Source of the DNA: a virus | Reading direction: 5' to 3' (one strand) | DNA: 64,000 bases | IMG/VR virus record: IMGVR_UViG_3300027747_003534 | Coordinates: 32,001-96,000 of that record | Part shown: positions 1 to 64,000 of the stretch, in pieces | Layout of the letters: every line of letters starts with the position of its first letter | How positions within the stretch are numbered: position 1 is the stretch's first letter | Program-made: the position numbers and the translations under genes | The notes under the pieces: generated by a model | The model's database searches: none | Told to the model about the DNA's origin: nothing | Seen by the model: the letters and a program-made list of their open reading frames with translations, nothing else

Positions 1-3000
1 TCTGATGATAAAATATATGCTATTGGAAAGTTAAATTTAATAGAATTAGATAGTTTCACTTTACCCGGTTTACCAATCATGATCACTGGAGTAAATAAAC
101 CATATTATATGGCGAATGAGGGCTCTCCTTGGAGAATTACTTTCAAAACATTATATGGTTTAGAAAATCCAAATTTTCCACCAACAATATTATTGTCTGG
201 CTTACCTACAGTATGCTCAGGGTACTATCCGCAAAGACCTTTAGAACTACAAAATGGATGTTTAGAGTCTAGGGTATGGAATCCCTCTGATAAGTCATGG
301 AATTTTTCTTTTACCGGATTCCCACTATGTGGAATAGAAGGACTTAAGTCTTTTAGCATCTCTGCAATAGATACTGATACAATTCAAAATATCTCATTTG
401 GTTATGATACTATAAACGGATATATTAAATATAAGTCATTGAATGAGGGAGGGTTTGATCATCCAGGGCCACAGATCATCACAGTAGGCACTGCCTCAGA
501 AACAAATCAATTATCTCCATTGTGTAATAGTCCAATAAGTTTATCATATAGATTTGGAACAACAGGTCGAGAGTTGTGTTCAATACCAACCGGAATTACT
601 GGATGGACAGTAGTTTCTACGGGCTCATATAATTTATTGCCTTCTGGACTATCATATACAATTACTTTTCCAGGAGGCAATCCTAAAAGACCATGGAGTA
701 ATCTTGGTAGCGGATTACTTACCATACAAGGTAATCCTAGAACTTTTGCAAATGGAGGGGAATATAATGAAAAATTAATATTGACAGTATATGATGCTAG
801 AGGTAAGTCGGCTCAAAAAATTATTAAATTCATGGATATTTCAGCACCTAATCCTCCTTCTCCTGTTGAGCTTCCTGTTTATTTTGATAGTGAAAAACCA
901 ATTTATACTCCTAGAAGAGATGCAAGAACTTTAAACGATAGGCCAGAACTAGGTAGCGCTCCTATAGGTTATCGTTCATATCCTAATATTGAATATGTTT
1001 ACTGGCCACCAGCAGCAAATTATGCGCTACAATGTGACACTATTTTACCACACAATCAATGTCCAATTACTTCTTTTTCTTATAGTGGTGGAGATTTCCA
1101 AAGTTTTGATTTCAGAGTATTTATTAATCCTTTAGGAAATAATATTAATACAGCTAAACCAGTTTATATAGAATTTGATAATAATCCAAGTAATTCATTT
1201 AATGGTAAATATAATTTATCTTATCAGAATTCACAATACTTTATAACAATAAATCCTAATGGTTTATCTACTTTATCTACTGGAGTCGGTAGATTAGTTC
1301 AAGAAAGAACTACAAATTTTGGAACGTCAGATTTACAAAAATTTATAGGAAATGTGGATATAACAACGACTAATTCACTATTAGGCTGCGGTAGTTTTCT
1401 ATCAAAAAGTATACTTAATGAAGGAGGTTATGGTCTTTTTGGCAGAATGTATCCTAGTGTTAAAGTACAAATTCCATCAGGAGTCCCATACTCTGCACAA
1501 AATAATAACTCTCCTCCTTTATTAGGAATGAATATTTTAAGACTTAATAATAATTATGTTCAAGATACTGATAATAATATATATACAATAAAAACTTCTG
1601 ATTGTTGGCAAACTGGCTATTTAAGAATTAGTGGAATAATGCTACCAGCTCCGATTGTTGAATTAACAGACCCAGCCCCAGCTTCAGAAGCATATTTTGC
1701 ATACAATGGTCAACAATATTACGTGGGAAGCCGTTGTGTCTATGGAAATAATCAAGATGAAAGAAATTTATTGGCAAATAAAAGAGACGTAAATATTAAT
1801 TATCGTCTTAAAAATATAATTAGTAATTCTGTATATGCTAATAGTTTTGTTACAAGTAATCAAGCAATTTCTTTTAATCATACAGAAAGTACTGGTACTG
1901 TTTTTTCATTATTTATTAATAATAATCCATCAGTATTTCCAACATATGATGTTGGCGCTATTAGATATGCCGAAAATGAATACTTTTGGATACATAAAGC
2001 CGGTACAAAAAATGAAACTATTACTCAAAATAGCTTTCCTCCTGTTGTGATAGGAGGTATTCAAAACATTTATTGTGTTAGCGGTCAATCTATCAGTGGA
2101 TATAATGGGGTGGCAGTAGGAGGATATGTTCCTTTTAATGAGAATTGGTCAACTCAGCAGTATGCTCCCTTCATTTCTGGTCTTATTCAGAGAAGAGTCT
2201 CTAATGCTCGTAATATAGTTTACAGTCATTCTGGATCATCAAATATAAATTACCAGTATATTAAATCAGAATTATCTGATAATCCTTATAATATATCCGT
2301 CGGGGATGCAATATCAATTAGTTTTAGCAATACAGATATACCTACACAAAACATAACATTAACTAGTGGTAATATTATTGACAATACTTTATTAATACCT
2401 TATTCTAGACCTGGTTCTCAACAGATAATAAATGGAATAGCAACCTTCTCATTCTTATCTAGCATTACAGGAATAACGTCTGACACTATTGCTATAAAAC
2501 ATAAAAATCTACCCTTGTCTACAGGAGATAGCGTGGATATTGTTTCTGGCTCTACTAGCACACTAAATAATATTTATCCATTAAATGGTCTAATGACAGT
2601 AGCTGAATATGACTCTACATCGGCAATAATCTCTTATAGCGGTTCTGACTCAACATTTTCAAATAATTTAGTAATTAATAGTAACATAGACATATATAAA
2701 AATTATCATAATCAAATTAATATTAGTAGTTTAAATTTTTCTAAAGAAGGATACTGGACATTTAATTTATCTGGTATTCCTACGGGGCTATATAAAGATT
2801 ATAGATATAAAATAGTCACTTGTGAAAATACTGGGTTGCCAGTATTCCAAGGAACAGATCTGTCTCCTAAAAAATATTCATCAGTATATAATTTATATAT
2901 TAATAAACCTATTAAAATTTTACTAACTAATAATTATAGTATACCAAATAATAATGGATCTTGGACATTAACATTTAGTGTTGACGGAGGCAATAGGCCA

Positions 3001-3228
3001 ATACAGAATTATACTCCAGAAGTTATGGTAAATAATCAAATATGTAATTTTTCTAGAGCCCTAGATCCTATGTTTATGAAAGATTCATACGACGAAATAA
3101 ATGATAGATGGAATATTACAATTGCTAGTAATAATAATTATAATTGGAGATACGATACATCATTTGAGCTTAAACTTTTTGATGATACTGGCTTTGATAC
3201 CAAAACTATTATTTTTAATAACGGTTAA
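1..3228 (+). CDS. Large virion structural protein with Ig/cadherin-like repeats (5'-truncated)
   Basis: The frame is open from base 1 with no stop before the ATG at 79, so the gene starts upstream of the window. Beta-rich S/T/N composition; Ig-like segments such as LPSGLSY...LTIQGNP...LTVYDARGKSAQK; lies in the structural operon. Confidence 0.6.
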   Translation, partial: SDDKIYAIGKLNLIELDSFTLPGLPIMITGVNKPYYMANEGSPWRITFKTLYGLENPNFPPTILLSGLPTVCSGYYPQRPLELQNGCLESRVWNPSDKSWNFSFTGFPLCGIEGLKSFSISAIDTDTIQNISFGYDTINGYIKYKSLNEGGFDHPGPQIITVGTASETNQLSPLCNSPISLSYRFGTTGRELCSIPTGITGWTVVSTGSYNLLPSGLSYTITFPGGNPKRPWSNLGSGLLTIQGNPRTFANGGEYNEKLILTVYDARGKSAQKIIKFMDISAPNPPSPVELPVYFDSEKPIYTPRRDARTLNDRPELGSAPIGYRSYPNIEYVYWPPAANYALQCDTILPHNQCPITSFSYSGGDFQSFDFRVFINPLGNNINTAKPVYIEFDNNPSNSFNGKYNLSYQNSQYFITINPNGLSTLSTGVGRLVQERTTNFGTSDLQKFIGNVDITTTNSLLGCGSFLSKSILNEGGYGLFGRMYPSVKVQIPSGVPYSAQNNNSPPLLGMNILRLNNNYVQDTDNNIYTIKTSDCWQTGYLRISGIMLPAPIVELTDPAPASEAYFAYNGQQYYVGSRCVYGNNQDERNLLANKRDVNINYRLKNIISNSVYANSFVTSNQAISFNHTESTGTVFSLFINNNPSVFPTYDVGAIRYAENEYFWIHKAGTKNETITQNSFPPVVIGGIQNIYCVSGQSISGYNGVAVGGYVPFNENWSTQQYAPFISGLIQRRVSNARNIVYSHSGSSNINYQYIKSELSDNPYNISVGDAISISFSNTDIPTQNITLTSGNIIDNTLLIPYSRPGSQQIINGIATFSFLSSITGITSDTIAIKHKNLPLSTGDSVDIVSGSTSTLNNIYPLNGLMTVAEYDSTSAIISYSGSDSTFSNNLVINSNIDIYKNYHNQINISSLNFSKEGYWTFNLSGIPTGLYKDYRYKIVTCENTGLPVFQGTDLSPKKYSSVYNLYINKPIKILLTNNYSIPNNNGSWTLTFSVDGGNRPIQNYTPEVMVNNQICNFSRALDPMFMKDSYDEINDRWNITIASNNNYNWRYDTSFELKLFDDTGFDTKTIIFNNG

Positions 3229-3233
3229 TAACT

Positions 3234-4382
3234 ATGGCAACAATCAATATTACTAATCCAGCACCAAAATATTTAGTTATTAATCAGTCTATACCAGGAT
3301 CCGATACTAAAAATGTTATTACTACAAATCTAATAATCAATGATGGTTTTGATAATACTATTGGGGTTGTTCATATTGAGAGGGGCTTGCAGGGATTGCA
3401 AGGTTTCCAGGGAATTAGGGGAGAGATAGGGCCTCCTGGGCCAATAGGGCCTTCTGGCTTGCGAGGCTTACAGGGAATTCCAGGTAGTGGTTTAACAAAA
3501 CTATTAGTTGGTAATTTTGATATCAAAGAAAATGAAACCCTTAATATAGAAGGTGATGGAGGAACAGAGGTTGTATTTTACCCACTCACAAAAACCATTA
3601 AAATATCCTCTAGTATTATTAATCAAGATTATGCTAATAAAAATCATACTCACATATCACAAAATATAACTGACTTTAATGAAAGTGTTGATGATAGAGT
3701 TGCTAGCTTATTGCAGGCTGGGGATCATATTAATTTGCAATATAATGACCAAGATTTAAACCAGTTAAGCATTAGTACTTCTGGACTAGAAATTGGATTA
3801 GATATACAGCCATATAGTCAGAGACTCGATAGACTATCACAAGTTCCAGTTTATGGCAATAGTCTTATAGTAGGTACTGGTCTTGATGAGTATGGAACTA
3901 CAGAAATATCAGCTTTAGGTAAAAGTCTTATTAATGACGCTAGTCCAGAAGCTATGAGACTAACTTTACAGCTGGGTAGCGTAGTGTCATATGATTATGA
4001 AGAATTCGCAAAACTTAATGGTGGAAATAGTTTTACTGGAACTCAAACATTAGGGGATGGTCAATTAACAAGATTTTCAGCTTTTGTTAATGAAAGAACC
4101 GGGAATTCATATGTTATTAATCAGTCAGATAATGGAAAAGTTATTAGCTTTAATAATCCTACGGCAATTAATGTTAGCTTTAACAATAATTTAAATGTCG
4201 GTTTTAATTGTTTAGTTTCGCAAATAGGATCGGGACAGGTTAGATTATCAGGAACACAGATTGTAAATAGGCTTAATCATAATAAACTAGTCGGAAGATA
4301 CTCAGTCGCAACCTTAGTTAAGGTATCTGATGATAAAATAATACTATCTGGAGATACGACGGACGCAGAAGGAGGAAATTAA
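3234..4382 (+). CDS. Collagen-repeat tail fibre/decoration protein
   Basis: Eleven G-X-Y triplets (3384-3482), an NHTH fibre motif, and a C-terminal beta domain (SDNGKVI...GFNC...QIGSGQV) of the kind seen at phage fibre ends. Confidence 0.75.
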   Translation: MATINITNPAPKYLVINQSIPGSDTKNVITTNLIINDGFDNTIGVVHIERGLQGLQGFQGIRGEIGPPGPIGPSGLRGLQGIPGSGLTKLLVGNFDIKENETLNIEGDGGTEVVFYPLTKTIKISSSIINQDYANKNHTHISQNITDFNESVDDRVASLLQAGDHINLQYNDQDLNQLSISTSGLEIGLDIQPYSQRLDRLSQVPVYGNSLIVGTGLDEYGTTEISALGKSLINDASPEAMRLTLQLGSVVSYDYEEFAKLNGGNSFTGTQTLGDGQLTRFSAFVNERTGNSYVINQSDNGKVISFNNPTAINVSFNNNLNVGFNCLVSQIGSGQVRLSGTQIVNRLNHNKLVGRYSVATLVKVSDDKIILSGDTTDAEGGN

Positions 4383-6211
4383 TGATTTTACCTCCATTTT
4401 TTGGATTTCCAATTCCATCTAAAGATTCAGAAATATACAGGCTATATCACACTTATGTTTCTCAGGATCTCTTAACATACAATCCTCCTACAAAAACTGC
4501 CCAAATAACATATCTAAGTTCTGATATATTAACCTATATTGAGCAACCAGAAACTATAACCAACAGCTATCTTGCTACAGATATTTTATCATACAGTCTC
4601 CCATCTTTGTTACTGCAATACTCATATCTGTCTTGTGATTTATTGTCTTATAATCCTCCGCCAGAGCCACCCGATATGGTTATTGGTATAAGTGGCTATG
4701 ATGAGGACTCATCAGTCTATTTATTTTGGCAAAGTCCATATAATAATAGATCTCCACTAACAGACTATATTATACAGTATTCTACAGGAAATTCTATATG
4801 GAGCACATATCCGGATAGTATAAATACTACTACAAATATACAAATAACAGGGCTATTTAATAATGTTGGTTATCAATTTAGGGTGGCAGCAGTTAATTCA
4901 ATAGGAACAGGAGATTATGGCTATAGTAACACTATAACCCCATCTGGAGGAGATAACTCATATAATAAATTAATATTATTTTTACCATTTGATAATGATC
5001 TAGAAAAAAATAAATCATGCTATGATATAAACATACAAAAAATTGATCAAGCAATAATATCTGTCGATGACTATAAATATGGTGGAGCTAGTCTTTATTT
5101 AGACGGTAACCCTGATCCAGTAACATCAGAATTCCCACGACTTATAGCAGGATCTGGGCAGCATATTAATTGGCCTTTTAGTAAAGATTTTACAATAGAG
5201 ATGTTTATAAAACCATCAACTAGCATTCGTAGAGACACCCTATTCTCTATCAAGCCTACTGATTTTAGCAATAACTATAGTTCTATATATTTACGCCGAG
5301 AATCTAATAATTTATATTTTCATTTTAATTTAGATTGGTATAATAATGGAGAATACCGATATGAGCCCAACTTAATAACAGCAACAAATGTAAATTTTCC
5401 AACTGGTTCTTGGACACACATAGCTGTCTGTCGGTCCAATAGCAGAATGAAAATGTTTATCAATGGCAATAATGTTGGTAATATTATCACTACTAATACA
5501 ATCCCCAACGTGTCAGATATGTTTATTTCTATAGGAGCAGATATAAATTATGCTTGGGCAGAAACAAGATCCACAGACGGTTTTTCAGGATATATCGACC
5601 AGCTCATAATTTCTCAGTCTGCTAAATATCGTTCTAATTTTATTCCATCAAAATATAATGCTATTTATAATTGTTCTGATCTTGATTCTATTTATTCCAC
5701 AGCCACCACTACAACTACCACAACAACAGCCGAACCAACAGATACAACTACTACAACAACAGCCGAACCAATAACAACCACCACGGCAGAGCCAACAACA
5801 ACCACCACGGCAGAGCCAACAACAACCACCACGGCAGAGCCAACAACAACCACCACGGCAGAACCAACAACAACAACAACCGCTCCGTCCACGCCAGCCT
5901 ATTTGGTAACCGGAGCATCTGACCCATCATACAATGGGACATATGTTCTTGCTGGAACCACTGTATATGGTGGGGTAACTTCTAACTACTATCGCATTGC
6001 GGGCCAATCAAGATATTTATATTGGACTCAGGCATTTGGGTATCAAGTTTGGATGATTTCTGACACATTAGGGTCAGATTTTTATGGAGAATTTAATGGA
6101 TATACGTCTGGTGGCGCAAGTGGCAGCCCTCCGTCAGGGGACGATGGATTTTGGAGTTCATACGGCAGTGTTACTGGTGCCGGTCCTACCCTTACTGCTA
6201 CGATTATTTAG
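4382..6211 (+). CDS. Virion adhesin: FN3 + LamG/ConA-like domain + Thr-rich linker + small C-terminal domain
   Basis: FN3 signature (VYLFWQSP...DYIIQY...ITGL...YQFRVAAVNSIGTG); LamG signature (DFTIEMFIK...WTHIAVCR...KMFING...FSGYIDQLIIS); TTTTAEP repeats. Confidence 0.8.
   Translation: MILPPFFGFPIPSKDSEIYRLYHTYVSQDLLTYNPPTKTAQITYLSSDILTYIEQPETITNSYLATDILSYSLPSLLLQYSYLSCDLLSYNPPPEPPDMVIGISGYDEDSSVYLFWQSPYNNRSPLTDYIIQYSTGNSIWSTYPDSINTTTNIQITGLFNNVGYQFRVAAVNSIGTGDYGYSNTITPSGGDNSYNKLILFLPFDNDLEKNKSCYDINIQKIDQAIISVDDYKYGGASLYLDGNPDPVTSEFPRLIAGSGQHINWPFSKDFTIEMFIKPSTSIRRDTLFSIKPTDFSNNYSSIYLRRESNNLYFHFNLDWYNNGEYRYEPNLITATNVNFPTGSWTHIAVCRSNSRMKMFINGNNVGNIITTNTIPNVSDMFISIGADINYAWAETRSTDGFSGYIDQLIISQSAKYRSNFIPSKYNAIYNCSDLDSIYSTATTTTTTTTAEPTDTTTTTTAEPITTTTAEPTTTTTAEPTTTTTAEPTTTTTAEPTTTTTAPSTPAYLVTGASDPSYNGTYVLAGTTVYGGVTSNYYRIAGQSRYLYWTQAFGYQVWMISDTLGSDFYGEFNGYTSGGASGSPPSGDDGFWSSYGSVTGAGPTLTATII
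5771..5866 (+). repeat. 24-bp tandem repeat x4 (acaacaaccaccacggcagagcca) encoding TTTTTAEP
   Basis: Units at 5771, 5795, 5819 and 5843 with 0-1 mismatches; degenerate copies extend from about 5700 to 5890. Confidence 0.95.
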
Positions 6212-6281
6212 TAATCTTAATTTCATACTTAATTAGTAATAAATAGGCTATAATGACAAGAATATTTCAACTTTTTTACTC

Positions 6282-6293
6282 GGTGTATTAGTA
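6282..6293 (+). promoter_or_regulatory. Candidate phage late-promoter motif RGTGTA-N5-A
   Basis: GGTGTATTAGTA lies in the longest intergenic gap; similar words occur just upstream of the genes at 9715, 11867 and 43218. Confidence 0.45.
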
Positions 6294-6351
6294 TATTAGG
6301 ACTATGTAATGGCCATTTTATTTATTAAACTTAGTCTATCTAGGAGATAAT

Positions 6352-8709
6352 ATGTCTACTTTATTTTTTGAAGGTTTTGAAAAAGGAGTAATTCTAAATA
6401 AATTAGACAATAATTATTGGTCTACTCAATTTAAACAATATCCTAAGTATAGTTTTGGAGGATGTGCCCCGACTAGTTATTTATTTCAACAAAGTCCAAT
6501 TTTTGATGCTGTATATAAATATTCTTCTCCAAATAATGGAATACTTCCAAGTGCTGTTTATATTCCAAATTATGATAATAGAGGCGTTTATCGTCAAGGA
6601 AACCCTTATCCTGGATTAGGTAGTCCTCCAGGATTTTTAGCAATAACTAATATTCAAATAGAAAATCCTTCATCAGTTGAATTTCCTACCTATTTAAAAC
6701 TTAGTGGATTTCCTTTACCGAGCGGAGATCAAACATATTTTGGTTTTAGGTCATTAGGTTTAGAAACTAGTAGTACTGACTATTCGAGCTATCCTCATAG
6801 ACATAAATTATTTTCTTTTTGTAGTGGAGATATTTCTTGTTTATCAGTTAATATTGTAAAAATTACAGGAAATGCCTTAAATGTTTTAAATAATGAAAAA
6901 ACCACAATGGCATTAGAAATTGAACAAAATAATCAGATTTTGGGATATTTTGATTTAGACATATCATCATCTCTTGATAGATATAGAGTGGCTTCTTTAT
7001 TTTCTACTGGTAATAAAATATTAACAATAGCAGATACTGCTGCCAGTAATTATGAGGCTAGATATGGAATAGGAAATTATGATGGTGCCTCTTTTGTCTC
7101 TAGATGGACTCATTCAGAATTTTTAATAGATGATTCTGATATTTCTCAATCATATTTAAGCATTAAAGCAGAAGGAGTCGATCTGTCTGTTGTAAATGAT
7201 GATCCTGAATTAGAAAGATTAGATTGGGAAATTAGTTTGCCAATTAGTGGGTTTAAATTTAATAATATCAGATTCTATAATAGGACATATTCGTCATCTA
7301 TATTGCAAAATATGAGTCTTGGTGATTTCAATAGTTATGGTGGCGTTTATCCAATGTTATATGAAGACACAAAAAGTAGATACTATATGCATGGACAAGT
7401 TTGGCTATTAGACGATATCACTTTAATAGATAATGTTGATAAGCCTTCTTTTTGGCTTGGTCCAACATCCAAAGTATTACCATTAACTCCTGGTGTTACA
7501 AATAATTTAAATGATGGAGCTGGATTAAGATCGGATGGATTAAAAGATTGGACTAGTACACCAAGCAATAGTCACAGAAAAGCTTTGGCTATATTTGATG
7601 GAGATATAGGAAAAATAGAAACAGTAAATAGTGGAAATATAGATGCTATAGCTCTTTCTGTTATTCAACCAACTAATTCAAATTATTATATTAGCTTTGA
7701 TACATATTCTCTATGGAGATACGGACTTAATGATGCTGTAGGCGGAATGAAAGTATATAATGTTGCTAAGAAAAATTATTTAGATACTAAATTTATTAAT
7801 GTATTTTATGGTGGAGTAGCTAGCGACCCATATTCAGGATATGTCTCATTGCTACTACACAACGATAATTCAATCATAGATAGTTCTGATAGTCCTAAGT
7901 CATTAGCAACACATGGAGATGTTTCACTGTCATCAGCTACTGCTAAATTTGGTAATAGTAGTTTACGTTTTCCAGATAATAATTCATATATTTATTGCTC
8001 TCATCCAGACTTTGAAACAAATCCGTTCACAATAGAGTGTTGGGTTTATTTTACTAATGAATCAAATAATATTGCTTTATTTGATAAATCAACAACATCA
8101 GTACCAACTAATACTGTTCAATTTTTTAACTATAATTTTTTAATGAATATTAGTGGAATTACATTTTATGGTTTGGGTCGTTCAACAAAAGTTTTATACT
8201 TTCCAAGTAATGCAACAACCGGGACATGGCATCATATTGCGATAACAAGAGATTCTAGTGATCATCTTATATGCTATCTTGATGGACAATCAGGAGTTAA
8301 TCATACTGTTTATAGAACATATGGGGATGGTGGATGCGAGAATACTGGAGTATTTACAAATAGTCTTCATATATTATCGAGTAATTGTAGTCAAAATAGA
8401 TTAATAAGTTTATTTAATAATAATGATGGATACAGTGTTATACCTTCATTGCTTACGATAGGGAAAGCGGGTTATTTAGATGATTATAGAATTTCTCTTG
8501 GTTTGGCTAGATATAATTCTAATTTTACTCCTCCAACAGGACAGTTTAAAACTCAAAGAGATGACTATGTTACAATTGGCCCTGAACATTTAGTTAAGAA
8601 AACAGCTTATCAAACATATCAATACTACGCTAATCATAATCCTGCTACTCAACAAAATTGGACAGTACCTCAAATTACGGGAATGATTTTTGGGGTTAAA
8701 AAATTATGA
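6352..8709 (+). CDS. Virion structural protein with LamG/ConA-like domain
   Basis: RBS AGGAG upstream; LamG signature (VSLLLH...AKFGNSSL...FTIECWVYF...WHHIAITR...YLDDYRIS...RYNSNFTPP). Confidence 0.75.
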   Translation: MSTLFFEGFEKGVILNKLDNNYWSTQFKQYPKYSFGGCAPTSYLFQQSPIFDAVYKYSSPNNGILPSAVYIPNYDNRGVYRQGNPYPGLGSPPGFLAITNIQIENPSSVEFPTYLKLSGFPLPSGDQTYFGFRSLGLETSSTDYSSYPHRHKLFSFCSGDISCLSVNIVKITGNALNVLNNEKTTMALEIEQNNQILGYFDLDISSSLDRYRVASLFSTGNKILTIADTAASNYEARYGIGNYDGASFVSRWTHSEFLIDDSDISQSYLSIKAEGVDLSVVNDDPELERLDWEISLPISGFKFNNIRFYNRTYSSSILQNMSLGDFNSYGGVYPMLYEDTKSRYYMHGQVWLLDDITLIDNVDKPSFWLGPTSKVLPLTPGVTNNLNDGAGLRSDGLKDWTSTPSNSHRKALAIFDGDIGKIETVNSGNIDAIALSVIQPTNSNYYISFDTYSLWRYGLNDAVGGMKVYNVAKKNYLDTKFINVFYGGVASDPYSGYVSLLLHNDNSIIDSSDSPKSLATHGDVSLSSATAKFGNSSLRFPDNNSYIYCSHPDFETNPFTIECWVYFTNESNNIALFDKSTTSVPTNTVQFFNYNFLMNISGITFYGLGRSTKVLYFPSNATTGTWHHIAITRDSSDHLICYLDGQSGVNHTVYRTYGDGGCENTGVFTNSLHILSSNCSQNRLISLFNNNDGYSVIPSLLTIGKAGYLDDYRISLGLARYNSNFTPPTGQFKTQRDDYVTIGPEHLVKKTAYQTYQYYANHNPATQQNWTVPQITGMIFGVKKL

Positions 8710-9701
8710 GTGACTATACTCGAATAAAACTTAGAAGATCTTTATCAAATGAGTGGAATAATATTAATCCTATATTAGATATTGGAGAGGCAGGATATGA
8801 AACGGACTCTTTGAGACTTAAAATTGGAGATGGAATAACAGCTTGGTCAGGATTAGACTATATTAGAATCCACCCATCTTCACTATCTTTTCCAACGATC
8901 AATTTGAAAATTGGTGATGGTTATGATCAAAGAGTGGGCATCAATTTATCAAACAATGAAATGTTAAATATTAGGGCTTCGGGTGATACTGTATTATCTT
9001 ATGATGATAGCACAAAAACACTATCATTTAATACTCAGGCTGGTTTGTCTTATGTTACAAGATCTAATGTTATTAATGCATTAGGTTATGTTCCACAAAT
9101 TACTGGCAGATATAGCTTAATAGGGCATACTCATCTTATCGGAGATGTTGGTGGTTTACAGGAAATTCTTGACAATAAACAACCTACAGGTAACTATGCT
9201 GCTCCTAATCATAATCATAATTTAAGAATAAGTGTAGGAGATGGAAGAGTATTAAACTATACTACAAATGAATTTCTAAATATAACCGGTAGTGGTTATA
9301 CCAATGTTAATATTGATGACTATACAAATACATTAATTATTAGTTCATTAGGAAATAGTGGAGTTTTAAGTTTTAATAATAGAAGTGGCACCGTTAACTT
9401 AAATTATACTGATATAACAGGAGCACTAAGATACGTTCCTCAACCTACCGGAAATTATGCTGTGAGCGGACATTATCATAGTATAGACCAAATAGTTGAT
9501 CTTGATAAATTAGGATGGACATTTAACAACACAACCAATTCATGGAAATTTGATTATCCAATAATTACCAACATAGACAGAAGAACTCCATTATCTTCAA
9601 GAGATTCTGGTAATCCTGGAGATCTTTGTTGGGACGCTTCATATATGTATTTATGTGTGGGTGTAAATCTATGGCATAGATCAGTTCATAATTCATGGTA
9701 A
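8706..9701 (+). CDS. Tail fibre protein with Mtd_N-like N-terminus
   Basis: N-terminal RIKLRR...W...NPIL..GEAGYETD..RLKIGDG...W..L.Y; HxH motifs (GHTH, NHNH, GHYH); repeated AL.YVPQ.TG.Y; C-terminal G..GDLCWD..YMYLCV..N.W.R; ATGA overlap with the upstream gene. Confidence 0.8.
   Translation: MSDYTRIKLRRSLSNEWNNINPILDIGEAGYETDSLRLKIGDGITAWSGLDYIRIHPSSLSFPTINLKIGDGYDQRVGINLSNNEMLNIRASGDTVLSYDDSTKTLSFNTQAGLSYVTRSNVINALGYVPQITGRYSLIGHTHLIGDVGGLQEILDNKQPTGNYAAPNHNHNLRISVGDGRVLNYTTNEFLNITGSGYTNVNIDDYTNTLIISSLGNSGVLSFNNRSGTVNLNYTDITGALRYVPQPTGNYAVSGHYHSIDQIVDLDKLGWTFNNTTNSWKFDYPIITNIDRRTPLSSRDSGNPGDLCWDASYMYLCVGVNLWHRSVHNSW
9660..9671 (+). promoter_or_regulatory. Candidate late-promoter motif
   Basis: GGTGTAAATCTA, 55 bp upstream of the ATG at 9715. 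Confidence 0.35.
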
Positions 9702-9714
9702 ATATGGAGTAAAA

Positions 9715-10242
9715 ATGACTAATATATTTAGTAATATTATTAATGCTGATTTTAAAAATTTATATAATCAAGCTATTGATGCTATATTAGCAGACAACTC
9801 TTTAACGGTACCATGTTCTGTTTTTTATGATACTCCTAATGATTCTTTTTGTAATAACTGTTTATTTGATCCTATTAATAATAGGTCATTAAATATTTAT
9901 AACTCAACTGGACCGGCTCCTTTTCCAGAGAATAGCATTTGCTCAATTTGCAATGGATATGGAAAAATTGAAAAGTCTAAATCAGAAATAATATATTTAG
10001 CAGTAATTTTTGATAGTAAATATTGGTTAAATTGGGATTCTAAAGCTGTTAAGATTCAAGATGGCATGGTTCAAACATTATGTAAAATTGAGTTATTGCC
10101 TAAAATTAGGAATGCCCAATATATGACTATGGATACTAATATACAGTCTTATACTAGCTATACCTATTCTTTGGCAGGGGATCCAACTCCGTGTGGATTA
10201 GGGAATAACAAATATATAATATCTATGTGGTCAAGAGCATGA
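9715..10242 (+). CDS. Putative head-closure/neck protein with Zn-binding CxxC pairs
   Basis: CNNC and CSICNGYG motifs; size and position three genes before the tail tube gene; RBS GGAG. Confidence 0.45.
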   Translation: MTNIFSNIINADFKNLYNQAIDAILADNSLTVPCSVFYDTPNDSFCNNCLFDPINNRSLNIYNSTGPAPFPENSICSICNGYGKIEKSKSEIIYLAVIFDSKYWLNWDSKAVKIQDGMVQTLCKIELLPKIRNAQYMTMDTNIQSYTSYTYSLAGDPTPCGLGNNKYIISMWSRA

Positions 10243-10883
10243 ATATAAATTTAAAATTATTAGAATCAGATAGTGAAATATCTAATATGATATTATATAC
10301 AATAAAAGAAATATTGAATAACGCCTTCGGTAAAGCTCTCAATAACTTAAGGAATACTATCCCAACTCATGTTAAAAACGCTATTATGGCAGAGCCTGAG
10401 TATGGATCTCTTGTTAATGGTAAATTGAGATATGAATTTGGAATACCAGATGCTGCTAATTCAGTTAATTCCGTAGTTGATGCTTGGGCTAATAATATTA
10501 ATATAGAAACTATTCCAATAGTTATCTCTGGTAATGGTCTGAAAGGTGGTTTTAGTATTAATATGATAAAAGATGATTATAGTGATGTATTAAATTTAGC
10601 AGGCTCAGTAGTAAAAGACTCAAAGAGTGGGGCGCTATTACCATGGTTAGAGTGGCTACTACTATATGGTGGACAAATTATAATTAAAAATTATAAAGTA
10701 CAAATGGGACCAAATGCAAATTCAAGAACAGGAATGGCTATCATGGTAAGCTCTAAAGAAAACTGGAGAGTACCACCAGAATTTGCTGGGACCAAGAATA
10801 ATAACTGGATATCACGAGCACTAACTAGATTAGATATTATCATACCAGATCTTATACAAAAAGAAATAGAGAATAATATATGA
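10239..10883 (+). CDS. Putative neck/tail-completion protein (HK97 gp10-like position)
   Basis: Start moved to the ATG at 10239 (ATGA overlap with the upstream stop); C-terminal WRVPPEFAGT..NNWISRA; synteny. Confidence 0.45.
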   Translation: MNINLKLLESDSEISNMILYTIKEILNNAFGKALNNLRNTIPTHVKNAIMAEPEYGSLVNGKLRYEFGIPDAANSVNSVVDAWANNINIETIPIVISGNGLKGGFSINMIKDDYSDVLNLAGSVVKDSKSGALLPWLEWLLLYGGQIIIKNYKVQMGPNANSRTGMAIMVSSKENWRVPPEFAGTKNNNWISRALTRLDIIIPDLIQKEIENNI

Positions 10884-11842
10884 GTTGTGAAGATTATACA
10901 AAATTTAATAATATAGAATCTCTAAATGATCATCAGTTAATCAATCAACTAGAAGAAAATTTAAAGACTTTTTTAGACTGGGGATTTCTGAATATTGGAG
11001 GATTTATCAATGTTCATATACCAAATAGTGGATTATTTGGAGGAAATTTTAGTGATCTTAAGAGTAGTGATCAACCAGGATATTCTTCCGGTCAAGTATG
11101 GCAATCTCCCAAAAAAGAGTGGGTTTGGGAAACCGGAGTATCTTATAATGGAACATCTCCGACTCAAATTTCTGGCGTTATGGTCTCAAGTACATTTTAT
11201 CCAGCCCCAACAGGATCAGGGTCAATTGGCTATAATATTAACTACCCATTAGGTCAGATAATATTCAATAAGCCCCTAGCATCCTCGACCACAGTCAAAT
11301 TAGAATATTCATACCGCTGGTGCCAAGTTTTAAAAGGAGGCTCCAACGAGTTTCTGACAGAACTACAGAGCAGATCCTTCTCTCCTTCTCCAGACATTAA
11401 TCTTAAGAATAAAGGAGACTACCAGATATCATCCAATCACAGAGTTCAAATGCCATGCATAATAATAGAGCCAATCGCTAGAAGCTATTCAAAACCATGG
11501 CAAATTGGAGCACATGATTTTGCTGTTGATCAAGATATTTTATTGCATGTTTTTGCTGAAAACTATAAAGATCAAATTAAAATTACTGATATTATTAGAT
11601 TTCAAAAAGAAAAAGTTATTAAATTATATGATATCTCAAAAGTGGTCAAAAGTGGAGTTAACTCATTAGATCATAAAGGAAGCTTAAATATTAATGGTAA
11701 AAACTATACTAATTTAGTTAATGATTCTAATTTTTTCTGGAATAAATGCTTTTTCAAAGAAATTTCACTTTTGGACATGGAAACCGTAAATAAAAATTTA
11801 TATTGGTGTACATTAAGATTAACCGCAGAAGTTATTTTATAA
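10880..11842 (+). CDS. Putative tail terminator/completion protein
   Basis: Immediately upstream of the tail tube gene; MPCIIIE...QDILLHVFAE segment resembles tail-terminator folds; ATGA overlap. Confidence 0.5.
   Translation: MSCEDYTKFNNIESLNDHQLINQLEENLKTFLDWGFLNIGGFINVHIPNSGLFGGNFSDLKSSDQPGYSSGQVWQSPKKEWVWETGVSYNGTSPTQISGVMVSSTFYPAPTGSGSIGYNINYPLGQIIFNKPLASSTTVKLEYSYRWCQVLKGGSNEFLTELQSRSFSPSPDINLKNKGDYQISSNHRVQMPCIIIEPIARSYSKPWQIGAHDFAVDQDILLHVFAENYKDQIKITDIIRFQKEKVIKLYDISKVVKSGVNSLDHKGSLNINGKNYTNLVNDSNFFWNKCFFKEISLLDMETVNKNLYWCTLRLTAEVIL
11805..11816 (+). promoter_or_regulatory. Candidate late-promoter motif
   Basis: GGTGTACATTAA, 62 bp upstream of the tail tube start. Confidence 0.35.
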
Positions 11843-11866
11843 TCATATTCGACAGGGAGCACTAAC

Positions 11867-12889
11867 ATGGCCAATCGTTTATTCTATGCTGTTCAATCAG
11901 TACAAATTGCTGGACCATCTGGTACAAAAGTAGCTAAAAATCCAGATTTCGATACTGTTCAAGGTTTGCAAAGTGTTGGAATGAATACCAATTTCAATCT
12001 TGAACCAGTTTATCAGCTTGGTCAGTTAGAATTATATGATAATTATGAAGAAATTCCAGAAGTAGAAATTACACTAAACAAAGTATTAGATAGTCAACAA
12101 ACTATTTATGCTATGTCAATGGGCTCTGGAAAGCTTGTTTCTTTAGCTAATAATCGATGTGGTGTCAGACTTAGTCTATACCCAGATACCAACGATAGTG
12201 CAACAGGAACACCATTAGCTAGTGTACAATGCAATCCTGCCTATCTCTCTTCTGTTAGCTACAACTTTCCAACAGAAGGTAATTTTACAGAAGAAGTTAC
12301 ACTAGTTAGTAACGACAAAGAATGGTTAACATCACTCCCCGGATCCACACAGCCCACCTTGCCAACAGCAACTGGACTTGGCATACTACGTCGTGGCTTA
12401 TGGAATAAGGACACAACAGTGCTACCAATTGGAGATGGCGGAGGTATTCCAGCAGGTTCCAAGATTAATAGCGTAAAGGTTAGCATGAACCTTGGTCGTG
12501 AACAAATTCGTGAATTAGGCAGTAAAACTCCTTACTATCGTTATATAAAATTTCCTGTTGAAATTTCAACAGAAATTGAAGTAACGGCTAACACTGGAGA
12601 TATGGTAGGAGCAACAAGTAGTAGTTCATCTTGTAGTAATACCAAAGCTTTAACTAATAAAGCAATTAAGATTGCTCTTTGTGATGGTACAATAATCGAT
12701 CTTGGAAGTAAGAACAAACTAACAACAGTTAATTTTACTGGTGGGGATACCGGTGGCGGAAATGCTACAATCACTTATAGTTATAGAACCTATAATGATT
12801 TTGATTATACTCCACCAACAGGCTCACCAGGTAGTACATTTAGCGATACTGTTGAAGCTGGTCTACCAGTACCGGGTACGGACTATTAA
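11867..12889 (+). CDS. Major tail tube protein
   Basis: RBS AGGGAG; G/S/T-rich beta protein with tube-like motifs (GLQSVGMNTNFNLEPVYQLGQ; NSVKVSMNLGREQIRELG); upstream of the chaperones and TMP. Confidence 0.75.
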   Translation: MANRLFYAVQSVQIAGPSGTKVAKNPDFDTVQGLQSVGMNTNFNLEPVYQLGQLELYDNYEEIPEVEITLNKVLDSQQTIYAMSMGSGKLVSLANNRCGVRLSLYPDTNDSATGTPLASVQCNPAYLSSVSYNFPTEGNFTEEVTLVSNDKEWLTSLPGSTQPTLPTATGLGILRRGLWNKDTTVLPIGDGGGIPAGSKINSVKVSMNLGREQIRELGSKTPYYRYIKFPVEISTEIEVTANTGDMVGATSSSSSCSNTKALTNKAIKIALCDGTIIDLGSKNKLTTVNFTGGDTGGGNATITYSYRTYNDFDYTPPTGSPGSTFSDTVEAGLPVPGTDY

Positions 12890-12913
12890 TATATAATTAA
12901 GAGGATAAATAAT

Positions 12914-13066
12914 ATGGATGATATATTTGCTGTAATTGGCAAAATGTATCTGGATCTTGTACAGAGTCAAAAAATTATAGAAAGCCTGCAAAAAAAACTA
13001 GAAGATCAACAAAAGGATCTTTCTAGCTTGCAGGCTTCTATTATTTCTAAAGATAGCATAATGTGA
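12914..13066 (+). CDS. Small coiled-coil protein, 50 aa (not in ORF track)
   Basis: RBS GAGGA at 12901; MDDIFAVIGKMYLDLVQSQKIIESLQKKLEDQQKDLSSLQASIISKDSIM*; its stop overlaps the next GTG start (GTGA). Confidence 0.7.
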   Translation: MDDIFAVIGKMYLDLVQSQKIIESLQKKLEDQQKDLSSLQASIISKDSIM

Positions 13067-14097
13067 ATGAATCCAGGAATACTGAAAAATTAGTGCATAG
13101 AATACTATCAGGTAAATTAATATTTTTTCTTGATAGTAATTATTATGAGCTTAGGAAATCATCTTTAGATATTAAGATGGAAGCAGATTTTCTATATGCT
13201 TCAACATACGAAGATAATTTATATAATGAAAATTTTTGGTTAGCTGAAGATATAGATAATTTATTAATAGAATTAAATATTCTGTACTATGATAGTAAAA
13301 AAATATTGCAAAAAATTGAAAAAAGCTTAGAGAATGCTAAGATAGATTTATTTAAAAACTATTTTGATATTACTAAAAGATCTAAAATAAAAACTCGCAT
13401 ATCTAATCTTAAAAATGATATTGAAAACATATACTCAAAACAACATAGTTTAGATTTTTTAACATTAGAAAACTATTGTGATAATATTAGGCATGAATTT
13501 ATTATTAGTAATACATTGTATAATAAAAGTAATGATTTAGTATTTAAAAAAAATAATATTGATTATGTAAATTTTAATAATATTATATCTGTAATTTCTA
13601 AAAATATGATAGATGTAACAACATATAAAATGATAGCACGATGTGATTATTGGAAAAATTATTGGAGTAATAATAAAACAAATGTTATAGATAGTCCTAT
13701 TAGGGATTGGTCAGAAGAACAAAAAAGTTTGATTAATATCTCTTGTATGTATGATAAAATATATGAGCATCCAGAATGTCCACAGGATGATATTATTAAT
13801 GATGACGATGCTTTGGATGGTTGGATGATGTTTCAAAAACAAAAAAATGATCTACAAAAGAAAGAAAAGGGTGTAGATAGTATGTTGTCAGGAAAAATTA
13901 AGAACTCTAGCGAAATATTCTTGATGGCTGGAAATAAGGATCAAGCAGAAGATATTTTGGGACTAAATGCTCAGGACTCTTTGGGTATTATAAAAACCAA
14001 AGTTGATACTGTTATGTCAAAAGGAAGAGTAAGGGACGGAGAATTGCCGGATGTTAAACAAAGAATTATGCAACAACTTCAGAGTAAAGGAAGATAA
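13063..14097 (+). CDS. Putative tail assembly chaperone, long (GT-like) form
   Basis: Lies between tube and TMP genes; N-terminal half aligns by eye with 14445-15335; has an extra C-terminal domain with YEHPECP.DDII.DDDALDGW. Confidence 0.55.
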   Translation: MNESRNTEKLVHRILSGKLIFFLDSNYYELRKSSLDIKMEADFLYASTYEDNLYNENFWLAEDIDNLLIELNILYYDSKKILQKIEKSLENAKIDLFKNYFDITKRSKIKTRISNLKNDIENIYSKQHSLDFLTLENYCDNIRHEFIISNTLYNKSNDLVFKKNNIDYVNFNNIISVISKNMIDVTTYKMIARCDYWKNYWSNNKTNVIDSPIRDWSEEQKSLINISCMYDKIYEHPECPQDDIINDDDALDGWMMFQKQKNDLQKKEKGVDSMLSGKIKNSSEIFLMAGNKDQAEDILGLNAQDSLGIIKTKVDTVMSKGRVRDGELPDVKQRIMQQLQSKGR

Positions 14098-14100
14098 TTT

Positions 14101-14427
14101 ATGTATGAACCAGAGCGACTAAAATTTTATATGGAACGTAGAATCGAGACCACAATGATAGGTACTCTTGCAAGAATAGAACAAAATTTTGGATTTTTGT
14201 GGGGACATAATAAAGATGGAGAACTCACAGAGGAAGAAGAAAAGTTTGCCGATATTTGGGATTTTACAAGAAACGATATATTAAATCATGGAAACAAACA
14301 AATAAGAAATTTGGATATTGATTTTAATCGCTATGGTGGAGTTTTTAAGAGTAACTACCACTATACTTTTAAAGTGAATAAAAATAATAATAATAATAAT
14401 AATAATAATCATGAAAATCATAAATAA
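14101..14427 (+). CDS. Hypothetical protein in the tail chaperone region
   Basis: 108-aa ORF tightly packed in the operon; poly-Asn tail. Confidence 0.6.
   Translation: MYEPERLKFYMERRIETTMIGTLARIEQNFGFLWGHNKDGELTEEEEKFADIWDFTRNDILNHGNKQIRNLDIDFNRYGGVFKSNYHYTFKVNKNNNNNNNNNHENHK
14383..14409 (+). repeat. (AAT)9 microsatellite encoding poly-Asn
   Basis: Nine perfect in-frame AAT units. Confidence 0.9.
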
Positions 14428-14444
14428 AGGAAAAGGATATCAAT

Positions 14445-15335
14445 ATGAAAACAGAAAATTTTAGTGTTGTTGTAGATGGCGTTGAAAATCATTATGTTGT
14501 TCGTTCTCCCTCTTTAAATGACCAAAGAGAAGCTCAAAAGGCATACAATCAGGCTTTTACTGATGCTATCAAGAGTAAGAGCATAGTACGAGCTAAAATG
14601 GATGATCTTCTAGAAGAACAGGGCTTATGGAATAATGAAAAACAGGCCAAGTTCACATCTCTGCAACAGGAATTACTAGACGGAGAAAAAAGACTTGCTA
14701 AGGGTGGTTTTAGTCTGAGCGACGCTAAGAAACTAGCTCTACAAATGAAAGAGATTAGATCAGAAATAAGAGATCTCATTAGTGTAAGAACCAGTTTAGA
14801 TAATCATAGCGCAGAAGGTCAAGCAGATAATGCCAGATTTAACTATTTAGTATCAGCTTGCGTGGTGTATAAAGATACTAATGAGCCTTATTTTAAGAAT
14901 TTGGAAGATTACCTAAATAAGTCAGATGATCCTGTGTCTTTATTGGGTGCTCAAAAATTGGCTAATATGGTTTATGGATTGGATAATAACTTTGAAAAAG
15001 GCTTGCCAGAAAATAAGTTTTTGCATAAGTATAAGTTTGTTGATGAAAAACTTCGTTTAATTGATAAGAAGGGCAGACTAGTTGATGTTGACGGAAAGCT
15101 TATTGATGAACGAGGACGATATATTGATGAGCAGGGTAATTATGTCGATAAGTATGGAAATAGGGTGGACGTTGATGGAGATTATGTTGTAGATTCAGAA
15201 CCATTCCTAGACGATGAAGGAAAACCAGTTGTTTTGGAAAAAGAAAAACCAGTTACGGAAGAGAATAAAACTGATGATACCAACAAAACCACAACTGTAC
15301 CAGAAGCAACTCCAGAAACTCCTAAAGCAGAGTGA
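14445..15335 (+). CDS. Putative tail assembly chaperone (G-like)
   Basis: Directly upstream of the TMP; RBS AAGGA; helical N-terminal part, C-terminal DxxG repeats and an acidic tail. Confidence 0.6.
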   Translation: MKTENFSVVVDGVENHYVVRSPSLNDQREAQKAYNQAFTDAIKSKSIVRAKMDDLLEEQGLWNNEKQAKFTSLQQELLDGEKRLAKGGFSLSDAKKLALQMKEIRSEIRDLISVRTSLDNHSAEGQADNARFNYLVSACVVYKDTNEPYFKNLEDYLNKSDDPVSLLGAQKLANMVYGLDNNFEKGLPENKFLHKYKFVDEKLRLIDKKGRLVDVDGKLIDERGRYIDEQGNYVDKYGNRVDVDGDYVVDSEPFLDDEGKPVVLEKEKPVTEENKTDDTNKTTTVPEATPETPKAE

Positions 15336-15368
15336 TTTCTTAATAATTAATATTGGTTTTATAACCTT

Positions 15369-15409
15369 GAGCACCATGCGGCATTTAGCTTGCATGGTGT
15401 TCTTTTTTT
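15369..15409 (+). terminator. Intrinsic (rho-independent) terminator
   Basis: GAGCACCATGC pairs with GCATGGTGTTC (one G-U), followed by T7. Confidence 0.75.
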
Positions 15410-15421
15410 AGGACTTAAAAT

Positions 15422-18400
15422 ATGAGCAAAGGATTTAATCTTACAGCAGAAATCAACTTGCGCGGTCCTTCAAATATAAGGACTGTTGTTGCGGATATTC
15501 GCAGGCAAATTGGATCTGTATCCGCAGATATTACTCCGGTAGTTACTAGACAATCTGTCCGTAATGTTGCTAGTGTAATAAGAAGTCAGCTGTCTAATAT
15601 AATATGTGATGTTAAGATCAAAGCCAATACATCATCATTAAGAAGTATTGGATCAGATATAAGAAGACAGTTAAGTGGGGTTAGTGCTAATATTAACGTT
15701 AGGGCCAATCAGTCATCAATAAGAACAATGGCGGCTGACATCAGAAGACAATTAGGATCAATTAATGCTAATGTTAATGTTAGATTCAATACTACTGCTG
15801 TTACAACATATAGTAACAATTTAAGAGGATTAAATGCTAATCTTAATCAGATAATAACCTCAGCCACCAATGCTACAGGAGCCATCAATGCTTTAGCTGC
15901 TGCAATGAGAAGTGCATCAGCTGCTGGATCGGCTATTAATAATACTGCTATAAATGTTGGAAATGTTAGCAGGGCTGCGAATAATACTAGAAATAGCATT
16001 ACTCTAGCATCCAATGAAATGGTAGAGTTTGGTCGTCAATCCGGCTTAGCATTTAGAAGATTTTCAGCTATTACAACTGTTACAAGTGTTATATATGGAT
16101 TAACAAATGCTGTTAGTCAGGGTGTTAAATCTTTTATAGATTTTGATTTGCAAATGACTCGCATATCTCAGGTAACTGGTGATTCAAGAAATAAATTAGC
16201 TGATGTGGCAAATACTATTACAGATTTATCTACTAAACTTGGTGTTTCTTCTAATGAGCTAACAACTACCACAGTAACTCTTGCACAGGCTGGTTTAACG
16301 GCTAAAGATACTGCTACGGCGCTCAAAGCTTTGGCTCTTAGTGCATTAGCTCCATCATTTGATGATATGAATCAAACTGTAGAAGGATCTATTGCTTTAA
16401 TGAGACAGTTTGGTATAGGAGCAAATCAATTAGAAATGGCACTAGGTAGTGTTAATGCTGTGTCTGCTAAGTTTGCTGTTGAAGCTAGTGATATTATTAC
16501 TGCTATTCAGCGTACTGGTGGTGTGTTTGCTGCTGCTAGTAGAGGAGTAAGCACAGGCACAGAAGCATTAAATGAATTTATTGCTGTATTTACCAGTATC
16601 CGAGCTACAACTCGTGAAAGTGCAGAAACTATTGCTACTGGTTTAAGAACTATTTTTACTAGAATTCAAAGAGCAGGAACTATCGAAGCATTACAAGAAT
16701 TTGGAGTTACATTAACTGATTTAGAAGGTAAATTCGTAGGTCCCTATATTGCGGTTCAAAGACTTAGTGAAGGACTAAGCAGATTAGATCCACGAGATCT
16801 TAAATTCTCACAGATAGTTGAAGAATTGGGCGGCTTCCGTCAGATCGGCAAGGTGCTACCACTTATTCAACAGTTCGCAACTGCTCAAGACGCATTAAAG
16901 GTTGCTCAACAGGGCCAAGGATCATTAGCAACCGACGCGGCAAAAGGACAATTAGCTTTAGCTATTCAGATTCAGAAAGTGAGAGAAGAATTTCTTGCTC
17001 TTATTCGTAGCATTGGAGATACTAGTAGTTTTCAAAATATTGTAAAAGTTGGTTTAGATTTAGCCAGCGCTTTAATAAAGGTGGCTGATGCCACTAAGGG
17101 AGTTTTACCATTATTAACTCTGTTTGCTGCATTTAAAGGAATCACTGCGGCCACTCAATATATAGGTGGTTTTAGTCAAGGAATCAGAGGAAATGGTGGA
17201 GGAGCCAGAAGAGCTAATGAAGGTGGTCGTATATATGCTTTTGCTAGTGGTGGATTAGTACCAGGATATGGAAATGGTGATACTGTATCGGCAAAATTAA
17301 CTCCTGGTGAGTTTGTGATGAGCAAGCCAGCAGCACAAAGCATAGGAGTTGGTAATTTACATTCTTTGAATAGGAGTCGTGGAGGATCTATATTCCCCAA
17401 AAATTATTATCAGGGTGGGGTTGCAGCTTTAAAATCACTGTCTCCAGGAGAAAGTGGAAATAGAATCTCAGACTATATAGATTATTACGAGAATGAAACA
17501 AGCAAGACCAGCAAACAAAAAACAGGAAGAAAAAATAAATTAAACAGACAATCACCGAAAATGCTTAGAGGTTTTCAGCTCAAAGATAATGTTAATTCCG
17601 ATATAGAGAGAAGAGTTATTGGGGAATCAGAAATAAAAGAAGCTGTTGCAAACAATGCGAATTTTAGACGCTATATTAATAGTAGAGCAGCCAAAGATAA
17701 GAGTAGAGAGTTCTATGCTGCTCAAGGCGTAGCTTTTGAGGAGTTTTTATTTCAACATATTCTTGAGGGAAAACAATATGAAAAAGCACCCAAAAACAAC
17801 TATCCTTTAGATTTTATACCAAAGACTCCCGGATTACCTCCAGTTGAAGCTAAATTTACTTACGAGCAAGTTCCTGATGCATTTATTTTAAACAAACGAT
17901 TAAGATATAACTTATTGCGTCGTAATAACGAAAAAATATCTCCTTTAACCAGGAAGCAGAAACCCGACAATATTCAATTGGGTCCAACAATTGTATATGA
18001 AATGGGACCTGGATTAAAAAACAAAATCTTTACTCCAAACTCAAGTGAAAGCCAAAAAAGAGGAAGAGAAGAAAGAGCTCAGAAGAGTTTATTAAAAATT
18101 GATAAACTTGGTTTAGAACGTAATAATGGTGGATCTATACAAAAATTCGGTATTGGTGGAAGTACTGACGCTATATCAACATATAAAGCAACTTCTATGA
18201 AACTTAATAGAAGTCTAATGCTTGGAACTCCATTAACTAAAGAAGAACAAAAAAATGTTAAAGATTTAAAAAAACAAACCACAGATAAATTACCAAAACA
18301 ATTATATTCTGGTATTGGAGAAAATAGACTCAATCTGATTAAAAATCAAGTTGGCGATAAGCTACCAAAATCGGTTGGCAAATCATTTACATTACCTGGA

Positions 18401-21400
18401 TTTTTATCTACTAGTTTAGATAGCTCTATAGCAATGGAATTTGCTCGTCAAGGACTTTTGAGTATTTTGACCAACCCCAAGAAAAAGGGTATTAATACTA
18501 ATAAACGAGTTAGTACAGATTATGATTTAGAAAAAGAATTTATATTACCACCAAACTCTAAATTCAAAATCTTAAGCGCAAAAGAAGAGCGAAGTTCTGC
18601 TCGACCCGGAAGTTCTTTAATGAGATCAAAAGCTAGTCTTAATGTTCAACAACTAGCTTCTGGTGGATCTATTCAGCGATTCATGGCCGGAGAGATGGTC
18701 AGAAGAACAAAAAAAGAACGGTTTAAAAAAATAACAGAGTCCGATGCTGCTAAATTAACAGCTTCTCAAATTATAACAGGCCTTACTACTGGACAGACCG
18801 GCCCCGTTAGAGTAGAGGGTATGGATGTTGGAATGATGAGGACTATTCTTGGTAAACGAAATACAACACCAGATATTCAACGCAAAAAAGATGAGATTCT
18901 AAAAGCTTATACCAGAAGAATAAACGGTGAAGTAGATCAACGTCTCGGAATTACTAATCAGAAACAAGCAGCAGGATTACTATTTGGTATTGCTGGTTTG
19001 TACGGCTCTCCATTTAAGCCAACTGATATGGTTGTTGGAGATAAAGGAGAACTTAAAAACATCACAACTGTTCAGGTGATGGGTGGTGTTCCTCGTAAAA
19101 AATTAATGGATAAGGCTGGCATAGGTATTGATGATCTAGATGCTTATGGTAAAGATTTTAGAAAATCTGTTAAAAAAGGAGCTAAAAGACTATTAGTATC
19201 GGATATTCTTAGTCAACTAGGTTTAGGTAAAGCGCTTTATGCTGACTTTGACAAAACATTAGTATTTGGGGCTGATAATCTTCCTGATCTACAGTCTTTT
19301 AACAACAAGAGACAGGTAGGTAGACAATTATTATCAGAAAAAGCTAGACTTAGCACTCTTGGTCAAAAATTAAGAGATTTATTGCTAGTTAAGCCTCAGC
19401 TGTCACCATATGTAAATGTACTAACAGCGCGACCACCCTCCACAGTTGGTCTTTTACAAGCTTTCCTTAAACGACAAAATCTTAATATACCTCGTTCTCA
19501 ATTTACCGGGGTTGGTGGTAATAATTTAAACGAATCTGCAATTGCAAAATTAAAAGCTGCGGAATTACCTCCCGGATCAGTTTTTGTTGATGATAATGGA
19601 AAAAATACAAAAGAAGCAGAACTTAAATCTAAATCACTAAAGGCTAAAGGTGAAGCTGGTATTAAAGTATTTAGATATAAAAGTGCCAGAAATCCGTTAG
19701 ATCAACCGGGTGAAGATACTGCTGCTGGTCTTGCATTTCAAGAATCATTAAGAGGACTTCTTTCAGACAAAAGAGCAATGGCAGCATTTGCTGAAACAGG
19801 AGGAAAGAGCATTGACTTTCCGCTTGGATTAGGAAAACGAGCAGCATTATTTGGTCTAAAACCAAACATACCAACAGATGCCAAAAGAACATTGAATGGT
19901 CCATCAACAGCAAAAGATAATATCACTAATTATCTAAAAGTTCGAGGTTATAATAGCGGTGGAATAATTCAAAAATTTGAAACTGGTGGAGCAACAGATA
20001 GTCTTAGACAATACCAATTGCGATCTAAAGATCTTCATTCTGCTGTTATTTCAAACAAACCAGACAAAACTAAAAGTAATCAGATAAAAGATCTTGACAG
20101 TTCAATGATTGATTCTTTGCCAAAAATACTTTATAGTGGATTTAAAGAAAATCGTAGAAAAATTATTGATCAAGATATAGATCCTAATAAAGACTATAAA
20201 TCTCAGTTAATGAATAAGACTTTTTCTTTTCCGTCATTTTTGTCTACTTCTATAAACTATGATAGTGCTAAAAGATTTGCTGGATCAAATGGAGGGGTAT
20301 TACACATAAGACCAACAGGTAAGGGTGCTAATGTTTTAGAAAGAACCGGTAATAAAGGAAAGAGTGCTCTTTATGATATGGAAGCAGAATATCTATTACC
20401 AAGAAATTCTAGATTTAAAATCAATAGAGTATTAGATACTACTGGACCACTAGGATGGAGATCAGATTGGGGTGCTCCAAATTTTCTAGAAGCTGAAGTT
20501 AAAAGTTTTAAAAATGGTGGAAACATTAGAAGATTTGCTGATGCTGGATTAGTACCTGCTCCTAAATTAATTCAAAGAGGAGGATTCAAGTATAGTCTAG
20601 AAGATATTATTAAAGCCGGTTTTACTGAAGCTCAGTTCATGAAGCAAATACCTGCTCCTGGTGGCTATGGTGAACAGTGGCAAATTGGTGGTTATGGAGA
20701 AGGCTCAATACCTATGCCTCCATCCCTACAACCATATAAAGCTCCACCATCTGTTGTTCAGGATCGGGTTGATCTTGCTCGATCAAATGTTCAAAATAGA
20801 ATGGCAGATGCGGTAAGGAGAGACGGACGCACTTTGAGAGATTACGAGGTTAGCAGTGATCAAAAGGCGTTCAAGAAAATGCGAGGATATGCAATAGGAG
20901 GATCCACACAGGATACTGTACCAGCATTAGTTAGCAATGGAGAAGCTTTTGTACCACCAGAAACAGCAAAAAATATAGGATATGACAAATTAAGAGAAAT
21001 GAACCAAGCAGATCGTAATGGTATGAGGTCATTTGCTGGTGGTGGAATTAGTTTATTTAAGGGACCCGGTAGCGGAACAAGCGACAGCATAGGACCTGTA
21101 GGATTGCCTGTGGGCGGATTTGTTATAAGAGCAGCTGCTACCAAAGCTTTAGGATTAAGTAAGGGCGGAGCCGTTCAAAGATTTGCTTTTGGAGGAAGTC
21201 CTAGAGCAGTACCAAATATTAGCGGCATGAGCGATGCTAGAGCATTATCAGTAGTTGGAGTTACAGATAATGTTACTGGTCAACTAGAAAATTTAGCTAC
21301 GGTATTACAAGAATTAGGTGTTAGATCAGGTGATTCTGCTAGAATTATTCAGAGCGGCATACAAGCAACATACCAACAAGCTATACGAGCAACAGAAGCT

Positions 21401-24400
21401 GATATTCGACGAGCCAGATTAGCCGGAGCTAGTGCAGAACAGATATCTCAGGCTGAAAATCAATTAGCAGATATTCGTAGACAAGCTCAGCAGGATATTC
21501 AAACTAGACGTACTTTAGGAGGCTTATCAGGAAATCAATTACAGAGCATAGAATCTAATGCTCAAGAAGAAAGAGACAGAATACGCACAAATACCAGAAA
21601 TAGATTAGCAGCTAGAGGTATGAGTCAGGAAGATATTAATACCAGATTGCAGGAAAATGCTGGAGCTATTGATAGACAAGCATATTCTAGAGCAAGTAGT
21701 AGAGCAGGAGTTAATCTTAGAGCTAATGGTTTAACAGGAGATGATGCTCAAAGATTTGTTCGTCAAAGTATGGGAGATCCTCGTATACTAAGACAGATGG
21801 ATGATCAACTAAGACAGCAGTTAAGAAGTAGTACTGCATATACAACTGCCAGTAGAACCCAGCAAAGACAAATGAGCCAGTCTGTTGAAGAAGAAATTCG
21901 TACAAGAAAAGATATTGTTAATAAATTAGCTAGACAAAGGGGACAACAGGCTCCTGGCGGTGATCAGCGAGGTAATTTTGGAGGAATGTTGGGCTTATCT
22001 TTTGGACTACAAGGAATAGGATCATTGCTTGCTCAGCAAATTAATGCTAGTGCCAGCTCTTCAAATGCTAGCACAGCGGGCGCTATTCAGGGCGGAGTTA
22101 CAGGATTAGCTACTGGTGGCATGCTCGTTGGCGGCTTGCAAGATATGCTAGGAAGCAGACTTAGTCCAGCAGTGTCTAAACTTTTAGGAGGATTTGGTCT
22201 TCTTGCTACATTAGCGGCCTCTGTTGGACAAGCTTTTATAGAAGCCAGAAATGCTGCTATAGAATTTGAGAAAAATTTCCAGCAAAAGAAATTAGAAACA
22301 GCTATTAGTGATAGTCAACAATTATTTGAAAAACTAAATACTAACATTAAGAATGTAGATATCCAAAGATCGTTAGCTTCTAAATTAGCAGAAGCAGGAG
22401 AAGCTGCTAAAGCTGGTATAGAAGCTAATAATAAACTTGCTAAGGCATTTTGGGTTAATCTATTTGATGCTTTTGGCTCAGCTGATCAAGGAGCAGCATC
22501 TCAACGTAGTGAGATTTTGGATAAGAAAGGAATAATGGCATATTTTAGATCTACTGATCTTTTTGGTGGAGGAGACAAAGGACGAAGTAAAGAATATCAG
22601 TCTTTAATTCCTGAAAAAGCAAGAGAAAATTCTAAAAGTTTTGCTGAAACCTCTAAGCTTACTACTGATCTTATTGGAGCTAAGATTCAGAGCGGTTCAA
22701 GTGTTGAAGATATATTTAAAGATCCAGCATGGAAAAAACAAGCAGAAGTTATAGCAAGGGCGAATGCTGCTGTAGAACAAGAAATTTTATCTATAAAAAA
22801 TAATGCTAACATTAGTGATGTTGAAAAAGAAGCACGAATTAATAATATTATAGCTATAAATGCAGAACAAACCATTAGGCAACAAGCTTCTGTTATTGAA
22901 AGACAACAACAACTCAAGTCTTTAGACAATACAATAAATGTTTATACTAGATCTCTTGAGAGAATGTTCCAAAATATGGAACAAAGCATTGGTCGTGCCA
23001 GCTTCTCATTAGAACAAATGAGCAAAGATATCGATCTCGCATCAGATTCATTGCAAGGTCAAGCCAAGGTTGGTAATATTGCTTTAACTGCGATTAACGC
23101 TTTACAAAATCCAAGAGCATATTCTGATCAAACAGTATCAAATTCCAGAAATGTTGCTGCTGAATCTTTTGGCATACGATCACCAGAAATGGTTTCATTA
23201 TTAGGAGTTGGAGAAAAGATAGAATCTACTGTAATGAGCACCATTAATAAATCTGTTAATAAAAATCCTGGAATAACAGAAGAAGCATTAGGATCCATTG
23301 TTGGTCGCGATGTTAAAGAGGCACTAGCTAACTTGTCATTGCCTCCAGACTTAGTTGAAAAGTTATCTGGAGAAGTTGGTAATGTTCTTAAAGACTTTAA
23401 GAAATCTGGAGACGAAAAACTAGATTATACTCAGCTTAGCGAAAAACTTGGTCAGCTAAATAAGGTAGTTGATAGTTCTAGGAGAGCACAAGAAGTAGCA
23501 ATCAAAGCATTAGAACACTATCAAAACGCCCTTAATGTATATACTCAAAATATTAATAAAACTATTGATCTACAGATTTCTGCTAATCAAAGACTAAGAA
23601 AAGCTACTGATATAGTTGCTGATTCTGAACTTTCTTTGGCAAAAACTTTGGGTAAAAATATTAGCTTAGAAAATGCTAGAACAATGGTAAACTCTAAAGT
23701 ATCAGCCAAAACAGGAGGAGCTACTAATCCTAATGATATATTTGATAGCATAAATAAACTAGAAAATACCAGAGTAGTTCAACAAGCTGAACAAAGAAGT
23801 GCAGGAGAAAGAGGACTATCTGGTCAAGCAGACTTTATTAAATTCACTAAAAACTTATCAGATACTAATATTGGTTTAAGAGAAAATATTGATGCATTAA
23901 AATACTTAGCTGACAATACCGATATTGCAGCTTCTGCTATGGAAAAAATTCAAGAAGCTCAACAAAAATCTTCTGGAAGAGCCTCATTTATTGAAAAATT
24001 AGTTACTAGTACGCCCGAAGAATTAAATGGTCTTTCTAGTGCTTTTCAAAGATTGCAGAATAATGCTAATGGACAGATAAATACTATCAACAGATCTACT
24101 GGTGCTCAACGAGCCTACTATGAGGCTTTACAAAATGGAGCAAGTATGATGGAGGCTATGAAAGCTGCTCAAGCTGCTTTTGTTAATGAGCGTAAAGAAA
24201 CACTAGGCGCCTTAAATGATATATTGCCATTTTTAGGAAATAATCAACAGGCTGGTAATATTAAGGCAAATGTATTAGAGAGTATGCTTCAAGAATCTGG
24301 TATGGGAGTATCTCCTGTATTTCAGCAAATATTAAATACTCTTAGAAATCCAGAATTAGATCCAGCAACTCAAGCAGCTATTGCAGAATACAGAGAAGGT

Positions 24401-27400
24401 AATAATTTACAAGCACGAGCTAATTCTTTATTGGCCCAACTAGATTCTAATTTAGCTCGCGATATTGCAAACCAATCAGCTAAAGCTTTGGCTAATGCTC
24501 TTAGTGATGTTAAGATAAATTTTGAAGGTTCGGAACTAAAAGATTTAGTTAATTTAGTACAACAAATCAATGGTAAACTACCACTAGGCGCTGCTCCTGC
24601 TGCGGGTAAAGCCTCTGGAGGTGTCATATACGCTGCTGCTGGACGTGCTATTGATTTTAAGAGTCAAGGTACAGATACTGTGCCAGCAATGTTAACCCCT
24701 GGCGAATTTGTGGTTAATAGAGCAGCTACTCAAAGCCACTTGCCTCTTTTAAATGCCATTAATAGTAATAAATATAGTAGTGGTGGAGCTGTTAGATACT
24801 ATAGTTCTGGTGGATATGTTAGTCAAAATTTTAAGGAAGAATACAAAAAAAATAGTGATGATCTAGTTCAATCTAAAGAAAAATATATTGACCCAAGATC
24901 AGCAGCTTTTAGAGAAGTTAAATCTGTCTATGCCGGACCAGATAAATTTGTTAGGGGTGCTCAACCTAAAACGATTATGGCTCCCGTGGCTACTGCCTCT
25001 AGTGGCAGAGCAAGCCTGGATTCGATTAAAAGCGAAGATGGTATCAATAATTTATATTTAGGCGAGGCCCCAGCTATATTAGTGGAAAAAAATGCACATA
25101 ATCAAGATGTATTTAACTATGGTGTCATTAATAGGCCTCGTGCACACTTATTAGATCCCCTAGGCTCTGTAGTCGATAAGCCATTTGACACCAAAAATAT
25201 TACCAAAAATAAATTCATCGAATATAAAAATAGTTTTAATCAAAAATTAATTAATAGTGATTTAGATTCATCTACAATAGTATCAAGTATGCCAGCAGTC
25301 AATGACATAAAAGATATTCCCGAATCTTTAATTTCTGATCAATTTTATAGTCCCAATGTTATATCTAATCTCCCAGTAGGTATGATTGTAACAAGAAATA
25401 AAACTCTAGGAGCATTATCTTGGAATAAAGAGAGCACAGAACATGCTAAGGTATTAAAAATATATAGACTAGCATCTGATTATGCCGATGTTAGCGTCGT
25501 ATCTAATGAGGATCAGGGATACTACAAGATCAAATCAGATCTTAAAATGTCAGATTCTAGCGCGCAAGATCGTATTAAAATATTGACAGGAGATAATTCA
25601 TGGATAACAGAAAAAGATAATATTAAAAATATTATTAAAACTCAAGAATTAAACCTTAAAGATCTTAAACAAACTCAGACATTTACATCGGTTGATCCTG
25701 ACCCCACAAATCCTGTATTTAATAATCTTTTTAAGGCAGAAGATCCGAATCTTAGTAATTTAAGACAAAAATTAGAGATATTATATAGTGGAGCTGAGGG
25801 AATATCATTAACGGGCAATGAATTAAACTTTTTTAATCCTAGTGCCCTTTCAGAAGATAAAGAAAATAATATAACATTATTACATGTTTTAAATAGTAAA
25901 TATAAACCTATTTTAGATAAATCTTTAAACAGTAAACAACAAGCAGATAAAATAAAGACAACTTTTCCAAAATTGATGGTTGGAGGAGCAGGATTAAATA
26001 ATTTACCAGACGCTGATTATAAATGGGCTAGAGGATATGAATTTGGAATATATGACGTAGCTGACATGGGTAAAATGAAAACTTTTCCATGGGTAGCTAA
26101 TGAAGACCCATCAGTAATATCTCAAGATATTCAAGCTGCTATAGATAATCAAGCTGAACAATTAAAAACAAAATATGGAATTAGCACAAAGCCAGTATCT
26201 GATTTTGGTTCATATAAGTTAAAGCTGCCTAATCCTATAGGAGACGTTGACTTACCGTATCATATGCAGTATACAGAGTATACAGGGCCACAAATTGCTA
26301 CAGATCCTAGTAAAGCTGATCCTAATGGTTTTAATTTAGGAGCTAATTTAAATAAAGCTTTATTAATTACTCCAAATAATAAAAATCCCCTCAGTCCATA
26401 TTCTCAATTTAAAAAATATGCCCAATCAACAGCTTATGTAGACAAAATATTAACTGGGGATGAAATATTTGATAAGTCTCATATTGAGCTTGACAAAATT
26501 CCCGATTTCACCACCCTTGCTAAGGGTAATATTGACAGAAATCAAAGAGATCAACTCAAACAAAACCTTAAAGGTGTTCAGTATAGTATTGATTTAGATT
26601 CTTTAATTGATCATACCAATCATCCGATACTAAAAAATATTCCATTATTTGAAGATAGTCCACCAAATAAACAATCATATGTTTTCAATATAGGGGAGTA
26701 TTTAAGTACAGTAGCAGATAAAGTATTTACAGACAGAGACAATGCAGCAATAAAATCTGTTGGAGAAATTGATGACAAGGGTCAATTAGCTGATGATACT
26801 ATTAAGGATAATAAATTACCCGATGCTGTTAAAAATTTAGCTAGATTATCATTGGGTGTTTTTGGAAGAAAAAGAGTTCCAGGATTACCTGGAAATTGGC
26901 TATATAACAGTATCCGTGGAATAATACAAAAACCATTTAAAAATTCTGGCGTAGCTCAACAAGCAGCAGGATATACTAGTGGAATATTTAATAATTTTGG
27001 AGGCTATTTGAGCAAATTGGCTCCTATGACAAGGAATCCCAATATTTATCAGCAGCTAAAAGAATTATTCACATTGGGATCTGGTGCTGCTATGGCATTT
27101 ACAGGTTTGGCCAGTGGTGATACACGAATGATAGGTCAGTTTCAAAAATTAAACTTGAATGCAGAAGATCTATTTAGATCTCTTGGAGGAGCATCATTAT
27201 TTGGTAGAATTTCTTCAACGGCATTATCTGGGGATTATAAGGCTATTTTAGGCCAGCAATTAGAAGGAGCCAAGATAAAAACTGTTGGTGCTAATGGTAC
27301 GCTAAGTCTGGTATCGGCAGATAAAGCCATACCAGAAAAATATAATGATTTAGTTAATATTGCATTTAATCCATATAATGAATTTCCAAGTAAGGATACT

Positions 27401-30400
27401 CGTAAGGACATTATTGAAAAACTTACTACGGATATGATCAATGCAACAGATCAGGTAGGTATGTCATATTTTGATCCTAATACACAAAGATTCTTATATG
27501 GGAATATGACATCGTTGTATAATTGGTATGGTGGAAATGGAGCATGGGAAGGTCAAGATTATTTTTTTGATAAGAATGTTGATCCTGATAATGCTAAACG
27601 TACTCAGCAAGTTATAGATTCTTTTAGCGGTCAGGATGGTCAAGATGCATATACTAAGGGTAATATTGCTCATACTACATTAGGTTTTGCTTCTCGTTAT
27701 GGAAGTTTACCAACAGACAAGTGGTTTGTTCAACGACGAGAAGCTGGTTTAAATGCAGAGGCCCGAGCTGTCACAGACCCAAATGCATCTAAAGACCCGT
27801 TAAGATTTGCTACCGGTGGCGTAGTATATGCTCAAGAAGGTCAACACATCAATTTCCAGCCTCGTGGTACTGATACTGTTCCAGCAATGCTGACCCCCGG
27901 TGAATTTGTTATCAATAAAGCCGCAACACAAAGTAACTTGCCACTACTACATGCTATTAATAATGGTGGAGCTAAAGCATATAGTAATGGGGGACCTGTT
28001 TATTTAGCTCGTGGCGGTTTAACTGTAAAAGAACATTTTAAGCCTTTAGATACAAATATATTTGATAGTTTAGATATTGATAAAAATAGTATTTTAGAAG
28101 ATAATGAGATGCCTAAAAATAGTATTCTCAGATATATGGCAGACTATAGGAAAGGAGCAGATAATAAATTAACAAAGAAAGAATTAGAAGAATATAACAC
28201 AGACTATGATAGTCATATTGATAATTATTTATCTCTTGATGCTCAGAAAAAATATAATAATATTAATCCTCAGAAACAAAAACTAAATGGGTCGTTCCAA
28301 TTAAATAATGGAGACAGGATATCACAAATACAATTTATTCAAACTTATGAGGCAGCTAATAAGATTGGTAAACAAAAAAGCAAATGGGGAGCTCGTAATA
28401 CTTTAGAAGAAAACTTTTATAGTGGAGATCCTAATTATCCTTTTAGTCAGGCAACATATGACCTCGAAGCACATAATAATAAATTACGCTTGGGTGTCGG
28501 ACCGTTTAATAGTAAGGCTTTTGGTTATGGAGTAGCACAACAAATTATACCTGCATTATTAAGCTTGGCAGGTGGAGGAGTGGGATTTGCTCTCACTGCG
28601 CCATTTACTCCAGCAGCACAAATAGGAGGTACTATTGGTGGAGCAATAGTTGGAGATCAAATAGGACAAGTTATTAATGAAATGATATACAATGGATTTC
28701 CTTCATCGTGGAAAAAAGATATAAATAAAAAAATTGAAAAATATCCCGAATCTTACGAAATAGGTCAGTGGACAGGATTTGCAGCAGATATAGCAATGGG
28801 TGGATTTGCTGATGATTTTATAACAAAATCAGCAAGTGGACTAGTAAAGAAAAAATTAACAAGACAAGCAATAGACGAAGCCATTAAATCCGGATCTTCG
28901 CTGAATAAACTTATACAAGTAGGTAATGATACTATACCCATCGAAAAAACAGTTGATGATCTTGCTGAATCAACAGGTAAAGAAGCTGCTTCTAACTCTA
29001 AGAAGGTTAACAAATCAAAAAGCAAAAAATCTGAGAAGGCTGAGAACAAAGCCAAGATAGATAGTTTATTAAAAAATATGAAAATTATTGGAGATGAATA
29101 TAATAGTAAAATTGGAGAGGCTTATAATAAAGGAATATTAAGAAAATATGATTCATTGGCTGCCGGAGATATCGCCTCTGCCATACAAAAAACAGGAGAC
29201 GTGCGAAACCAAGCAGCTAAATTTCATTTTGACGATTTATTGAAATCTAGTCCAGACTATGTTGATCCATCTCTTTTAACAAAACTAACAGATAATTCAC
29301 CCATATACATTGCTGCACAGTCGCAGGCTAAAGAAACTTTTTCTAGACTAGGAATAGATGTTAGCGATGATTTTGGTAAACTAGACGCTAATAAAATGTT
29401 TGATGAATATTTTAATAAAGAATATGATATTCTTAGTAAAAACCCACTAAATGAAGCAGCTGCTAGACAAAAACAATCTATTCTGGATGAAATAGCACAA
29501 AAATATGATATAGACCCATCAGATTTTAAGCGACTAAAAGATAAACTAGATGATATTGCTGTTCGTCCTAGAAGACCAGGATTTAAAACTATTTATGGAT
29601 TAACAAAAACTGCTATCATGATAGCTAGAATGATAAAAGATAGAAAAATAGAACAAAAGAAAGCTCAACCATATGATATGCCAGAAGCTCAGACTGTTCC
29701 TGCTGTCGCAGATAAAGCAGAGGCGGCAGCTTCTCCCAATAAAGATGAACCTAAAACTGCTGAAACTACTCCACCAAAACCACAAGTTGTGAAACCTAAG
29801 GATGTAGGTAATCTACCAAAATATTGGGATGAGCTTAGTTATAAAGAATATTTAGATACTTTAATTAAAAGTGGTAAGAATCCAGAAATTCCAGATAAGA
29901 AGCTATTTACCACATCAGCTATTTATACAAAAGGCAAACGAACAACAGCATTGGATTCGCGAGATACCACAGGCATAGTTGGTGGAAATAGAGTTTCTTT
30001 ACCAAAAGACCCCAAAGAAAAAGCTAAATTAGACGCACAAATTAATAATATTGGTCAAAAATTATATACATCTTCTGAAATAGCATATGATTCATACTCT
30101 AGATTAGTTACCGGAAAAAATAAAAATATTCCTCTCGGAGATATTATAAAGGGCGATCTAATAGATAATTATAGACAGTCTATTGAGAGTATGCATGAAT
30201 TGATGAGTATCACTAATTTAGATAAATTTGGAACAATCAACTTTAAACTTGATAAGCCGCTACCTGGACAATCTTCAAATAAGAAACTTGGAGATATTAT
30301 AGATACCTTGAAAGCTGTTCGTAAAGGCTATAAAAATGATATAGTACCAAGTTTAGTTAATGAAGACGCTGAGCCCAAAGAAGGCGAAACTCCAGAAGAT

Positions 30401-33400
30401 GCTAATAAGAGAACTCAAAGATCTGTAGTAATAGACGATTCTATACTTGATTTATTTGGCCGAAAGTTTGCTCCTATAACAGAAACAAGACCAGATGCTG
30501 TTCCAGATAACGGGAAAAAATTTACAGGACGTGAAGTTAGTGACACGGCTAGAGAAAATGATAAATTCCCATTTAGAACCAGAATAACTGGAGCTAAAGG
30601 AATTAATTCACAGTATAAGTCTGCATATTCTTATTATAGAAGAATACTAGGAGAATATAATTATCATAAAAATATTGGAAAATTAGATAGATATATAAAA
30701 GGATATAAAACCACAGCTACTGTTGCTAGAACTTTAGCTAGTGGTGGCATAGTATATGCATCTACTGGGGCTTTAATTCCTTATGCTCCCAAGGGCACGG
30801 ATACTGTTCCGGCAATGTTAACTCCTGGTGAATTTGTCGTTAACGCAAGATCAACTGCTAAAAATTTACCTCTACTAAAGTCTATTAATAATGGAGGAGT
30901 TCAAGGATTAAGTAGTGGGGGAGTGGCTTATCTTAGTAGGGGAGGACAACCAAATGATGTTTCATACGGTAGGTTTGAATTATCTGATGACCAAGCACAA
31001 TTTTCTCATAGATCAATCAATCCATTAACGGGAAATAGAACTCCTGAGAATGGTGATGATCTTGATAAAAAATATAGGATTAACTCTGGTATATATGACT
31101 ATTTGACCCTAAGAACCACGATGCCAGACTGGTTAACTTCGTTAAATAATTTAAGCTTCGATGATAATAGTATGCGCTTTTTTAGCGACGCTTCTTTTTA
31201 TAAGACCTTAACTCAAATAAGAGAAGCTAATGATTTAAGGAGTCTCCAAAGTCTATCATATAATTTTGTTAAAGGTTTTAAATATAGAGATTATAATAAA
31301 GATAATCGTCTTACTGGATTTGATTTTACTAGCCATCTTTCAAAAACGGACGGAATTTTAGGATTAATAGATCCTGATGTTGGAGGAGACCTTCAGCCGA
31401 AAGATTTGGTCAAATGGACAACAACAAAAGCCAAGCTCCAGGCAAAATCATCTGCTGCAAGAGTTGTTAAAAATTTAACTCCTGATCTAGAAAATCTAAG
31501 AGATATTCTTTCTGATCAGAAGCCTATGGGGAAAAATAATAATCCAGAGTTTAAAAATAGAAATCATTATGAGTCACCAGCAGCATTACTAAACAGCACC
31601 GTGAGCGAATGGAAAAAACAGAGACAGCAACAAAAAAACAGAGTAAATCTAAGACAAGAAGAGTTAACAGAAAGTAAAGATGGTCGTCAAATCACGATGC
31701 CTCCTCATCTCAATATGAATTTTGATGAAATTAATGTTGCTGATGTTGTAAAAGATATTCTTGCTAAGAAAAAGACCCCATATACGGAAAATCTAGTATC
31801 TTGGCTCGAAAATAATGTAAAAACAGTATCTGAAAAAGTAGCTGATTTGGTACCTGTTCCAAAGGCTAGTGAGGAATGGGATGCTGCTGATGCAGAGAGG
31901 CCGCGTGTTATTTTGGACCTTATTAAGAATGGTCCAGAAGCCTTTATGACTGGATTAAAGGGAGAAACCAAAGAGGGTAAAAGCAAGTCTCTTATTTATT
32001 CTCTACTAGCTCAGTCTGCTAGAATCCAAGGTATTAATAATCTTATCAAAGCTAGATCATTATTTTCTGGATCTGAGACTTCAGTCAGAAAAGGAGAAAC
32101 TAACTTTACCGGAGATATGGCAAGAAGAGATCGTAACTTAGTATATAAAGACCAGACCAGAACTCCTGAAAATTTTGAAGAAAGAGAAAATAACGTATCA
32201 AGATCAGGACAAGTAAAAACATTAACGCCAGCAGATAATTCTGCAATACCTGGGTCTGGACCAAACGGAGAGCAAACTTCAGATGAGCGAAGAGAAACTT
32301 CCAATAGGGCCAGGATGGCTAATGGCCGTGGAAACTCTGCTATTCGTGGCATTGAACTATGGGATACTAATAGGGATGGTAAAATCTCTTTTGAAGAATG
32401 GAATCAATTTCGTCCTGAGAAAGAACCCGAACTGCAAAGATTTTTTGGGGCTTCCACATTTGACGCATTAATGGGAGCTTATTCTTCAGCATTAAAAGGC
32501 TTGGGTCTTAGGGATAAAAATGCCACAGATAATTTCAAACCTAGAACTCTAAAAGACTATTTTAAAAATATTGATAAAGACAACACCGGATATATCGAAC
32601 AACATGAATTCTCAGATATGGTTGGTAAACCACTAGAATATCTTGATATAGAAACAGATCGAGAAGCAAAAGAACTAGGAGATACACTAGGAACACAAAG
32701 AGATCCTAGAGGCGCTCAGAAATTAGCCTATGATAAAATAGATAGAACTACCATCTCATCAGTAAAAAATTTATTAAAACAAGATTTTAAGGAATTATAC
32801 CCAGTTTCTTTCTCTAAGGCTTCGCACTTCTCAGAAAGAGAAGTAATACAACCACAGATAGATGCTCTTAGAAAAATCACAGGGGTTTCTGAGCTAGATA
32901 AGATAAATAAAAGAACAATCTTAGCAAATATAGGGTCTTCCTTAAATAAGGATAATAGTGATTGGGGTCTCTCTCCCAAAGTTGAGGAAAATCTTGGTAA
33001 TGTTATGGTTAAAATTAAGCAAGATTCTTTGCTATTTCCAGGAGTGGTTAATAAGGCATATACTCAAGGTCTTGCTACTCCTCAAGATCTGCTGCATAAC
33101 CCTGATATTAATTACGAGAAGACCCTTAAAAGGTCAGGAATTCCAGAAGACATATTTAAAACCATATGGCAAGACTATAAGCCAGTTTCTAAGTTTGATA
33201 ATCCGAATAGCAAAGACTCCTTAGACAAAATATATAAATTAAATAATGAGCTTAATTCTCAGGAAATAGGCGAAGACAAAGAAAGAACTACAGCAGCAGC
33301 ATTAAGTCAAAAATCAAACGCTAAAAAAAGATCAGCTAAAAAAGAATTAACAAAAAATACTTTAATAGAACAACTTCTCGTTAAAGCGAAATACTTTGAA

Positions 33401-36400
33401 CCAGATGTTTATAACAAGTTATGGCGTGGGCAGTATAAAGACTATTACGATGTGCCTGATCCAACTCTTGCTCGACACGTTGATATGTATAACACCCTGA
33501 TACCTTCCGGCGAAACTGGTCGTTTATCAAAGCCATCCGCAGATCAAGAGAAGGAGTATAGAAATAGATTAAAAGATATTAGTAAAAATCCAATTTATGC
33601 TAATAAAGGAATGCTTATCCCTTACCAACCCAGAGGAACTGATACTGTTCCTGCAATGTTGACTCCCGGAGAGTTTGTTATCAATAGAGCGGCCACCCAA
33701 CAAAATTTACCACTGCTACATGCTATTAATAGTGGAGCTAAAACTTATAGTAGTGGTGGAATTGTATATGCTGCTAATGGAGATTTGATAGGATCATCCA
33801 ATAGCTCCTCAAATAGTGATCTATCTAAAATCTCAGCAGTAGCATCTTTAGTTCCTAAAATCTTAAGTAAAGTAAAAGATTCTGATAAGATTAAATCTAA
33901 TCTCGATACTATTAATAATAACGTTATATTAAATCATAAACAAGGCAAAATATTAAACGATAAAATAAGTTTATTAAATAATAAAATTGATATGGGATTA
34001 GGAGATATTCAAGAAAATATTCCTACTGATAATTATTTGTCAAATATTCCTAATTATTTTTCAAATAATTTATCAAGAAGTTCATCATATGGATTGAATC
34101 ATGGGGGAATAGTTTATGCTGCGAATGGGAAGTTAGTAAATTATCAACCACAAGGAACAGATACTATTCCAGCAATGTTGACCCCAGGAGAATTCGTAGT
34201 TAATGCTCGGGCTACTAGTGCAAATCTTCCATTATTACAGACCATAAATAAGAGCAAGGGAGGCATTGCTTATTTACAACAAGGAGGTCTTCCTAATAAT
34301 AGAGATTTTTTAGAAAATAATAGAGATTTACAAAGATTTACAAGTCGTATTGGATTAAAAGCAGCTAGAGATATCATAAATCATAAAGATATGTATGATA
34401 TTTTTAATAATAATATGTTTCATGAAGACTTGGACGTTGATGCAAAAATAGTTGAGAGTAAGAGATATATCGACAGTCATATAACAGATAGGTCAAAAAT
34501 AGCTGCTAGAGAGCTAGTTAAACAAAGAATAAGGCAGAGACAGCGTTATTTAGACCAAATATTTACAGCTAATCGTTTTACCCTTGATGAAATAAGTTTT
34601 GGCGGGAGAGATCGTGAGCTTAGGTATACATTATTTGGAATAGAACTAAAAGAGATTTTAACTACACAATGGCGCAATGCTCAAGGGGAAAACTATAGGT
34701 TACAAGACGTTATCGAAGGAATCAACCCATCTCGCCCACCTTCTTTTTTTAATAATGGCGGAGTAGTTTATGCTCAAGATGGATTTGATCCATCAAAACA
34801 AAGAATGCCTACTTTATTCGATTTGCCCCAAGATTTTAGAAAACCACATAAACCATATAAGCCAGATGTTAAGCCAAAACCAGGATTAGCTGGAGCATCA
34901 ATAGGAGCACCAGAAAAAGTTAGTGCTACCACACAGAGAGCTATCGATAGTAAGGTTTGGGAACAGACACCTCAAGACATTCCCTATTGGTTTGGAACAA
35001 GAAAAGAATCAGAAACTGAAAGACAACAAAGAGTAATTGAGTACGGCTTGAACGAAAATCTACCTGAATGGTATAAAAATGCTGGAATGGCTTGGCAAAT
35101 GGTCGAAAATATTGCGCAAGGTTGGGCGGGTACCGGAGGAGCAGGTCATCAGCAGCCTAGATTAATGCAACGAGTAAAAGGATCACGAACACCACTAACT
35201 GGACAAAGACCGAACATTCCTGTTCCTGGTTATGGAGCTTCTAACCCTAATACTCTTAATGATTTAACAACATCAAATGTTACTAGACCAATGGTTAGGA
35301 CTGGAGATACTTTAGATAATGCTACTACTGATGCTGGTTTAAGACGCAGAGTCTCGTCGCCAAAAGATGCTCTTCAGAATGCGTCTACAAACAGTATGTC
35401 TAGACCTAAGCCAATATCAAATCAGGATAGTTTTGGTAACGAATCCACTAATGCTGGATCAAACCCAAAGCTACAATTAGCTCCTTTATCATCTAGTTTG
35501 GGAGGAACCACATCAAACTCCAATGTGTCACAGCCTGCTGTACCATCTAGTTCCTCATCCAAAGGTATTCTTGGTAAAATTTTAGAGTATATCAAAAAAC
35601 CTTTTGTAAAGCAACAAACTGATGAAGATCCACGGATGCCAGTATTTATGACAAAGAAACCAGATTCTGTAACTGAAGGAAATATACAGAAATTACTTTC
35701 AGATAGGCAGGTAGGATATACTGGCAGTTCGTTATTAGCAGGTAGAAATGCAAAACCCGGAATGTTAAAAGAAGTAGACAAATATCTGCGAGATGCTGGT
35801 ATAGATCCATCTTCTATGAAATTTGTTGGATCTGGTAGAGAATCGATGGTTTTTGATGCTGGTAATGGAAAAGTATTTAAACTTGGATATACACAAAATC
35901 GTGATGTTCAAAATATTTTAAAGTCTCCTGATTTAGAAGCTTTGTCTTTACCTTCCGATGTTCCAGGCGTAGCAGGATATACAGGAAGACAAAATATAGG
36001 ACCATATACTGTAGGCTTTCAACAAAGAACTCAAACGCTTGATCCAGAAGCTCAAAAACAATTTCAAACCGGCAATGTCGGTGCTGAAATGCAAAAATAT
36101 TTACGAGAAAAGGGGTACGAATGGAAAGACGCTCATCAGGGTAATGTTGGATACGCTACAGATCCGCGGTTTGGTATACCAACACCTATGGGATCATTAC
36201 AGGTTATTGATGGAGATGTTAGACCAATACAGGCGAAACAAAAAGGAGGCATGATATATGCTTCACAAGGAACACTAGTCAACTATCAACCTCGTGGTAC
36301 CGATACAGTGCCAGCGATGCTGACTCCGGGAGAATTTGTTGTTAATGCTCAAGCAACAAGACAAAATCTACCACTATTACAAAGCATCAATAAAAGCAAA

Positions 36401-38806
36401 GGAGGGGTAATTTATTCTGCTAATGGAGGTTTAGTAGGATTACTAAGACGAAAAAATGTTAATAGGATGGAAAACAAAGCACAAAGTACTAATGAAAGCA
36501 ATTCTTGGATAGGTGTTAATGGTGATGGGAAGCCTATGGATAAATTTGGCATGCCTATAGATAATTTAATGGATATTTATCCTTCTGATATTATGTTGGT
36601 TAATGCTCAGTCTAGGGAAAAAGCTTTGGAAGATATCCAAGCAAATACTAACTTTGATAAGGTAAAAGATACAGTACAAAAAGCCTCAGTCTTATGGCGA
36701 AAACAAAAATTAAACTTAGATGAAAATAATAATCGCAAAAGTGATAGTGATATTGTCTTAGACGAGCTAATATATCAAATAGCTTTTGAACCTAAAAGAT
36801 TTGATAAAAATAGCTATAGTTCAGATGCCGATGATACCGTTCTTGCGAAAGCAAAAAAGATAATGGAGGAAATCAATGGAACTGGAGGAGCAGTGCCTCC
36901 CGGAGCTGTTCCAAATGCTAATTTGCAGCTAACCAACACACAACTCTTACAAACTCAGAGAGTTAGTGATAGAATTTGGGAAAGAACAAGTTATTTAAAA
37001 CAAATTGTAAATAATACACAAAATGCGATAGATGTCTTAGGCCATAATCAAGCTAATAACGAAAAAAGAAATATTTTTGATGGAACAACTGTAGACGGAA
37101 CATCACAGTTTGACCCAGCAGCCATTGGAATATCTAATACGACAAATAAGCAAGGGACACAAGTCTTACAATCTCAAAATGATTGGGCAAAAAAAGAATT
37201 AGATTATATAAAAGCTGTTCGTGAGGAGATTATGACTCTCTCAACTCCAGAACAAAGAGCTAATTTAGCTCAAATGCCTAGACCGCCAGAAGTATTATAT
37301 GATGAGACAACACCTATCCCAATGAGATTTAATAGAGGTGGCGTTGTTTATGCTCAAGATGGATTTGATGCATCAAAGCTGCCTATTAATAAAAATAAAG
37401 GTGGTATAATTTATGCTTCACAAGGAACACTAGTAAACTATCAGCCTCGCGGCACCGATACTGTTCCTGCTATGCTAACACCAGGAGAATTTGTTGTTAA
37501 TGCTAAGGCTACGTCTAAAAATTTATCATTACTACAATCTATAAATAATGGAGTCCAGGGATATTCTAATGGAGGAGTGATTGATCCTATCTATAGGCCA
37601 AGGGGTGGATATACCCCACCAAGACCACCAAAACAAACATTAGAACAAAGACAACAAGCATACCAAGATCGTAGAGCAGCTGAAAAAACTGCTCGTGAAG
37701 ATAGAGCAACAGCTAGAAAAAATAAAACTACTTCATATGATCAAATGTTAAACGCTAGGGAAGAGGCTTACAGAGCCAACGTAGACGCTAGGGCAGATAA
37801 TAATAGATCTCCATTAGTAAAAATCTTCGAGGAACTAGAAAAACAAGTAAATGCTAATCCAGATAAATTTGAACTAGTTATGCCTGGCTCTGTTAGATCA
37901 GCTCTTGATGAGGATAAAGATGCGAAAGCAAAATCAGAATTCTATGAACAGCATTTTATGTCTTTGTCTCCAGAAGATGTATATAAGGCCGCTAAGGAGA
38001 TGTACTTAAAAGATCAAAGACAATTTAAATATTTAGAAGGTATTTATAATAGATCTAAACAAGCATTATTTCAATTTAGTAGATATCCTGCAATAGGAGG
38101 TAGAATAGTTGGCACAAGTGGTAAAACTGCCTTAGCAATACTTTCCAAGCAAGTTGAAGCAGCACATGCTCAGGGCTTAGTATTAGATAATGCTTGGAAA
38201 ATTTTAGGTCAAAAACATCCAGAATTTTTAGCCCAAAATAGCAATCGTCAAAATGCTGCTGGCCATGCCTCTGGAGGAATAATTTATGCTAATAATGGAA
38301 TGCTAATTCCTTATCAACCAAGGGGTAGTGATACTGTCCCCGCCATGTTAACGCCCGGAGAGTTTGTAGTCAATAAACAGGCAGCTCAAAATAATTTAGA
38401 TTTATTACAACAAATTAATAGTAAGAAATATAATCAAGGAGGCCATGTAGTCTATAAAGAAGCTGGAGGGCCAATACAACTTAAAAAACCAATATATAGA
38501 GCTAATGGGGGCATGACCGATGAAACTTCTGGAGGAGGCGGTGGTGTATCTAATAATAAAGATATGGGCCTAAATTTTGATGGATTAAGTCAGTTTACAG
38601 CAACATTTGGCAAGTTTATTCAACAACTAAATAGCCTAAAATTACCAGAAGTTATTAATATTCAAGGAAATCATAAAGTTGATGTTGTCATTAACGGAGC
38701 CGGAGCATTACAAGGTATGCAAGAAGGTATTAGAAACATGATTGTGGGAGAAGTTAATAAAGCCATGAGTAGCATAAGCAAACAAACAGATGGAGCAATA
38801 GCATGA
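15422..38806 (+). CDS. Giant tape-measure protein / cargo polyprotein (7794 aa)
   Basis: TP901-type TMP core near the N-terminus (FIDFDLQMTRISQVTG...LAQAGL...ETIATGLRTIFTRI); synteny tube-chaperones-TMP-baseplate; 11 DTVPAMLTPGEFV-type modules; embedded enzyme motifs. Confidence 0.9.
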   Translation: MSKGFNLTAEINLRGPSNIRTVVADIRRQIGSVSADITPVVTRQSVRNVASVIRSQLSNIICDVKIKANTSSLRSIGSDIRRQLSGVSANINVRANQSSIRTMAADIRRQLGSINANVNVRFNTTAVTTYSNNLRGLNANLNQIITSATNATGAINALAAAMRSASAAGSAINNTAINVGNVSRAANNTRNSITLASNEMVEFGRQSGLAFRRFSAITTVTSVIYGLTNAVSQGVKSFIDFDLQMTRISQVTGDSRNKLADVANTITDLSTKLGVSSNELTTTTVTLAQAGLTAKDTATALKALALSALAPSFDDMNQTVEGSIALMRQFGIGANQLEMALGSVNAVSAKFAVEASDIITAIQRTGGVFAAASRGVSTGTEALNEFIAVFTSIRATTRESAETIATGLRTIFTRIQRAGTIEALQEFGVTLTDLEGKFVGPYIAVQRLSEGLSRLDPRDLKFSQIVEELGGFRQIGKVLPLIQQFATAQDALKVAQQGQGSLATDAAKGQLALAIQIQKVREEFLALIRSIGDTSSFQNIVKVGLDLASALIKVADATKGVLPLLTLFAAFKGITAATQYIGGFSQGIRGNGGGARRANEGGRIYAFASGGLVPGYGNGDTVSAKLTPGEFVMSKPAAQSIGVGNLHSLNRSRGGSIFPKNYYQGGVAALKSLSPGESGNRISDYIDYYENETSKTSKQKTGRKNKLNRQSPKMLRGFQLKDNVNSDIERRVIGESEIKEAVANNANFRRYINSRAAKDKSREFYAAQGVAFEEFLFQHILEGKQYEKAPKNNYPLDFIPKTPGLPPVEAKFTYEQVPDAFILNKRLRYNLLRRNNEKISPLTRKQKPDNIQLGPTIVYEMGPGLKNKIFTPNSSESQKRGREERAQKSLLKIDKLGLERNNGGSIQKFGIGGSTDAISTYKATSMKLNRSLMLGTPLTKEEQKNVKDLKKQTTDKLPKQLYSGIGENRLNLIKNQVGDKLPKSVGKSFTLPGFLSTSLDSSIAMEFARQGLLSILTNPKKKGINTNKRVSTDYDLEKEFILPPNSKFKILSAKEERSSARPGSSLMRSKASLNVQQLASGGSIQRFMAGEMVRRTKKERFKKITESDAAKLTASQIITGLTTGQTGPVRVEGMDVGMMRTILGKRNTTPDIQRKKDEILKAYTRRINGEVDQRLGITNQKQAAGLLFGIAGLYGSPFKPTDMVVGDKGELKNITTVQVMGGVPRKKLMDKAGIGIDDLDAYGKDFRKSVKKGAKRLLVSDILSQLGLGKALYADFDKTLVFGADNLPDLQSFNNKRQVGRQLLSEKARLSTLGQKLRDLLLVKPQLSPYVNVLTARPPSTVGLLQAFLKRQNLNIPRSQFTGVGGNNLNESAIAKLKAAELPPGSVFVDDNGKNTKEAELKSKSLKAKGEAGIKVFRYKSARNPLDQPGEDTAAGLAFQESLRGLLSDKRAMAAFAETGGKSIDFPLGLGKRAALFGLKPNIPTDAKRTLNGPSTAKDNITNYLKVRGYNSGGIIQKFETGGATDSLRQYQLRSKDLHSAVISNKPDKTKSNQIKDLDSSMIDSLPKILYSGFKENRRKIIDQDIDPNKDYKSQLMNKTFSFPSFLSTSINYDSAKRFAGSNGGVLHIRPTGKGANVLERTGNKGKSALYDMEAEYLLPRNSRFKINRVLDTTGPLGWRSDWGAPNFLEAEVKSFKNGGNIRRFADAGLVPAPKLIQRGGFKYSLEDIIKAGFTEAQFMKQIPAPGGYGEQWQIGGYGEGSIPMPPSLQPYKAPPSVVQDRVDLARSNVQNRMADAVRRDGRTLRDYEVSSDQKAFKKMRGYAIGGSTQDTVPALVSNGEAFVPPETAKNIGYDKLREMNQADRNGMRSFAGGGISLFKGPGSGTSDSIGPVGLPVGGFVIRAAATKALGLSKGGAVQRFAFGGSPRAVPNISGMSDARALSVVGVTDNVTGQLENLATVLQELGVRSGDSARIIQSGIQATYQQAIRATEADIRRARLAGASAEQISQAENQLADIRRQAQQDIQTRRTLGGLSGNQLQSIESNAQEERDRIRTNTRNRLAARGMSQEDINTRLQENAGAIDRQAYSRASSRAGVNLRANGLTGDDAQRFVRQSMGDPRILRQMDDQLRQQLRSSTAYTTASRTQQRQMSQSVEEEIRTRKDIVNKLARQRGQQAPGGDQRGNFGGMLGLSFGLQGIGSLLAQQINASASSSNASTAGAIQGGVTGLATGGMLVGGLQDMLGSRLSPAVSKLLGGFGLLATLAASVGQAFIEARNAAIEFEKNFQQKKLETAISDSQQLFEKLNTNIKNVDIQRSLASKLAEAGEAAKAGIEANNKLAKAFWVNLFDAFGSADQGAASQRSEILDKKGIMAYFRSTDLFGGGDKGRSKEYQSLIPEKARENSKSFAETSKLTTDLIGAKIQSGSSVEDIFKDPAWKKQAEVIARANAAVEQEILSIKNNANISDVEKEARINNIIAINAEQTIRQQASVIERQQQLKSLDNTINVYTRSLERMFQNMEQSIGRASFSLEQMSKDIDLASDSLQGQAKVGNIALTAINALQNPRAYSDQTVSNSRNVAAESFGIRSPEMVSLLGVGEKIESTVMSTINKSVNKNPGITEEALGSIVGRDVKEALANLSLPPDLVEKLSGEVGNVLKDFKKSGDEKLDYTQLSEKLGQLNKVVDSSRRAQEVAIKALEHYQNALNVYTQNINKTIDLQISANQRLRKATDIVADSELSLAKTLGKNISLENARTMVNSKVSAKTGGATNPNDIFDSINKLENTRVVQQAEQRSAGERGLSGQADFIKFTKNLSDTNIGLRENIDALKYLADNTDIAASAMEKIQEAQQKSSGRASFIEKLVTSTPEELNGLSSAFQRLQNNANGQINTINRSTGAQRAYYEALQNGASMMEAMKAAQAAFVNERKETLGALNDILPFLGNNQQAGNIKANVLESMLQESGMGVSPVFQQILNTLRNPELDPATQAAIAEYREGNNLQARANSLLAQLDSNLARDIANQSAKALANALSDVKINFEGSELKDLVNLVQQINGKLPLGAAPAAGKASGGVIYAAAGRAIDFKSQGTDTVPAMLTPGEFVVNRAATQSHLPLLNAINSNKYSSGGAVRYYSSGGYVSQNFKEEYKKNSDDLVQSKEKYIDPRSAAFREVKSVYAGPDKFVRGAQPKTIMAPVATASSGRASLDSIKSEDGINNLYLGEAPAILVEKNAHNQDVFNYGVINRPRAHLLDPLGSVVDKPFDTKNITKNKFIEYKNSFNQKLINSDLDSSTIVSSMPAVNDIKDIPESLISDQFYSPNVISNLPVGMIVTRNKTLGALSWNKESTEHAKVLKIYRLASDYADVSVVSNEDQGYYKIKSDLKMSDSSAQDRIKILTGDNSWITEKDNIKNIIKTQELNLKDLKQTQTFTSVDPDPTNPVFNNLFKAEDPNLSNLRQKLEILYSGAEGISLTGNELNFFNPSALSEDKENNITLLHVLNSKYKPILDKSLNSKQQADKIKTTFPKLMVGGAGLNNLPDADYKWARGYEFGIYDVADMGKMKTFPWVANEDPSVISQDIQAAIDNQAEQLKTKYGISTKPVSDFGSYKLKLPNPIGDVDLPYHMQYTEYTGPQIATDPSKADPNGFNLGANLNKALLITPNNKNPLSPYSQFKKYAQSTAYVDKILTGDEIFDKSHIELDKIPDFTTLAKGNIDRNQRDQLKQNLKGVQYSIDLDSLIDHTNHPILKNIPLFEDSPPNKQSYVFNIGEYLSTVADKVFTDRDNAAIKSVGEIDDKGQLADDTIKDNKLPDAVKNLARLSLGVFGRKRVPGLPGNWLYNSIRGIIQKPFKNSGVAQQAAGYTSGIFNNFGGYLSKLAPMTRNPNIYQQLKELFTLGSGAAMAFTGLASGDTRMIGQFQKLNLNAEDLFRSLGGASLFGRISSTALSGDYKAILGQQLEGAKIKTVGANGTLSLVSADKAIPEKYNDLVNIAFNPYNEFPSKDTRKDIIEKLTTDMINATDQVGMSYFDPNTQRFLYGNMTSLYNWYGGNGAWEGQDYFFDKNVDPDNAKRTQQVIDSFSGQDGQDAYTKGNIAHTTLGFASRYGSLPTDKWFVQRREAGLNAEARAVTDPNASKDPLRFATGGVVYAQEGQHINFQPRGTDTVPAMLTPGEFVINKAATQSNLPLLHAINNGGAKAYSNGGPVYLARGGLTVKEHFKPLDTNIFDSLDIDKNSILEDNEMPKNSILRYMADYRKGADNKLTKKELEEYNTDYDSHIDNYLSLDAQKKYNNINPQKQKLNGSFQLNNGDRISQIQFIQTYEAANKIGKQKSKWGARNTLEENFYSGDPNYPFSQATYDLEAHNNKLRLGVGPFNSKAFGYGVAQQIIPALLSLAGGGVGFALTAPFTPAAQIGGTIGGAIVGDQIGQVINEMIYNGFPSSWKKDINKKIEKYPESYEIGQWTGFAADIAMGGFADDFITKSASGLVKKKLTRQAIDEAIKSGSSLNKLIQVGNDTIPIEKTVDDLAESTGKEAASNSKKVNKSKSKKSEKAENKAKIDSLLKNMKIIGDEYNSKIGEAYNKGILRKYDSLAAGDIASAIQKTGDVRNQAAKFHFDDLLKSSPDYVDPSLLTKLTDNSPIYIAAQSQAKETFSRLGIDVSDDFGKLDANKMFDEYFNKEYDILSKNPLNEAAARQKQSILDEIAQKYDIDPSDFKRLKDKLDDIAVRPRRPGFKTIYGLTKTAIMIARMIKDRKIEQKKAQPYDMPEAQTVPAVADKAEAAASPNKDEPKTAETTPPKPQVVKPKDVGNLPKYWDELSYKEYLDTLIKSGKNPEIPDKKLFTTSAIYTKGKRTTALDSRDTTGIVGGNRVSLPKDPKEKAKLDAQINNIGQKLYTSSEIAYDSYSRLVTGKNKNIPLGDIIKGDLIDNYRQSIESMHELMSITNLDKFGTINFKLDKPLPGQSSNKKLGDIIDTLKAVRKGYKNDIVPSLVNEDAEPKEGETPEDANKRTQRSVVIDDSILDLFGRKFAPITETRPDAVPDNGKKFTGREVSDTARENDKFPFRTRITGAKGINSQYKSAYSYYRRILGEYNYHKNIGKLDRYIKGYKTTATVARTLASGGIVYASTGALIPYAPKGTDTVPAMLTPGEFVVNARSTAKNLPLLKSINNGGVQGLSSGGVAYLSRGGQPNDVSYGRFELSDDQAQFSHRSINPLTGNRTPENGDDLDKKYRINSGIYDYLTLRTTMPDWLTSLNNLSFDDNSMRFFSDASFYKTLTQIREANDLRSLQSLSYNFVKGFKYRDYNKDNRLTGFDFTSHLSKTDGILGLIDPDVGGDLQPKDLVKWTTTKAKLQAKSSAARVVKNLTPDLENLRDILSDQKPMGKNNNPEFKNRNHYESPAALLNSTVSEWKKQRQQQKNRVNLRQEELTESKDGRQITMPPHLNMNFDEINVADVVKDILAKKKTPYTENLVSWLENNVKTVSEKVADLVPVPKASEEWDAADAERPRVILDLIKNGPEAFMTGLKGETKEGKSKSLIYSLLAQSARIQGINNLIKARSLFSGSETSVRKGETNFTGDMARRDRNLVYKDQTRTPENFEERENNVSRSGQVKTLTPADNSAIPGSGPNGEQTSDERRETSNRARMANGRGNSAIRGIELWDTNRDGKISFEEWNQFRPEKEPELQRFFGASTFDALMGAYSSALKGLGLRDKNATDNFKPRTLKDYFKNIDKDNTGYIEQHEFSDMVGKPLEYLDIETDREAKELGDTLGTQRDPRGAQKLAYDKIDRTTISSVKNLLKQDFKELYPVSFSKASHFSEREVIQPQIDALRKITGVSELDKINKRTILANIGSSLNKDNSDWGLSPKVEENLGNVMVKIKQDSLLFPGVVNKAYTQGLATPQDLLHNPDINYEKTLKRSGIPEDIFKTIWQDYKPVSKFDNPNSKDSLDKIYKLNNELNSQEIGEDKERTTAAALSQKSNAKKRSAKKELTKNTLIEQLLVKAKYFEPDVYNKLWRGQYKDYYDVPDPTLARHVDMYNTLIPSGETGRLSKPSADQEKEYRNRLKDISKNPIYANKGMLIPYQPRGTDTVPAMLTPGEFVINRAATQQNLPLLHAINSGAKTYSSGGIVYAANGDLIGSSNSSSNSDLSKISAVASLVPKILSKVKDSDKIKSNLDTINNNVILNHKQGKILNDKISLLNNKIDMGLGDIQENIPTDNYLSNIPNYFSNNLSRSSSYGLNHGGIVYAANGKLVNYQPQGTDTIPAMLTPGEFVVNARATSANLPLLQTINKSKGGIAYLQQGGLPNNRDFLENNRDLQRFTSRIGLKAARDIINHKDMYDIFNNNMFHEDLDVDAKIVESKRYIDSHITDRSKIAARELVKQRIRQRQRYLDQIFTANRFTLDEISFGGRDRELRYTLFGIELKEILTTQWRNAQGENYRLQDVIEGINPSRPPSFFNNGGVVYAQDGFDPSKQRMPTLFDLPQDFRKPHKPYKPDVKPKPGLAGASIGAPEKVSATTQRAIDSKVWEQTPQDIPYWFGTRKESETERQQRVIEYGLNENLPEWYKNAGMAWQMVENIAQGWAGTGGAGHQQPRLMQRVKGSRTPLTGQRPNIPVPGYGASNPNTLNDLTTSNVTRPMVRTGDTLDNATTDAGLRRRVSSPKDALQNASTNSMSRPKPISNQDSFGNESTNAGSNPKLQLAPLSSSLGGTTSNSNVSQPAVPSSSSSKGILGKILEYIKKPFVKQQTDEDPRMPVFMTKKPDSVTEGNIQKLLSDRQVGYTGSSLLAGRNAKPGMLKEVDKYLRDAGIDPSSMKFVGSGRESMVFDAGNGKVFKLGYTQNRDVQNILKSPDLEALSLPSDVPGVAGYTGRQNIGPYTVGFQQRTQTLDPEAQKQFQTGNVGAEMQKYLREKGYEWKDAHQGNVGYATDPRFGIPTPMGSLQVIDGDVRPIQAKQKGGMIYASQGTLVNYQPRGTDTVPAMLTPGEFVVNAQATRQNLPLLQSINKSKGGVIYSANGGLVGLLRRKNVNRMENKAQSTNESNSWIGVNGDGKPMDKFGMPIDNLMDIYPSDIMLVNAQSREKALEDIQANTNFDKVKDTVQKASVLWRKQKLNLDENNNRKSDSDIVLDELIYQIAFEPKRFDKNSYSSDADDTVLAKAKKIMEEINGTGGAVPPGAVPNANLQLTNTQLLQTQRVSDRIWERTSYLKQIVNNTQNAIDVLGHNQANNEKRNIFDGTTVDGTSQFDPAAIGISNTTNKQGTQVLQSQNDWAKKELDYIKAVREEIMTLSTPEQRANLAQMPRPPEVLYDETTPIPMRFNRGGVVYAQDGFDASKLPINKNKGGIIYASQGTLVNYQPRGTDTVPAMLTPGEFVVNAKATSKNLSLLQSINNGVQGYSNGGVIDPIYRPRGGYTPPRPPKQTLEQRQQAYQDRRAAEKTAREDRATARKNKTTSYDQMLNAREEAYRANVDARADNNRSPLVKIFEELEKQVNANPDKFELVMPGSVRSALDEDKDAKAKSEFYEQHFMSLSPEDVYKAAKEMYLKDQRQFKYLEGIYNRSKQALFQFSRYPAIGGRIVGTSGKTALAILSKQVEAAHAQGLVLDNAWKILGQKHPEFLAQNSNRQNAAGHASGGIIYANNGMLIPYQPRGSDTVPAMLTPGEFVVNKQAAQNNLDLLQQINSKKYNQGGHVVYKEAGGPIQLKKPIYRANGGMTDETSGGGGGVSNNKDMGLNFDGLSQFTATFGKFIQQLNSLKLPEVINIQGNHKVDVVINGAGALQGMQEGIRNMIVGEVNKAMSSISKQTDGAIA
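15473..15790 (+). repeat. About four 27-aa repeats at the TMP N-terminus
   Basis: IRTVVADIRRQIGSV, VRNVASVIRSQLSNI, LRSIGSDIRRQLSGV, IRTMAADIRRQLGSI. Confidence 0.8.
17720..18010 (+). other. PD-(D/E)xK nuclease-like domain within TMP
   Basis: GVAFEE (17726), YPLDF (17801), VEAK (17843). Confidence 0.6.
18161..18650 (+). other. ADP-ribosyltransferase-like domain 1 within TMP (VIP2/Alt-like)
   Basis: LYSG (18302), FLSTS (18401), EKEFILPPNSKFKI (18530). Confidence 0.8.
19235..19680 (+). other. HAD-superfamily phosphatase domain within TMP
   Basis: Motif I DFDKT (19244), motif II LTAR (19421), a Lys, motif IV FVDD..N (19583). Confidence 0.75.
19715..19945 (+). other. Second PD-(D/E)xK nuclease-like domain within TMP
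   Basis: GLAFQE (19727), IDF (19811), TDAK (19874). Confidence 0.5.
19991..20505 (+). other. ADP-ribosyltransferase-like domain 2 within TMP
   Basis: LYSG (20129), FLSTS (20237), EAEYLLPRNSRFKI (20381). Confidence 0.8.
32363..32615 (+). other. EF-hand pair within TMP
   Basis: Canonical 12-residue loops DTNRDGKISFEE (32363) and DKDNTGYIEQHE (32573). Confidence 0.7.
35750..36225 (+). other. Minimal protein-kinase-like domain within TMP
   Basis: Gly loop GSGRES (35828), VFK (Lys at 35879), catalytic loop DAHQGN (36128), IDG (36206). Confidence 0.7.
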
Positions 38807-41800
38807 GCTATAATATTACAGATAATTTGGTTATTGGTAGCGGCATTAATCCTGATATAACATTATCACAAACATCGGGAATTAGCACAGTTTTTAATGC
38901 TAATAAGCAAAATATTGATTTTCAAATATCTTCTACTGGTAATTCTAGTCTCACTTATGATGCTTCTACCGGAAGACTGGGAATTAATACTGGTTTGCCA
39001 GACGCTGTCTTACACATAGTTACTCCATGCTCAAAAGATGGCCTAATTATAGAGAGCATTACTAACTGTCCTACCGGAGTCACTTTGTTACTGGTACACA
39101 ATCCACAAACACAGCCAGTAAGTGGCAGTTATCCATCTATTATAAATCTTGCTGGTAGAGATACTAATTATAATGAAATATATTATGGTCAAATATTATC
39201 TAAAATCTTAGACCCAAATACAGGATCAACAAGTGGGGAAATTATTTTTACAGTTGATCAAACTGGTATAAATAAACCTGTTTTTGTAGCTAATTTAGCT
39301 AATGTTACTTTAGGGGGTAATAATTCTGTTTCTGGTTTTTCTTATAATATTGTTGGTAACTATAATGAATTAAGTGGAACTTTATATAATAATATTGGGT
39401 CTCTCAATACTGGTAAAATTAATAGTGGAATAATTATTGGCAATAGTAATATTGTAAACGGAGACGGAGTATTTCTATTTGCTAATAATTCAGTATTTTC
39501 TGGAGTTTCTGGTATAAACGTAGGAAACTCAATTGTTACCAGTGGATCTAATAATACATTATTAGGTAATTTTGTTAATATCACAGGACTGCATAATATT
39601 TTATTGGGTAGTAATAATAATGCTAGTATTTCATCAACCGTTGGCTTGGCTCAAGGGCTAACCGCTTCTGGAATCTCAGGAATAGTTTTGGGCTCTAATG
39701 CTTCTAATATTGGCGATTTTAATATTTATATAGGGAACGACACTTCAGTATCTGGCAGTAATAATAATCTCATAGGTTCATTAGTATATTTAACTGGTAA
39801 TAATAATCTTTCTTATGGTAATCAAAATATAGTTAGCGGAAATAATCTAATATGTATTGGGTCTTATCAAACAGCATCTAATATTAATAGCGGAATTTTT
39901 ATAGGCAATAGAATAGGTTCCAACGATGCTGTTAGATCCATGATTATAGGTATCGGCAACAATAATAATCCTAATCAACAAGGACTGTCTGATAGCATAT
40001 TACTTGGTATTAATAATACCATAAATAGTGGAGGGGTACCAGACAAGCTTTTATTAGTTGGTCAAAATAATATTATAAAAGACATAACTAATTCTTTATT
40101 GGTTGGAAACCAGAACAATGCTAGTGGTTCAATAAATAATACAGTATTCCTTGGCAATACTAATTCAGCAGGATCTAATAGTAATAATAATATTATTATA
40201 GGTATTCTCAACAATCAAACTGGCGCATATATAAATACTGCTGGTAATATTAGTGGTATTGCTAAGGTTATGAATATTCCTCTTAATAACAGTGTTATTG
40301 CTGGTATTAATAATGCTCAATATGGTGGATTATCTAATAATATAGTTGGAAATAAAAACTCAGTATCCGGCTCGAACGACACTGTAATAGGCTCATTCAA
40401 TGATCTGCGTCATTCTTCAAAATCCTATAGTATAGGTAATTCTAACTACATTATTGGAGATAATATTGGTGCAGCAGGGAGCAATTCATTAATCGTTGGT
40501 AAAGACTCTCTTGTTTTTAATAACTCAGATAAACGTATGGATGTTTTTGGTAGTGGTAATATAGTTTTGGGTTATAATCAATTAGCAACTAGCGGGTTGG
40601 TAGTAGGTACCAATAATAAAATATATGGACTAAATAATACTATTTATGGAAGAAATAATACTCTTGGATCTATTGCTCATCCTTTTCTGATGAATGGTTT
40701 ATCTTCATTCAGCATATCTATTCCGTCATTAAATGTTTCTAATAAATATACTGTGGGCGATTTAGCTCTAATTTCTATCCAAAGTCCAGCTTCTACTGGC
40801 AATACATTTATAAGAGAAATATTAAATATTACAGAGAACACTATAGATAATACTACTGTCGTTCAGTTTAGCACTTCTATTGGTGTTGATGCTTCTAATG
40901 GTTATTATTCTATTAATTCTAATTTTGATGATAATAATAGTCCAAATAATACTGTTGTTAGTGGCTTGATTATGCCATACATGGTTGGTGGAGGTGCTGG
41001 AGGTCCAGAACTTAATCCATCATATGGTTGTAATAATATTATAATAGGATCAAATAATAAATATATATATAGTAGTGGTACAGTGATTGGCTTTAACAAT
41101 AATGTATCTGGTGTTAAAAATGTTGTTGTTGGTTATGGTATTAGCGGAATAACAGATAATACATTATATATTGGTACAAATAATTTAAATAAAGTTATTT
41201 TAGATAATGATTTAATAGTATTTAATTCTGGTAAAGTTCAAAGTAATTTTATTGTTAAATCAACAGATAATAATACTTCAATCGTTAATATTGATCTGAA
41301 TAATAATAGATTTGGAATTAATACCGATAGACCAACAGCTGATTTATCTGTAAGTGGATTAACTAGCACTAGTACAATTAGAGTAGGTTTTTCTTCACCT
41401 GATCAGTATGTTTTAACTTCTAATGTAAATGGCTATGGAACATGGCAATTACCAGTAAGGTTATCAGGATTAGATACTGGCCTAATGGTTAAAATTAATA
41501 ATAAAGTCGGTAGTGGTATTTCTAATATTTATTTTGATCCTAATGGTGAATCATTAAATTTTAATCTAGATAATAATAATGGATTAATAATAAATCCAAC
41601 AGGGATTTTTGTTAATGATGGTGGCAATCTTTATACAATGAGAATCAGAGGGAGCGGTGGTGATGATTTTGCTAAAGTATTATTTAATACTAATCTTGGT
41701 AATAATAGAATAGATTTCTTTAATGTAAGTGGAAATTCTGGAGTCTTTAATAATTTAAGCTTAGCTAGTGGTTTGAGTTTGCCAATAAGTCTTACTGGTA

Positions 41801-43191
41801 CATTCCTTTATGTGAATTCTAGTGGTAAACTATTGTCCTATCCTTCTAGAGCATGCTCTGTACTATATGCCAGTAGTAATTCTTGGGCTACTGGAGATAC
41901 TTCTTTCAGATGGTTTAATAATCAATCAACCTTAGCCCTAGGAGCTACTGGCATTGTTAGTTATGATCTATTAGCAACTAATACTAATGATACAAATTAT
42001 AACATATTATTAAGTTCTAATAATCAAATTGATACAATATTTAATAATCGAGGATTAGGTAATAAATTTTCAGTTATTAATTCTGGAGCACTAAATACCA
42101 GAAGAGGGTTACATATTAGCCCCGCTAGTGGCCAAGTAGCTATTAATGTTATTCCAGATACTTTTAATAGTGTTATTAATCAGGCTCATTTATATGTTGA
42201 AGGTAAAACATGGACTAATAGTTTAAGAATAGGTCCAGGTATTACAACATCTGGCTTATATCTAAGAGTAGATAATGCTGGTAATGTGATCCCTAGCACT
42301 TTAGATCTAACAACACAATTTAGTGGTAATTATCCTATTACTACCACTTATACATCACTTGGTCAAAATAATGCTTTTAGAGTTGATATAGGTTTACAAA
42401 ATGTTGATAGAGCAGGTAATTCTTTGGGAGTTAATAACGATGGTCAGTCTTTAATATGGGATGGAGCCAAATGGAACTTAAATAAAGGCATTATAGCTCC
42501 ACAAAGCTCATGGTTATCTAATGATGACAAAACATTAAAGGGTTTGCAGTTTGGTTATAAGTCCAAGGTAAATTATACGTACCATACTCATGCATTTGCT
42601 GCTGGTTCTTTTTTACATGGATCTAATTTATATGATGGATCATCACAATTTACTCAACACTATCTAAGATGTCGAACTCCTGCTTCTGGAGGAAACATTG
42701 TTGCATTAACAACTAATTTTGCAAAAGACAGCGTGACTACTGAAAATCAGTACAATACTATAAGTCTTTCTAATGTGAATGGATATAATTATGATAATGT
42801 TTGGACATATAATATTTTTGTGTCCGTATTATGGCAAAATGGAACTAATAGCAGTAATCCTGCTGTGGGTGATAGACAAGCTGCTGGTATGAGTATTCAA
42901 GGATGTATTTATAGATCAGCTGATGGAACGATATTTACAAAACTTGGTCAAGAAAAAATAAATATATTTGCTACAGGAGTTGGTGTGGTTGGAATGCCTG
43001 CGGGAATGGGAGTTGGAACATATTTAGATAATGATGGTCAAACTAATGTTCCTAGATTAAGCATACGAGCAACAGGAGTTGATGGAAAAACAGCCCTATG
43101 GACAGCAACTGCACAAATTCACCAATTAAATCATCCGGCAGGGTCAGTTGACGGATCTCCATTCGGATATAATTTATATGGTAGTGTATAA
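38803..43191 (+). CDS. Tail fibre/spike with YadA-head-like beta-roll repeats
   Basis: Many G.xN..SG..N.IIG..N repeats; RLGINT..P..LHI fibre motifs; ATGA overlap with the TMP stop. Confidence 0.7.
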   Translation: MSYNITDNLVIGSGINPDITLSQTSGISTVFNANKQNIDFQISSTGNSSLTYDASTGRLGINTGLPDAVLHIVTPCSKDGLIIESITNCPTGVTLLLVHNPQTQPVSGSYPSIINLAGRDTNYNEIYYGQILSKILDPNTGSTSGEIIFTVDQTGINKPVFVANLANVTLGGNNSVSGFSYNIVGNYNELSGTLYNNIGSLNTGKINSGIIIGNSNIVNGDGVFLFANNSVFSGVSGINVGNSIVTSGSNNTLLGNFVNITGLHNILLGSNNNASISSTVGLAQGLTASGISGIVLGSNASNIGDFNIYIGNDTSVSGSNNNLIGSLVYLTGNNNLSYGNQNIVSGNNLICIGSYQTASNINSGIFIGNRIGSNDAVRSMIIGIGNNNNPNQQGLSDSILLGINNTINSGGVPDKLLLVGQNNIIKDITNSLLVGNQNNASGSINNTVFLGNTNSAGSNSNNNIIIGILNNQTGAYINTAGNISGIAKVMNIPLNNSVIAGINNAQYGGLSNNIVGNKNSVSGSNDTVIGSFNDLRHSSKSYSIGNSNYIIGDNIGAAGSNSLIVGKDSLVFNNSDKRMDVFGSGNIVLGYNQLATSGLVVGTNNKIYGLNNTIYGRNNTLGSIAHPFLMNGLSSFSISIPSLNVSNKYTVGDLALISIQSPASTGNTFIREILNITENTIDNTTVVQFSTSIGVDASNGYYSINSNFDDNNSPNNTVVSGLIMPYMVGGGAGGPELNPSYGCNNIIIGSNNKYIYSSGTVIGFNNNVSGVKNVVVGYGISGITDNTLYIGTNNLNKVILDNDLIVFNSGKVQSNFIVKSTDNNTSIVNIDLNNNRFGINTDRPTADLSVSGLTSTSTIRVGFSSPDQYVLTSNVNGYGTWQLPVRLSGLDTGLMVKINNKVGSGISNIYFDPNGESLNFNLDNNNGLIINPTGIFVNDGGNLYTMRIRGSGGDDFAKVLFNTNLGNNRIDFFNVSGNSGVFNNLSLASGLSLPISLTGTFLYVNSSGKLLSYPSRACSVLYASSNSWATGDTSFRWFNNQSTLALGATGIVSYDLLATNTNDTNYNILLSSNNQIDTIFNNRGLGNKFSVINSGALNTRRGLHISPASGQVAINVIPDTFNSVINQAHLYVEGKTWTNSLRIGPGITTSGLYLRVDNAGNVIPSTLDLTTQFSGNYPITTTYTSLGQNNAFRVDIGLQNVDRAGNSLGVNNDGQSLIWDGAKWNLNKGIIAPQSSWLSNDDKTLKGLQFGYKSKVNYTYHTHAFAAGSFLHGSNLYDGSSQFTQHYLRCRTPASGGNIVALTTNFAKDSVTTENQYNTISLSNVNGYNYDNVWTYNIFVSVLWQNGTNSSNPAVGDRQAAGMSIQGCIYRSADGTIFTKLGQEKINIFATGVGVVGMPAGMGVGTYLDNDGQTNVPRLSIRATGVDGKTALWTATAQIHQLNHPAGSVDGSPFGYNLYGSV

Positions 43192-43194
43192 TAA
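43183..43194 (+). promoter_or_regulatory. Candidate late-promoter motif
   Basis: AGTGTATAATAA, 35 bp upstream of the ATG at 43218. Confidence 0.35.
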
Positions 43195-43217
43195 GTATTA
43201 GTTAGTAAGGACAAATA

Positions 43218-44657
43218 ATGGGATCATTATCAATAGGACCTAGCTTAAAATTAACACCAATTCCATTGGTCACAATAAGCAATGAAATACAAAGGGACGG
43301 AGCAGGAAAACCCATAGGGTGCACAACCAATATTACATTGAAGGGAGAAATATATCCCTCCGGAATACAATTTGGAGGAAATGATAATAATAATCCAACA
43401 CAGCAGTATACAGATGCATTATTAAACACCGCTCTACAAGCAGCAACTGGCATAAGACAAAAATTAAATAATTTATTTAGAGATTCCACGCCTATAGATC
43501 TAACACTGCCTAATTCATATGGCTTATTCACTAATTGTTATATTAAAAAATATTCTGTAGACGAAAATGAAAATAGATGGGTTAATACTATCCCATATAG
43601 CATAGAACTAATCTGCGAAAGAAATGAGCCCTCTGGAAATTTATATTTAGTTAATAGTACCAAAGACTCTTGGACTATAGAATCACTAGAAGAATATTGG
43701 AAAACAAATGCCGAAGGAGCTGGAACTAAGGGTCCTCTGTATAGAATTACTCATTCTGTAGGAGCTGTCGGAAAGTATTATCCAGGAACAACTCCGTTGC
43801 AAAATGCTAAGCAGTGGGTTAATAGTGGAAACTTAAATTTTGATGGTAATATAAATATAAATAATAATTTAGTGTTATTTAATCATATTAGAAAAGTAAA
43901 TATTAATAAATTTGAGGGTTCTTATGGTTTTGATGACACTTGGTTAGCTGTTGATAATTTAGAAGATATTTCAAAACATTCTATAGAAAATTTTGAAGTA
44001 GAAATTAGTATTGATGAATCTAAAAATATTGTAGCAAATGTTAAGGGGTCGGTTCAGGGAATAGAATTGTTTAGTAAAAATAATACTGGAATTCCAGGTT
44101 ATGATAAACCTGCTACTGATTCAACAAATTTTATTCCTACTACTGGGAGATTTGCTAATGCTTTAAAAACATATATTGATGTTAGAAATCAAATAAATAG
44201 TAGAGCTAGCGCTTTAGCTGGAGCAACATTAAATCCTAAACCACTGTCTATAGTAGAAGGATTTGATTCGGCTGCTGGATTGATAACATATAGCTTTTCT
44301 TATGATAGTAGACCAAAAACTATAGTGCCAGAAGCAATCAGCGAAAATATAACCGTAGATACTAACTATGGACAAAAAAAATTATATGCTTCTATTTTTG
44401 TTCTAGGACGAAAATTAGGTCCAATATTACAAGAAATTAACTCAAATGGAACATATAGTTCTACTACTGTCAATTATGAATGCGTTTTACCATCTTCAGG
44501 AATAGCAAATCTTAAATTTCCAATAACAATTTATAATAGTATACCTATTAAAGATTTTGCTCCTGACAATTATTTATATGTACAAAATAGCGGATTTTCT
44601 TGGAATATGAACGAAAATAGATTATCTATGACAATAGAGTATGTTCACAATGAGTAA
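43218..44657 (+). CDS. Putative distal-tail/baseplate hub protein (paralog A)
   Basis: Downstream of the TMP; beta-rich; colinear motifs shared with the next gene; RBS AAGGA. Confidence 0.55.
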   Translation: MGSLSIGPSLKLTPIPLVTISNEIQRDGAGKPIGCTTNITLKGEIYPSGIQFGGNDNNNPTQQYTDALLNTALQAATGIRQKLNNLFRDSTPIDLTLPNSYGLFTNCYIKKYSVDENENRWVNTIPYSIELICERNEPSGNLYLVNSTKDSWTIESLEEYWKTNAEGAGTKGPLYRITHSVGAVGKYYPGTTPLQNAKQWVNSGNLNFDGNININNNLVLFNHIRKVNINKFEGSYGFDDTWLAVDNLEDISKHSIENFEVEISIDESKNIVANVKGSVQGIELFSKNNTGIPGYDKPATDSTNFIPTTGRFANALKTYIDVRNQINSRASALAGATLNPKPLSIVEGFDSAAGLITYSFSYDSRPKTIVPEAISENITVDTNYGQKKLYASIFVLGRKLGPILQEINSNGTYSSTTVNYECVLPSSGIANLKFPITIYNSIPIKDFAPDNYLYVQNSGFSWNMNENRLSMTIEYVHNE

Positions 44658-46170
44658 TATAACAATATCTTTTAATAATTTATCTTTAGTCCCTACTCCA
44701 GCAGTTAGTATTAATACAGAATATTTAACTGTTGGTAGTGGTATTTCTAAAATACATACAATTAATCTAAATGGTTTATTATTTTGTAGTGGAATAACTG
44801 GTTTAATATCTGGCATAGAGACACCTAATGCTACCGGCATTTTAAATATTAATAGTAGTAGCTATGCTGTTAAAACCCTTAGTTCTAGTTTAGAACCAAC
44901 TAATGATAATTGGAGTACCACAATTCGTTATTCCATGAGTTTTGAAGGAGTAAGAACAGATGAAAATCCAGCTTTTAATACTTCAACAAATTGGCTGGTA
45001 AGTAAGATACAGGATGATTGGTCAATTGATCCATTAGATGAAAATTTTAAATATATTACAGAGCCAAATTTTGATACAAAATTATATACTCAACATCTAG
45101 CCAGCGATCTTTATTCTTTACCAGACTATCCCTTTTTTAAAATTACCAGAACCATAGGAGCAGTTGGAAGATATGAAACAAATAATCCTAATGTATTAAA
45201 TAATGCAAAAAATTGGGTTGATAATTATATAACTCAAAGTGATTCTACTCCTAGCTCATTTTTAACAAATTTTAGTAACATATATAATCATGTTAGAAAT
45301 ATATCTAAAAGCGTTACAGAGGGCTCGTATATCATTACTGATACTTGGGTAGCTAGTCGTGGTGGTGAAAACTATATACAAACATTAAATATACAGAGCT
45401 CATTAGACAGAGACGCCCTTAGAACAGTTACTATTGATGGAGAAATTAAAGGATTATCCAACGCCAATAAAACCTGGACAGACCCTGGTGCTAGTGGACT
45501 TATTATTCCAGCAGTTGCCGACGCGGCTGTCAAATATAATAATGCTCTTGCTAGATATGATGCAATATCAAATACTTTTACTGGTATGGCTACTAGCATG
45601 TTAGTTGAGACCTCTAGAAATACTAGTAATATGGTATATGATAATAATTTTAGATTTAAAACTGAATTTAATAGAAATGAGTCCAACGTAATAAATCCTA
45701 TTCCATTGTCTAGTGGAACTACTCATAATAAAACAGAAGGATCTGTAAAATTTAATATTACGTTTAATAATAGGCCAATAAATTATTTTAATGGAATATC
45801 AGAAAATATTAATGTTCAAGATTCTATTGGTATGTCAAAAATCATAACTCAACTAGTAATGTATGGTCCTCCGGTTTTGCAAGACTTGGGAACAAAAGCA
45901 TCTAATACTAGAACAATTTCTATAGATGCTAAATTTGCAAACGACCCTACTGTACAAAGTACTATAACTTATTATAATACATTAAAAACTAAAAAAGATA
46001 GCGTTAGGAGTTTAGTAACCAGTCTTGATCCTGGAAATGTATTAAAAAATATATCATCTCCTAACTTAGAAATAAAAAGCTTTTTAAAGGATAGTAGTGC
46101 CAAGATAGATGTGGCTAATAATTCTGTATCATGTAATGCTACTTATGAATGGGTCTTTAAAGGAAAATAA
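44650..46170 (+). CDS. Putative distal-tail/baseplate hub protein (paralog B)
   Basis: Shares GAVG.Y, NAK.WV, NH.R, EGSY...DTW.A, NP.PLS and SENI.V with paralog A; start is 44650 or 44641. Confidence 0.55.
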   Translation: MSNITISFNNLSLVPTPAVSINTEYLTVGSGISKIHTINLNGLLFCSGITGLISGIETPNATGILNINSSSYAVKTLSSSLEPTNDNWSTTIRYSMSFEGVRTDENPAFNTSTNWLVSKIQDDWSIDPLDENFKYITEPNFDTKLYTQHLASDLYSLPDYPFFKITRTIGAVGRYETNNPNVLNNAKNWVDNYITQSDSTPSSFLTNFSNIYNHVRNISKSVTEGSYIITDTWVASRGGENYIQTLNIQSSLDRDALRTVTIDGEIKGLSNANKTWTDPGASGLIIPAVADAAVKYNNALARYDAISNTFTGMATSMLVETSRNTSNMVYDNNFRFKTEFNRNESNVINPIPLSSGTTHNKTEGSVKFNITFNNRPINYFNGISENINVQDSIGMSKIITQLVMYGPPVLQDLGTKASNTRTISIDAKFANDPTVQSTITYYNTLKTKKDSVRSLVTSLDPGNVLKNISSPNLEIKSFLKDSSAKIDVANNSVSCNATYEWVFKGK

Positions 46171-46172
46171 TA

Positions 46173-49100
46173 ATGAGTTTAGTACAGACACAGTTTTTAG
46201 GATGTAGTATAACAAAATTTAACTTTAATTTAGCATGGGGGGAGGACAATAGCCAAGCTAATATAACAGTAGTTTATGATGATTCTAAAAGTAGTTCTAG
46301 TGTAGCTAACCAAGCTGATAGCGTTAAAACTAGTTTAATAAATAGAATGTCATCTAATGGAGATATTCCTACTCAAAATAGTTATATTATATCTCAAAGC
46401 ATACCATCAGATATGTCTGTATCGGCTAAAAAAAGAAGGTGGCCTACTAATAGTACAGTTTCTACAACAAGCGAAGAGGCTGATCCTAATTTCATAGGAC
46501 TAAACTATGATATAATAGGATGTCCAGCTAGATTTAAATATGATACTAATTTAGAATTTGGTGGATTGATCAAAAGTTGGAAAACAGTAGGATCAGTATC
46601 TGGAAAAGATATGTATGAAGTTACTTTACAAGGATACTCTACATTACTAAATAATAGCTATTTAATAATTAATAATTATATAGGATCTATTTCAGATTTT
46701 GTTGATAGTGATTGGGCGTCTCCTATGATAGTTGATACCGTTGGTGGTGGAACCCCAACTTTGTATCAAGGAAATATACCAAATGTCTTTAATGTTTATG
46801 GTTCCTATGAATCTGCTGTTTTTGGTAGTTCATTAAAAAATGACAGAGGAATGTCAGCTAAACAAATATATAATTTTTTAAGAAATTCATTCTCTTCTCA
46901 AAATCAATATAATCCTTATGGTGGACTAGTTACTAAAACAGTCGCTAATTTTGGTGGATCAATAATTGGTACATCTTCACTTCAGGATCAAGGACTATGT
47001 CGAGATATATCATGCGCTGATTCTATACAAAGAAGTTTATTTTCTATTGATATATCAGATATTCCAATACCTCCTGATACTTTATATATCCCTAATTCCG
47101 TTATAAGTATTGGAGAATTTATAAGAATATTATGCGAAGGCGCCGGGTGTGATTATTCTGTGATTTTTATTAATAGCACATCTGGAAATTTCACAGGAAC
47201 AATTAAAATAAAAACTGTTTCGAGAAGAAGCATACCATCACCGAATGCATTAAAAATTCAGATCAATAATTTAATAAATCAAAATAGTTCTAAGATATCT
47301 AGCTATTCTTACGGTCAAGAAATTTCAGATAATCCATTAAGATTAATGTATATAGGAGGAAAGCAAAAAAGACTTTATCAAGCTTTGTCTACTAATTTAT
47401 CTCAAACTCAAACAACAATGGTATATGATCCATATAAAGGTGTTTTTATGGGTTTGCCAGCTGCTACAGTAAATCAATATATGGTTCCAGATCGTAAATT
47501 TACAAGACGTTTTAATTCTTGGACTGAAGGAGTAGGATATGTTGGACAACAGGCAACAGCCACAGACTTTTATTCGACTGTAAATTTGGGCAGCGTCTAT
47601 TCAAGATGGAAGAATAATTATGAAGGAGTGGATAGTAGTTCAAATTCTTCAACTTCCAATTCTAATTATGCTATATACAATGATATTATAAGTCCTTATT
47701 TTGGTATGAATGGAGATACTTATAGTGATAGTGGAGCTGGTAATTTTAGCGGCACAGAAAATAATTATTCTTATTCTGATGCCAGAAAAGTATACTGGGA
47801 TAAAGAAACAAATCAATTAATGATAGTATTTATTAAAAATGACATAACTAGAGTTTTATCTAATCCATATTATGATGCTAGTTCATTTATAGTTATTGAA
47901 AATGAATTACGAGCAGCAGGAGCAGGTTTTGAATCATGGTTTACTTATTGTTTTGATAATTTCTTCTCAACAAATATAGAATCTCTAATGAAAGGATATT
48001 TTAGTAGTACATATGGTGGAAATTCTTACTTTAAAGCAATATCGATTATTAAATGGAATAGCATAGGAAAACAGAGCGGATCCATGAGTTTTAATAATCA
48101 TCCTGGAAATATAAATATTGATAATGCTAATGCATACGTTAGAGCTTTCTATCAAGATCTAAATAAAGTTTGGGAAATTATGAAAAAAGTTCATGATACA
48201 TATTATGGTAAATCATATATGGTTAGGACTCCATCAGTTCTATATTATCAAGACCCAGAGTCTGGTCAATATTTTTATAATTGGCAAATATCAACAGATG
48301 GAGCTTGGGAAGAAAATGGTACATTTATTGATGACACTATGGTTATTGGTTCTACAGTAGCTGATACTTTTAGGGATGAGGTAGGAAAGATAAAACCTAT
48401 TTTAGGCTTTAATGCTAATGCAGATAAATCAACAAAGGATGATTGGCTAGATACTCAACTTCAAGCATCTGCAGCTGGGGGCATGGGAGCTATGCATGCT
48501 GTAATTCAAAAAGAATATAGAAAATTTACATCAAGAGCAGAACAAAATAAATTCTTTTATTTTCCATTAGAACATAACTTGAGTCCAAGTGATTATACCT
48601 ATATACAATATGCTAGTCCATCAGTACAAAATCAAGGATATAGTTTTCCTTCTGTTAACGATGGAAGTTTTACAACTCCAAAAGGAGACAGTATTCCACA
48701 GGGCTATTCTTACAAAATGTATGTAGCAGCATCAGCTCAGGAGCAATTAGTTTATATAGATGGTACTCCTAGGGTAGTAATGTCTATAGATCAACCAATT
48801 AAATTAGGAGGTGGTAAAAATGAATGTGAAAGATCCTTAGTTTTTACTATGTTACATGATGCTATTTTAGCAAGCAAATATAATAGAACATTTAAATCTG
48901 GTTTTGACTCTACTAAAATTCGTGATGGAGCATTATTATCTTGGTTTTTGTGCGGAAATGCTAGGATTTCTAATGATATAAATACTACAGTTAGTGTTAA
49001 TGATAGTGGGCCTAACATTCCAATAGAACCTAAAGCAACATGTCCAGCATTTGCTGCTATTCCTATTCAATTTAATTTGGCTACTTATGGACCATGGATA

Positions 49101-51191
49101 GACAATCCTGGAAAAGCTGGTTTATACGGAGCAGGTACTATTAATAACTTAGCCGGACCTGTTAATGTTAAGGAAGATCCTGAATTGGTTCCATGGAATT
49201 TTGGAGGTATGGAGAATTTGGATTCGTATGTTTGTAAAACAATAGATAATGATGCTGCTTATCAACAAGTTCATGAAAATGGAGAATTAGGGATAGTAGG
49301 AATAGATACTAGTTTAGGATTGGTAGGAGATGTGTTGGTCGCTGGTGGTCCTTTAATATCTAATATTGTTGTTAATATTGCTGAAGATGGTATAACATCT
49401 AATTATACGCTAAGAACATATACTAGAAAATTAGGATTTTTTAATAAAGACAACACCGATAGGTTCAAGCAGCTTGCACTAGATAATTTTAAACAAAAAA
49501 AAGCTTTGAATGATTCTATTAATACAGCACAAAATGTATTAAAGGCTAATTTTGCAAAAACTATGGAGACTATTAGTAGTAGTGATATTCCTAAACAATT
49601 AAAATGGAGTCCTGGTAAAATTCTATTTGGGGCAAACAGGACTCATATTCATCCGGATTCTTCAGCTGTAATAGCCGGCTATAGTCCAGATTGGCATATG
49701 GCTCCTTATGGGCAAGCAAATACTAATCCAGTTGATTTGCCAAGATATGTAGGAGATATTGGGCTATATGAAACTGATGAAGCTCCAAGAGAACTTTTAA
49801 CAGACTATGATAGAAAATCTATTATGAGCTTAGATGGTATATTATCTCCTATTTCTTTTTATCCTAGTCCTTATGGATCAACATATAATATTACTAAATA
49901 TCCTAGAAGTAGATGTCCTATATGTTTAGGAGCAGGAACGTATTCTTATAAAAAATTAAATAACCCAACAATTAATAACTCAAGCTCATTTAGCACAGTA
50001 ACTAATAGCATTGAAGTTGTATCAAGCGTAGCTTGTGGATTTTGTGAACTAGACGATGAAAAAACTAAAAATAAATATATTGGGGCCTCTCCAAAAGAAA
50101 CTACTCCTCCATTTGTTATAGCGAGTGGTAATGATCTGGAAATTATTTCTAGAAATAGTATGTCTGCTTTGAGCGGAATTAGTGGTAATCCTATTATCAA
50201 TTATTCAACACTAAATCCAGTTTTATTAATGAGTGGAGAATTTGGTTGTGAACAAAATAGACAAAGCGGGGATACTGTTCCTCATTGTATAGATATGGTA
50301 TCAAATGGAATAGCTCCTCCATTTGGTGATGACAGTTTAAAACTATCCTATAGTGCTAATATTAATCATTTTTATAATCCTATAGACTATAATTATAATA
50401 ATTACTGCTCTCAACGAGGTATAACAAAACCAAGCTATACTGCAGTAGCTGGTTATTCTAATACCGAGAATTTACCGGCTAATAATATGAGATTTTTTGG
50501 CTTACGGGGGCCAGTAATGGTTCATGGTTGGGGTTATGATACCGAAGGATATCCTGTACCGAATGCTTCTGGAGAATTTTTACTAGATAGTAATGGAGCT
50601 ATTAAAAAAGACTCAGACAACAAGCCCCTGTATAAAAACCAAACACAAAATGTTGATGGCTCTTGGACGAAACCTTATAGAGAACATAAATTTTTTAAAG
50701 GTTGGGGTCAAATGCCAGGAACTTGGCCTGTTGGTCCAATAGATCTTAGATGGGATGCTAAGGCCAAAGTATGGACTGTTGGAGCTAATTATAAAAATGT
50801 ATGGATTAAAATAGAAAATGATTTAGTAAATAAACAACCGTCTAGAGGAGAAATAATAAGTGATCTAAATAATAACCCTTTGCCTAGTGGTCTTAGAAAA
50901 TTAGTTTTTGTAAAAGATGAATTGCAAATTAATCCCGCCCCAAGAGGAGCTCAAATTTATTGTAAATATGATAGTGATAGTGGTTTTTATCAACCTATTT
51001 ATAATAGACCATTTATAACATCAGGAATTATACAGGGAGGAACTACTGTACAATTATATCAAGTATTTAGTAGTGGCCAGATCACTTACACTACAGCATT
51101 TGATAACCCTATAGGCTTTAGTGTATCTCAGGGAAATAAAGGAGTTTTTGTTTATATAGATAGTGCGTGGGTTTTACAGTCACATAGTTAG
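46173..51191 (+). CDS. Putative baseplate hub / central tail-tip (Tal-like) protein
   Basis: N-terminal FLGCSI..F...L.WG...S...I.V and FGGLIKSW hub-like motifs; CPIC..CGFC Zn finger; position after the Dit-like pair. Confidence 0.55.
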   Translation: MSLVQTQFLGCSITKFNFNLAWGEDNSQANITVVYDDSKSSSSVANQADSVKTSLINRMSSNGDIPTQNSYIISQSIPSDMSVSAKKRRWPTNSTVSTTSEEADPNFIGLNYDIIGCPARFKYDTNLEFGGLIKSWKTVGSVSGKDMYEVTLQGYSTLLNNSYLIINNYIGSISDFVDSDWASPMIVDTVGGGTPTLYQGNIPNVFNVYGSYESAVFGSSLKNDRGMSAKQIYNFLRNSFSSQNQYNPYGGLVTKTVANFGGSIIGTSSLQDQGLCRDISCADSIQRSLFSIDISDIPIPPDTLYIPNSVISIGEFIRILCEGAGCDYSVIFINSTSGNFTGTIKIKTVSRRSIPSPNALKIQINNLINQNSSKISSYSYGQEISDNPLRLMYIGGKQKRLYQALSTNLSQTQTTMVYDPYKGVFMGLPAATVNQYMVPDRKFTRRFNSWTEGVGYVGQQATATDFYSTVNLGSVYSRWKNNYEGVDSSSNSSTSNSNYAIYNDIISPYFGMNGDTYSDSGAGNFSGTENNYSYSDARKVYWDKETNQLMIVFIKNDITRVLSNPYYDASSFIVIENELRAAGAGFESWFTYCFDNFFSTNIESLMKGYFSSTYGGNSYFKAISIIKWNSIGKQSGSMSFNNHPGNINIDNANAYVRAFYQDLNKVWEIMKKVHDTYYGKSYMVRTPSVLYYQDPESGQYFYNWQISTDGAWEENGTFIDDTMVIGSTVADTFRDEVGKIKPILGFNANADKSTKDDWLDTQLQASAAGGMGAMHAVIQKEYRKFTSRAEQNKFFYFPLEHNLSPSDYTYIQYASPSVQNQGYSFPSVNDGSFTTPKGDSIPQGYSYKMYVAASAQEQLVYIDGTPRVVMSIDQPIKLGGGKNECERSLVFTMLHDAILASKYNRTFKSGFDSTKIRDGALLSWFLCGNARISNDINTTVSVNDSGPNIPIEPKATCPAFAAIPIQFNLATYGPWIDNPGKAGLYGAGTINNLAGPVNVKEDPELVPWNFGGMENLDSYVCKTIDNDAAYQQVHENGELGIVGIDTSLGLVGDVLVAGGPLISNIVVNIAEDGITSNYTLRTYTRKLGFFNKDNTDRFKQLALDNFKQKKALNDSINTAQNVLKANFAKTMETISSSDIPKQLKWSPGKILFGANRTHIHPDSSAVIAGYSPDWHMAPYGQANTNPVDLPRYVGDIGLYETDEAPRELLTDYDRKSIMSLDGILSPISFYPSPYGSTYNITKYPRSRCPICLGAGTYSYKKLNNPTINNSSSFSTVTNSIEVVSSVACGFCELDDEKTKNKYIGASPKETTPPFVIASGNDLEIISRNSMSALSGISGNPIINYSTLNPVLLMSGEFGCEQNRQSGDTVPHCIDMVSNGIAPPFGDDSLKLSYSANINHFYNPIDYNYNNYCSQRGITKPSYTAVAGYSNTENLPANNMRFFGLRGPVMVHGWGYDTEGYPVPNASGEFLLDSNGAIKKDSDNKPLYKNQTQNVDGSWTKPYREHKFFKGWGQMPGTWPVGPIDLRWDAKAKVWTVGANYKNVWIKIENDLVNKQPSRGEIISDLNNNPLPSGLRKLVFVKDELQINPAPRGAQIYCKYDSDSGFYQPIYNRPFITSGIIQGGTTVQLYQVFSSGQITYTTAFDNPIGFSVSQGNKGVFVYIDSAWVLQSHS

Positions 51192-51198
51192 GTTATCA

Positions 51199-54100
51199 AT
51201 GAGTAGTTGTTACATATTCAATAAATCATTATTAGAAAGTGTTAATTATAGTCAAGCTACTATTAATACCACAGCGTTATCTGCACTAATACCTGCTTTT
51301 GATAGCAGTACTAGTGGACTTTGGTTACCTATCATTATATCTTCTTCAACATTATCAGATGTTGATTTTTTAATACAACCAAAAAGTAATCCTTCACAAG
51401 TATCATTCGATCCCACAAACTGTACAGATGCTAGTAGCTATGATTATGACACATTACAATTAGATGCTTCTTTTAATTGTTCATATTGTAATAATTTTTT
51501 GACACCAGATTATAAGGCAACTTGGAATCTGACAGATGCCGATGGTGCCTCCAAGGGTCCTTTTACATCTGATTGTTCAAGTGGGGCCTGTGATACAAGA
51601 ATGAGGAAAGATGATTATTTACAAAAAATACCAATACTGAACCAAAATTATTTGAATAAATTTTTTGATTTCAAGTATCTTAAACAATTCCCAGCAGCAT
51701 CAAATCCTGGATTAGGTTTTGGTTCATTTATAACATTTCCTCAAAATTCTTTAACTAGCATATTTTCCCAATCTCCACAACTAATAATAGATTGGAGAAT
51801 AAAAGAAACTATTGATGAAATACCATACGATTTATCAACCTCTCAATATAATTCACAGTATGATCATGACAAAGCTTATAATAAAGCCAAATATTTATCT
51901 CAAACATGTGGTAATTTTATACATAGAAGTTCTTTAAATGAATCAGAATCAAATATTAATAAATTACTACCAGATGTTGATAACTTTATAACTCCATATG
52001 GTTTTGATAAAGATACTTACCATAATATTTTTATTAAAACAAAAAAAGTAGCATCTTATTGGAAATGGAATTATAATTCTGGTGTTTTATGCTGGTATAG
52101 ATATTTTGATACAAATAAAACTTCGGATACTAGACCAATAAAAGGTGTTGATTTATATATTTCTCCTGGAGATGTTTTTTATGCAACGAATGACGGACCA
52201 GAACCAAATAATACTATAACAGAATTTGATAGTGCTTCAAATGCAATTAAACCATGTCCCTCCGGATTAAAAATTATAAAAGCATCAGGAGTAGCTGAAA
52301 TTATTCCATCAGGATCAGCATTTACCTACATATCTGCTAATATATATTCTAAATTTAGGTCTATTTATAATAGAATAAATAAAGCTGTGAGCGCTGATGG
52401 CTCTAGTAAAACAGTACAACAAAAATTTGATTTGGCGGCTTTGTTGGCAACAGCTCCAGAATATGATGAAATAACAGTTGATTTAACAAAAAGGAATGCA
52501 TCATATTCATATATAATTAATAATTATTTTCAAATTTCCGGATTAAATATAGATATGTTATCTGGTACTGAGTATGGATCAGTCGGTAAACTTAACTATA
52601 TTAAAAACTCTGGAGATTTAATTAATACATTAGCAAATAAATATGGGGCCTATCTATGGTGTCCTCATAATACCACATCTACTATACAATTATCTAATAA
52701 TATTAATCATCAATGTTTAATAGATTTAGATTTCGACGTTGTTGCTTCAATATCTGATGTGAAAATGAGCTCAAATACTTGTACGCCAACAACAGACTGT
52801 ACCGCTAATACATTGCAAAAGAATTTTAGCTATTCTCAAAAGTTTGTTGTAGGAAATGTCACATTTGAATCTCGTTTAAATACAGGTACCCAATATAAAG
52901 CTGTTTGTAAAAATAATGCTATGGTAAAAACAAATAGTATTCAAACAGCAGGGTTACTATTAAATAGTAGTACAATAAAAGAGGTTCCCTATAATAGTGG
53001 TTGTTATACTTTTTCAGATAATTATCCAAGAATACTCGTAAATGGACAAACTCCTGCAAATAGCTGTTGTAATAACTATAATGATTCGGATAACTATCCA
53101 TGTAATTTTTGTGATCCAGATAGTACGTATTATTTACCAAATGTCAAGGCAAATAAGATATGCACAGAATATACTGGTAATGACAGCTGGTGCGATCAAA
53201 GATCTGCTTTTGGAGATAGGCCCGCTAGGAATATTCAAAACAATACCTTATATTATAAACGGTCTTATCCTGCTGCTGCATTTAATCCGCATCTTGACTA
53301 TGTTGCTTTTCATCATCAAGGAGGAGTATTTTTTAAAAATAACTTATTTGGTGACAACATTAGCGGAACAACAGCATTCGGTAGTAACTCATTATTTAAT
53401 GATACCAATGGAGGTATTTGTAAGCTAGAATTTACAACTAGTAATGTTGGTATTAAGATATATTCTTTAAAAATAGAAAAATTAAGAGGTAGCTCATCAG
53501 ATAGCGCTGGTTGTAGAGCATTCCCCATATCTAATAAATGTAAATGTTTTAATATGTTAAAGGTGACTGATTTTCCTTATAGATGCGGTTCTTCACAAAT
53601 AACATATGGAGCTGGTAGTATATATACCCCTAATCTTTCTACACAATTTAGTCCACCAGTTAAAGCCTATGGCGGATATTCATTAAATGATATTAATAAA
53701 TTGTTAGGAGGAGGAGAAATTTCAAGTCAAATTGCTGCTCTGAAAAAAGAAATTAATAATTTAAGCGAAACTATAAAATTTATGGAATTAGCTGGATTAT
53801 CAATAGATAAAGATGGAACAACTCTTGAGTCATATAAAAATGATAGAACATCAAAAAGAAGTACATTAAATGGCCTAACTCAAGCCTTAGCTGAATTTAG
53901 AATTCCCGGCCACCCTGAACCAGAAAATATTTTATCTTCAGCAAGTAAATATATTGATCCTATTTACCCATATGGGAAAAGTAGATCCGTAACAGCTACA
54001 TTAAATAATTATGTTACAACATATTATAATATAACTTTACCATCTTATAATACTGTTCATTCAGATATTTGGGCTGAAATTATAGAAGATATAGATTTAT

Positions 54101-57100
54101 TCAAACCTACTATACTTAATGAGTATTTTGAAATTACAGGAATGATTCCAATTGGAAATGAAGAAGGAATTCCGATTATCGAAGGAGGAGCTTCTCCTAA
54201 TCTGGGCTACCAAAGATTTGCAAATGAAGTTATAATTGATAATACAACATTATATTCTAAACAGAAAAAAAATATAGCTTCAAAAGGAAATACTTTTTCT
54301 AATACTGTATCTATATCTATAACTAATCCATATCTTGAAGCATTAGCGTCTAGATACGAACTATATCCTCCTTTTGGTAGTTTTTGTCAAAAAAATATTT
54401 TTGCATCAAGAGGGGATGAGACATCTTCTGTTTCTATAAAGTTTTATAAAATACCACGAAAACAAATTTTAAATTTTTATATCAAAAAGCCAAAATCTCT
54501 TGGAGTTTTGAAAAAGGGATTTTTTCATCCTAATAAAGGCCTAACTTCTGACTCTAGCTATACAGATAAAACCCCTATTATTCAATATGATACATATAAT
54601 TATATTATAGACTATGATAAAGATAATTTTTCTCCAAGTGCTCAATATAGCACGAGTGGAATTGTATTATATGGAGAAATGAATGATACTATACGAAGAA
54701 CCATAAGTCAGATTAATGATTTTGATAATCATAGAAAATTAAGACTATATTTATTTATTAATAATGGATGGTATGAATACAGCATTCCAAATATAGGAGG
54801 ATTTTATAACAATAATAATTTAAGTATAGGTCCACCATTTGTATTTGAATATTTAAATAATGAAAAAGATACAACAGCAATAGGTCCTTGGTTGCCAGCA
54901 GTTCCTAAAAAAAATATTGATTTTAATTTTATTTACAATTATCCTATAAAAAATATTGATGATCCAAATTTAATTTTTATTAATAATAAGTACTTACTAA
55001 AAATTAGCAAAAATACAAATAATGCTAAACAAATAATATTAGAGGGAGTAAGACCATATTTTTATATTGCCGAAAAAGATTCTGCTACTACTATTGCTAG
55101 TTCTACCATTGAAAATATGACTTCTGATGAGCAAGAGTCTATAACGTATAGCAATCCTGAAATTAAATTAGGTGATGGATTAAGATATAGATATATTGAT
55201 GGTCCTAAAAACCAAGCAAGTTCTTATATTTTTTCTGATTATAATTATTTATATACTAATTTTAGCGATCTACATATTGACTATACTTCAGCTAATCAAT
55301 TAGGATATGTATATAATACTAAAAAATTATGCAACCAAGAGATAGTAATAGTTGATGCTTCAAAGCCTAGTAAACAATATGTGGGTAAAATAATAGAAAA
55401 AAATATTTATGCACATGTTGTTGATCGATATGGCAATAGAATAAAATCAAGTAGTTCATCTAAAGATCAATATATCAAAATATATACTGAACTAGTATTA
55501 GAGAATAATTTACGATATGATACTGCATATTTAGATTTTAATAGGCTATACCAAAATGACCAAAGCGCTGATGGTATGGATTCTTTCCTTGTTTTTAAGG
55601 ATTTAAAGTCTTCATTGGGTCTTAAAAAAGAGACAGATCATGTTTTATATAATCCTATTATAGAAACTAAGTGGGGAGACTTGATAGGTTTTGATGACCG
55701 AAAACAGATTAATGAAATTACTAGCTATATATATAATAATAATTATTTAAATCAATTCTATCCTTCTTCGCCATATCTTAATCATTTTTATAAAACAATC
55801 ATTAATAATGCTAATTATTCTAATCATAATTTTTTATTAAAAACCTCAAATAGTAATATTAATTTATCTACGACGGGGCTAGTTTACTATACTATTCATC
55901 AAAAATATAATGTAGACTACTATAAAGATTTAGCTAGATATGACTATTTACCTATAAATAATTATCTGCCCTTTATAGATATTAATATTTTGCCTAATCC
56001 TGGTGAAAGTAGTAATACTATTAGAAGTACTATAAATTCTTCTTTTAATTTTACCAATAATAAATTATGGTCTGGGATAATTAATATTAGTGGAATATAT
56101 ACAAATTTAGAAAGTAATCATGATTGGGCGGGTTATTTATCTCCAAGAGCAAATCAAAAAGAATATTTTTGGATTAACTTAGATTCACAAAATAAACTAA
56201 AATCATCCTTAACATTACAAAGTTCGGTTGGAGGTTTTTATTCTAATACATTAAGAATTAATGATACTCCTCTTCAATTGACGTCTATTACTTATAGCGG
56301 AAGTAATCTTCCAAGTACTCCCACTGATGGATGTAGACAAATGTTTAGGGCAGGAGGTATTACTTTGGGTGATATTACTATTCCTAACAATTCTGTATTC
56401 GATTTTAGTCATTTTACAAGTTCGTCTACTGGAGGAGGTACTTTTGCAAGGTATCCTGTTTATTGTGATTCTGATACTCTTACTGGTTGTGATAGTAAAA
56501 CATGCGGCATTAGTACTGTTGGTTGGGATAGTTTCTCATCAACATACACAGCATATACCCCTAAACAATTATCAATATCAGATATTGCAAAAAAAAATGA
56601 TATTCCATATATTTTATCATATGATGGAGGATTTTATAATCCAATAGGGAATAGTGGAGTTAATTATATTCAAAGATTTGAACTTAATCCAGATAGTACC
56701 TTATTTCAAGAGTCATTATGTAACTCTACAAATATTCCAAGACCAAATGATGCTAAAGTTTCTGTTTTAAATGAAGAATATCAAAGCATGCTTTCTTCTA
56801 GTATAGTTACTGATCATACAGCTCTTGTAAATAATACAGATACTTTAGCTAATGAGATGTTGTTTCGTCTAATATATGGAGAACAACAAAAAATTAATTT
56901 AGAAAGAATAGATAATTTAAGTGATTATATTAAAAATAAAGATTTATACAAGTATATAGAGCCAGAAATTGAAGCTAAAGATATATACAAAAATATACCA
57001 TATGATTTAGATAATACAGCCGATTGTTCTGATCGTAAAATAAATGGATCTATATCTATAGATGGTATTTTAGCATTAAATAAACAGGTTGATGTTACTA

Positions 57101-57999
57101 TTGGTAATGTAGATATGCAATTTAGAATAGAAAAAGATGATAATGGAATAGTTAATATTAGACTATATTGTTCGTCATTATCTGCTGGATATATAGATTC
57201 AAAAATTTATGAAGAAAGAACTACTGGAACTAGTCTTATAGTGGCAGATAGTGTTGTAAGTGGACCTGGAATTACCCAAGTAGCAACCTGTACAGAAAGA
57301 GGCCAGTTTGGCTTGACTCTTTCAAAAGCAATAACTTCGGCTACTGTTACTAATACTCTTGATTGTAGTAAGCCACCGCAACTAACCGCAACAGCTGAGT
57401 TTCCAATAGAATTAAGTGATTATGCGTGTTCTGGTACTAATTACCCTGGAGATCCAACTAGAGGTTGCATCTGCGAAAGGGGTTTACCAATATATTATTC
57501 AAGTCATCAAGCTTGTTCTGACAGAAATGATTTTTCTTATGATTATCCGGTCAATAGAGGAGTTGGTCCGTCTGTTGCTGTTGGAACAGAATTTACTAGT
57601 ACAGAAACTACTATTATGGTTGGTGACGGCGACAAGAGCAGAGGAGTTTTTAATAGGTGCTTTAATGGATCCACGTCTCTACTTAATTGCGGAGTAAATA
57701 CAAATCTTGGAGGTATAGAAGATATTCCTAAAACTACCGCTGTTAAGGATTATACACCAAGTTTTGATTCTTCATCGGGTGACAGCGACACATCCTGTCA
57801 TTCAATTGACGACGCTCGATTTAGTCCTTTTGGAGTTTTTTATCCTCCAAACCCAGGATCTACTGCAGATGCTTGTGAGTGTCAAGATTATACATATGGA
57901 TATTGTAGACGTGGTAGTTGCGCAGGAATTTCAACGTTTCCTTACTCTTTTGAATATTGTAGACATTCTATAACTTTAATGGGATATAAAAAAAGATAA
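51199..57999 (+). CDS. Very large Cys-rich virion (tail-tip) protein
   Basis: About 2266 aa from the ATG at 51199 (the track's GTG at 51163 overlaps the upstream gene); clustered Cys; in the structural operon. Confidence 0.5.
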   Translation: MSSCYIFNKSLLESVNYSQATINTTALSALIPAFDSSTSGLWLPIIISSSTLSDVDFLIQPKSNPSQVSFDPTNCTDASSYDYDTLQLDASFNCSYCNNFLTPDYKATWNLTDADGASKGPFTSDCSSGACDTRMRKDDYLQKIPILNQNYLNKFFDFKYLKQFPAASNPGLGFGSFITFPQNSLTSIFSQSPQLIIDWRIKETIDEIPYDLSTSQYNSQYDHDKAYNKAKYLSQTCGNFIHRSSLNESESNINKLLPDVDNFITPYGFDKDTYHNIFIKTKKVASYWKWNYNSGVLCWYRYFDTNKTSDTRPIKGVDLYISPGDVFYATNDGPEPNNTITEFDSASNAIKPCPSGLKIIKASGVAEIIPSGSAFTYISANIYSKFRSIYNRINKAVSADGSSKTVQQKFDLAALLATAPEYDEITVDLTKRNASYSYIINNYFQISGLNIDMLSGTEYGSVGKLNYIKNSGDLINTLANKYGAYLWCPHNTTSTIQLSNNINHQCLIDLDFDVVASISDVKMSSNTCTPTTDCTANTLQKNFSYSQKFVVGNVTFESRLNTGTQYKAVCKNNAMVKTNSIQTAGLLLNSSTIKEVPYNSGCYTFSDNYPRILVNGQTPANSCCNNYNDSDNYPCNFCDPDSTYYLPNVKANKICTEYTGNDSWCDQRSAFGDRPARNIQNNTLYYKRSYPAAAFNPHLDYVAFHHQGGVFFKNNLFGDNISGTTAFGSNSLFNDTNGGICKLEFTTSNVGIKIYSLKIEKLRGSSSDSAGCRAFPISNKCKCFNMLKVTDFPYRCGSSQITYGAGSIYTPNLSTQFSPPVKAYGGYSLNDINKLLGGGEISSQIAALKKEINNLSETIKFMELAGLSIDKDGTTLESYKNDRTSKRSTLNGLTQALAEFRIPGHPEPENILSSASKYIDPIYPYGKSRSVTATLNNYVTTYYNITLPSYNTVHSDIWAEIIEDIDLFKPTILNEYFEITGMIPIGNEEGIPIIEGGASPNLGYQRFANEVIIDNTTLYSKQKKNIASKGNTFSNTVSISITNPYLEALASRYELYPPFGSFCQKNIFASRGDETSSVSIKFYKIPRKQILNFYIKKPKSLGVLKKGFFHPNKGLTSDSSYTDKTPIIQYDTYNYIIDYDKDNFSPSAQYSTSGIVLYGEMNDTIRRTISQINDFDNHRKLRLYLFINNGWYEYSIPNIGGFYNNNNLSIGPPFVFEYLNNEKDTTAIGPWLPAVPKKNIDFNFIYNYPIKNIDDPNLIFINNKYLLKISKNTNNAKQIILEGVRPYFYIAEKDSATTIASSTIENMTSDEQESITYSNPEIKLGDGLRYRYIDGPKNQASSYIFSDYNYLYTNFSDLHIDYTSANQLGYVYNTKKLCNQEIVIVDASKPSKQYVGKIIEKNIYAHVVDRYGNRIKSSSSSKDQYIKIYTELVLENNLRYDTAYLDFNRLYQNDQSADGMDSFLVFKDLKSSLGLKKETDHVLYNPIIETKWGDLIGFDDRKQINEITSYIYNNNYLNQFYPSSPYLNHFYKTIINNANYSNHNFLLKTSNSNINLSTTGLVYYTIHQKYNVDYYKDLARYDYLPINNYLPFIDINILPNPGESSNTIRSTINSSFNFTNNKLWSGIINISGIYTNLESNHDWAGYLSPRANQKEYFWINLDSQNKLKSSLTLQSSVGGFYSNTLRINDTPLQLTSITYSGSNLPSTPTDGCRQMFRAGGITLGDITIPNNSVFDFSHFTSSSTGGGTFARYPVYCDSDTLTGCDSKTCGISTVGWDSFSSTYTAYTPKQLSISDIAKKNDIPYILSYDGGFYNPIGNSGVNYIQRFELNPDSTLFQESLCNSTNIPRPNDAKVSVLNEEYQSMLSSSIVTDHTALVNNTDTLANEMLFRLIYGEQQKINLERIDNLSDYIKNKDLYKYIEPEIEAKDIYKNIPYDLDNTADCSDRKINGSISIDGILALNKQVDVTIGNVDMQFRIEKDDNGIVNIRLYCSSLSAGYIDSKIYEERTTGTSLIVADSVVSGPGITQVATCTERGQFGLTLSKAITSATVTNTLDCSKPPQLTATAEFPIELSDYACSGTNYPGDPTRGCICERGLPIYYSSHQACSDRNDFSYDYPVNRGVGPSVAVGTEFTSTETTIMVGDGDKSRGVFNRCFNGSTSLLNCGVNTNLGGIEDIPKTTAVKDYTPSFDSSSGDSDTSCHSIDDARFSPFGVFYPPNPGSTADACECQDYTYGYCRRGSCAGISTFPYSFEYCRHSITLMGYKKR

Positions 58000-58002
58000 A
58001 TT

Positions 58003-59115
58003 ATGAGTAGCGTATCTTTTACAGAAAAATGCATATGGAGTTTCAATCAATCATCTCCAGCCAAAACTTATTATATACATAAAGCAATAACAACAACAAA
58101 TAATCCAAATTATACTCCGTCATGTTCTCAAAAATTATGCGATATAACATATGATAATAATAAAATAACCGTTATTATGGGAGGAGGTAAAAAGGTCTGT
58201 ATACCAATTACTATTACAAATTCTTGTCCGTCTATTATTGTTAAAATTCCTAATGATACTTTCTCTGTTGTTGATTCTATTGATAGCGAATGTTCTAATG
58301 ATAGTATAGTATCAGATTCTGCTACAACTAGTGATTTTCATCCTAATTGGGAAATAATTACAGAAACTAGAACATGTGTACTTGGATATTTTTTGATAGG
58401 AGGTAATCCAAATTCAAATGGCCCAATGCCTAATATAGGAGGATGTATTCGTTGTCCTGGTTCGTCTCAATCAGGTGATCAGTGTGCTCCGCTTTGCGAC
58501 AGAGAGTGTGGTTATGGTAATTGTGGAGCATCGGGGGATGGGTCTAGACCATGGCATGTTTATATTGGTAGAACAGAAGTAGCTTTTCCAGTAGAAACAT
58601 CAAATGCGGAAGTCAATGCTCTTCTTGGGTCGCAATGGAGAAGTAATATGAAGCAGCTATTTGATAATATAGCAGCATGTAAGAATACAATTCCTGGAAA
58701 TATTCCCAATGAGGAACTTTTGCTTAATGATCCTAGAGTATATTCTGTAAATGATATAGTAGAAGGAATAGTACCAGGAACATGCAAGTTAGGTTCTGCA
58801 ACACTAGAATACGATGCAACTATGTATAGAGCAACTGATACTGGTGCTATTTCAGCAGCTACTAAAGTTTATGTTGAAGTGGCATACTATACCTATGACT
58901 ATAGACGTCCTAAAAATATTCAAGATATTTTAAAAACAGAAGAGATAACAAAAAAATGTAATGAGAAATCTTCTCAATGCGATACGTCATTGAGAATAAC
59001 CTCTAATTATAAGAATATATCTTGCAATAATACGCCATCATGTTATGATACTAGTACTACTAAATGTCCTGATGATCAATATTGCTGTAGAGCTAATAAA
59101 ATAGAATTTTTATGA
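58003..59115 (+). CDS. Cys-rich putative virion protein
   Basis: 370 aa with about 20 Cys; begins 3 bp after the upstream stop. Confidence 0.5.
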   Translation: MSSVSFTEKCIWSFNQSSPAKTYYIHKAITTTNNPNYTPSCSQKLCDITYDNNKITVIMGGGKKVCIPITITNSCPSIIVKIPNDTFSVVDSIDSECSNDSIVSDSATTSDFHPNWEIITETRTCVLGYFLIGGNPNSNGPMPNIGGCIRCPGSSQSGDQCAPLCDRECGYGNCGASGDGSRPWHVYIGRTEVAFPVETSNAEVNALLGSQWRSNMKQLFDNIAACKNTIPGNIPNEELLLNDPRVYSVNDIVEGIVPGTCKLGSATLEYDATMYRATDTGAISAATKVYVEVAYYTYDYRRPKNIQDILKTEEITKKCNEKSSQCDTSLRITSNYKNISCNNTPSCYDTSTTKCPDDQYCCRANKIEFL

Positions 59116-59573
59116 TAAACTCCACATACTGCGAACTAAAACCATTAAATAGTTATTATAATAATAAACCATTATATAAGTGTGACTATTGTGGACTAAC
59201 TGTTGGGTTAGAGAATCCAGAAACACAAATCTTATGTTTCAAAAAAATGGAGGATATATCTACCTTAATACATAATGTTCATAATAATCAAAATAAAAAT
59301 GATATTTTTCATATTGATGATAAAGGATCTTTAAAGGATAGTATTTTAGAAAAAATTGAAAAAACCTCTCTGGTAAAGGAAAATGACAAGAATATTTGTT
59401 CACAGGAACAAATTGAGCAGCGACTGAGCATTTGTAAAGGGTGTGAATATTATAGGGATGACTCTTGTTTATTATGTGGCTGTGTCGTTGTTAGAGACTC
59501 AAACTATCAAAACAAATTAGCCCATAAGGATCAAAAATGTCCGGCAGATAAGTGGGGCGTTATCGTAGATTAG
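59112..59573 (+). CDS. Cys-rich metal-binding protein (DUF6171-like C-terminus)
   Basis: CDYC plus RLSICKGC...CLLCGC...K...CP.DKW; ATGA overlap. Confidence 0.6.
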   Translation: MINSTYCELKPLNSYYNNKPLYKCDYCGLTVGLENPETQILCFKKMEDISTLIHNVHNNQNKNDIFHIDDKGSLKDSILEKIEKTSLVKENDKNICSQEQIEQRLSICKGCEYYRDDSCLLCGCVVVRDSNYQNKLAHKDQKCPADKWGVIVD

Positions 59574-60526
59574 TTTTCAAACTTAAATCTAGATATTTCC
59601 TGCGGGCTTTGATATAATATTGCTAAGCATTTTATTTCTTCAAATTTATTTCCTATTTTTAGCCTGACCAGAACAGGAACTCTATTATTGCCTGTCCAAG
59701 ATCTATAAAAATGCACATATACAGTAAAAAAACCATTTGGAGCATATCCTTTGGGCCAGAATATATTTTCTACAGGGTTATTTACTAACATGCCACCATT
59801 AGCATTTCTATCCACATCTAACATACCATTAGATATTCTGCCAATTCTATTAGTCCAATTTATATTGTCTGTAGATCCATTTCCTGGAGTATATACAACA
59901 TGTAAATCTATATCATCTGTGGTATTCCACATTATAGATATTTGAACATCTCCAGTCTTAGCACCAGCGCCAGCCAGTCTTCTGCTAAATTCATCTCCAA
60001 TACCAGCATTATTTTCTGCTAATGAAGTATTTATTGAAGTTCTAATATTATCAATAAGATTATTTATATTACCAGAAGAATTTGTCTCTACAAAATCATC
60101 ATCATTTTTATCAGATCCAGGCCCCACAAAACTTAAAAGATCTTTTTCATGTATCTCTGGCTCTGCACTATTATTCTCACTAGTTTCTTCCAGATTAACA
60201 GACAAGTCAACTAAATTAGTAGATGTTATTTTATTGACGTCTATTTTCTCATATTCTTCAACTAAACTTACTTTTTCTTTAACTATCTCTATAGGATCTC
60301 TAATTTTGTCTAAAGAAACAATTTCATTATCATTATTCGAGGTGAAAGATAGTACTATCTTAATAGGCTTGGTTATGTTATCTGTACTAGTTATTAATGA
60401 TAGAATTAATAGTAAAATAGTATGATACAGTGTACTTTGCCACAGACCACACTCATAGCCATATATTATGCTTCGATTCCAACCCGTTATGTTTTTTCCG
60501 CATTGTTTTTTTGCCATTTGTGCCAA
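59570..60526 (-). CDS. Membrane-anchored YfaP/DUF2135-like protein
   Basis: N-terminal TM segment (LYHTILLLILSLI), acidic linker, then GDVQISIMWN..DDIDLHV...LDVD.N...PVENIFW...VYVHFY. Confidence 0.7.
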   Translation of the reverse strand: MAQMAKKQCGKNITGWNRSIIYGYECGLWQSTLYHTILLLILSLITSTDNITKPIKIVLSFTSNNDNEIVSLDKIRDPIEIVKEKVSLVEEYEKIDVNKITSTNLVDLSVNLEETSENNSAEPEIHEKDLLSFVGPGSDKNDDDFVETNSSGNINNLIDNIRTSINTSLAENNAGIGDEFSRRLAGAGAKTGDVQISIMWNTTDDIDLHVVYTPGNGSTDNINWTNRIGRISNGMLDVDRNANGGMLVNNPVENIFWPKGYAPNGFFTVYVHFYRSWTGNNRVPVLVRLKIGNKFEEIKCLAILYQSPQEISRFKFEN

Positions 60527-60819
60527 CCGTTATTTGGTAACCAATTATTTTCATCGTCTTTTCTTTTTGGGAAAAGTGTGCCACCCTTTTTATGCTGACC
60601 AAATGCCAGCACCGCACCACAATCATTGCATCTCAATTCATAGTAGTCATTACTATCAACATTTCTCACAATAAATCTTAAATTATCCTTTTTACATGAC
60701 CCGCATTTATCCTCAGAAAAAATTTCCTGTATTATAGCTAATTCTTTAAATACTTCTTTTTGTCCAGAGCCCTCTAATTCAAATTGAAGCTTATCACTAG
60801 CCTTGTATGTTATTTTCAT
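60487..60819 (-). CDS. Zn-ribbon protein
   Basis: CGSC...CNDCG; aromatic/basic C-terminus; adjacent to the annealing protein. Confidence 0.65.
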   Translation of the reverse strand: MKITYKASDKLQFELEGSGQKEVFKELAIIQEIFSEDKCGSCKKDNLRFIVRNVDSNDYYELRCNDCGAVLAFGQHKKGGTLFPKRKDDENNWLPNNGWHKWQKNNAEKT

Positions 60820-60822
60820 AAA

Positions 60823-61512
60823 TTATTTCCACTTATTATCATAGCCCATTAAATCTTGAGGAATGCTTGACATATCTTGTTGATAAGATGTCAATTGCTG
60901 AATTACTTTCACAGCATCCTCATGACTTATATTATATACGTTAGCTTCTGATACGTCAAGCGATTTTATTAAAGAAATCACATTAATATTTAGTCTTTGA
61001 GCAATTACATCAATAAAATTTACTTGATTGATACTGATCTTTGATACAGAATCGGAGTCTGGGTGGTCGTCTACATTTGCTGCTAACTCTTCTGCTGCTA
61101 CCACTTTACGAAGTTTTAATGCTCTTCTTAAGGCCCTACCCTCAGCCCTAGTCTCTGCAACAGCAACGGGATAATTACGATATATCTTATCACAATTGCC
61201 CCAAAAAACATCAGCAGCACCACTCACTGTAATACCAATATCGGTTTGATCTATAAGATAAACCAGAGTATGAACTACTGTTGCTCTTTTCTCATTATCT
61301 GGAGACGGAGACTGAACAACATCACTAGTGGATTGAATCATTCTGCAATTTAAAGCTTTTTCAAATATCCTACGTAATCCGTCTGTTGTTGGATTTCCTG
61401 CTATTTTTTCATCATCACAAAGCATACTCAAAACATGATCTGTCCACCCGGTATCGTTAGGTGATACAGGCTTCTGTTCTTCAGTTTCGGGAGTTTTCTT
61501 TTCCTTGACCAT
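60823..61512 (-). CDS. Putative single-strand annealing recombinase (Rad52/Sak/ERF-like)
   Basis: AVAETRAEGRALRRAL...AAEEL motif and a C-terminal helical domain; start set to the ATG at 61512, which has GAGGA 8 nt upstream. Confidence 0.6.
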   Translation of the reverse strand: MVKEKKTPETEEQKPVSPNDTGWTDHVLSMLCDDEKIAGNPTTDGLRRIFEKALNCRMIQSTSDVVQSPSPDNEKRATVVHTLVYLIDQTDIGITVSGAADVFWGNCDKIYRNYPVAVAETRAEGRALRRALKLRKVVAAEELAANVDDHPDSDSVSKISINQVNFIDVIAQRLNINVISLIKSLDVSEANVYNISHEDAVKVIQQLTSYQQDMSSIPQDLMGYDNKWK

Positions 61513-61513
61513 T

Positions 61514-62305
61514 TCAGTTGTCCTCAATTTCTATTAGTGTATGTTTTTTAAAAGTTTGATCTGTTATAATGATTAATAGTTTCTCATATATAGATAATGC
61601 TCTGGCTGTTGAAAAATCTTTTGTTTGCTTGATCCTAATTAAACTTAATCCCTTGCCTGTTAGTAGCCCATTTTTCTTTTCATCATACTTCTTATTTCTG
61701 TCTAAAGCTTCTTGGCCCCATATTGGAGAAAAATGAGAAGGACCATCAACCTCTATCGCTAGATTCATTGTAGGCAGGAACAGGTCTATTTGCAACTTGG
61801 TATTTGATAACATTTGCTCTTTGTGAAAATCAATTCTGTAACCATCTTGCAAGAGCTTATTGAGTAAAAATTTTTCTAACTTAGAACCAGTTTTACTACT
61901 AAGTCTAGCTGCTTCATTAGCTGATTTGAGTATTCCTGATTTTATCTCTTCATTCATTGTTTGCCAATTATCCCTGCTCTTATCTTTTCTTATTTTAAGT
62001 TCTTCTTCAGATAGCTCGTCCCATGATTGCATAACTCCTCGACCTATCTTTTCTTTAACTTCTGTTGGTCTACTTGTTCCCTTTGTTGGATGCTTATGCT
62101 TTCCTGTATTCAATGCATTTTTTTGAGCTTGGCTTTTATCTCTGATTTTTATATTAAATTTTTTTGCATCTCTTCTGAGCTTATTTGCATAAGTTCCATA
62201 TTTTTCTGCAATATCTTGGAAACTTAATTTTTTTTCTAAATATAAAGTATCTAATATATGTTTTTTTTGGGAATCATTTAAATTCTCATAATTTATTGAC
62301 GACAT
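61514..62305 (-). CDS. HTH + NUMOD3-like + DUF559/Vsr-like endonuclease
   Basis: LSFQDIAEKYG HTH; KGTSRPTEVKEKIG; SKLE...IDLFLP...AIEVDGPSHF...D.KKN..L...G..LIRI. Confidence 0.75.
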   Translation of the reverse strand: MSSINYENLNDSQKKHILDTLYLEKKLSFQDIAEKYGTYANKLRRDAKKFNIKIRDKSQAQKNALNTGKHKHPTKGTSRPTEVKEKIGRGVMQSWDELSEEELKIRKDKSRDNWQTMNEEIKSGILKSANEAARLSSKTGSKLEKFLLNKLLQDGYRIDFHKEQMLSNTKLQIDLFLPTMNLAIEVDGPSHFSPIWGQEALDRNKKYDEKKNGLLTGKGLSLIRIKQTKDFSTARALSIYEKLLIIITDQTFKKHTLIEIEDN

Positions 62306-62750
62306 TATTAATTTCCTTACCGTTGATTTGATCTAATAGATATAGTGGCTGTTTCCAACAAATCTCACATAAGTTATATGCATCTTTATTGTCTGTTATA
62401 ATTTCAATATTGTCTTTCATATAAATATTTTTCCAAAAAGAATACGGCAAAGCTAGCTTCTTGGACCATTCTGCTTCTGGAGTATATAAAATTTGCTTTT
62501 TGGGAGCTGGAAATGTTTGAGTCAACATTGCGCTACGAACATCAAATATAAATAATAAACCAGTAAAATATTTAGCCTGTTGTATATGCAAAGTATAATA
62601 TTTTTTTGTATCAATTTTAGCAAATTGATTATTAAAAAGAACTACATTATAGTAGGGATTTAATGAACAAAATTCATTTATGCTTTTTAAGATAGTATCT
62701 TGTTTTTCGTTATCTGACGCTATGTCCAAAAGGTAAAAGCCGATATCCAT
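62286..62750 (-). CDS. Hypothetical protein (possible glycosyltransferase-like Rossmann domain)
   Basis: Packed in the minus-strand operon; alpha/beta pattern; no catalytic motif seen. Confidence 0.4.
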   Translation of the reverse strand: MDIGFYLLDIASDNEKQDTILKSINEFCSLNPYYNVVLFNNQFAKIDTKKYYTLHIQQAKYFTGLLFIFDVRSAMLTQTFPAPKKQILYTPEAEWSKKLALPYSFWKNIYMKDNIEIITDNKDAYNLCEICWKQPLYLLDQINGKEINNVVNKL

Positions 62751-62762
62751 AGATTTAAATTC

Positions 62763-63530
62763 CTATAAAGTTGGTAAAAATATTTCTTTTACAAATGAGG
62801 AGTACGATTTATTTTCATAAACACTTTTTGATCTTAATAAATTATTGCTAATAATTTCTTGTATATTTTCTCCATTTTCTAGTATATCTATTCCACATAC
62901 GCTAGCTTCTAGAGAAAAACTATTATCTATATCTATCAATTTACTAAAGACATTTAATACTTTACAAGAATCTTCTGGAGTTAGCATCCCAACATTCTGC
63001 TCATTTTTAAATGTTGGAGAATTAAAAAGCACTAGCGGCAGATTAGTTTTTGGATATAAAACTTCAGATAATAAAGCATGATTTTTTTCATCATCTAACG
63101 ATAAATAAATAGCAATTTTATTATTTCTTGACTGATTTAAGTTTTTGTATATATCATCATCATATAATGATTCATAACTAATCCATTTTTCAGGAGTTTT
63201 CTCTGGAAACCATTCTATTTTTGAAACAACGGTAATGTTCGTAGAATTCCAAAAGTCAATAATCTTTGTATTAACTATAAGATTATTAGCAAAAATAAAT
63301 ATTCTGATTTTATTGTGATATTCTGTTATATAGTCGTGAAATTCTTGTGTATATTCACTAGAAGGAAATATAAGAATGTCAGGTTCAGCTTTATGGCTGG
63401 TGTCAAATAACACGCCATGAAGTGAGTTTCCTATTAGTTGAAATTTTTCATTATCATTATTTTTAACTAATGACCTAATAAAAGATTTGTAAGAGTTTTC
63501 GTCAGATAAATGCAATAATATTTTTTTCAT
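62763..63530 (-). CDS. Hypothetical protein (possible degenerate GT-B glycosyltransferase)
   Basis: MKKILL start, EPDILIF, YDDDIY, and EASVCG near the C-terminus resemble GT-B folds. Confidence 0.4.
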   Translation of the reverse strand: MKKILLHLSDENSYKSFIRSLVKNNDNEKFQLIGNSLHGVLFDTSHKAEPDILIFPSSEYTQEFHDYITEYHNKIRIFIFANNLIVNTKIIDFWNSTNITVVSKIEWFPEKTPEKWISYESLYDDDIYKNLNQSRNNKIAIYLSLDDEKNHALLSEVLYPKTNLPLVLFNSPTFKNEQNVGMLTPEDSCKVLNVFSKLIDIDNSFSLEASVCGIDILENGENIQEIISNNLLRSKSVYENKSYSSFVKEIFLPTL

Positions 63531-64000
63531 ATTAATTCTTTTATTTTGTTTTTGTCCTTTAGTCCAGTTATAGTTATAAACGAATCATTTGGAATAACAA
63601 TATTTTTATATTTTACAATCTTTGAACTGACGGATTTGTTAATGATTTCAAACAAGAACATATTTTCATAAAATAAATTAATGTTTTTTTTAAATTGAAC
63701 AATATCATTTTTGGATAAATAGACGACATTAAACCACGCAAATGGTCCAACATCATAGAAAATATAATCTACCGCACCGTCCGAATCTATCACAGAACCG
63801 ATATATTTATTCTTAACGTCATTTTTTTTAATTTTTCGATTCAGAACCCAAGAGCTTTTAAAAGACGAGGCTGGCGCGATTTCTACATCTTTGAGTAGTA
63901 CGCCGTGATCCATTATGAACAATCCATCATATTTTGTTTCGTCAAAATTTGATAATATTAATTGCATAGCATATCCGTGATTAGCCGTTTCAAATTTATC
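63527..64000 (-). CDS. Possible sugar/choline nucleotidyltransferase-like protein (5'-truncated)
   Basis: The frame is open to the window end (DKFETANHGYAMQL...LFIMDHGVLL), loosely resembling the C-terminal half of an NTP-transferase. Confidence 0.35.
   Translation of the reverse strand, partial: DKFETANHGYAMQLILSNFDETKYDGLFIMDHGVLLKDVEIAPASSFKSSWVLNRKIKKNDVKNKYIGSVIDSDGAVDYIFYDVGPFAWFNVVYLSKNDIVQFKKNINLFYENMFLFEIINKSVSSKIVKYKNIVIPNDSFITITGLKDKNKIKELI

Follow-up and report, generated by a model that had tools for sequence, protein, structure and literature searches.

The gene at 15422-38806 (+) encodes a tape measure protein (TMP) of 7,794 aa which, with a probability of roughly 0.6, has been expanded into a carrier of exchangeable cargo, most likely delivered to the host. 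Its ordinary TMP parts are interrupted by two regions of cassettes, separated by copies of either a ~75-aa module or an 11-aa GG strand. Since domains are swapped at the module fences among relatives, it is probable that the tail brings proteins into the host in finished form.

The gene and its TMP scaffold

The window is the whole stretch of DNA analysed, 64,000 nucleotides of an IMG/VR virus record of 161,520 bp which is rated 100% complete and comes from an uncultured freshwater long-tailed phage. The gene forms one uninterrupted ORF; within it, ORFs in other frames reach no more than 113 and 119 aa. It spans 23.4 kb, or 14.5% of the genome, and such a heavy investment argues for a strong selective benefit. 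In the tail-gene block the TMP gene is preceded by genes for products of 175, 214, 314, 355, 346, 110 and 288 aa and followed by genes for very large proteins of 1,462, 1,672 and 2,278 aa; this order is conserved in a relative. No tube protein, chaperones, hub or tail type could be recognised among the genes of the genome, no G/GT frameshift overlap is evident near the TMP gene, and a genome scan for Phage_sheath_1 gave no match. The "moraphages" of PMC12619734 were weighed as the possible phage group and rejected, since no TMP is reported in that paper.

Table 1. Features of the 7,794-aa protein (nucleotide positions in the window).
Feature	Nucleotides (strand)	Residues (aa)	Basis
TMP core, TP901-type	15422..17200 (+)	1-593	PF10145, aa 265-469
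Module copy 1 (degenerate)	17201..17404 (+)	594-661	
B1, PD-(D/E)xK nuclease-like	17405..18127 (+)	662-902	motif PLD...VEAK
B2, ADP-ribosyltransferase 1	18164..18661 (+)	915-1080	Pfam PF03496
B3a, alpha/beta domain without known family	18698..19231 (+)	1093-1270	model, alignment
B3b, capless HAD phosphatase	19232..19957 (+)	1271-1512	DFDKT, ITARP, K, DD
B4, ADP-ribosyltransferase 2	19994..20515 (+)	1525-1698	Pfam PF03496, profile
B5, no recognisable family	20552..20836 (+)	1711-1805	
Module copy 2 (degenerate)	20837..21061 (+)	1806-1880	
Scaffold block C, ruler-like	21062..24592 (+)	1881-3057	conservation, composition
Module copy 3	24593..24814 (+)	3058-3131	
Block D, conserved	24815..27790 (+)	3132-4123	AF2 pLDDT 80.2
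Module copy 4	27791..28021 (+)	4124-4200	
E, no recognisable family	28022..30718 (+)	4201-5099	
Module copy 5	30719..30946 (+)	5100-5175	
F, EF-hand cassette	30947..33556 (+)	5176-6045	Pfam
Module copy 6	33557..33784 (+)	6046-6121	
G, Ser/Asn-rich spacer, 97 aa	33785..34075 (+)	6122-6218	
Module copy 7	34076..34291 (+)	6219-6290	
H	34292..36223 (+)	6291-6934	
H C-terminal part, protein-kinase-like	35639-36223	6740-6934	motifs
Module copy 8	36224..36433 (+)	6935-7004	
I, no recognisable family	36434..37375 (+)	7005-7318	
Module copy 9	37376..37609 (+)	7319-7396	
J, no recognisable family	37610..38242 (+)	7397-7607	
Module copy 10 and 111-aa C-terminal tail, canonical TMP C-terminus	38243..38806 (+)	7608-7794	

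The N-terminal core matches PF10145 (PhageMin_Tail) with 77.5 bits against a cut-off of 33.2, and eight TMP PHROGs match the protein. The core includes a hydrophobic segment (aa 560-578) and is conserved in 116-118 of 119 homologues. Among 50,697 phage records it matches only distant TMPs, e.g., those of the SPbeta group at ~26% identity, and tblastn of aa 1806-4200 against these records found no match.

Block C contains a hydrophobic segment at aa 2250-2268, and 118 of 119 homologues have it over aa 2400-3100. Block D was found in 95 of 120 family members. Its AF2 model has a beta-rich N-terminal and a helical C-terminal part. Searches for the block D fold brought no significant match: they gave a best E of 0.25 in PDB (Foldseek) and of 0.036 in BFVD, TM of at most 0.30 in the ESM Atlas and, for residues 649-772 in the wide VIA search, only generic helical bundles with Z of at most 10.5. 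As the model comprises 992 residues, single domains may have been missed in these searches. A word-indexed search, which has limited sensitivity, found no stand-alone homologues of D (545-1,736 aa). At the C-terminus, module copy 10 itself covers aa 7608-7683, and of the 119 homologues, 75-79 conserve the tail that follows. The module is located 70-110 aa from the end in PHROGs 25241 and 17300.

The preliminary description of this DNA placed a TMP core at aa ~1-606, a helical, ruler-like block at aa ~1926-3062 and a short TMP-like C-terminus. The core and the C-terminus, the latter built of module and tail as in the two PHROGs and lambda gpH, agree with our data. The block stands as a conserved, putatively helical one with one hydrophobic segment. 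Judged by sequence, the N-terminal core together with the C-terminal module and tail supports identification of the protein as a TMP.

The module and the GG strand

The protein contains ten copies of the module. Eight of them share an identical core, GTDTVPAMLTPGEFVVN, at a nucleotide identity of only ~78%, which points to purifying selection and excludes recent duplication; selection at the protein level is strong on every copy. Pfam searches with three module copies found no family at E<=10, Tape_meas_lam_C (PF09718) not being matched; this family did not match the whole protein at E<=0.01 either. Cluster representatives with the module number 16,455, 851 of them with E<=1e-30 and multiple copies, and the 7,794-aa protein ranks first with its ten stretches. 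In a complex prediction with three copies the module scored 0.01, its own fold being uncertain there, a result that speaks neither for nor against self-association.

Ordinary TMPs, that of lambda among them, possess a single copy of the module. A family HMM built from 530 module copies matches lambda gpH once, at residues 733-792, with 16.5 bits, which is weak on a database-wide scale. This stretch has the pattern FATGG...GEFVF...ATGGYV in common with the module and lies near the C-terminus, 61 aa from the end, inside gpHC. T5 pb2 has no match to the HMM.

The other boundary element is an 11-aa GG mini-motif, GGxIQ[KR]FxxGG, located at aa 903, 1081, 1513, 1699 and 1915. The ten module copies and these five motifs bear out the earlier proposal that cassettes are bounded by one or both of the elements. 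We propose that the module is at least a standard joint at which cassettes can be swapped by recombination without damage to the protein.

Cargo region 1

The two cargo regions would be insertions into the scaffold at aa 662-1805 and aa 4201-7607. In the first, small cassettes lie between copies of the GG strand. The first of them, B1, has a PD-(D/E)xK-like triad: D136, E148 and K150 are invariant in 11 homologues and in the AF2 model (pLDDT ~90) occupy strands 137-139 and 147-150 following helix 103-119. Language-model leads for B1 are type II restriction enzymes with scores of only 0.84-0.87, HAD matches fill the lists of its fold searches, and a PDB profile search with the nuclease-like alignment found nothing.

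B2 and B4 are matched by PF03496 (R-S-E ART; ADPrib_exo_Tox), with 47.4 bits against a cut-off of 23.4. The ART profile matches Iota Ia (E 4e-6), CdtA and Vis, and S82, E123 and E125 of the STS and ExE motifs are invariant in 28 sequences. The region-1 position aligned to "YRR" of Ia is Y-S in 24 of the 28 and Y-T or Y-N in the others; in most of them a basic residue follows 4-5 positions later. As the canonical aromatic-Arg of region 1 is absent, NAD+ binding by the ARTs is putative only. AF2 modelled these domains poorly (pLDDT ~30).

B3b possesses HAD motifs I-IV: DFDKT at aa 1275-1279, ITARP, K and DD, which are invariant or nearly so in 28 homologues. With its model, Foldseek found the HAD domain of Lem4 (E 2e-4) and gave a probability of 1.00 to Lem4 and PSPH, and the best VIA match was T4 Pnkp phosphatase (Z 11.8, rmsd 3.0, 125 aligned), followed by Pnkp1 (Z 11.0), the T4 PNK phosphatase domain (Z 10.9) and the next match at 9.5. 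A PDB profile search using the HAD alignment without motif I yielded nothing. The modelled fold and the motifs support B3b as a HAD phosphatase, the T4 Pnkp 3'-phosphatase being the nearest. B3a is always N-terminal to the HAD domain; stand-alone homologues of the pair (231-735 aa) were not found by a word-indexed search of limited sensitivity.

Cargo region 2

Here, larger cassettes are located between full modules. Cassette E has a Gly-rich hydrophobic segment at aa 4375-4393. Cassette F includes two canonical 12-residue EF-hand loops, DTNRDGKISFEE and DKDNTGYIEQHE, within aa 5645-5734; EF-hand_1 (32.6 bits, cut-off 25.4), EF-hand_5 and EF-hand_6 all score above cut-off. Their presence points to a Ca2+-rich location outside the cytoplasm for at least one cassette. 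In the C-terminal part of H, a G-loop, K81, D164 and D191 do not vary among 7 homologues. Among its language-model leads are Kinase-PolyVal and T7 kinase clusters (0.93-0.95), and neither Pfam nor PDB, including a PDB profile search, gave a sequence match. Cassette J recurs adjoining the C-terminus in 16 relatives.

For about 60% of the protein neither a family nor a fold could be recognised; segments without a family include D, E, most of F, G, H1-2, I and J. Single-sequence PDB searches with aa 600-4200 and 4100-7794 returned nothing meaningful.

The preliminary description listed two nuclease-like domains, two ARTs, a HAD phosphatase, a kinase and an EF-hand domain. The ARTs, the phosphatase and the EF-hand pair are confirmed. 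One nuclease-like domain, B1, is supported by its triad and model, and a second was not found. The kinase-like domain is supported only at the level of motifs. Their sequences support the ART, HAD, PD-(D/E)xK and kinase-like cassettes as candidate enzymes of an intracellular type that would need cytoplasmic substrates.

Cassette turnover among relatives

There are at least 169 homologues, 4,300-7,900 aa in length, in which the scaffold is fixed and whole cassettes differ. In 120 family members, scaffold segments correspond to clusters 0, 1, 2 and 3, while the variable segments form 138 clusters, 88 of them singletons. Relatives that are 77-94% identical in their shared parts differ by up to ~2,300 aa. 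P0004 and P0005 lack cassette E and P0003 lacks cassette F, with flanks 59-81% identical. The kinase-like cassette, C-proximal in the 7,794-aa protein, is N-proximal in P0009, P0072, P0073 and P0087. Homology breakpoints lie within 20 aa of a module in 90 of 136 cases, against 14.7% expected, and the GG motifs of aa 903, 1081 and 1513 account for most of the remaining ones. Cassettes are thus gained, lost and repositioned at the motifs, as had been anticipated for an exchangeable array, and a fixed colinear architecture does not hold.

Among 84 representative cassettes of relatives (~98,000 aa), the only matches are to EF-hand, ART, SHD1, AAA_30, DnaJ and HIGH_NTase1_ass. Since most cassettes of the 7,794-aa protein and of this set belong to no recognisable family, the earlier picture of a magazine of host-takeover enzymes applies to only a minor part of the cargo; its architecture, turnover and intracellular-type enzymes stand.

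Possible function of the cargo

TMPs are ejected and form a trans-envelope channel (PMC12617516). The scaffold, i.e., the TP901-type core, C (~1,200 aa), D (~1,000 aa) and the C-terminal module with its tail, would do the ordinary TMP jobs: initiation of tail assembly, filling of the tube and first exit at infection. As the TMP is expelled ahead of the DNA, we infer that the cargo most likely arrives in the envelope or cytoplasm of the host ahead of all phage gene expression. The enzyme cassettes could then modify host proteins or nucleic acids.

Cassettes may instead act outside the cytoplasm, at the tail tip, in the trans-envelope channel, in Ca2+ sensing or in envelope binding and penetration, and not be effectors. 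We regard this as unlikely. The hydrophobic Gly-rich segments at aa 560-578, 2250-2268 and 4375-4393 and the EF-hand loops would fit such a role, the large downstream proteins could form a tip complex housing the C-proximal cargo, and the wall is the target of known TMP-embedded enzymes (T5 pb2, 10.1101/2022.09.20.507954). However, neither a Pfam cell-wall hydrolase domain in the protein nor a peptidoglycan hydrolase or other envelope-acting family in the protein and the 84 representative cassettes was detected, and ART, kinase-like and Pnkp-like chemistry needs NAD+, ATP or nucleic-acid ends, which are cytoplasmic.

It is quite improbable that the 7,794 aa only set tail length (~1.17 µm at 1.5 Å per residue), with cassettes as extended filler and their enzyme features as relics or incidental. 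Thermus phage P23-45 does combine a 5,002-aa TMP with an "extremely long tail" (PMC10770324), tail length normally tracks TMP length (Katsura and Hendrix 1984, as cited in PMC12619734), and most cassettes have no recognisable function. Yet the catalytic residues (S and ExE of the ARTs, the HAD motifs, D/E/K of the nuclease) are invariant across homologues that are 23-40% identical, D and the confidently modelled parts of region 1 are compact folded domains and not extended chains, and the ~2,300-aa differences between near-identical relatives would imply jumps of ~0.35 µm in tail length.

Lambda gpH is cut into gpH* and gpHC and T5 pb2 into pb2* and pb2C, both fragments staying in the virion (PMC12617516; 10.1101/2022.09.20.507954). 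For the cargo carrier we favour, the module may also be the element beside which these TMPs are cut. It is possible, if rather doubtful, that module and GG strands together are a general TMP release signal, the determinant of the gpH and pb2 cuts, which this phage would employ ten to fifteen times to divide one ejected chain, within the host, into a dozen proteins, including several enzymes.

A further alternative, also quite improbable, is cutting, as the tail matures, at each module or GG strand, so that the virion would hold a dozen polypeptides or some products would be excluded from it. The module of lambda gpH directly follows the Gly-rich region of the gpH cut (PMC12617516), the only GGMMY of T5 pb2 is 2 aa past the cut inferred from the 92-aa pb2C (PMC12617516), and the T5 cut parts an enzyme domain from the ruler (10.1101/2022.09.20.507954). 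Against this, the lambda cut site and protease are unknown (PMC12617516), the T5 position is itself deduced from fragment length, the HMM score of gpH is low and that of pb2 lacking, and a protease site would be far shorter than the conserved 75 aa of the module. Nor was a protease found in the protein or genome: the protein has no HExxH or HxxEH and no peptidase Pfam match, and a genome scan for the S78 prohead-protease family (Peptidase_S78) gave none.

The negative peptidase results also count against release of cargo in the reading we favour. One observation on the tail itself counts against delivery: domains of 200-1,000 aa that are folded and present three or six times have no obvious fit in the lumen of the tail tube.

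Comparison with known systems

The virion RNA polymerase fused to the TMP of P23-45, gp96, works in the host (PMC10770324). Gp96, like the protein described here, is of giant size for a TMP; its fused enzyme is active when infection begins, which demonstrates experimentally that functional cargo can be borne by a TMP. In contrast, it has a single N-terminal enzyme and lacks a repeated module, a cassette array and cassette turnover, and no sequence relation is seen (aa 1806-4200 have no match among the phage records). Lambda gpH and T5 pb2 differ in being cut once each, and gpH has one module, compared with ten modules and five GG mini-motifs here.

Polyvalent proteins (Iyer et al. 2017, PMC5512222) are also very large and multi-domain, are thought to be delivered with DNA, and bring together ARTs, kinases, nucleases and many orphan domains, whose order varies; the 7,794-aa protein similarly unites several unrelated effector-type domains (ART x2, HAD, PD-(D/E)xK-like, kinase-like, EF-hand). 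The paper never mentions tape measure proteins (PMC5512222). Polyvalent proteins are, however, head- or conjugation-delivered and typically have a zincin-like peptidase (MPTase) for self-processing, whereas our protein has a TMP chassis, no HExxH and TMP-specific module fences. With P23-45 gp96, T5 pb2 and polyvalent proteins as precedents, it is an extreme variant.

The TMP of mycobacteriophage TM4 reportedly has an embedded peptidoglycan-hydrolase motif, as described by Piuri and Hatfull in 2006. Functional domains inside a TMP are thus shared with mycobacteriophages (TM4; Douge gp16, PDB 8zdo, PMC13033339), and Douge gp16 has two module copies. The mycobacteriophage TMPs carry one or two kinds of wall-degrading cargo, unlike the roughly dozen intracellular-type or unassigned cassettes found here.

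If cargo is delivered, long phage tails would be protein injectors besides DNA conduits, and recombination at the standard joint would rewrite their payload. On the phage side, they would parallel polymorphic toxins and T6SS effectors. The 138 cassette clusters, almost all without a known family and from only 120 relatives, would then be a large pool of early host-takeover or anti-defence proteins. Should the release-signal reading be true as well, the tail would be a programmable, recombination-editable injector whose payload differs between near-identical phages. The module bears on an old question, the site and mechanism of the cuts in lambda gpH and T5 pb2, and ten copies in one protein would make this question far easier to address by mass spectrometry.

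Integrity of the assembled gene

Logan contigs of the source run cover the window at 19000-34796 and 34982-38900 with 0 differences, 0 gaps and an even depth of ~16x, and a 245-nt unitig bridges the gap between them (34796/34982). Short "joints" in the contig matches were considered as rearrangements and rejected; their sides are 20-21 nt, and they come from other contigs sharing module words. No RNA samples carrying the stretch are listed. Assemblers can be misled by repeats, but a false fusion of several genes across the modules by assembly or annotation is practically negligible as an explanation, with module DNA only ~78% identical and a longest shared word of 23 nt, 19.9 kb independently assembled with 0 differences, and the identical protein on 3 contigs besides 168 large homologues. 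The single ORF in the TMP position, as it was first described, is confirmed by this identical assembly, and a second freshwater sample contains small contigs that match it exactly.

Authenticity of the reading frame

The tape measure protein (TMP) is encoded by 7,794 uninterrupted codons, within which the ORFs in other frames reach just 113 and 119 aa. The gene occupies 14.5% of an IMG/VR virus record of 161,520 bp (completeness rating 100%), the window being its positions 32001-96000. Logan contigs from the source run cover window positions 19000-34796 and 34982-38900 with 0 differences and 0 gaps, are joined by a 245-nt unitig and have an even depth of ~16x. Exact small contigs were also found in a second freshwater sample, a third sample contains a relative with ~92% identity, and the identical 7,794-aa protein is present on three contigs. 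Because the Logan contigs, the second-sample contigs and the three contigs with the identical protein agree, an assembly artefact is ruled out, and the single ORF of the preliminary description stands. The TMP core placed at its N-terminus is confirmed by PhageMin_Tail (PF10145; aa 265-469, 77.5 bits at a cut-off of 33.2) and by matches to eight TMP PHROGs.

The repeated module

An HMM made from the protein's own copies has located ten modules of ~75 aa. Each has three parts: a GG strand GG[IV][IV]YA, the core GTDTVPAMLTPGEFVVN with the short helix-like stretch ATxxNLPLLxxIN behind it, and another GG strand. A shorter fence, a lone GG strand (GG mini-motif), is used from aa 662 to aa 1925. Since the eight canonical cores share the same peptide while their DNA is only ~78% identical, and the longest word common to any two modules is 23 nt, it is purifying selection on the peptide that maintains every copy, rather than recent duplication or gene conversion.

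Features of the TMP (aa numbering) and of its neighbourhood (window coordinates)
Feature	Position	Remarks
TMP gene	window 15422-38806 (+)	7,794 aa
Module copies 1 and 2	aa 594-661, 1806-1880	degenerate; HMM
Canonical modules, first four	aa 3058-3131, 4124-4200, 5100-5175, 6046-6121	HMM
Canonical modules, last four	aa 6219-6290, 6935-7004, 7319-7396, 7608-7683	HMM
GG mini-motif	aa 903, 1081, 1513, 1699, 1915	GGxIQ[KR]FxxGG
B1, PD-(D/E)xK nuclease-like	aa 662-902	invariant D...ExK triad
ARTs	aa 915-1080, 1525-1698	ADPrib_exo_Tox twice (Pfam)
HAD	aa 1271-1512	motifs I-IV conserved; AF2 model confident
Block D	aa 3132-4123	
EF-hands	aa 5648-5734	EF-hand families (Pfam); both loops canonical
Kinase-like domain	aa 6740-6934	Gly-rich loop, invariant Lys, two invariant Asp
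Fibre-like gene cluster	window 3234-9701	collagen-repeat protein, two Laminin_G_3/fn3 proteins, Mtd_N-domain protein
Tail-chaperone position	window 14101-14427, 14445-15335	108 and 296 aa
Directly downstream of TMP	window 38803-43191, 46173-51191, 51163-57999	1,462, 1,672 and 2,278 aa

Scanning of 1.84 billion cluster representatives with the module profile has found 16,455 proteins at E<=1e-3 and 851 at E<=1e-30. Among the matches listed, our protein has the top score, is the second longest and holds the joint highest number of matched stretches (ten). PHROGs 25241 and 17300 match the module ~70-110 aa before the C-termini of their own profiles, and the ten-copy profile detects two copies in the TMP of mycobacteriophage Douge, in a stretch not resolved in its structure (PMC13033339). 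A family HMM derived from 530 module copies matches lambda gpH at residues 733-792 (16.5 bits), which share the two GG strands and the GEFV core with the module. They fall in gpHC, ~40 residues C-terminal of the glycine-rich region in which gpH cleavage takes place; the matched residues are not resolved in cryo-EM maps, and neither the gpH cut site nor the protease has been identified (PMC12617516). In view of the module matches across TMPs, module 10 and the 111-aa tail form an ordinary TMP C-terminus, the nine other modules being internal copies.

Cleavage of T5 pb2 parts the enzyme domain from the ruler (10.1101/2022.09.20.507954). The sole GGMMY motif of pb2 lies 2 aa past the cut position inferred from the sizes of pb2C (92 aa) and pb2 (1,219 aa; PMC12617516), a proximity which serves as no more than a lead. 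Right after this cut GGMMY is followed by GEHGTEVV, the "zinc carboxypeptidase motif" (aa 1128-1150); together they resemble a shortened GG strand and GEFVV core, in a protein which the module family HMM neither matches nor scores.

Exchange of cassettes between relatives

At least 169 homologues of 4,300-7,900 aa are encoded on viral contigs of 100-240 kb, and nearly all have PF10145 and several modules. Their conserved middle part is absent from the cultured phages in a 50,697-record collection. Gene order around the TMP is kept in a 189-kb relative. Cutting 120 of these proteins at the modules gave 797 pieces in 138 clusters, 88 of them singletons. The order is fixed: core, enzyme cluster, block C (~1,200 aa), block D (~1,000 aa), variable cassettes, C-terminus.

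Gain and loss of cassettes at the motifs, as previously proposed, is seen in the aligned homologues. Whole cassettes differ, and 90 of 136 high-identity alignment ends are no more than 20 aa from a module (14.7% expected; the ends do not represent independent events). The greater part of the other ends cluster at the mini-motifs at aa 903, 1081 and 1513. Among the variable cassettes (E-J), E is absent from P0004 and P0005, which share 59-79% identity with our protein over aa 1817-4199 and 5102-6289; P0003 lacks F, and in P0002 only G is retained between modules 4 and 9, all else there being replaced. The kinase-like cassette lies toward the N-terminus in four relatives and toward the C-terminus in our protein.

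The cassette pool of the relatives is almost wholly devoid of recognised families; 84 representative cassettes (~98,000 aa) matched EF-hand, ART, SHD1, AAA_30, DnaJ and HIGH_NTase1_ass only. Relatives P0049, P0113 and P0084 have cassettes with DnaJ, SNase (PF00565), SHD1 and AAA_30 matches, some source-annotated as MlaD-like or thermonuclease. In our protein E, most of F, G, the first 450 aa of H, I and J are orphans without a recognised family. Block D has a confident fold model (pLDDT 80.2) and no significant match in PDB, ESM Atlas or BFVD.

Enzyme-like and EF-hand cassettes

The two ARTs, the HAD phosphatase and the EF-hand domain named in the preliminary description are all borne out. An ART profile built from 28 sequences has hits to Iota toxin Ia, CdtA and Vis. 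None of the 28 varies in the STS serine or the ExE glutamates, and all have Ser, Thr or Asn in place of the region-1 arginine, most with a basic residue 4-5 positions on. The ARTs form a divergent clade whose conservation resembles that of active enzymes, with NAD+ binding putative.

Foldseek matches the HAD model, with probability 1.00, to the HAD domains of phosphoserine phosphatase and of Lem4, a Legionella effector. VIA-align ranks the 3'-phosphatase domains of T4 Pnkp, Pnkp1 and T4 PNK on top (Z 11.8, 11.0 and 10.9; rmsd 3.0 over 125-128 residues; next match Z 9.5). The domain is a capless HAD of the sort that acts on macromolecular ends.

Of two proposed nuclease-like domains one was retained, B1, and a second was not found in the protein. 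In the model (pLDDT ~90 here) the B1 triad is located on consecutive strands after a long helix, which is how PD-(D/E)xK enzymes are arranged. Among named language-model clusters, those of type II restriction enzymes come nearest, with scores of just 0.84-0.87. The proposed kinase is upheld in part: its motifs are present and language-model leads include Kinase-PolyVal and T7-kinase clusters, but Pfam and PDB sequence searches gave no match.

Possible function

We suggest that the scaffold would perform the usual TMP jobs, while two cargo regions (aa 662-1805 and 4201-7607) would hold exchangeable domains. Such cargo as can be recognised is of an intracellular kind, no wall hydrolase was detected in the protein, TMPs are the first to exit the tail and extend across the envelope (PMC12617516), and in P23-45 a TMP-fused enzyme can function in the host (PMC10770324). 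These points make delivery of the cargo at infection the most probable function, with a probability of about 60%.

Three rivals, each considerably less likely, were considered: an assembly-time polyprotein, envelope or tail-tip machinery, and a pure ruler. Neither the protein nor the genome yielded a peptidase. The tail would measure ~1.2 µm if the whole chain counts and ~0.3 µm if the scaffold only.

As for the nearest precedents, P23-45 gp96 has one enzyme and lacks modules, lambda gpH and T5 pb2 have one module or one cut each, and mycobacteriophage TMPs carry wall-hydrolase motifs. Polyvalent proteins follow the same logic on another chassis, but have a self-processing peptidase, which our TMP lacks; TMPs go unmentioned in that work (PMC5512222). 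Module-fenced cassette arrays in TMPs were not described in the literature searched (open-access papers and bioRxiv).

Neighbouring genes

A 5'-open ORF at window 1-3228 is the end of another giant gene (genome 22848-35228; 4,126 aa). Since the N-terminus of its product is collagen-like (GxxGxxG), repetitive and fibre-like, the gene probably encodes a tail fibre of great length. Relative L004 likewise has a gene for Mtd_N (major tropism determinant N-terminal) upstream of its TMP. Neither ORF in the tail-chaperone position has a family match. The 108-aa ORF ends in a run of nine Asn from an (AAT)n tract. As the frame of the 296-aa ORF opens just 3 nt before the stop of the 108-aa ORF, there is no obvious G/GT-type frameshift overlap. 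The three large downstream proteins have zero Pfam or PHROG matches and presumably form the distal tail or tip complex, their size being sufficient for an unusually big tip. Further downstream, the C-terminus of a 153-aa ORF (window 59112-59573) matches DUF6171 / phrog_13558 weakly.

Follow-up and report, generated by a model that had tools for sequence, protein, structure and literature searches.

A giant phage tape measure protein punctuated by eleven copies of a conserved module that also occurs in lambda gpH

Introduction

Phage tape measure proteins (TMPs) are usually viewed as passive rulers, at times carrying one wall-degrading motif. At least some of them are processed: lambda gpH is converted to gpH* and gpHC (PMC12617516, citing Hendrix and Casjens 1974; Tsui and Hendrix 1983) by a cut that is poorly mapped, to about ±20 residues, and whose catalyst has not been identified (PMC12617516), and T5 pb2 is cut after R1127 to yield pb2* and pb2C (PMC10038345). 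In Thermus phage P23-45 the TMP gp96 has a virion RNA polymerase at its N-terminus and demonstrates the delivery of a working enzyme by a TMP (PMC10770324), so that since 2024 it has been clear that one enzyme can ride on such a protein; its authors picture the enzyme as remaining fused to the channel-forming TMP (PMC10770324).

Single-enzyme TMP fusions are known, then, from P23-45 gp96, TM4 and T5, and the architecture reported here, an array of cassettes strung together by modules, is a variant on that theme. We found it in a 64,000-nucleotide stretch of an uncultured virus (positions 32,001 to 96,000 of IMG/VR record IMGVR_UViG_3300027747_003534), referred to below as the window. A literature search, outside which most subscription journals lay, returned no earlier description of giant TMPs punctuated by modules.

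Results

One ORF in the window encodes a 7,794-aa product, P0001, of an uncultured 161-kb phage (the record is 161.5 kb). Residues 265-469 match PF10145 (PhageMin_Tail, E 1.6e-21, Pfam), the protein matches TIGR01760 (tape_meas_TP901, E 6.8e-25, NCBIfam), and 11 of the 12 PHROG families with matches are annotated as tape measure; judged by these family matches, P0001 is a TMP of the TP901/lambda type. Some of the ORFs upstream have tail-fibre and baseplate-like matches, no informative family match was obtained for the two directly upstream or for the five large ones downstream, and no sheath gene was found in this phage genome. Among 50,697 phage records megablast found no match to the ORF, and a PDB sequence search with both halves of P0001 found nothing. 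If the entire chain measures length, the published ratios of TMP to tail in P23-45 (5,002 aa for 800 nm; PMC10770324) and 2AV2 (3,404 aa for 795 nm) lead us to expect a tail of ~1.2-1.8 µm, which would exceed every tail described.

Along this chain a module of ~65 aa recurs far above chance, with 11 copies in the same frame of the ORF (Table 1). The preliminary description, made from the DNA alone, had counted 11 copies between positions 17240 and 38510, and a profile of these copies recovers exactly that number, with the same 11 places and no others in the entire 161.5-kb record (self-profile E-values of 7e-36 to 2.4e-31 for eight good copies and 8e-24 to 2.8e-15 for three divergent ones). 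The module has an N-terminal GG-h-h-Y-A box, a hairpin-like core with the pattern [ST]-D-[ST]-V-P-A-x-L-[ST]-x-G-E-F-V, a short helix (A-T-x-x-N-L-x-L-L-x-x-I-N) and a C-terminal x-x-G-G box. Eight copies share an invariant 17-aa core, GTDTVPAMLTPGEFV[VI]N, and a regular-expression search places their PAMLTPGEFV at nt 24683, 27881, 30809, 33650, 34169, 36311, 37466 and 38339, in each case 15 nt beyond the coordinate first given, which marks the GTDTV ahead of it. The near-identity initially ascribed to these eight holds for the 17-aa core and fails for the 53-aa ungapped block around it, where identity is 57-83% in protein and 56-75% in DNA. The three copies picked out as divergent are indeed so, and lie at aa 595-662, 1806-1873 and 1874-1935 (D1 to D3); in D3 the Glu of GEF is lost and the sequence reads GGFVI, and among relatives the D2-type copies mostly have no Asp and the D3-type copies no Glu. 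An orphan half-module, GGVVYAQDGFD, also occurs twice in the ORF.

Where two of the eight copies have the same amino acid, the codon is identical at only 31-57% of positions, so that synonymous sites are saturated, and the longest exact DNA repeats inside the ORF are 24, 23 and 21 bp. This low sharing of codons, together with the shortness of the repeats, indicates that the copies are old duplications kept by selection on the peptide, and it rules out recent slippage as their origin. It also bears on whether an ORF of such extraordinary length might be an artefact of assembly or gene calling, arising from a contig of chimeric origin or from several genes read through as one. We regard this as vanishingly improbable, because in addition to the synonymous divergence among the module copies the 23.4 kb contain no stop codon, identity to an independent homologue of 7,872 aa is 95% across the latter's first 928 aa and 78% across the ~3,100 aa that follow, and there are at least 136 further module proteins of 2,500-7,900 aa among the representatives, most with the same N-terminal core.

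The segments between modules differ in kind. The N-terminal core closes with a short hydrophobic stretch (aa ~561-571) and is followed, beyond D1, by two ADP-ribosyltransferase (ART) domains, each flanked by mini-motifs (GGSIQKF and GGSIQRF for the first, GGIIQKF and GGNIRRF for the second); the PHROG family matched by the first, phrog_3895, is annotated as ADP-ribosyltransferase exoenzyme toxin. Beyond the tandem copies D2 and D3 lies a conserved backbone segment that has neither a Pfam nor a PHROG match, contains glycine-rich hydrophobic stretches (aa ~2187-2273) and, on reading its sequence, looks like a long helical ruler. Another glycine-rich hydrophobic stretch is carried by the 905-aa cassette (aa ~4375-4415). 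Recognisable cargo is confined to the two ART domains and a set of EF-hands (Pfam, PHROG), and ~5,000 aa of the cassettes have no family match in Pfam, PHROG or a PDB sequence search. The C-terminal 115 aa are the positional counterpart of the tip-plugging C-terminus of the lambda, T5 and Douge TMPs (PMC12617516, PMC10038345, PMC13033339).

Table 1. Coordinates of P0001 and its segments in the window.
Feature	Position (nt)	Strand	Basis or remark
Giant tape measure protein P0001	15422..38806	+	single ORF; PF10145, TIGR01760 and PHROG matches
N-terminal TMP core, aa 1-594	15422..17203	+	conserved at the start of 118 of 136 giant homologues
Module D1, lambda-like subtype (…ASGG…GDTVSAKLTPGEFVM…IGVGNL…)	17204..17407	+	E 8e-24
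ADP-ribosyltransferase domain 1	18116..18682	+	PF03496 (two stretches), phrog_3895
ADP-ribosyltransferase domain 2	19949..20536	+	PF03496, best stretch aa 1589-1671
Tandem divergent modules D2 and D3	20837..21214	+	profile; tandem unit present in 35 viral loci
Conserved ~1,130-aa backbone segment	21212..24598	+	homologues of it in 103 of 136 giant relatives
Module M1	24599..24802	+	profile, PAMLTPGEFV core
998-aa cassette	24803..27796	+	common to 28 relatives; no family match (PHROG)
Module M2	27797..28000	+	end of collinearity with P0002, P0004 and P0005
905-aa cassette	28010..30724	+	missing in P0004 and P0005
Module M3	30725..30928	+	profile
876-aa cassette with EF-hand calcium-binding motifs at nt 32363-32611	30938..33565	+	Pfam
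Module M4, N-terminal GG replaced by KN	33566..33769	+	profile
Module M5	34085..34288	+	profile
649-aa cassette with orphan half-module at nt 34766	34280..36226	+	
Module M6	36227..36430	+	profile; copy used for AF2 model
320-aa cassette, C-terminal end formed by orphan half-module at nt 37346	36422..37381	+	
Module M7	37382..37585	+	restart of collinearity with P0002 and P0005
221-aa cassette	37592..38254	+	in 6 relatives, ordinal position varies
Module M8, final copy	38255..38458	+	115 aa ahead of C-terminus
C-terminal 115 aa	38459..38803	+	kept as last segment in 42 relatives

The module is widespread, with 18,501 representative proteins matching its profile at E ≤ 1e-3, of which 859 pass E ≤ 1e-30. 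Among the 18,501, the 150 top matches are mostly giant proteins of up to 7,872 aa with 3-13 copies each. Their first copy lies at aa ~515-625, their last stops ~105-215 aa short of the C-terminus, and protein length is correlated with copy number (r = 0.73), a trend in favour of the interpretation first given. In 51 annotated records of cultured phages the match falls within the annotated TMP gene, and the core motif occurs in assemblies labelled Cyanobacteria, Enterococcus, Paraburkholderia, Neisseria, Planctomycetes, Chloroflexi and Actinobacteria. Lambda gpH and TM4 gp17 have one copy, Douge gp16 and Nodularia phage vB_NpeS-2AV2 have two (in 2AV2 as a tandem at aa ~986-1107 of the 3,404-aa TMP), and the giant TMPs of a large metagenomic lineage have 3-13. 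In that lineage the N-terminal core is followed by a module, a variable enzyme segment, one or more modules and a conserved backbone of ~1,100 aa, and then by a further module, variable cassettes that are each closed by a module, and a C-terminal end of ~100-200 aa. Profile searches found no module in T5 pb2, HK97 gp16, SPP1 gp18 or P23-45 gp96 (for the last of these with three profiles), and its absence from the HK97, SPP1 and P23-45 proteins shows that TMP function in general can dispense with it.

There is no curated family for the module in Pfam (at E ≤ 10) or NCBIfam, and a PDB search with its profile has Douge gp16 as the sole match. PF09718 was considered and rejected as the module family, since it covers gpH 627-701, which is a different region; an atlas look-up returned unnamed clusters, of which the nearest named one (score 0.82) has PF09718 on 18% of its members. 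Short module-bearing proteins, which might have been genes split in nature, are also seen and mostly look like truncated gene calls, for example one that starts at an internal Met of GGMIYA.

The likeness to lambda gpH noted in the preliminary description is upheld by a profile of D1-like first modules, which matches gpH at aa ~709-792 (30 bits, E 3.4e-6, Z = 177,635), just C-terminal to the glycine-rich region in which the cut falls, with the all-copy profile giving 13-15 bits. The gpH module (aa ~729-789) ends 64 aa from the C-terminus.

The giant relatives provide a view of how the cassettes have come and gone. The 813 inter-module segments of 136 such proteins fall into 69 end-to-end families and 388 singletons. 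Collinearity of P0001 with P0002, P0004 and P0005 breaks at aa 4199 (the end of M2), 5102 (the start of M3) and 7327 (the start of M7), and where the 905-aa cassette is absent P0004 and P0005 have a single chimeric M2/M3 module, which is like M2 through GEFVIN and thereafter almost exactly like M3. The 876-aa EF-hand cassette is 77.6% identical from end to end with a P0005 cassette at a different position, and in another member of the family an ART domain (1015-1164) is flanked by modules at 804-868 and 1198-1261. Because the breaks fall exactly at modules and a chimeric M2/M3 module is present, we conclude that the modules are real cassette boundaries and joints of recombination, and on the evidence of these alignments the cassettes are gained, lost and moved through recombination within modules. 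The suggestion that the module separates cassettes is therefore borne out in the evolutionary sense, with homology starting and stopping at modules and cassettes aligning whole.

As to structure, AlphaFold2 (AF2) models of a single module (M6, 56-row alignment) and of a tandem pair (27-row alignment) contain only a beta-hairpin and a helix, with pLDDT values of 62.6 and 51.6 respectively, and a wide fold search with the tandem-pair model found no match at Z ≥ 2. The module is thus given no confident autonomous fold and is not predicted to be a folded domain. A complex prediction with three copies scored 0.01 in a run that had no controls and speaks neither for nor against oligomerisation. These models also bear on the earlier suggestion that the module loosely echoes a Hint domain; a Hint or intein-like domain capable of splicing or cleaving itself has no more than a vague likeness of pattern (FAxGGxV … GEFV) to recommend it. 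There is no conserved Cys, Ser or Thr nucleophile at the N-terminal junction, no TxxH and no terminal HN; D, T, E and N are the only polar residues that are invariant, with no His; and there is no Pfam match at E ≤ 10, no globular AF2 model and no fold match. We consider such a domain very improbable and have abandoned the comparison.

Discussion

The reading that we tentatively favour, at a little less than an even chance and by analogy with lambda and T5, is that P0001 is a continuous ruler whose chain is cut at the modules after tail assembly, releasing cargo proteins. The entire chain would act as an unbroken ruler during tail building, with the modules as extended joints instead of folded domains, and once the tube is finished it would be cut at or just upstream of the N-terminal GG box of each module, in the manner of the lambda and T5 cuts. 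From then on the lumen of the tail would contain a row of individual proteins (the ADP-ribosyltransferases, the EF-hand protein and others) that would exit ahead of the DNA. Because modules mark the limits of segments that are exchangeable and enzyme-like, the tail probably brings in finished proteins together with the DNA; entry of P0001 into the host along with the DNA is what we infer from the ejection of TMPs in lambda, T5 and P23-45. There is a precedent in P23-45 gp96, where a TMP-fused enzyme is active inside the cell (PMC10770324). Conservation of 85-100% in the core over 933 module instances is also better explained by a chemical or mechanistic constraint than by a co-evolving contact with fast-diverging tail proteins.

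Cleavage at the module has been observed in no phage, with the lambda site known only to about ±20 residues. Pfam and PHROG reveal no protease domain in P0001, and a search of the phage genome for the Prok-JAB, NlpC/P60 and S78 families of proteases found none. Since the lumen would be hardly reachable for a protease, it is likelier that a module would cut itself, or be cut by its neighbour, than that an outside enzyme would do so. A specific version, in which the module is a self-cutting element triggered by assembly, with an active site to which one module gives its Asp and a second one its Glu, the two belonging to sister chains or forming the halves of a tandem pair, is in our judgement unlikely. 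Were it true, the catalyst of the conversion of gpH to gpH* would be named, and we would have an explanation for how a single ruler becomes a magazine of separate injected proteins inside a closed tube. The absence of D-[ST] in lambda, of Glu in D3-type copies and of Asp in most D2-type copies of relatives means that there is no universally available catalytic residue. An unbroken chain may also be needed for ejection, as in the model of the P23-45 authors, and this would argue against cutting.

It is possible, though doubtful, that the chain stays intact and that the module is a structural joint or a peptide for docking, hinge-like and flexible, whose folding requires a partner, such as a tail assembly chaperone, the tube lumen or the modules of sister chains, which would hold three or six chains in register; the cargo would remain tethered and work at the mouth of the TMP channel. 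The predicted hairpin and helix, with no stable fold of their own, would be typical of peptides that fold upon binding, the modules are regularly placed along the backbone, the P23-45 model has the enzyme still fused to the TMP pore, and in 52 of 83 tandem pairs one Asp and one Glu are retained across the two copies, a hint that two modules come together. Against this, the 13-aa core keeps its conservation of 85-100% across phages of Gram-positive, Gram-negative and cyanobacterial hosts, although chaperones and tube proteins evolve quickly, and gpH ~690-817, which holds the module, is disordered in all of the lambda maps (PMC12617516).

Such extreme conservation over host phyla would also fit the recognition of something universal, as would be expected if the module were a handle for translocation, a repeated export signal without a cut that primes the cassette behind or ahead of it for passage, in the unfolded state, through tail and membrane channel, or for refolding aided by a conserved host factor. 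Every cassette has its own module, and the HK97 TMP reportedly needs a chaperone of the periplasm and a protein of the inner membrane for its function (work ascribed to Cumby et al. in 2015). No partner of the module is known, however, HK97 itself has no module, and the module is not bound to cargo only, since its first and last copies border on the N-terminal core and the C-terminal end. We judge such a handle quite unlikely.

A lineage of at least 136 representatives strings many fast-changing cassettes on a ruler by means of one conserved joint, and its tail would in this way be a magazine for delivery, on a par with polyvalent or MARTX-type effector arrays. The same joint adjoins the maturation cut of lambda gpH, whose site and catalyst have stayed undefined for 50 years. 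The repeated and strongly constrained copies, beside the lambda cut, provide a defined peptide for mutation and testing.

Lambda gpH is one of the known systems that come closest. Its copy resembles D1 in its [FY]AxGG boxes, GEFV core and IGVGNL helix, and lies between a glycine-rich hydrophobic stretch (the cut region) and the tip-binding C-terminus; it differs in being single, in the absence of cargo and in having no D-[ST] pair. The link between module and cleavage in lambda is only positional. In T5 the cut similarly parts the ruler from a C-terminal piece with an enzyme motif that remains in the tail (PMC10038345), and the cut, in FVPR|AEGGMMYPG, lies two residues ahead of a GG-h-h-Y box whose likeness to that of the module was seen by eye; as T5 pb2 has no module by profile, the parallel consists in this short motif. 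T5 differs in having one cut and one small cargo, and it shares with HK97 a different box, GE.G.E..hP, also seen by eye. P23-45 gp96 is likewise a giant TMP, with an enzyme that acts on the cytoplasmic side of the host (PMC10770324), and differs in that its enzyme is single and N-terminal, with no repeated separator and no cassette exchange described.

In Douge gp16 (PDB 8zdo), modules lie at aa 964-1027 and 1412-1458; only residues 1658-1699 are modelled, and the module is neither described nor resolved (PMC13033339). That of TM4 gp17 (aa 702-774) is immediately ahead of an HxxxD…HxH lytic region. Piuri and Hatfull are said to have described TM4 gp17 in 2006 as a TMP with an embedded wall hydrolase motif. 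Both phages differ from P0001 in having one or two copies and a cell-wall enzyme for entry as cargo. MARTX toxins also carry strain-variable effector cassettes on one polypeptide, which are freed by cutting between cassettes; they are secreted bacterial toxins with a cysteine protease domain of their own and short linkers, and are unrelated in sequence and route of delivery. The polyvalent proteins of Iyer et al. 2017, who nowhere mention tape measure proteins, are similar in being giant, fast-shuffling multi-domain proteins, ART included, for which entry into the host alongside the DNA and, in some cases, autoprocessing have been proposed, but they are delivered from the head or by conjugation and are cut by recognisable peptidase domains, not at a 65-aa joint (PMC5512222).

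A giant tape measure protein with a repeated module

The giant protein P0001 is a tape measure protein (TMP) in which a conserved joint, itself a place of recombination, separates variable cassettes. The source IMG/VR virus record is 161,520 bp long and rated complete; the window comprises its bases 32001-96000, with a G+C content of ~32%. Residues 1-594 form a standard tape measure core, which matches PF10145, TIGR01760 tape_meas_TP901 (E 6.8e-25) and eleven PHROG families annotated as tape measure. Tail-fibre and baseplate-like proteins are among those encoded upstream, and the five consecutive large ORFs directly after the TMP gene have no Pfam or PHROG matches; judging by position, their products presumably belong to the tail tip, the baseplate or the fibres and are of a kind not described before. 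Just past the tail gene block is a small ORF of 153 aa, for which DUF6171 (25.6 bits; cut-off 27) and phrog_13558 gave sub-threshold matches.

Features of the giant TMP gene and its surroundings (window positions except where residues are given)
Feature	Coordinates	Strand	Remarks
Giant ORF (P0001)	15422..38806	+	7,794 codons, stop-free
PF10145 PhageMin_Tail	aa 265-469 of the giant ORF	+	E 1.6e-21
HAD-like stretch	19232-19264		between the ADP-ribosyltransferase domains
Tandem module pair D2-D3	20837..21214	+
Five ORFs downstream of the TMP gene	38803-57999		1,462, 479, 509, 1,672 and 2,278 aa
153-aa ORF	59112-59573

Because no sheath gene was found in the virus genome, the tail is likely to be long and non-contractile. 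Phage P23-45 has a TMP of 5,002 aa and a tail of 800 nm (PMC10770324), and Nodularia phage 2AV2 a TMP of 3,404 aa and a tail of 795 nm. The published length-per-residue ratios of these two phages imply a predicted tail of ~1.2-1.8 µm for a ruler of this size. Such a tail would exceed the longest that, to our knowledge, has been described, that of P74-26 at nearly 1 µm.

All eleven copies of the ~65-aa module listed in the preliminary description were found, each in the frame of the giant ORF, and a profile built from them matches those eleven places only in the whole virus genome (E 7e-36 to 2.8e-15). Eight copies had been called near-identical, which is true of the core GTDTVPAMLTPGEFV[VI]N, invariant among them, but not of the remainder, where protein identity is only 57-83%; DNA identity among the eight is 56-75%. 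At positions where these eight share a residue the same codon is used in only 31-57%, and the longest exact DNA repeats within the giant ORF are 24, 23 and 21 bp. On this sequence evidence the copies are old duplications, each kept by selection on the peptide. Mini-motifs shorter than the module, GG-x-[IV]-x-x-[FY]-x-x-G(G), flank both ADP-ribosyltransferase (ART) domains, and two orphan half-modules, GGVVYAQDGFD, lie within later cassettes.

Apart from EF-hand motifs, the only recognised cargo is the two ART domains (PF03496; phrog_3895). Some 5,000 aa besides have no match among Pfam, PHROG or PDB sequences, and other family members are similarly poor in recognisable cargo. Between the ART domains is the DxDxT-like stretch ALYADFDKTLV, which resembles the first HAD phosphatase motif and has zero Pfam hits.

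Cassette exchange at the modules

Splitting 136 relatives of at least 2,500 aa at their modules yielded 813 segments; all-against-all comparison left 388 of these as singletons and placed the others in 69 families that align end to end. Of the 136 relatives, 118 share the N-terminal core, 103 a backbone segment of ~1,130 aa and 42 the C-terminal end, while later segments of the giant TMP are found in only 1-28. One of them (aa 5173-6048) is 77.6% identical, end to end, to a segment at a different ordinal position in the giant TMP homologue P0005, and another family member carries an ART domain (1015-1164) between modules at 804-868 and 1198-1261.

In full-length comparisons with relatives collinearity breaks exactly at modules, at aa 4199 (M2 end), 5102 (M3 start) and 7327 (M7 start). 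In P0005 and in a second homologue, P0004, one module stands where the giant TMP has M2, a cassette of 905 aa and M3. This single module and its upstream flank are M2-like through GEFVIN (near-identical in P0004, weaker in P0005), and from NLPLLKS on, downstream flank included, it matches M3 almost exactly. To judge from these alignments, the chimeric module is the footprint of an unequal recombination event with its crossover within the conserved core. The segment sharing, the breaks at modules and the chimeric module together show that the modules are real cassette boundaries and joints for cassette exchange, bearing out the earlier suggestion that they separate cassettes.

Distribution, structure and the Asp/Glu pattern

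Scored against 1.84 billion representative proteins, the module profile has 18,501 matches at E <= 1e-3, of which 859 reach E <= 1e-30. The copy count per protein called for in the preliminary description gives 3-13 modules in each of the best 150 of the 18,501 matches, with lengths up to 7,872 aa; in these 150 the first module lies at aa ~515-625, the last ends 105-215 aa short of the C-terminus, and length correlates with copy number (r = 0.73). In a simpler TMP form of ~1,900 aa, the core and a first module are followed by 200-350 aa, a second module, ~1,000 aa, a third module and a final ~100 aa. Among 51 cultured-phage records with a match, including phages of Nodularia, Gordonia, Streptomyces, Burkholderia and Brevundimonas and Mycobacterium phage TM4, the match falls within the TMP gene wherever the record is annotated. 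The core motif is also present in genome assemblies labelled Cyanobacteria, Enterococcus, Paraburkholderia, Neisseria, Planctomycetes, Chloroflexi and Actinobacteria. Three matches ~6.6-7 kb apart in Enterococcus sp. BWB1-3 (contig NZ_JADOEP010000002.1, 70.6-85.0 kb) suggest by their spacing that a multi-module giant protein may also occur in a Gram-positive prophage.

Thirteen residues, DTVPAMLTPGEFV, are 85-100% conserved over 933 distinct module instances, a set biased to good matches. AF2 modelling of a single module (56-row alignment) gave a pLDDT of 62.6, and the A-T-x-x-N-L-P-L-L helix is the one part predicted with reasonable confidence; the tandem D2-D3 unit, conserved at 35 viral loci, gave a pLDDT of 51.6 and pTM of 0.45, each module being modelled as a beta-hairpin (TVPAxLT / EFVV) and then a helix. 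Comparison of the tandem model with solved chains gave no match. Since no confident autonomous fold is predicted, the module probably becomes ordered by contact with a partner or with a further module. Neither Pfam nor NCBIfam has a curated model for it. The proposed echo of a Hint domain is rejected: no Cys or Ser nucleophile, His or C-terminal HN is conserved in the module, Pfam gives no match at E <= 10, and AF2 predicts no globular domain.

A census of the Asp of GTD and the Glu of GEF found both in 956 of 1,119 module instances, Asp alone missing in 77, Glu alone in 75 and both in 11. Among 83 tandem pairs (across 262 proteins), 52 have an Asp-less first copy and a Glu-less second and eight the reverse, although these are not independent losses because the tandem is inherited. 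The predominant pattern leaves one Asp and one Glu per pair, as might be expected of a site to which two modules each contribute.

Modules in model phages and the fate of the joints

The likeness to lambda gpH is upheld: a lambda-like first-module profile matches gpH aa 709-792 (30 bits, E 3.4e-6 in a PDB-sized search space), a region outside Pfam Tape_meas_lam_C, which covers 627-701. Lambda gpH is cut in a glycine-rich region near its C-terminus to give gpHC and gpH* (~aa 1-710); according to the same source, neither the exact cut position nor the catalyst is known, and no map shows gpH ~690-817 (PMC12617516). By position, then, the lambda module sits at or immediately past the maturation cut. 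T5 pb2 is cleaved after R1127 (PMC10038345), and the cut region, FVPR↓AEGGMMYPG, is by eye like the N-terminal box of the module; module profiles do not match pb2. TM4 gp17 has one clear module (aa 702-774) immediately upstream of its HxxxD…HxH lytic region, and Douge gp16, the only solved-structure sequence that matches, has two (aa 964-1027 and 1412-1458), with residues 1658-1699 alone modelled. Searches of HK97 gp16, SPP1 gp18 and P23-45 gp96 found none. By eye, the module-less HK97 and T5 TMPs have another box in the equivalent place (FAKGAGVFAEAGPEAIMPL in HK97; AEGGMMYPG…GEHGTEVVTPM in T5, at pb2 aa 1128-1160 directly downstream of the mapped cleavage site), perhaps another class of junction element in TMPs.

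We tentatively propose, with somewhat less than even confidence, that the intact chain would measure the tail and that its joints would be cleaved once the tail is complete, in the manner of lambda and T5, with the resulting pieces, including the NAD-using ARTs that require cytoplasm, being expelled ahead of the DNA. In the main rival reading, the joints would never be cut and would serve as hinges or docking peptides; cargo would then stay tethered, an arrangement put forward for the virion RNA polymerase of P23-45. This we regard as somewhat less probable than the first. That the joints are a translocation handle seems unlikely, and an artefact explanation was rejected.

Earlier publications describe TMPs fused to a single enzyme (TM4, T5, P1 Sit and P23-45 gp96) and polyvalent proteins. 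The polyvalent-protein paper (PMC5512222) does not mention TMPs. In the literature searched we found no earlier account of the repeated module, nor of giant TMPs punctuated by it.

Follow-up and report, generated by a model that had tools for sequence, protein, structure and literature searches.

Conserved double-glycine junction peptides between exchangeable enzyme cassettes in a giant phage tail tape measure protein

Introduction

In the polymorphic toxins (with the VENN motif of CdiA and the DPxGL motif of Rhs) and in the MARTX toxins, a short conserved motif lies between a constant scaffold and exchangeable effector cassettes, and in MARTX and Rhs these borders double as cleavage sites. 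The tail tape measure proteins (TMPs) of phages are usually treated as rulers, perhaps carrying one cell-wall enzyme. Cell-wall hydrolase motifs embedded in mycobacteriophage TMPs were reportedly described by Piuri and Hatfull in 2006.

For the polyvalent proteins of phages and conjugative elements, processing into units has been proposed (Iyer et al. 2017, PMC5512222); tape measure proteins have 0 occurrences in that paper. Cleavage itself has been examined closely in two TMPs. T5 pb2 is cut after R1127, which parts an enzyme domain from the remaining protein, and next to the cut site a segment of the TMP pairs with a hairpin of the hub in a three-stranded sheet. Lambda gpH loses a C-terminal piece of about 14 kDa "from the glycine-rich region", and a 2025 structural paper states that its cleavage site and catalyst are still unknown.

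Here we analysed a stretch of 64,000 nucleotides (the window) from a viral genome of 161.5 kb. It contains a TMP gene whose product, P0001, resembles the polyvalent proteins in being a huge virion-delivered chain with ADP-ribosyltransferases (ARTs), nuclease-like domains, other conflict enzymes and much domain shuffling, so that several unrelated effector-type domains are found on one virion-associated protein. Unlike P0001, the polyvalent proteins have no described conserved peptide at their inter-domain junctions. P0001 also differs from MARTX, CdiA and Rhs, to which it has no sequence similarity: these are secreted toxins, whereas P0001 is a phage tail protein, and it has several internal junctions rather than the single C-terminal tip of polymorphic toxins.

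Results

P0001 exceeds the curated cut-offs of two TMP models, TIGR01760 (E 7e-24, 84.4 bits, cut-off 28.8) and PF10145 (E 1e-21, 77.9 bits, cut-off 33.2), and matches several PHROG TMP families; we therefore classify it as a probable TP901-type TMP. The reading frames on either side of the gene form a same-strand run, those upstream having tail-fibre or baseplate matches in PHROG and Pfam; its immediate neighbours (13063-15335 and 38803-43191) had no family match. A search of a cultured-phage collection found no close relatives of P0001, and SPbeta-like phages matched its N-terminal TMP domain only, at 26%. Pfam detected EF-hands and two ARTs in the chain.

Table 1. Features of the tape measure gene, in window coordinates (residue = (nt-15422)/3+1)
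Feature	Position	Strand	Details
Tail tape measure protein P0001	15422..38806	+	single ORF, 7,794 aa
TP901-type TMP domain, aa 224-535	16091..17026	+	TIGR01760 residues 224-535; PF10145 residues 265-469
Hydrophobic segment aa 560-578, glycine-rich stretch next	17099..17155	+	hydropathy scan
Hook module 1, aa 601-666, leading and trailing GG strands	17222..17419	+	alignments; 94/98 homologs
Cassette A, aa 667-902	17420..18127	+	present in 7/98 homologs
Junction motif aa 903-913	18128..18160	+	pLDDT <50, coil; left breakpoint of P0001/P0002 swap
ART1, C3-like ADP-ribosyltransferase cassette, aa 914-1080	18161..18661	+	PF03496 E 5e-8
Junction motif aa 1081-1090 (second pair AG)	18662..18691	+	right breakpoint of P0001/P0002 swap
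Cassette B, aa 1091-1512, HAD-phosphatase-like core	18692..19957	+	present in 48/98 homologs
Junction motif aa 1513-1523	19958..19990	+	pattern match
ART2, second ADP-ribosyltransferase cassette, aa 1524-1698	19991..20515	+	PF03496 E 9e-9; aligns with ART1
Junction motif aa 1699-1709 (second pair AG)	20516..20548	+	pattern match
Cassette C, aa 1710-1819	20549..20878	+	present in 12/98 homologs
Degenerate double hook module, aa 1820-1914	20879..21163	+	90/98 homologs; conserved right border of cargo bay
Junction motif aa 1915-1925	21164..21196	+	pattern match
Distal hook module (GGxIYA dialect)	24602..24844	+	alignment
Distal hook module	27800..28042	+	alignment
Distal hook module	30728..30970	+	alignment
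Distal hook module	33569..33811	+	alignment
Distal hook module	34088..34330	+	alignment
Distal hook module, copy folded by AlphaFold	36230..36472	+	alignment
Distal hook module	37385..37627	+	alignment
Last hook module, followed closely by the ~95-aa C-terminal end	38258..38500	+	JBD30 layout

The chain contains ten copies of a hook-type TMP module, in which a core of the form TDTVPAxLTPGEFV is followed by a helix and GG strands lie on either side; together with five stand-alone strands, these modules accompany about 7,000 residues of cargo. In ordinary TMPs the canonical place of the module is near the C-terminus, and the last copy lies there. The module profile matched Cheetobro (42 bits) and the TMPs of Douge (E 2e-4) and JBD30 (E 0.37), and a one-sequence search matched residues 754-797 of lambda gpH (9.9 bits, E 3e-5), in which a hydrophobic segment and a glycine-rich stretch precede the module in the same order as in residues 560-672 of P0001. 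As far as its hook module, P0001 thus resembles a small TMP that is complete in its first ~670 residues, which indicates that the ruler unit is not split and that the cargo comes after it. When the module alone was folded by AlphaFold with a 104-row alignment, pLDDT was 61 and the helix after the core alone was confident, which argues against a folded globular module.

The block at 17207-21196 corresponds to residues 596-1925 and holds seven glycine-bracketed motifs, all recovered where the preliminary description had placed them within this reading frame. Their GG starts are 601/610, 654/665, 903/912, 1081, 1513/1522, 1699 and 1915/1924, with AG in place of the second GG at 1081 and 1699. The pairs had been described as about 9-11 residues apart; the spacing is 9 residues and, for one motif, 11, and five of the seven fit the 11-residue frame GGx[IV]Q[KR]FxxGG. 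Expected counts were taken from 2,000 shuffles of P0001. GGx[IV]x[KRQ][FY]xx[GA]G, the strict pattern, was observed 4 times (0.003 expected), GGx[IVLM][YF][AS] 12 times (0.11 expected), and GG pairs 7-12 residues apart 21 times (1.8 expected, shuffle maximum 9), ruling out chance or low complexity as the source of the motifs. Across the whole genome the motifs are confined to the TMP.

Where do these motifs come from? The first two (601/610 and 654/665) are the GG strands of hook module 1, and of 104 hook modules 29 have a trailing strand with the same 11-residue frame. Each junction motif is this glycine-bracketed trailing strand of the module (about 70-75 residues), copied without the rest. 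This strand is also conserved in ordinary TMPs without cassettes. Among the giant TMPs the consensus is [LFY][NAS]xGGx[IV]Q[KR]F[A]xGGx[VA], and the Ile/Val, Gln, Lys/Arg and Phe positions are retained over 255 distinct instances in 99 diverged proteins. The codons of the P0001 copies differ synonymously and their longest common run, read from the printed codons, is 11 nt, which indicates selection on the peptide rather than on the DNA and rules out DNA-level repeats as a recombination substrate. Searches for a model of the motif or module in Pfam, NCBIfam and the PHROG-annotated families, and for literature on the junction motif or on effector arrays in giant TMPs, found nothing.

The motifs had been proposed to mark the boundaries of enzyme domains. 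This holds around both ARTs, which begin right behind one motif and end right ahead of the next according to Pfam for both and AlphaFold for ART1. It does not hold for the first two motifs, which edge a hook module rather than an enzyme, nor for the last, which comes after the degenerate double hook module. For ART1, motifs 903 and 1081 bound a segment of 167 residues, of which PF03496 spans 6-145. In its AlphaFold model, residues 915-1079 have a pLDDT of about 90 or more, with two blocks near 70, and the top Foldseek matches are C3larvin, C3bot and CDTa (E 1e-8, probability 1.00). Both flanking motifs and the adjoining linker are coil, mostly with pLDDT <50 (at 1081, the second half of the motif plus adjoining residues), so that the motifs fall outside the ART1 fold by Pfam as well as by AlphaFold; each motif is an 11-residue element in a flexible linker just outside the folded cassette on either side. 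The preliminary description had named motifs lying inside predicted folded domains as its refutation, which is not what was observed. The two ART domains score 33.0 and 35.4 bits against a PF03496 cut-off of 23.4, and the STS and ExE elements are present in both. At the alignment position of the catalytic Arg (YRG) of the R-S-E triad both have Ser; the ART fold is secure and canonical activity of the R-S-E type is not.

The remaining cassettes are less clearly assigned. In cassette B a DxDxT-type HAD motif I is visible in the sequence; separately, its nearest Atlas clusters, at 0.85-0.86, are of HAD and 5'-nucleotidase type and serve as a lead only. Cassette A had no Pfam match, and a weak restriction-endonuclease-like resemblance was noted for it, the nearest named Atlas clusters (0.86) again being a lead only.

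The layout of P0001 is shared by 98 other giant TMPs (4.3-7.9 kaa). Together, the 99 proteins contain 305 stand-alone motifs against 3.3 expected, and their inter-motif cassettes form 47 clusters. Of the match termini, 45% are no more than 15 aa from a motif (15% expected); in matches of at least 85% identity, 56% of internal ends lie within 12 aa of a G-strand (6.6% by chance) and 39% of proximal ends lie at a stand-alone motif (1.3%), about 30-fold over chance, these counts partly reflecting where alignments can end and including related sequences that are not independent events. At motif 1513 alone, a match terminus lies within 15 aa in 58 homologs.

One case is P0002, a 99%-identical relative in which most flanks are 97-100% identical and cassette A is 87% identical, and in which an unrelated 193-aa cassette occupies the ART1 slot. 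Identity between the two proteins stops within motif 903 and restarts within motif 1081; an IMG/VR search for the P0002 DNA yielded two loci only, at 44% identity. In cassette-wise searches, P0008, P0010 and P0017 have an ART1 that is 80-84% identical and N-termini that are 58-60% identical, and cassette C is 90-92% identical in P0003 and P0015, with N-termini at 60-72%. Such breakpoints at a conserved border motif, including those of the P0001/P0002 swap, identify the motifs as cassette junctions, and by sequence comparison they are the points at which related phages exchange ARTs, HAD-like enzymes and other domains. This exchange is the point that the preliminary description had missed.

Discussion

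How did the cargo block arise? It had been taken as an insert that splits the helical ruler, its two motif dialects reflecting two waves of acquisition. The block does vary in content even among near-identical relatives, and the difference between GGxIQRF and the distal GGxIYA is real and family-wide in the 99 giant TMPs. However, the stand-alone motifs are all proximal and the GGxIYA dialect is distal throughout the family, the proximal form being the trailing strand of the module; the flanks are kept in 90-94 of 98 homologs, and the GC content of the block matches the remainder of the gene. Recent insertion in two waves is therefore scarcely tenable, and the block is better described as a cargo bay, whose place between conserved flanks is fixed in nearly all members of the family and whose content varies. 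It is also very improbable that the motifs are mere adapters for in-frame swaps, the peptide having no role in the protein. The clustering of breakpoints at the motifs, with both P0001/P0002 junctions inside them, would suit such adapters, but five copies sharing at most 11 identical consecutive bases make a poor substrate for homologous recombination, and neither the constraint on the peptide across its 255 instances nor its conservation in TMPs that carry no cassettes would be expected.

We considered that the motif peptide might, in addition, be a processing site of the TMP, a tentative reading, drawn by analogy, that we place slightly short of an even chance. Cuts at this peptide would divide the TMP into pieces, either while the tail matures or once the protein has been ejected into the host envelope. 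The catalyst could be a protease of the host or of the phage, or the assembly itself, and the cargo enzymes would come free one after another. A protease- or docking-site role for the motifs gains indirect support from T5 pb2 and lambda gpH, in which the cut falls at the corresponding place: R1127 of pb2 is three residues upstream of a GG-hydrophobic-Tyr strand, and by mass the ~14-kDa piece of gpH should start at about residues 710-725, just upstream of the lambda module. In both proteins, as in P0001, a hydrophobic segment comes first, a glycine-rich or GG strand follows and cargo or plug comes last, and the cut in both lies beside the strand, ahead of the C-terminal cargo; unlike P0001, they have a single site and a single C-terminal piece. 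T5 pb2 itself was rejected as a homolog of the module, one short word being alike and the profile match not significant.

A protease able to cut at GG had been suggested as a target for searching, and no GG-specific family was found in the genome: Peptidase_C39, C48 and C5 gave no match, the C5 search having had no positive control. S78 and S49 gave no match either. A Pfam scan of the whole of P0001 (E 0.01 or better) returned no peptidase family or protease domain, among them the zincin-like MPTase that Iyer et al. proposed as the common, if not universal, processing agent of polyvalent proteins; an internal cysteine or aspartyl protease domain was likewise not found. Two phage proteases are encoded, one ClpP-like and one trypsin-like, and neither has a known link to the motif; since the latter has a signal peptide, it would be exported, away from cytoplasmic tail assembly.

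These searches bear on a further alternative, in which the motifs are uncleaved hinges or docking strands and the TMP stays in one piece, a reading that we consider somewhat unlikely. The glycine pairs would provide flexibility, allowing bulky cassettes to be packed serially in the narrow lumen of the tail tube, and the hydrophobic strand would join a partner beta-sheet (of the baseplate hub, tube lumen, tail assembly chaperone or other TMP chains) and thereby keep register. That no matching C39, C48 or C5 protease was found would agree with this, as would the fact that the motif is the edge strand of a module which in JBD30 is predicted to form a hook that keeps the TMP in the baseplate once the C-terminal domain has left, and so would the pairing of the T5 segment beside the cut site with the hub hairpin. 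The poor prediction of the module alone, with unstructured GG strands, is no less compatible with a strand that folds on its partner than with a cleavage site. On the other hand, effectors with different targets would remain tethered to a membrane-inserted TMP, and the two closely examined TMPs are both cleaved there. Overall, the combined reading appears evenly balanced; in it, the double-glycine pairs serve as conserved junction peptides in a giant TMP with a modular array of cargo and are also cleaved. A more general version, which we regard as distinctly unlikely, would make the hook module with its GG strand the TMP processing element of siphophages, responsible for the conversion of lambda gpH to gpH* and the cut in T5 pb2 and reused at least 15 times per chain in giant TMPs as a cleavage code, the enzymes being released separately.

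This family of TMPs of 4,300-7,900 residues acts as modular carriers of injected enzymes, in which a short peptide that has no Pfam or NCBIfam model marks every cargo slot, and near-identical phages exchange cargo at these boundaries. This provides a sequence rule for locating cargo boundaries in giant TMPs, and it offers a concrete candidate region for the cleavage of lambda gpH, with hundreds of natural variants. Should the junctions prove generic, studies of the range of proteins deliverable by a siphophage tail would have natural splice points in them. If they act as a cleavage code, the tail protein would be a programmable, recombination-shuffled set of host-takeover enzymes; if the module is a processing element, it would account for a TMP cutting whose mechanism has been unknown for fifty years.

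The giant TMPs occur in phage contigs of up to about 250 kb, and the hook module itself was found in 551 IMG/VR stretches; among cultured phages, every annotated record has a TMP gene at its position. Cheetobro gp22 has the same order of module, GG strand and enzyme as P0001 in a TMP of ordinary length (1,390 aa) that, unlike P0001, has one cargo and no array. Its hydrolase is not called by Pfam; its module ends in an [F]AxGG strand, and an NlpC/P60-like catalytic-Cys motif follows about 28 residues after the GG of that strand.

Junction motifs of the tape measure protein

The open reading frame that contains the enzyme block encodes P0001, the giant tail tape measure protein (TMP) of this virus, in which PF10145 and TIGR01760 were matched together with several PHROG TMP families. 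The seven strings that the preliminary description had quoted as paired double-glycine motifs are all present in P0001, each at the coordinates given for it. Five of them share an 11-residue frame, in which two glycines are followed by seven residues and two further glycines (residues 903, 1081, 1513, 1699 and 1915; the closing pair is Ala-Gly in two of the five), and the remaining two (601/610 and 654/665) form the two edges, leading and trailing, of one conserved module of approximately 70 residues. Compared with 2,000 shuffles of P0001, the strict motif pattern was seen four times against an expected 0.003, and GG pairs 7-12 residues apart were seen 21 times against an expected 1.8; within the whole 161.5-kb genome, the motifs are confined to the TMP. 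Synonymous codon choice varies between the five motif copies in the gene, and the printed codons, read by eye, show no shared run of identical bases longer than 11; the junction motif is conserved as a peptide.

Positions of the features discussed (window coordinates unless another sequence is named)
Feature	Position	Strand	Residues of P0001	Remarks
Virus record				161,520 bases; complete per CheckV; window = bases 32001-96000
ORFs upstream of tail-tube region	3234-6211			
TMP ORF	15422-38806	+		7,794 residues; holds the enzyme block wholly
Small-TMP-like segment	15422-17419		first ~670	
TIGR01760 match			224-535	84.4 bits
PF10145 match			265-469	77.9 bits
Enzyme block	17207-21196		596-1925	
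Cassette A			667-902	
ART1	18161-18661			
Cassette B			1091-1512	
ART2	19991-20515			
Glycine-rich hydrophobic segment	22166-22240		2250-2273	
Glycine-rich hydrophobic segment	28541-28609		4374-4396	
EF-hand motifs	32363-32623		5648-5734	PF00036 + PF13405, above cut-off
Segment after final module	38501-38803		last ~95	
ClpP-like protease	G000:C1:135098-135547	-		L081; PF00574, 51 bits
Trypsin-like serine protease	G000:C1:145951-146709	-		L084:1375-2112; 246 aa
Cheetobro gp22	L082:2322-6494			Mycobacterium phage TMP gene

The motifs had also been claimed to lie at the boundaries of the enzyme domains, and for ART1, the first of two ADP-ribosyltransferase (ART) cassettes, both Pfam and a fold model agree with this. 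Of the 167 residues that separate motifs 903 and 1081, the Pfam ART model spans 6-145, and a second match to this model lies between motifs 1513 and 1699. In a structure model of residues 880-1110, built from the 20-row alignment A3 with ART1 as the one cassette folded, residues 915-1079 have a pLDDT of approximately 90 or more (two blocks near 70), and the upstream motif and the second half of the downstream motif have a pLDDT below 50 and no secondary structure. The first helix begins two residues past the upstream GG pair, and the final strand stops three residues short of the downstream pair. The motifs thus lie outside the confident ART1 fold, and the finding that was to refute the preliminary reading, motifs placed within folded domains, does not occur for ART1. 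A Foldseek search with this model returned C3larvin, C3bot, CDTa, iota toxin and VIP2 (E ~1e-8, probability 1.00). Cassette B contains a DxDxT-type HAD motif and has HAD/5′-nucleotidase neighbours in the ESM Atlas (0.85-0.86), and cassette A has weak restriction-endonuclease-like ESM Atlas neighbours alone; the neighbours of both are leads and not findings.

In both ARTs, YSG replaces YRG, which places a Ser at the catalytic Arg of C3-like relatives, and STS and ExE are retained (alignment A3). The catalytic Arg is also missing in the closest ART relatives, P0102, P0104, P0110 and P0116, in which the same GG motifs are present and which are probably TMP-derived; free-standing relatives keep the Arg (alignment A3).

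A cargo bay with exchangeable cassettes

A single search, restricted by protein length to 4,286-13,640 residues, yielded 98 relatives of P0001, the contigs of which reach about 250 kb. Across the 99 giant TMPs, the stand-alone motif occurs 305 times against an expected 3.3, almost always within the first 40% of the chain, and the GGxIYA form occurs 374 times, within the last 60%. The consensus of 255 distinct motif instances is [LFY][NAS]xGGx[IV]Q[KR]F[A]xGGx[VA], and positions left free by the search pattern are still conserved (Gln in 68%, an aromatic residue or Leu at -3, and Ala at +7). The proximal and distal dialects, previously read as the trace of two waves of acquisition, are an old positional trait of this 99-protein family; they keep their chain positions family-wide and thus hold no record of two waves in this phage.

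Nor does the block behave as an insert, as had been suggested. Among the 98 relatives, the flanks in P0001 are widely kept (N-terminal 595 residues in 92, hook module 1 in 94, degenerate double module 1820-1914 in 90 and the 1926-3060 core in 74), and the cassettes A, ART1, B, ART2 and C occur in 7, 33, 48, 20 and 12, respectively. The GC content of the block (0.35-0.39) is like that of the rest of the TMP gene. The enzyme block is a cargo bay, fixed in place and changing in content throughout the family, and no insert peculiar to this genome.

Across the family, the segments between motifs form 47 sequence clusters. The most clear-cut example of exchange is the related protein P0002. In it, the N-terminus, hook 1 and cassettes B, ART2, C and D are 97-100% identical to those of P0001, and cassette A is 87% identical; the ART1 slot is filled by an unrelated 193-residue cassette, with identity lost just past the first GG of motif 903 and regained in the middle of motif 1081. 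ART1 and both flanking motifs are 80-84% identical in P0008, P0010 and P0017, the N-termini of which are merely 58-60% identical to that of P0001 and the neighbouring cassettes of which differ. In breakpoint statistics drawn from protein matches, which are non-independent events and, because alignments end where similarity ends, measure co-location and not rate, 45% of the match termini within residues 560-1960 of P0001 (n = 546) lie at most 15 residues from the centre of any of the seven motifs, where 15% would be expected to; when the internal ends of matches of at least 85% identity and at least 150 residues between any two family members are taken as a proxy for recent exchange, 56% lie at most 12 residues from a GG strand, compared with 6.6% of random positions, and the corresponding values for proximal ends and the stand-alone motif are 39% and 1.3%. 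The motifs are shown to be junction peptides that sit in flexible linkers, descend from the hook module and delimit cassettes open to exchange.

Origin of the motif in the hook module

Where did this peptide come from? P0001 contains ten copies of the hook module, an element of ~75 residues in which a GG strand is followed by an invariant core (...TDTVPAxLTPGEFV...), a short helix and one or two more GG strands, and which has no family in Pfam or NCBIfam. A scan of IMG/VR with a single peptide pattern returned 594 stretches, 551 of which were confirmed as the hook module, and in cultured phages (of Brevundimonas, Gordonia, Mycobacterium, Nodularia, Streptomyces and others) the module lies under the annotated TMP gene in every annotated record. 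In the PDB sequence set, the module profile matches the TMPs of mycobacteriophage Douge (E 2e-4) and Pseudomonas phage JBD30 (E 0.37); it also matches residues 754-797 of lambda gpH (9.9 bits). The JBD30 stretch (1016-1087) overlaps residues 1022-1066, predicted by the authors of that work to be a 'hook' keeping the TMP in the baseplate, with cleavage proposed at residue 1066. In 29 of 104 aligned modules, the trailing strand has the exact motif frame (GG, x, Val, basic, Tyr, Tyr/Leu, Ala, x, GG). Because this strand has the same frame, the enzyme-block motif is a stand-alone copy of the edge strand of the hook module. TMPs with two or more hook modules are also found in cultured phages, for example Nodularia phage vB_NpeS-2AV2 and mycobacteriophage Douge.

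RefSeq labels the TMP gene of Cheetobro, gp22, as 'endolysin'. In gp22, the GG of the module's [F]AxGG strand lies ~28 residues before an NlpC/P60-like catalytic-Cys motif that Pfam does not call; thus, an ordinary TMP, too, can have a module followed by a GG strand and then an enzyme.

Possible roles of the junction peptide

What might the junction peptides do? By analogy with other TMPs, we tentatively favour the reading that they are processing sites, at which the TMP would be cut and its effectors separated; effectors with different targets would need such separation, as has been argued for polyvalent proteins. While the T5 tail is being assembled, pb2 is cleaved after R1127, at a point between a hydrophobic stretch and the peptidase domain, and the piece cut off remains in the tail. 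In the pb2 sequence, the cut site lies three residues before a GG-Met-Met-Tyr strand, a resemblance that amounts to a short word, the profile match being non-significant. The 14-kDa C-terminal piece of lambda gpH starts, by mass, near residues 710-725, and the module copy (leading [F]AxGG strand at ~732-738, core at 754) is located directly downstream. Residues 560-672 of P0001 have the same order of elements as these two proteins, namely a hydrophobic segment, a glycine-rich stretch and the module; therefore, the enzyme block starts exactly where the T5 and lambda TMPs are cut.

Counting against cleavage, a family search of the genome found no Peptidase_C39, C48 or C5, and the searches of the TMP itself gave no protease domain. 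The genome encodes a ClpP-like protease, which may serve as the prohead protease; searches for the HK97-type S78 and S49 families gave no hit. A trypsin-like serine protease that has a signal peptide, and whose His/Asp/Ser triad is intact, is kept (42-71% identity) in 17 of the 29 related virus records; among the 17 records with a completeness of at least 90%, 13 have it. Such shared inheritance in one phage lineage is uninformative on the substrate, and once exported, this enzyme would be out of reach of the tails, which assemble in the cytoplasm. The main rival, which we consider less probable than processing, takes the junction peptide for a hinge or docking strand that stays uncleaved: the module folded alone is poorly predicted (pLDDT 61), as expected of a segment that folds on a partner, and the segment of the T5 TMP beside the cut makes a sheet with a hub hairpin. 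It is very improbable that the motifs are pure recombination adapters, which would leave unexplained their peptide-level conservation in TMPs free of cassettes.

The giant TMP operates like an effector array with demarcated slots, and the demarcation motifs of MARTX and Rhs/CdiA are functional analogies to its junction motifs. The nearest described concept is that of polyvalent proteins (Iyer et al. 2017, PMC5512222), in an account that does not mention tape measure proteins; the processing domain of polyvalent proteins described there was not found in P0001 by Pfam. A literature search that covered few subscription journals found nothing on the junction motif, on a protein family defined by the hook module or on effector arrays in giant TMPs.

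Layout of the tape measure protein and neighbouring genes

The start of P0001 resembles a complete small TMP of the lambda/TP901 type ending in a hook module, and its end, which comes after the final module, can be compared with the C-terminal plug in JBD30. Therefore, ~7,000 residues of cargo and extra modules sit where ordinary TMPs have ~60, which bears on how tail length is set. Two more glycine-rich hydrophobic segments of the TMP could insert in the membrane, as the T5 pb2 stretch does. EF-hand calcium-binding motifs are found in a distal cargo segment and also in several relatives of P0001. The ORFs at 13063-14097 and 14101-15335, before the TMP gene, and at 38803-43191, after it, encode putative tube, chaperone and hub proteins. 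ORFs that precede the tail-tube region, with a collagen-like repeat (below the Pfam cut-off) and with FN3 and laminin-G/ConA-like lectin domains, probably encode fibre or adhesin proteins.

Follow-up and report, generated by a model that had tools for sequence, protein, structure and literature searches.

A minimal protein-kinase-like domain in a giant phage tape measure protein, a candidate cargo for delivery into the host

Enzymes inside phage tail tape measure proteins (TMPs) include the peptidoglycan-hydrolase motifs of mycobacteriophage TMPs and the C-terminal peptidase of T5 pb2. Kinases are also carried by phage polyvalent proteins and, to our knowledge, their activity is experimentally unproven so far.

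Iyer, Burroughs, Anand, de Souza and Aravind, who in 2017 only predicted this activity, described truncated kinase domains of the Ser/Thr/Tyr type, in polyvalent proteins of phages and conjugative elements, that have lost the C-terminal subdomain, with the residues for ATP binding and phosphotransfer intact, and judged them closer to protein kinases (PMC5512222). [quoted passage not shown] Another phage kinase, the product of T7 gene 0.7 (gp0.7 or T7K), is hyperpromiscuous and disarms host defences. It has DPV in place of DFG, hence no Phe, and possesses a C-terminal shut-off/DNA-binding domain (PMC13645617). Here, we analyse a kinase-like stretch found inside the TMP of an uncultured freshwater phage, in a window of 64,000 nucleotides (positions 32,001 to 96,000 of the IMG/VR record IMGVR_UViG_3300027747_003534). 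This TMP kinase fits three of the four published features of the truncated polyvalent-protein kinases.

A giant tape measure protein with cargo slots

The ORF that carries the kinase-like stretch is a phage tape measure protein. It matches Pfam PhageMin_Tail (PF10145; E 2.5e-21, 76.9 bits, aa 265-469), TIGR01760 of NCBIfam (E 1.8e-23, 83.1 bits) and PHROG tape-measure families, and the ORFs located upstream match tail-fibre and baseplate PHROG families. The ORF has a PhageMin_Tail/TP901-type domain and the C-terminal junction motif, and it is located in the block of tail genes. Nine PGEFV junction modules of about 65 aa each separate the cargo cassettes of this protein, and the phage record collection has the same junction motif in annotated TMPs, those of Nodularia phages among them. 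Another of the cargoes is an ADP-ribosyltransferase. The kinase-like stretch (34748-36235) corresponds to residues 6443-6938 of the 7,794-aa protein and has the following surroundings, with positions given in the window:

15422..38806, + strand: carrier ORF, giant phage tail TMP with cargo cassettes, 7,794 aa in a single ORF
34097..34291, + strand: upstream junction module (GGIVYA...GTDTIPAMLTPGEFVV...INKSKGG), a copy of the DNA repeat family D1
34292..34747, + strand: initial portion of the cassette, helical-looking, 52% identical to aa 4128-4383 of P0011 (another giant TMP)
34748..34797, + strand: partial junction or junction remnant (FNNGGVVYAQDGFD), left edge of the kinase slot, direct repeat D2 of 50 nt
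36236..36436, + strand: downstream junction module (KQKGGMIYA...GTDTVPAMLTPGEFVV...INKSKGG), right edge of the slot, reference copy of the DNA repeat D1

An antisense ORF of 119 aa (35422-35781) is also located inside the giant TMP ORF.

The initial annotation had placed the stretch between FNNGG and KQKGG and had listed GSGRES, VFK, DAHQGN and IDG within it. All these motifs are found in frame, FNNGG starting at 34748 and KQKGG at 36236. The cassette that ends with the kinase had been viewed as toxin-like, a description that we do not retain since its preceding part, 34292..34747, shows no toxin signature and no Pfam or PHROG match.

The kinase stretch is one filled cargo slot of the giant TMP, and the module that fills it is optional and inserted slot-wise. 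The module lies between the repeats D2 and D1, and these two repeats adjoin at a paralogous empty slot found 2.6 kb downstream. At that slot, the second D2 copy (37328-37377), which is 88% identical to the one at the left edge, is followed 13 nt further on by a full junction module. Kinase copies are also carried by P0011 and P0006, while the closest relative of P0011 has none and related TMPs are devoid of the kinase module. Reads from a freshwater metagenome (run X1), which is probably the source, cover the kinase stretch, whereas from runs X2 and X3 nothing but junction fragments and short parts of 34290-34621 was obtained; no RNA run was among those listed as containing the stretch. An apparent read joint (34797->36242) was considered as a kinase-less population variant and rejected, as it comes from the paralogous empty slot (37328-37391) mapping back.

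Fold and conservation of the kinase domain

From its left edge to the downstream junction module, the stretch contains a short helical segment, a linker and a domain in which the kinase motifs are found:

35012..35125, + strand: short helical segment, model helices at residues 89-126 of the 496-aa stretch, pLDDT about 47-53 (low confidence)
35129..35560, + strand: low-complexity linker of 144 aa rich in S/T/G/P/N, no predicted secondary structure, pLDDT 31-43
35561..36235, + strand: predicted kinase domain of 225 aa (helical N-terminal extension of 85 aa and core of 140 aa), aa 6714-6938
35561..35815, + strand: N-terminal helical extension, domain residues 1-85, helices at 26-31, 37-47, 53-60 and 68-78
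35816..36235, + strand: predicted minimal kinase core with N-lobe sheet, short alphaC-like helix, alphaD, alphaE, catalytic loop and DFG-equivalent
35828..35845, + strand: Gly-rich loop GSGRES, aligned with the Gly-loop of TkArkI in a profile search
35873..35881, + strand: VFK with the beta3 Lys K107, kept in 16 of 17 diverged copies
36020..36022, + strand: Q154, conserved Gln of the last N-lobe strand
36128..36145, + strand: catalytic loop DAHQGN (D190, N195)
36206..36214, + strand: IDG, DFG-equivalent with the metal-binding Asp D217

The stretch had been initially described as a short helical segment, a long S/T/P/N-rich linker and a kinase of about 150 aa with almost no C-lobe. The linker is as described: 56% of its residues are S, T, G, P or N (S23, T15, G14, P14 and N14 of 144, with 38 Ser/Thr), it is unstructured in the model and it is probably disordered. 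The near absence of a C-lobe is likewise found in both models, which end with one short strand after IDG, whereas the folded domain is larger than announced (about 225 aa). As for the helical segment, helices are indeed predicted there, but with low confidence. The N-terminal extension is common to the stand-alone homologues, and in Rio1 and TkArkI it is the N-terminal helices that align with it. In the models, the core has neither an activation loop nor helices alphaF-alphaI, and the domain stops 8 residues past the DFG-equivalent Asp, where the junction module begins.

A kinase fold of the 225-aa domain is supported by structure prediction. The AlphaFold2 model of the domain has a pLDDT of 79.3 and a pTM of 0.77, the core reaching a pLDDT of 83-96 over most of its length, and a second AlphaFold2 model, computed on the 496-aa stretch, repeats the domain with a pLDDT of 85-95; the alignments behind these models contain only 9-12 sequences. 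The predicted topology is canonical, with a five-stranded N-lobe sheet and helix, alphaD, alphaE, the catalytic loop and the metal-binding loop. A short helix occupies domain residues 114-119, and no acidic residue is conserved in register with the alphaC Glu. Using Foldseek against PDB, at least 390 matches were obtained at E<=1e-3 and, among the matches listed, all are kinases or APH(2''). In a PDB fold search (VIA, unbiased), the best 50 rows are all kinase-fold proteins. The best fold matches are TkArkI (Z 7.5, 147 residues aligned) and Rio1 (Z 7.5, 153 residues aligned, rmsd 3.7), and others are RIOK3, Rio2, APH, YihE, ABC1 and OspG. A second PDB fold search retrieved 743 chains at Z>=5, with TkArkI at Z 7.5-7.8, and a search in a viral library returned small phage kinases. 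The matches cover about residues 70-225 of the model and, in classical kinases, stop at the DFG. Since these Z-scores (<=8.0) are middling on the tool's own calibration and differences under 1 are ties, the case for a kinase fold rests on the uniformity of the match list and not on the height of Z. The protein kinase fold proposed in the initial annotation is hence upheld by two models, three PDB fold searches, one viral-library search and conserved catalytic residues.

In the alignment A1 of nine homologues, G92, E94, S95, K107, Q154, D190, N195, D217 and G218 (domain numbering) are invariant. Furthermore, 17 diverged domain copies, at 24-40% identity, all have D190, N195 and D217, and the metal-binding motif reads IDG(D/A)V across the copies. 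The four motifs initially picked out are therefore more than chance resemblances. The family is rare, with 14 clusters among 1.84 billion representatives. Its stand-alone members are proteins of 213-262 aa without the S/T-rich linker, some of which have lost the His of D-x-H. Residues 449-765 of P0004 align with both the distal linker (from aa 6624) and the kinase (E 2.8e-39). Relative to the stand-alone homologues, the TMP kinase and P0004 have an insert of 9-10 aa between H192 and D217.

A distant homologue, P0014, aligns with A1 over the whole core (hhalign E 7e-5) and is itself above the Pfam cut-offs of APH and ABC1 at the aligned catalytic segment. It is the only one to pass, P0013 and P0015 remaining below the cut-off of ABC1 (E 0.025-0.12). 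When the A1 profile is compared with the ABC1 kinase 5yjz, the catalytic loop and IDG align with DAHPGN...IDfG, and DAHQGN also aligns with HPGN of P0014. With TkArkI, the match is weak and covers the N-terminal helix, the Gly-loop and the Lys region. Against solved kinase sequences, the profiles A1 and A2 gave no significant match (all E>=0.04), and phmmer with the kinase domain against PDB sequences gave nothing at E<=10.

The initial annotation had suggested an HMM search against the Kinase-PolyVal, APH and RIO families. Pfam, ABC1 included, detected none of these kinase families on the kinase stretch even at E<=10. Searching the domain, part of the linker and five homologues against PHROGs (E<=1) did not reveal the kinase either, nor did NCBIfam profiles. 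Kinases of such kind are therefore missed in routine phage annotation. The polyvalent kinase family PF18762 (curated cut-off of 27 bits) was found neither on 10 homologues at E<=1 nor in the six frames of the whole phage genome at E<=10. Family membership by profile hence lacks support. In the ESM Atlas, a PF18762 cluster appears only at rank 28 with a score of 0.92, which is a lead and no test; the neighbours there are viral clusters, and one top cluster is automatically named 'protein kinase domain-containing'. A tblastn search of 50,697 phage records, with the stretch and two of the stand-alone homologues as queries, matched only the junction motif and not the kinase. Viral, metagenome and genome contigs searched with the domain, P0012, P0019 and the alignment A3 yielded no relative. 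A word-indexed protein search for longer carriers found none, which is weak evidence by the tool's own account.

Delivery to the host and other readings

We lean, with slightly better than even confidence, towards a minimal kinase that is delivered as TMP cargo and acts on host proteins. On the basis of the models, the host may receive a kinase that the phage brings along already made. The cargo would start with a tether, flexible and rich in S/T/P/N, and continue with a minimal protein-kinase-like domain, which is predicted to retain the set devoted to Mg-ATP binding and phosphate transfer (Gly-loop, beta3 Lys, catalytic Asp and Asn, DFG-type Asp) and to have lost the substrate-docking C-lobe and the activation loop. 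Because of these losses, the kinase would probably be constitutively active and poorly selective. The TMP lies inside the tail tube and exits the virion ahead of the DNA, so that the kinase would reach the host prior to any phage gene expression. Host proteins would then be phosphorylated, for takeover or counter-defence, an effect that can be likened to that of T7 gp0.7 after its early expression and to those proposed for polyvalent-protein kinases. Since a kinase needs ATP, it must reach the cytoplasm. The folded domain (25 kDa) may be too large for the lumen of the tail tube and might therefore have to travel unfolded. By analogy with OspG and NleH, a kinase without C-lobe may in addition need a partner. 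We infer that the domain would be enzymatically active, promiscuous and directed at proteins, and that it would pass to the cytoplasm and be released at the junction modules. The furthest-reaching form of this scenario is put forward tentatively, as less likely than not: the TMP would be a protein-injection vehicle whose constitutively active, C-lobe-less kinase, on its disordered tether and possibly unfolded in the tube, would enter the cytoplasm before the genome and phosphorylate host defence or housekeeping proteins before any phage transcription.

Other readings differ in the substrate, in the cell where the kinase acts or in whether it acts at all. An active kinase-fold phosphotransferase could have a non-protein substrate, such as RNA, a nucleotide or signalling molecule, an antibiotic-like small molecule or an envelope precursor, and contribute to entry or counter-defence by other means than protein phosphorylation. 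Indeed, a joint best structural neighbour is an RNA kinase, TkArkI (tRNA 2'-kinase ArkI, Z 7.5-7.8), whose N-terminal helix, Gly-loop and Lys region also give a weak profile match. Moreover, small-molecule kinases of the APH(2''), YihE and ABC1/UbiB types rank beside protein kinases, APH/ABC1 enzymes have the type of catalytic loop seen here (D-x-H-x-G-N), and the usual peptide-binding platform is gone with the C-lobe. However, Rio1, RIOK3 and Rio2, which are protein kinases/ATPases, score equally, Z differences under 1 being ties. Iyer et al. placed the truncated polyvalent kinases nearer to protein kinases (PMC5512222), and the viral neighbours in the ESM Atlas, one of the top clusters being named 'protein kinase domain-containing', point the same way. 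We consider a non-protein substrate unlikely. Still less likely is an action inside the cell that produces the phage, or on the phage's own proteins, where the kinase would not be a delivered effector and would phosphorylate the Ser/Thr-rich linker or tail and assembly proteins late in infection, for instance as a way of maintaining the cargo in an unfolded or soluble state or of timing assembly. As the product of a late structural gene, the protein is first present in the ATP-rich cytoplasm during assembly, and the linker with its 38 Ser/Thr lies directly upstream, its distal part travelling with the kinase in P0004. However, the stand-alone homologues (213-262 aa) have no such linker, related TMPs assemble without the kinase, which means that assembly does not need it, and the ADP-ribosyltransferase cargo of the same TMP points to host-directed functions.

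The domain could also be a pseudokinase, that is an ATP-binding or structural filler serving as spacer, docking module or TMP length element without catalysis, a reading to which we give marginally less credit than to an action in the producing cell. It would agree with the failure to identify a conserved alphaC Glu, with the missing C-lobe, with the loss of the His of D-x-H in some stand-alone members and with the dispensability of cargo modules in relatives. However, the catalytic and metal-binding residues D190, N195 and D217 are invariant in the 17 copies and the Lys is kept in 16 of them, a pattern unexpected of filler. Finally, the motifs could have arisen by chance and the model be an artefact of a shallow alignment, as the alignments comprise only 9-12 sequences and none of the sequence matches to known kinases reached significance. 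This absence of a kinase fold is highly improbable given that the motifs follow the canonical order and spacing and do not vary among homologues, that two models agree, that fold matches number in the hundreds, those listed being exclusively kinases, and that P0014 provides a sequence bridge to Pfam APH and ABC1.

Phage kinases were recently shown to be broad counter-defence weapons, as exemplified by T7K (PMC13645617), yet T7K needs prior expression. If delivery of the minimal kinase to the host is true, a TMP-built kinase would be there as soon as infection begins, and the tail ruler would double as a delivery device for ATP-dependent, cytoplasm-directed enzymes. It would then be the first case of a bacteriophage whose virion is shown to deliver a protein kinase, and a counterpart, made in advance, to the counter-defence by the T7 kinase. 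With a core of about 140 aa, the domain can be viewed as a natural minimal kinase. As truncated kinases were already predicted in phage polyvalent proteins in 2017, its presence in a TMP is less surprising.

Comparison with known kinases

Like the polyvalent kinases (PF18762), the TMP kinase has no C-terminal subdomain in the models and its ATP and phosphotransfer residues are intact. E94 precedes strand 95-101 (GxGxES) and Q154 belongs to strand 149-155. In both cases, the kinase sits in a giant phage protein alongside many other enzymatic modules, is also found as small stand-alone proteins and is predicted to be delivered with DNA. Moreover, InPase, a Pfam family found in polyvalent proteins, is also carried by the distant homologue P0013. 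The initial proposal of a polyvalent-type kinase thus stands for the loss of the C-lobe, the Glu before strand 2 and the Gln of the last N-lobe strand, but not for profile membership, as PF18762 is matched neither by the TMP kinase nor by its homologues or the phage genome. Furthermore, polyvalent carriers are packaged in the virion, for instance as fusions to MuF domains or N4-like RNA polymerases (PMC5512222), whereas the carrier here is a tail TMP. Their described range is Verrucomicrobia-Chlamydia and Bacteroidetes prophages, whereas the TMP kinase comes from freshwater phage contigs.

As T7K, the TMP kinase is a small phage enzyme of predicted kinase fold, without regulatory elements and with a DFG-like motif devoid of Phe (IDG here), and counter-defence is the function that we propose for it. 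Membership in the T7 gp0.7 family was rejected, since hhalign with A1 gave a probability of 0.5% (E 0.11) and aligned only a piece with the Gly-loop and the Lys. The analogy drawn initially with gp0.7 is therefore kept for function and abandoned for sequence. In contrast to T7K, the TMP kinase has no C-terminal host-shut-off/DNA-binding domain, IDG being followed only by the junction module. T7K is produced from an early gene after entry, whereas the TMP kinase, as a piece of a late structural protein, would enter already synthesised.

The best structural neighbours are Rio1 (1zp9) and Rio2 (1tqi) of A. fulgidus and the archaeal RNA kinase TkArkI (7vnx), with Z 7.5 and 147-153 residues aligned, the score of RIO being tied with those of other kinase families. 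They share with the TMP kinase the N-terminal helices ahead of the N-lobe, the small size and the absence of an activation loop, and the Gly-loop of Rio2 is of the same G-x-G-x-E-S type. However, RIO and ArkI kinases have a compact C-lobe after the metal-binding loop, which the TMP kinase lacks, and the catalytic loop of the latter (D-x-H-x-G-N) is not of the RIO type. No Pfam match to the RIO family was found on the TMP kinase, RIO2 reaching only E 1.2 in the PDB profile search, and neither ABC1/UbiB (PF03109) nor APH (PF01636) matches the TMP kinase protein.

The type III effectors OspG (4q5h) and NleH1 (4lrj) are likewise minimal kinases that are delivered; they measure about 170 aa and have little sequence beyond the DFG-like motif. 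OspG aligns with the TMP kinase over 127 of 169 residues (Z 5.9) and NleH1 gives a weak profile match (E 0.33), neither having significant sequence similarity to it. In contrast to the TMP kinase, they are bacterial effectors that act in eukaryotic cells, and OspG requires an E2~ubiquitin partner. Lastly, the TMP kinase is, like the enzymes already known in TMPs, an enzymatic module located in the tail-length ruler that would leave the virion at ejection. However, these known enzymes have cell-wall targets outside the cytoplasm and no need of ATP, whereas a kinase implies a cytoplasmic target.

The carrier and the anatomy of the stretch

The stretch 34748-36235 (+) lies in frame within a single ORF of 7,794 codons (15422-38806, +), of which it represents residues 6443-6938. 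The virus record is 161.5 kb long and complete by CheckV estimate, and a freshwater metagenome run contains the whole stretch. The ORF encodes a tail tape measure protein: it matches PhageMin_Tail of Pfam (E 2.5e-21), TIGR01760 of NCBIfam (E 1.8e-23) and, among the PHROGs, several families of tape measure proteins. Upstream ORFs match PHROG tail-fibre and baseplate families. Downstream, at 38803-57999, five successive large ORFs (1,462, 479, 509, 1,672 and 2,278 aa) gave no hit in PHROGs at a threshold of E<=1e-3; they presumably encode distal tail or baseplate proteins of undescribed type.

The tape measure protein is split into cassettes by a junction module some 65 aa long, GG-x-x-YA ... 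GTDTVPAMLTPGEFVV ... INxxxGG, which occurs nine times. Cassettes other than the one described here carry an ADP-ribosyltransferase domain and EF-hands (Pfam). Tape measure proteins annotated in Nodularia phages, and in other phages of the collection, have the junction motif once.

Parts of the stretch and the following junction module (coordinates checked by translation)
34748-34797, +, junction remnant FNNGGVVYAQDGFD (translation)
35012-35125, +, short region with helices predicted at low confidence (structure model)
35129-35560, +, 144-aa linker, 56% S/T/G/P/N, without predicted structure (composition, structure model)
35561-36235, +, 225-aa kinase-like domain, ending 5 residues short of the GG in the junction module that follows
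35828-35845, +, GSGRES motif (translation)
35873-35881, +, VFK motif (translation)
36128-36145, +, DAHQGN motif (translation)
36206-36214, +, IDG motif (translation)
36236-36436, +, next junction module

All four motifs named in the initial annotation were found by translation, and the long S/T/P/N-rich linker that it described was borne out. Its short helical segment is retained as a prediction of low confidence only, and the domain that it put at about 150 aa does lie close to the next junction but is longer. An antisense ORF of 119 aa inside the giant ORF (35422-35781, -) is most likely spurious.

A divergent domain with a predicted kinase fold

The HMM search against kinase families proposed in the initial annotation came out negative in Pfam, where the domain had no match at E<=10; PHROGs (E<=1), NCBIfam and phmmer against PDB sequences returned no match to it either. 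Only 14 proteins were found at E<=1e-3 among 1.84 billion representatives by exhaustive HMMER search: the query protein, P0004 (1,401 aa of an incomplete tape measure protein, in a MAG labelled Paceibacterota; 40% identity at E 2.8e-39), P0011 (a 4,808-aa TP901-type tape measure protein from a 199-kb contig), P0006 (5,055 aa), P0013 (1,214 aa), P0014 (1,439 aa) and eight stand-alone proteins of 213-262 aa. The phage genome harbors one copy only of the domain. Both P0013 and P0014 combine several APH/ABC1-like kinase repeats with a domain resembling cytidylyltransferases, P0013 having InPase (PF18823) as well; these multi-domain proteins look like polyvalent proteins. With A1, an alignment of nine of the 14 proteins, P0014 aligns across the whole core (hhalign E 7e-5), and its aligned catalytic segment scores above the Pfam cut-offs for APH and ABC1. 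It therefore provides a sequence bridge from the domain to known kinases, P0013 and P0014 being the sole bridge from the family to Pfam kinase families. Furthermore, weak profile matches put the motifs in the correct places: the catalytic loop and IDG fall on DAHPGN...IDfG of the ABC1 kinase 5yjz, and TkArkI is matched by the N-terminal helix, the Gly-loop and the Lys.

The AlphaFold2 model built on A1 reached a pLDDT of 79.3 and a pTM of 0.77, from shallow alignments (9-12 sequences). It starts with five N-terminal helices. Strands 87-91, 95-101 and 104-110 come next, then a short helix (114-119), strands at 140-159 and a pair of helices at 162-183; the catalytic loop and IDG are surrounded by four short strands. 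A second model, covering all 496 aa of the stretch, gave the domain again (pLDDT 85-95), with no structure in the first 270 residues. At E<=1e-3, Foldseek found at least 390 hits in the PDB, and those listed were all protein kinases or APH(2''). In an independent all-against-all fold search of 48,161 chains, the 50 best matches were all kinase-fold proteins, led by TkArkI (Z 7.5), Rio1 (Z 7.5, 153 residues, rmsd 3.7), ULK4, Rad53 and RIOK3, with Rio2, APH, YihE, the ABC1 kinase 5yjz and OspG further down, the Z values being middling by the tool's own calibration. A second-look fold search gave 743 chains at Z>=5, and a viral fold library returned small phage kinases. The weight of the case for this predicted fold lies in the uniform match list and in the point where the alignments end: they cover model residues about 70-225, from beta1 to the place that the DFG motif occupies in Aurora A, MPS1 and similar kinases, and nothing beyond. 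The kinase fold claimed initially is predicted by models and fold searches but has no direct match in Pfam, PHROGs or NCBIfam.

Sixteen residues are invariant in A1: G92, E94, S95, V105, K107, G136, V137, Q154, L181, G185, W188, D190, N195, G197, D217 and G218. Seventeen domain copies were aligned, ten of them stand-alone proteins and the others from this protein (one), P0004 (one), P0011 (two), P0006 (two) and P0014 (one). All 17 have the catalytic Asp, an Asn five positions further on and the DFG-type Asp, and 16 retain the beta3 Lys. Since this invariance persists despite 24-40% pairwise identity, it argues for selection on catalysis. A conserved alphaC Glu was not found in the aligned copies, and the Glu conserved in the Gly-loop may stand in for it, as implied by Iyer et al. 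(PMC5512222). The DFG-equivalent IDG lacks Phe, as does the DFG-like motif of the T7 kinase, in which the absence of Phe was proposed to lock an active state (PMC13645617); by analogy, it might do so here too. Nearly all stand-alone homologues (P0005-P0018, 213-262 aa) carry beyond IDG a conserved C-terminal tail, T-x-E-E-A-I-R-A-L-R, absent from tape-measure-embedded copies, that may serve as a docking peptide or form a small C-lobe helix.

An exchangeable module and its putative role

The 50 nt at 34748-34797 are repeated at 37328-37377 (88% identity), which provides homology for recombination within the gene. This repeat belongs to an empty paralogous slot located 2.6 kb downstream (37328-37548), where 13 nt separate FNRGGVVYAQDGFD from the full junction module behind it. 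As the same two elements are 1,438 nt apart at the kinase site, 34748-36235 delimits one filled slot, and the empty one gives the look of the site without the kinase module. The corresponding slot carries a glycine-zipper segment in P0011; in P0004 a glycine-zipper is followed by linker and kinase and these by another domain, some 280 aa long. Moreover, P0011 has two tandem kinase copies at another place (aa 860-1310), bounded by a different short junction, GG-x-VQRF-x-x-GG, present three times. Its closest relative, L004, is 92% identical across the first 572 residues, and an unrelated 200 aa replace P0011 residues 573-1303. The kinase domain is absent from all three giant tape measure proteins related to P0011 (L003-L005). 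Together with the differing slot contents, this marks the kinase as an optional, exchangeable module.

In P0004 (MEX0595858.1, MAG labelled Candidatus Paceibacterota), the linker-plus-kinase unit lies within aa 260-1043 (36% identity over 320 aa) behind the membrane-like glycine-zipper; no junction module separates the kinase from the 280-aa domain, for which a faint match to DUF3990 was the only hit. Binning of a phage contig may explain the CPR label of this MAG. Short contigs from two other metagenome runs, X2 and X3, match the first part of the cassette (34290-34621) without differences, and almost nothing from these runs lies over the kinase part; coverage this thin speaks neither for nor against a kinase in relatives.

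Tape measure proteins sit in the tail tube and leave it ahead of the DNA; the kinase would therefore be delivered at ejection. It would then meet ATP in the host cytoplasm and phosphorylate host proteins, with low selectivity because the C-lobe and activation loop are missing. The disordered tether might allow passage of the domain in an unfolded state, with refolding afterwards, or cleavage at the junction modules might remove it. This proposal is based on the predicted kinase fold, the intact catalytic residues, the tape measure carrier and the modular insertion. In rival readings, the ArkI-, APH- or ABC1-like neighbours could point to a non-protein substrate, or the kinase could act in the producing cell, for instance by phosphorylating its own Ser/Thr-rich linker. 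A catalytically dead filler is a further rival, to be weighed against the signs of selection on catalysis. Delivery of an active kinase is the reading that we propose.

Comparison with known kinases

Of the kinases described so far, the truncated ones of phage polyvalent proteins come closest (PMC5512222). [quoted passage not shown] For the fourth, an insert between His and Asp, the picture is ambiguous. PF18762, the Pfam model of that family, has no match in the protein, ten homologues or the genome. Membership was therefore set aside and the domain is not filed in this family; it is rather a sister or highly divergent family that shares this design and sits in a new carrier. The nearest solved folds, those of RIO kinases and ArkI, retain a small C-lobe, and OspG and NleH are minimal kinases that bacteria deliver. 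Kinship to T7 gp0.7 by sequence was rejected, the hhalign comparison being negative. Since the DPV motif and the C-terminal domain of the T7 kinase are also missing here, the analogy drawn in the initial annotation is kept as a functional one only. A stripped kinase as module of a giant phage protein was already predicted in 2017. What is new is a sequence family missed by Pfam, PHROGs and NCBIfam, the placement of the kinase in a tape measure protein and its slot-wise insertion.
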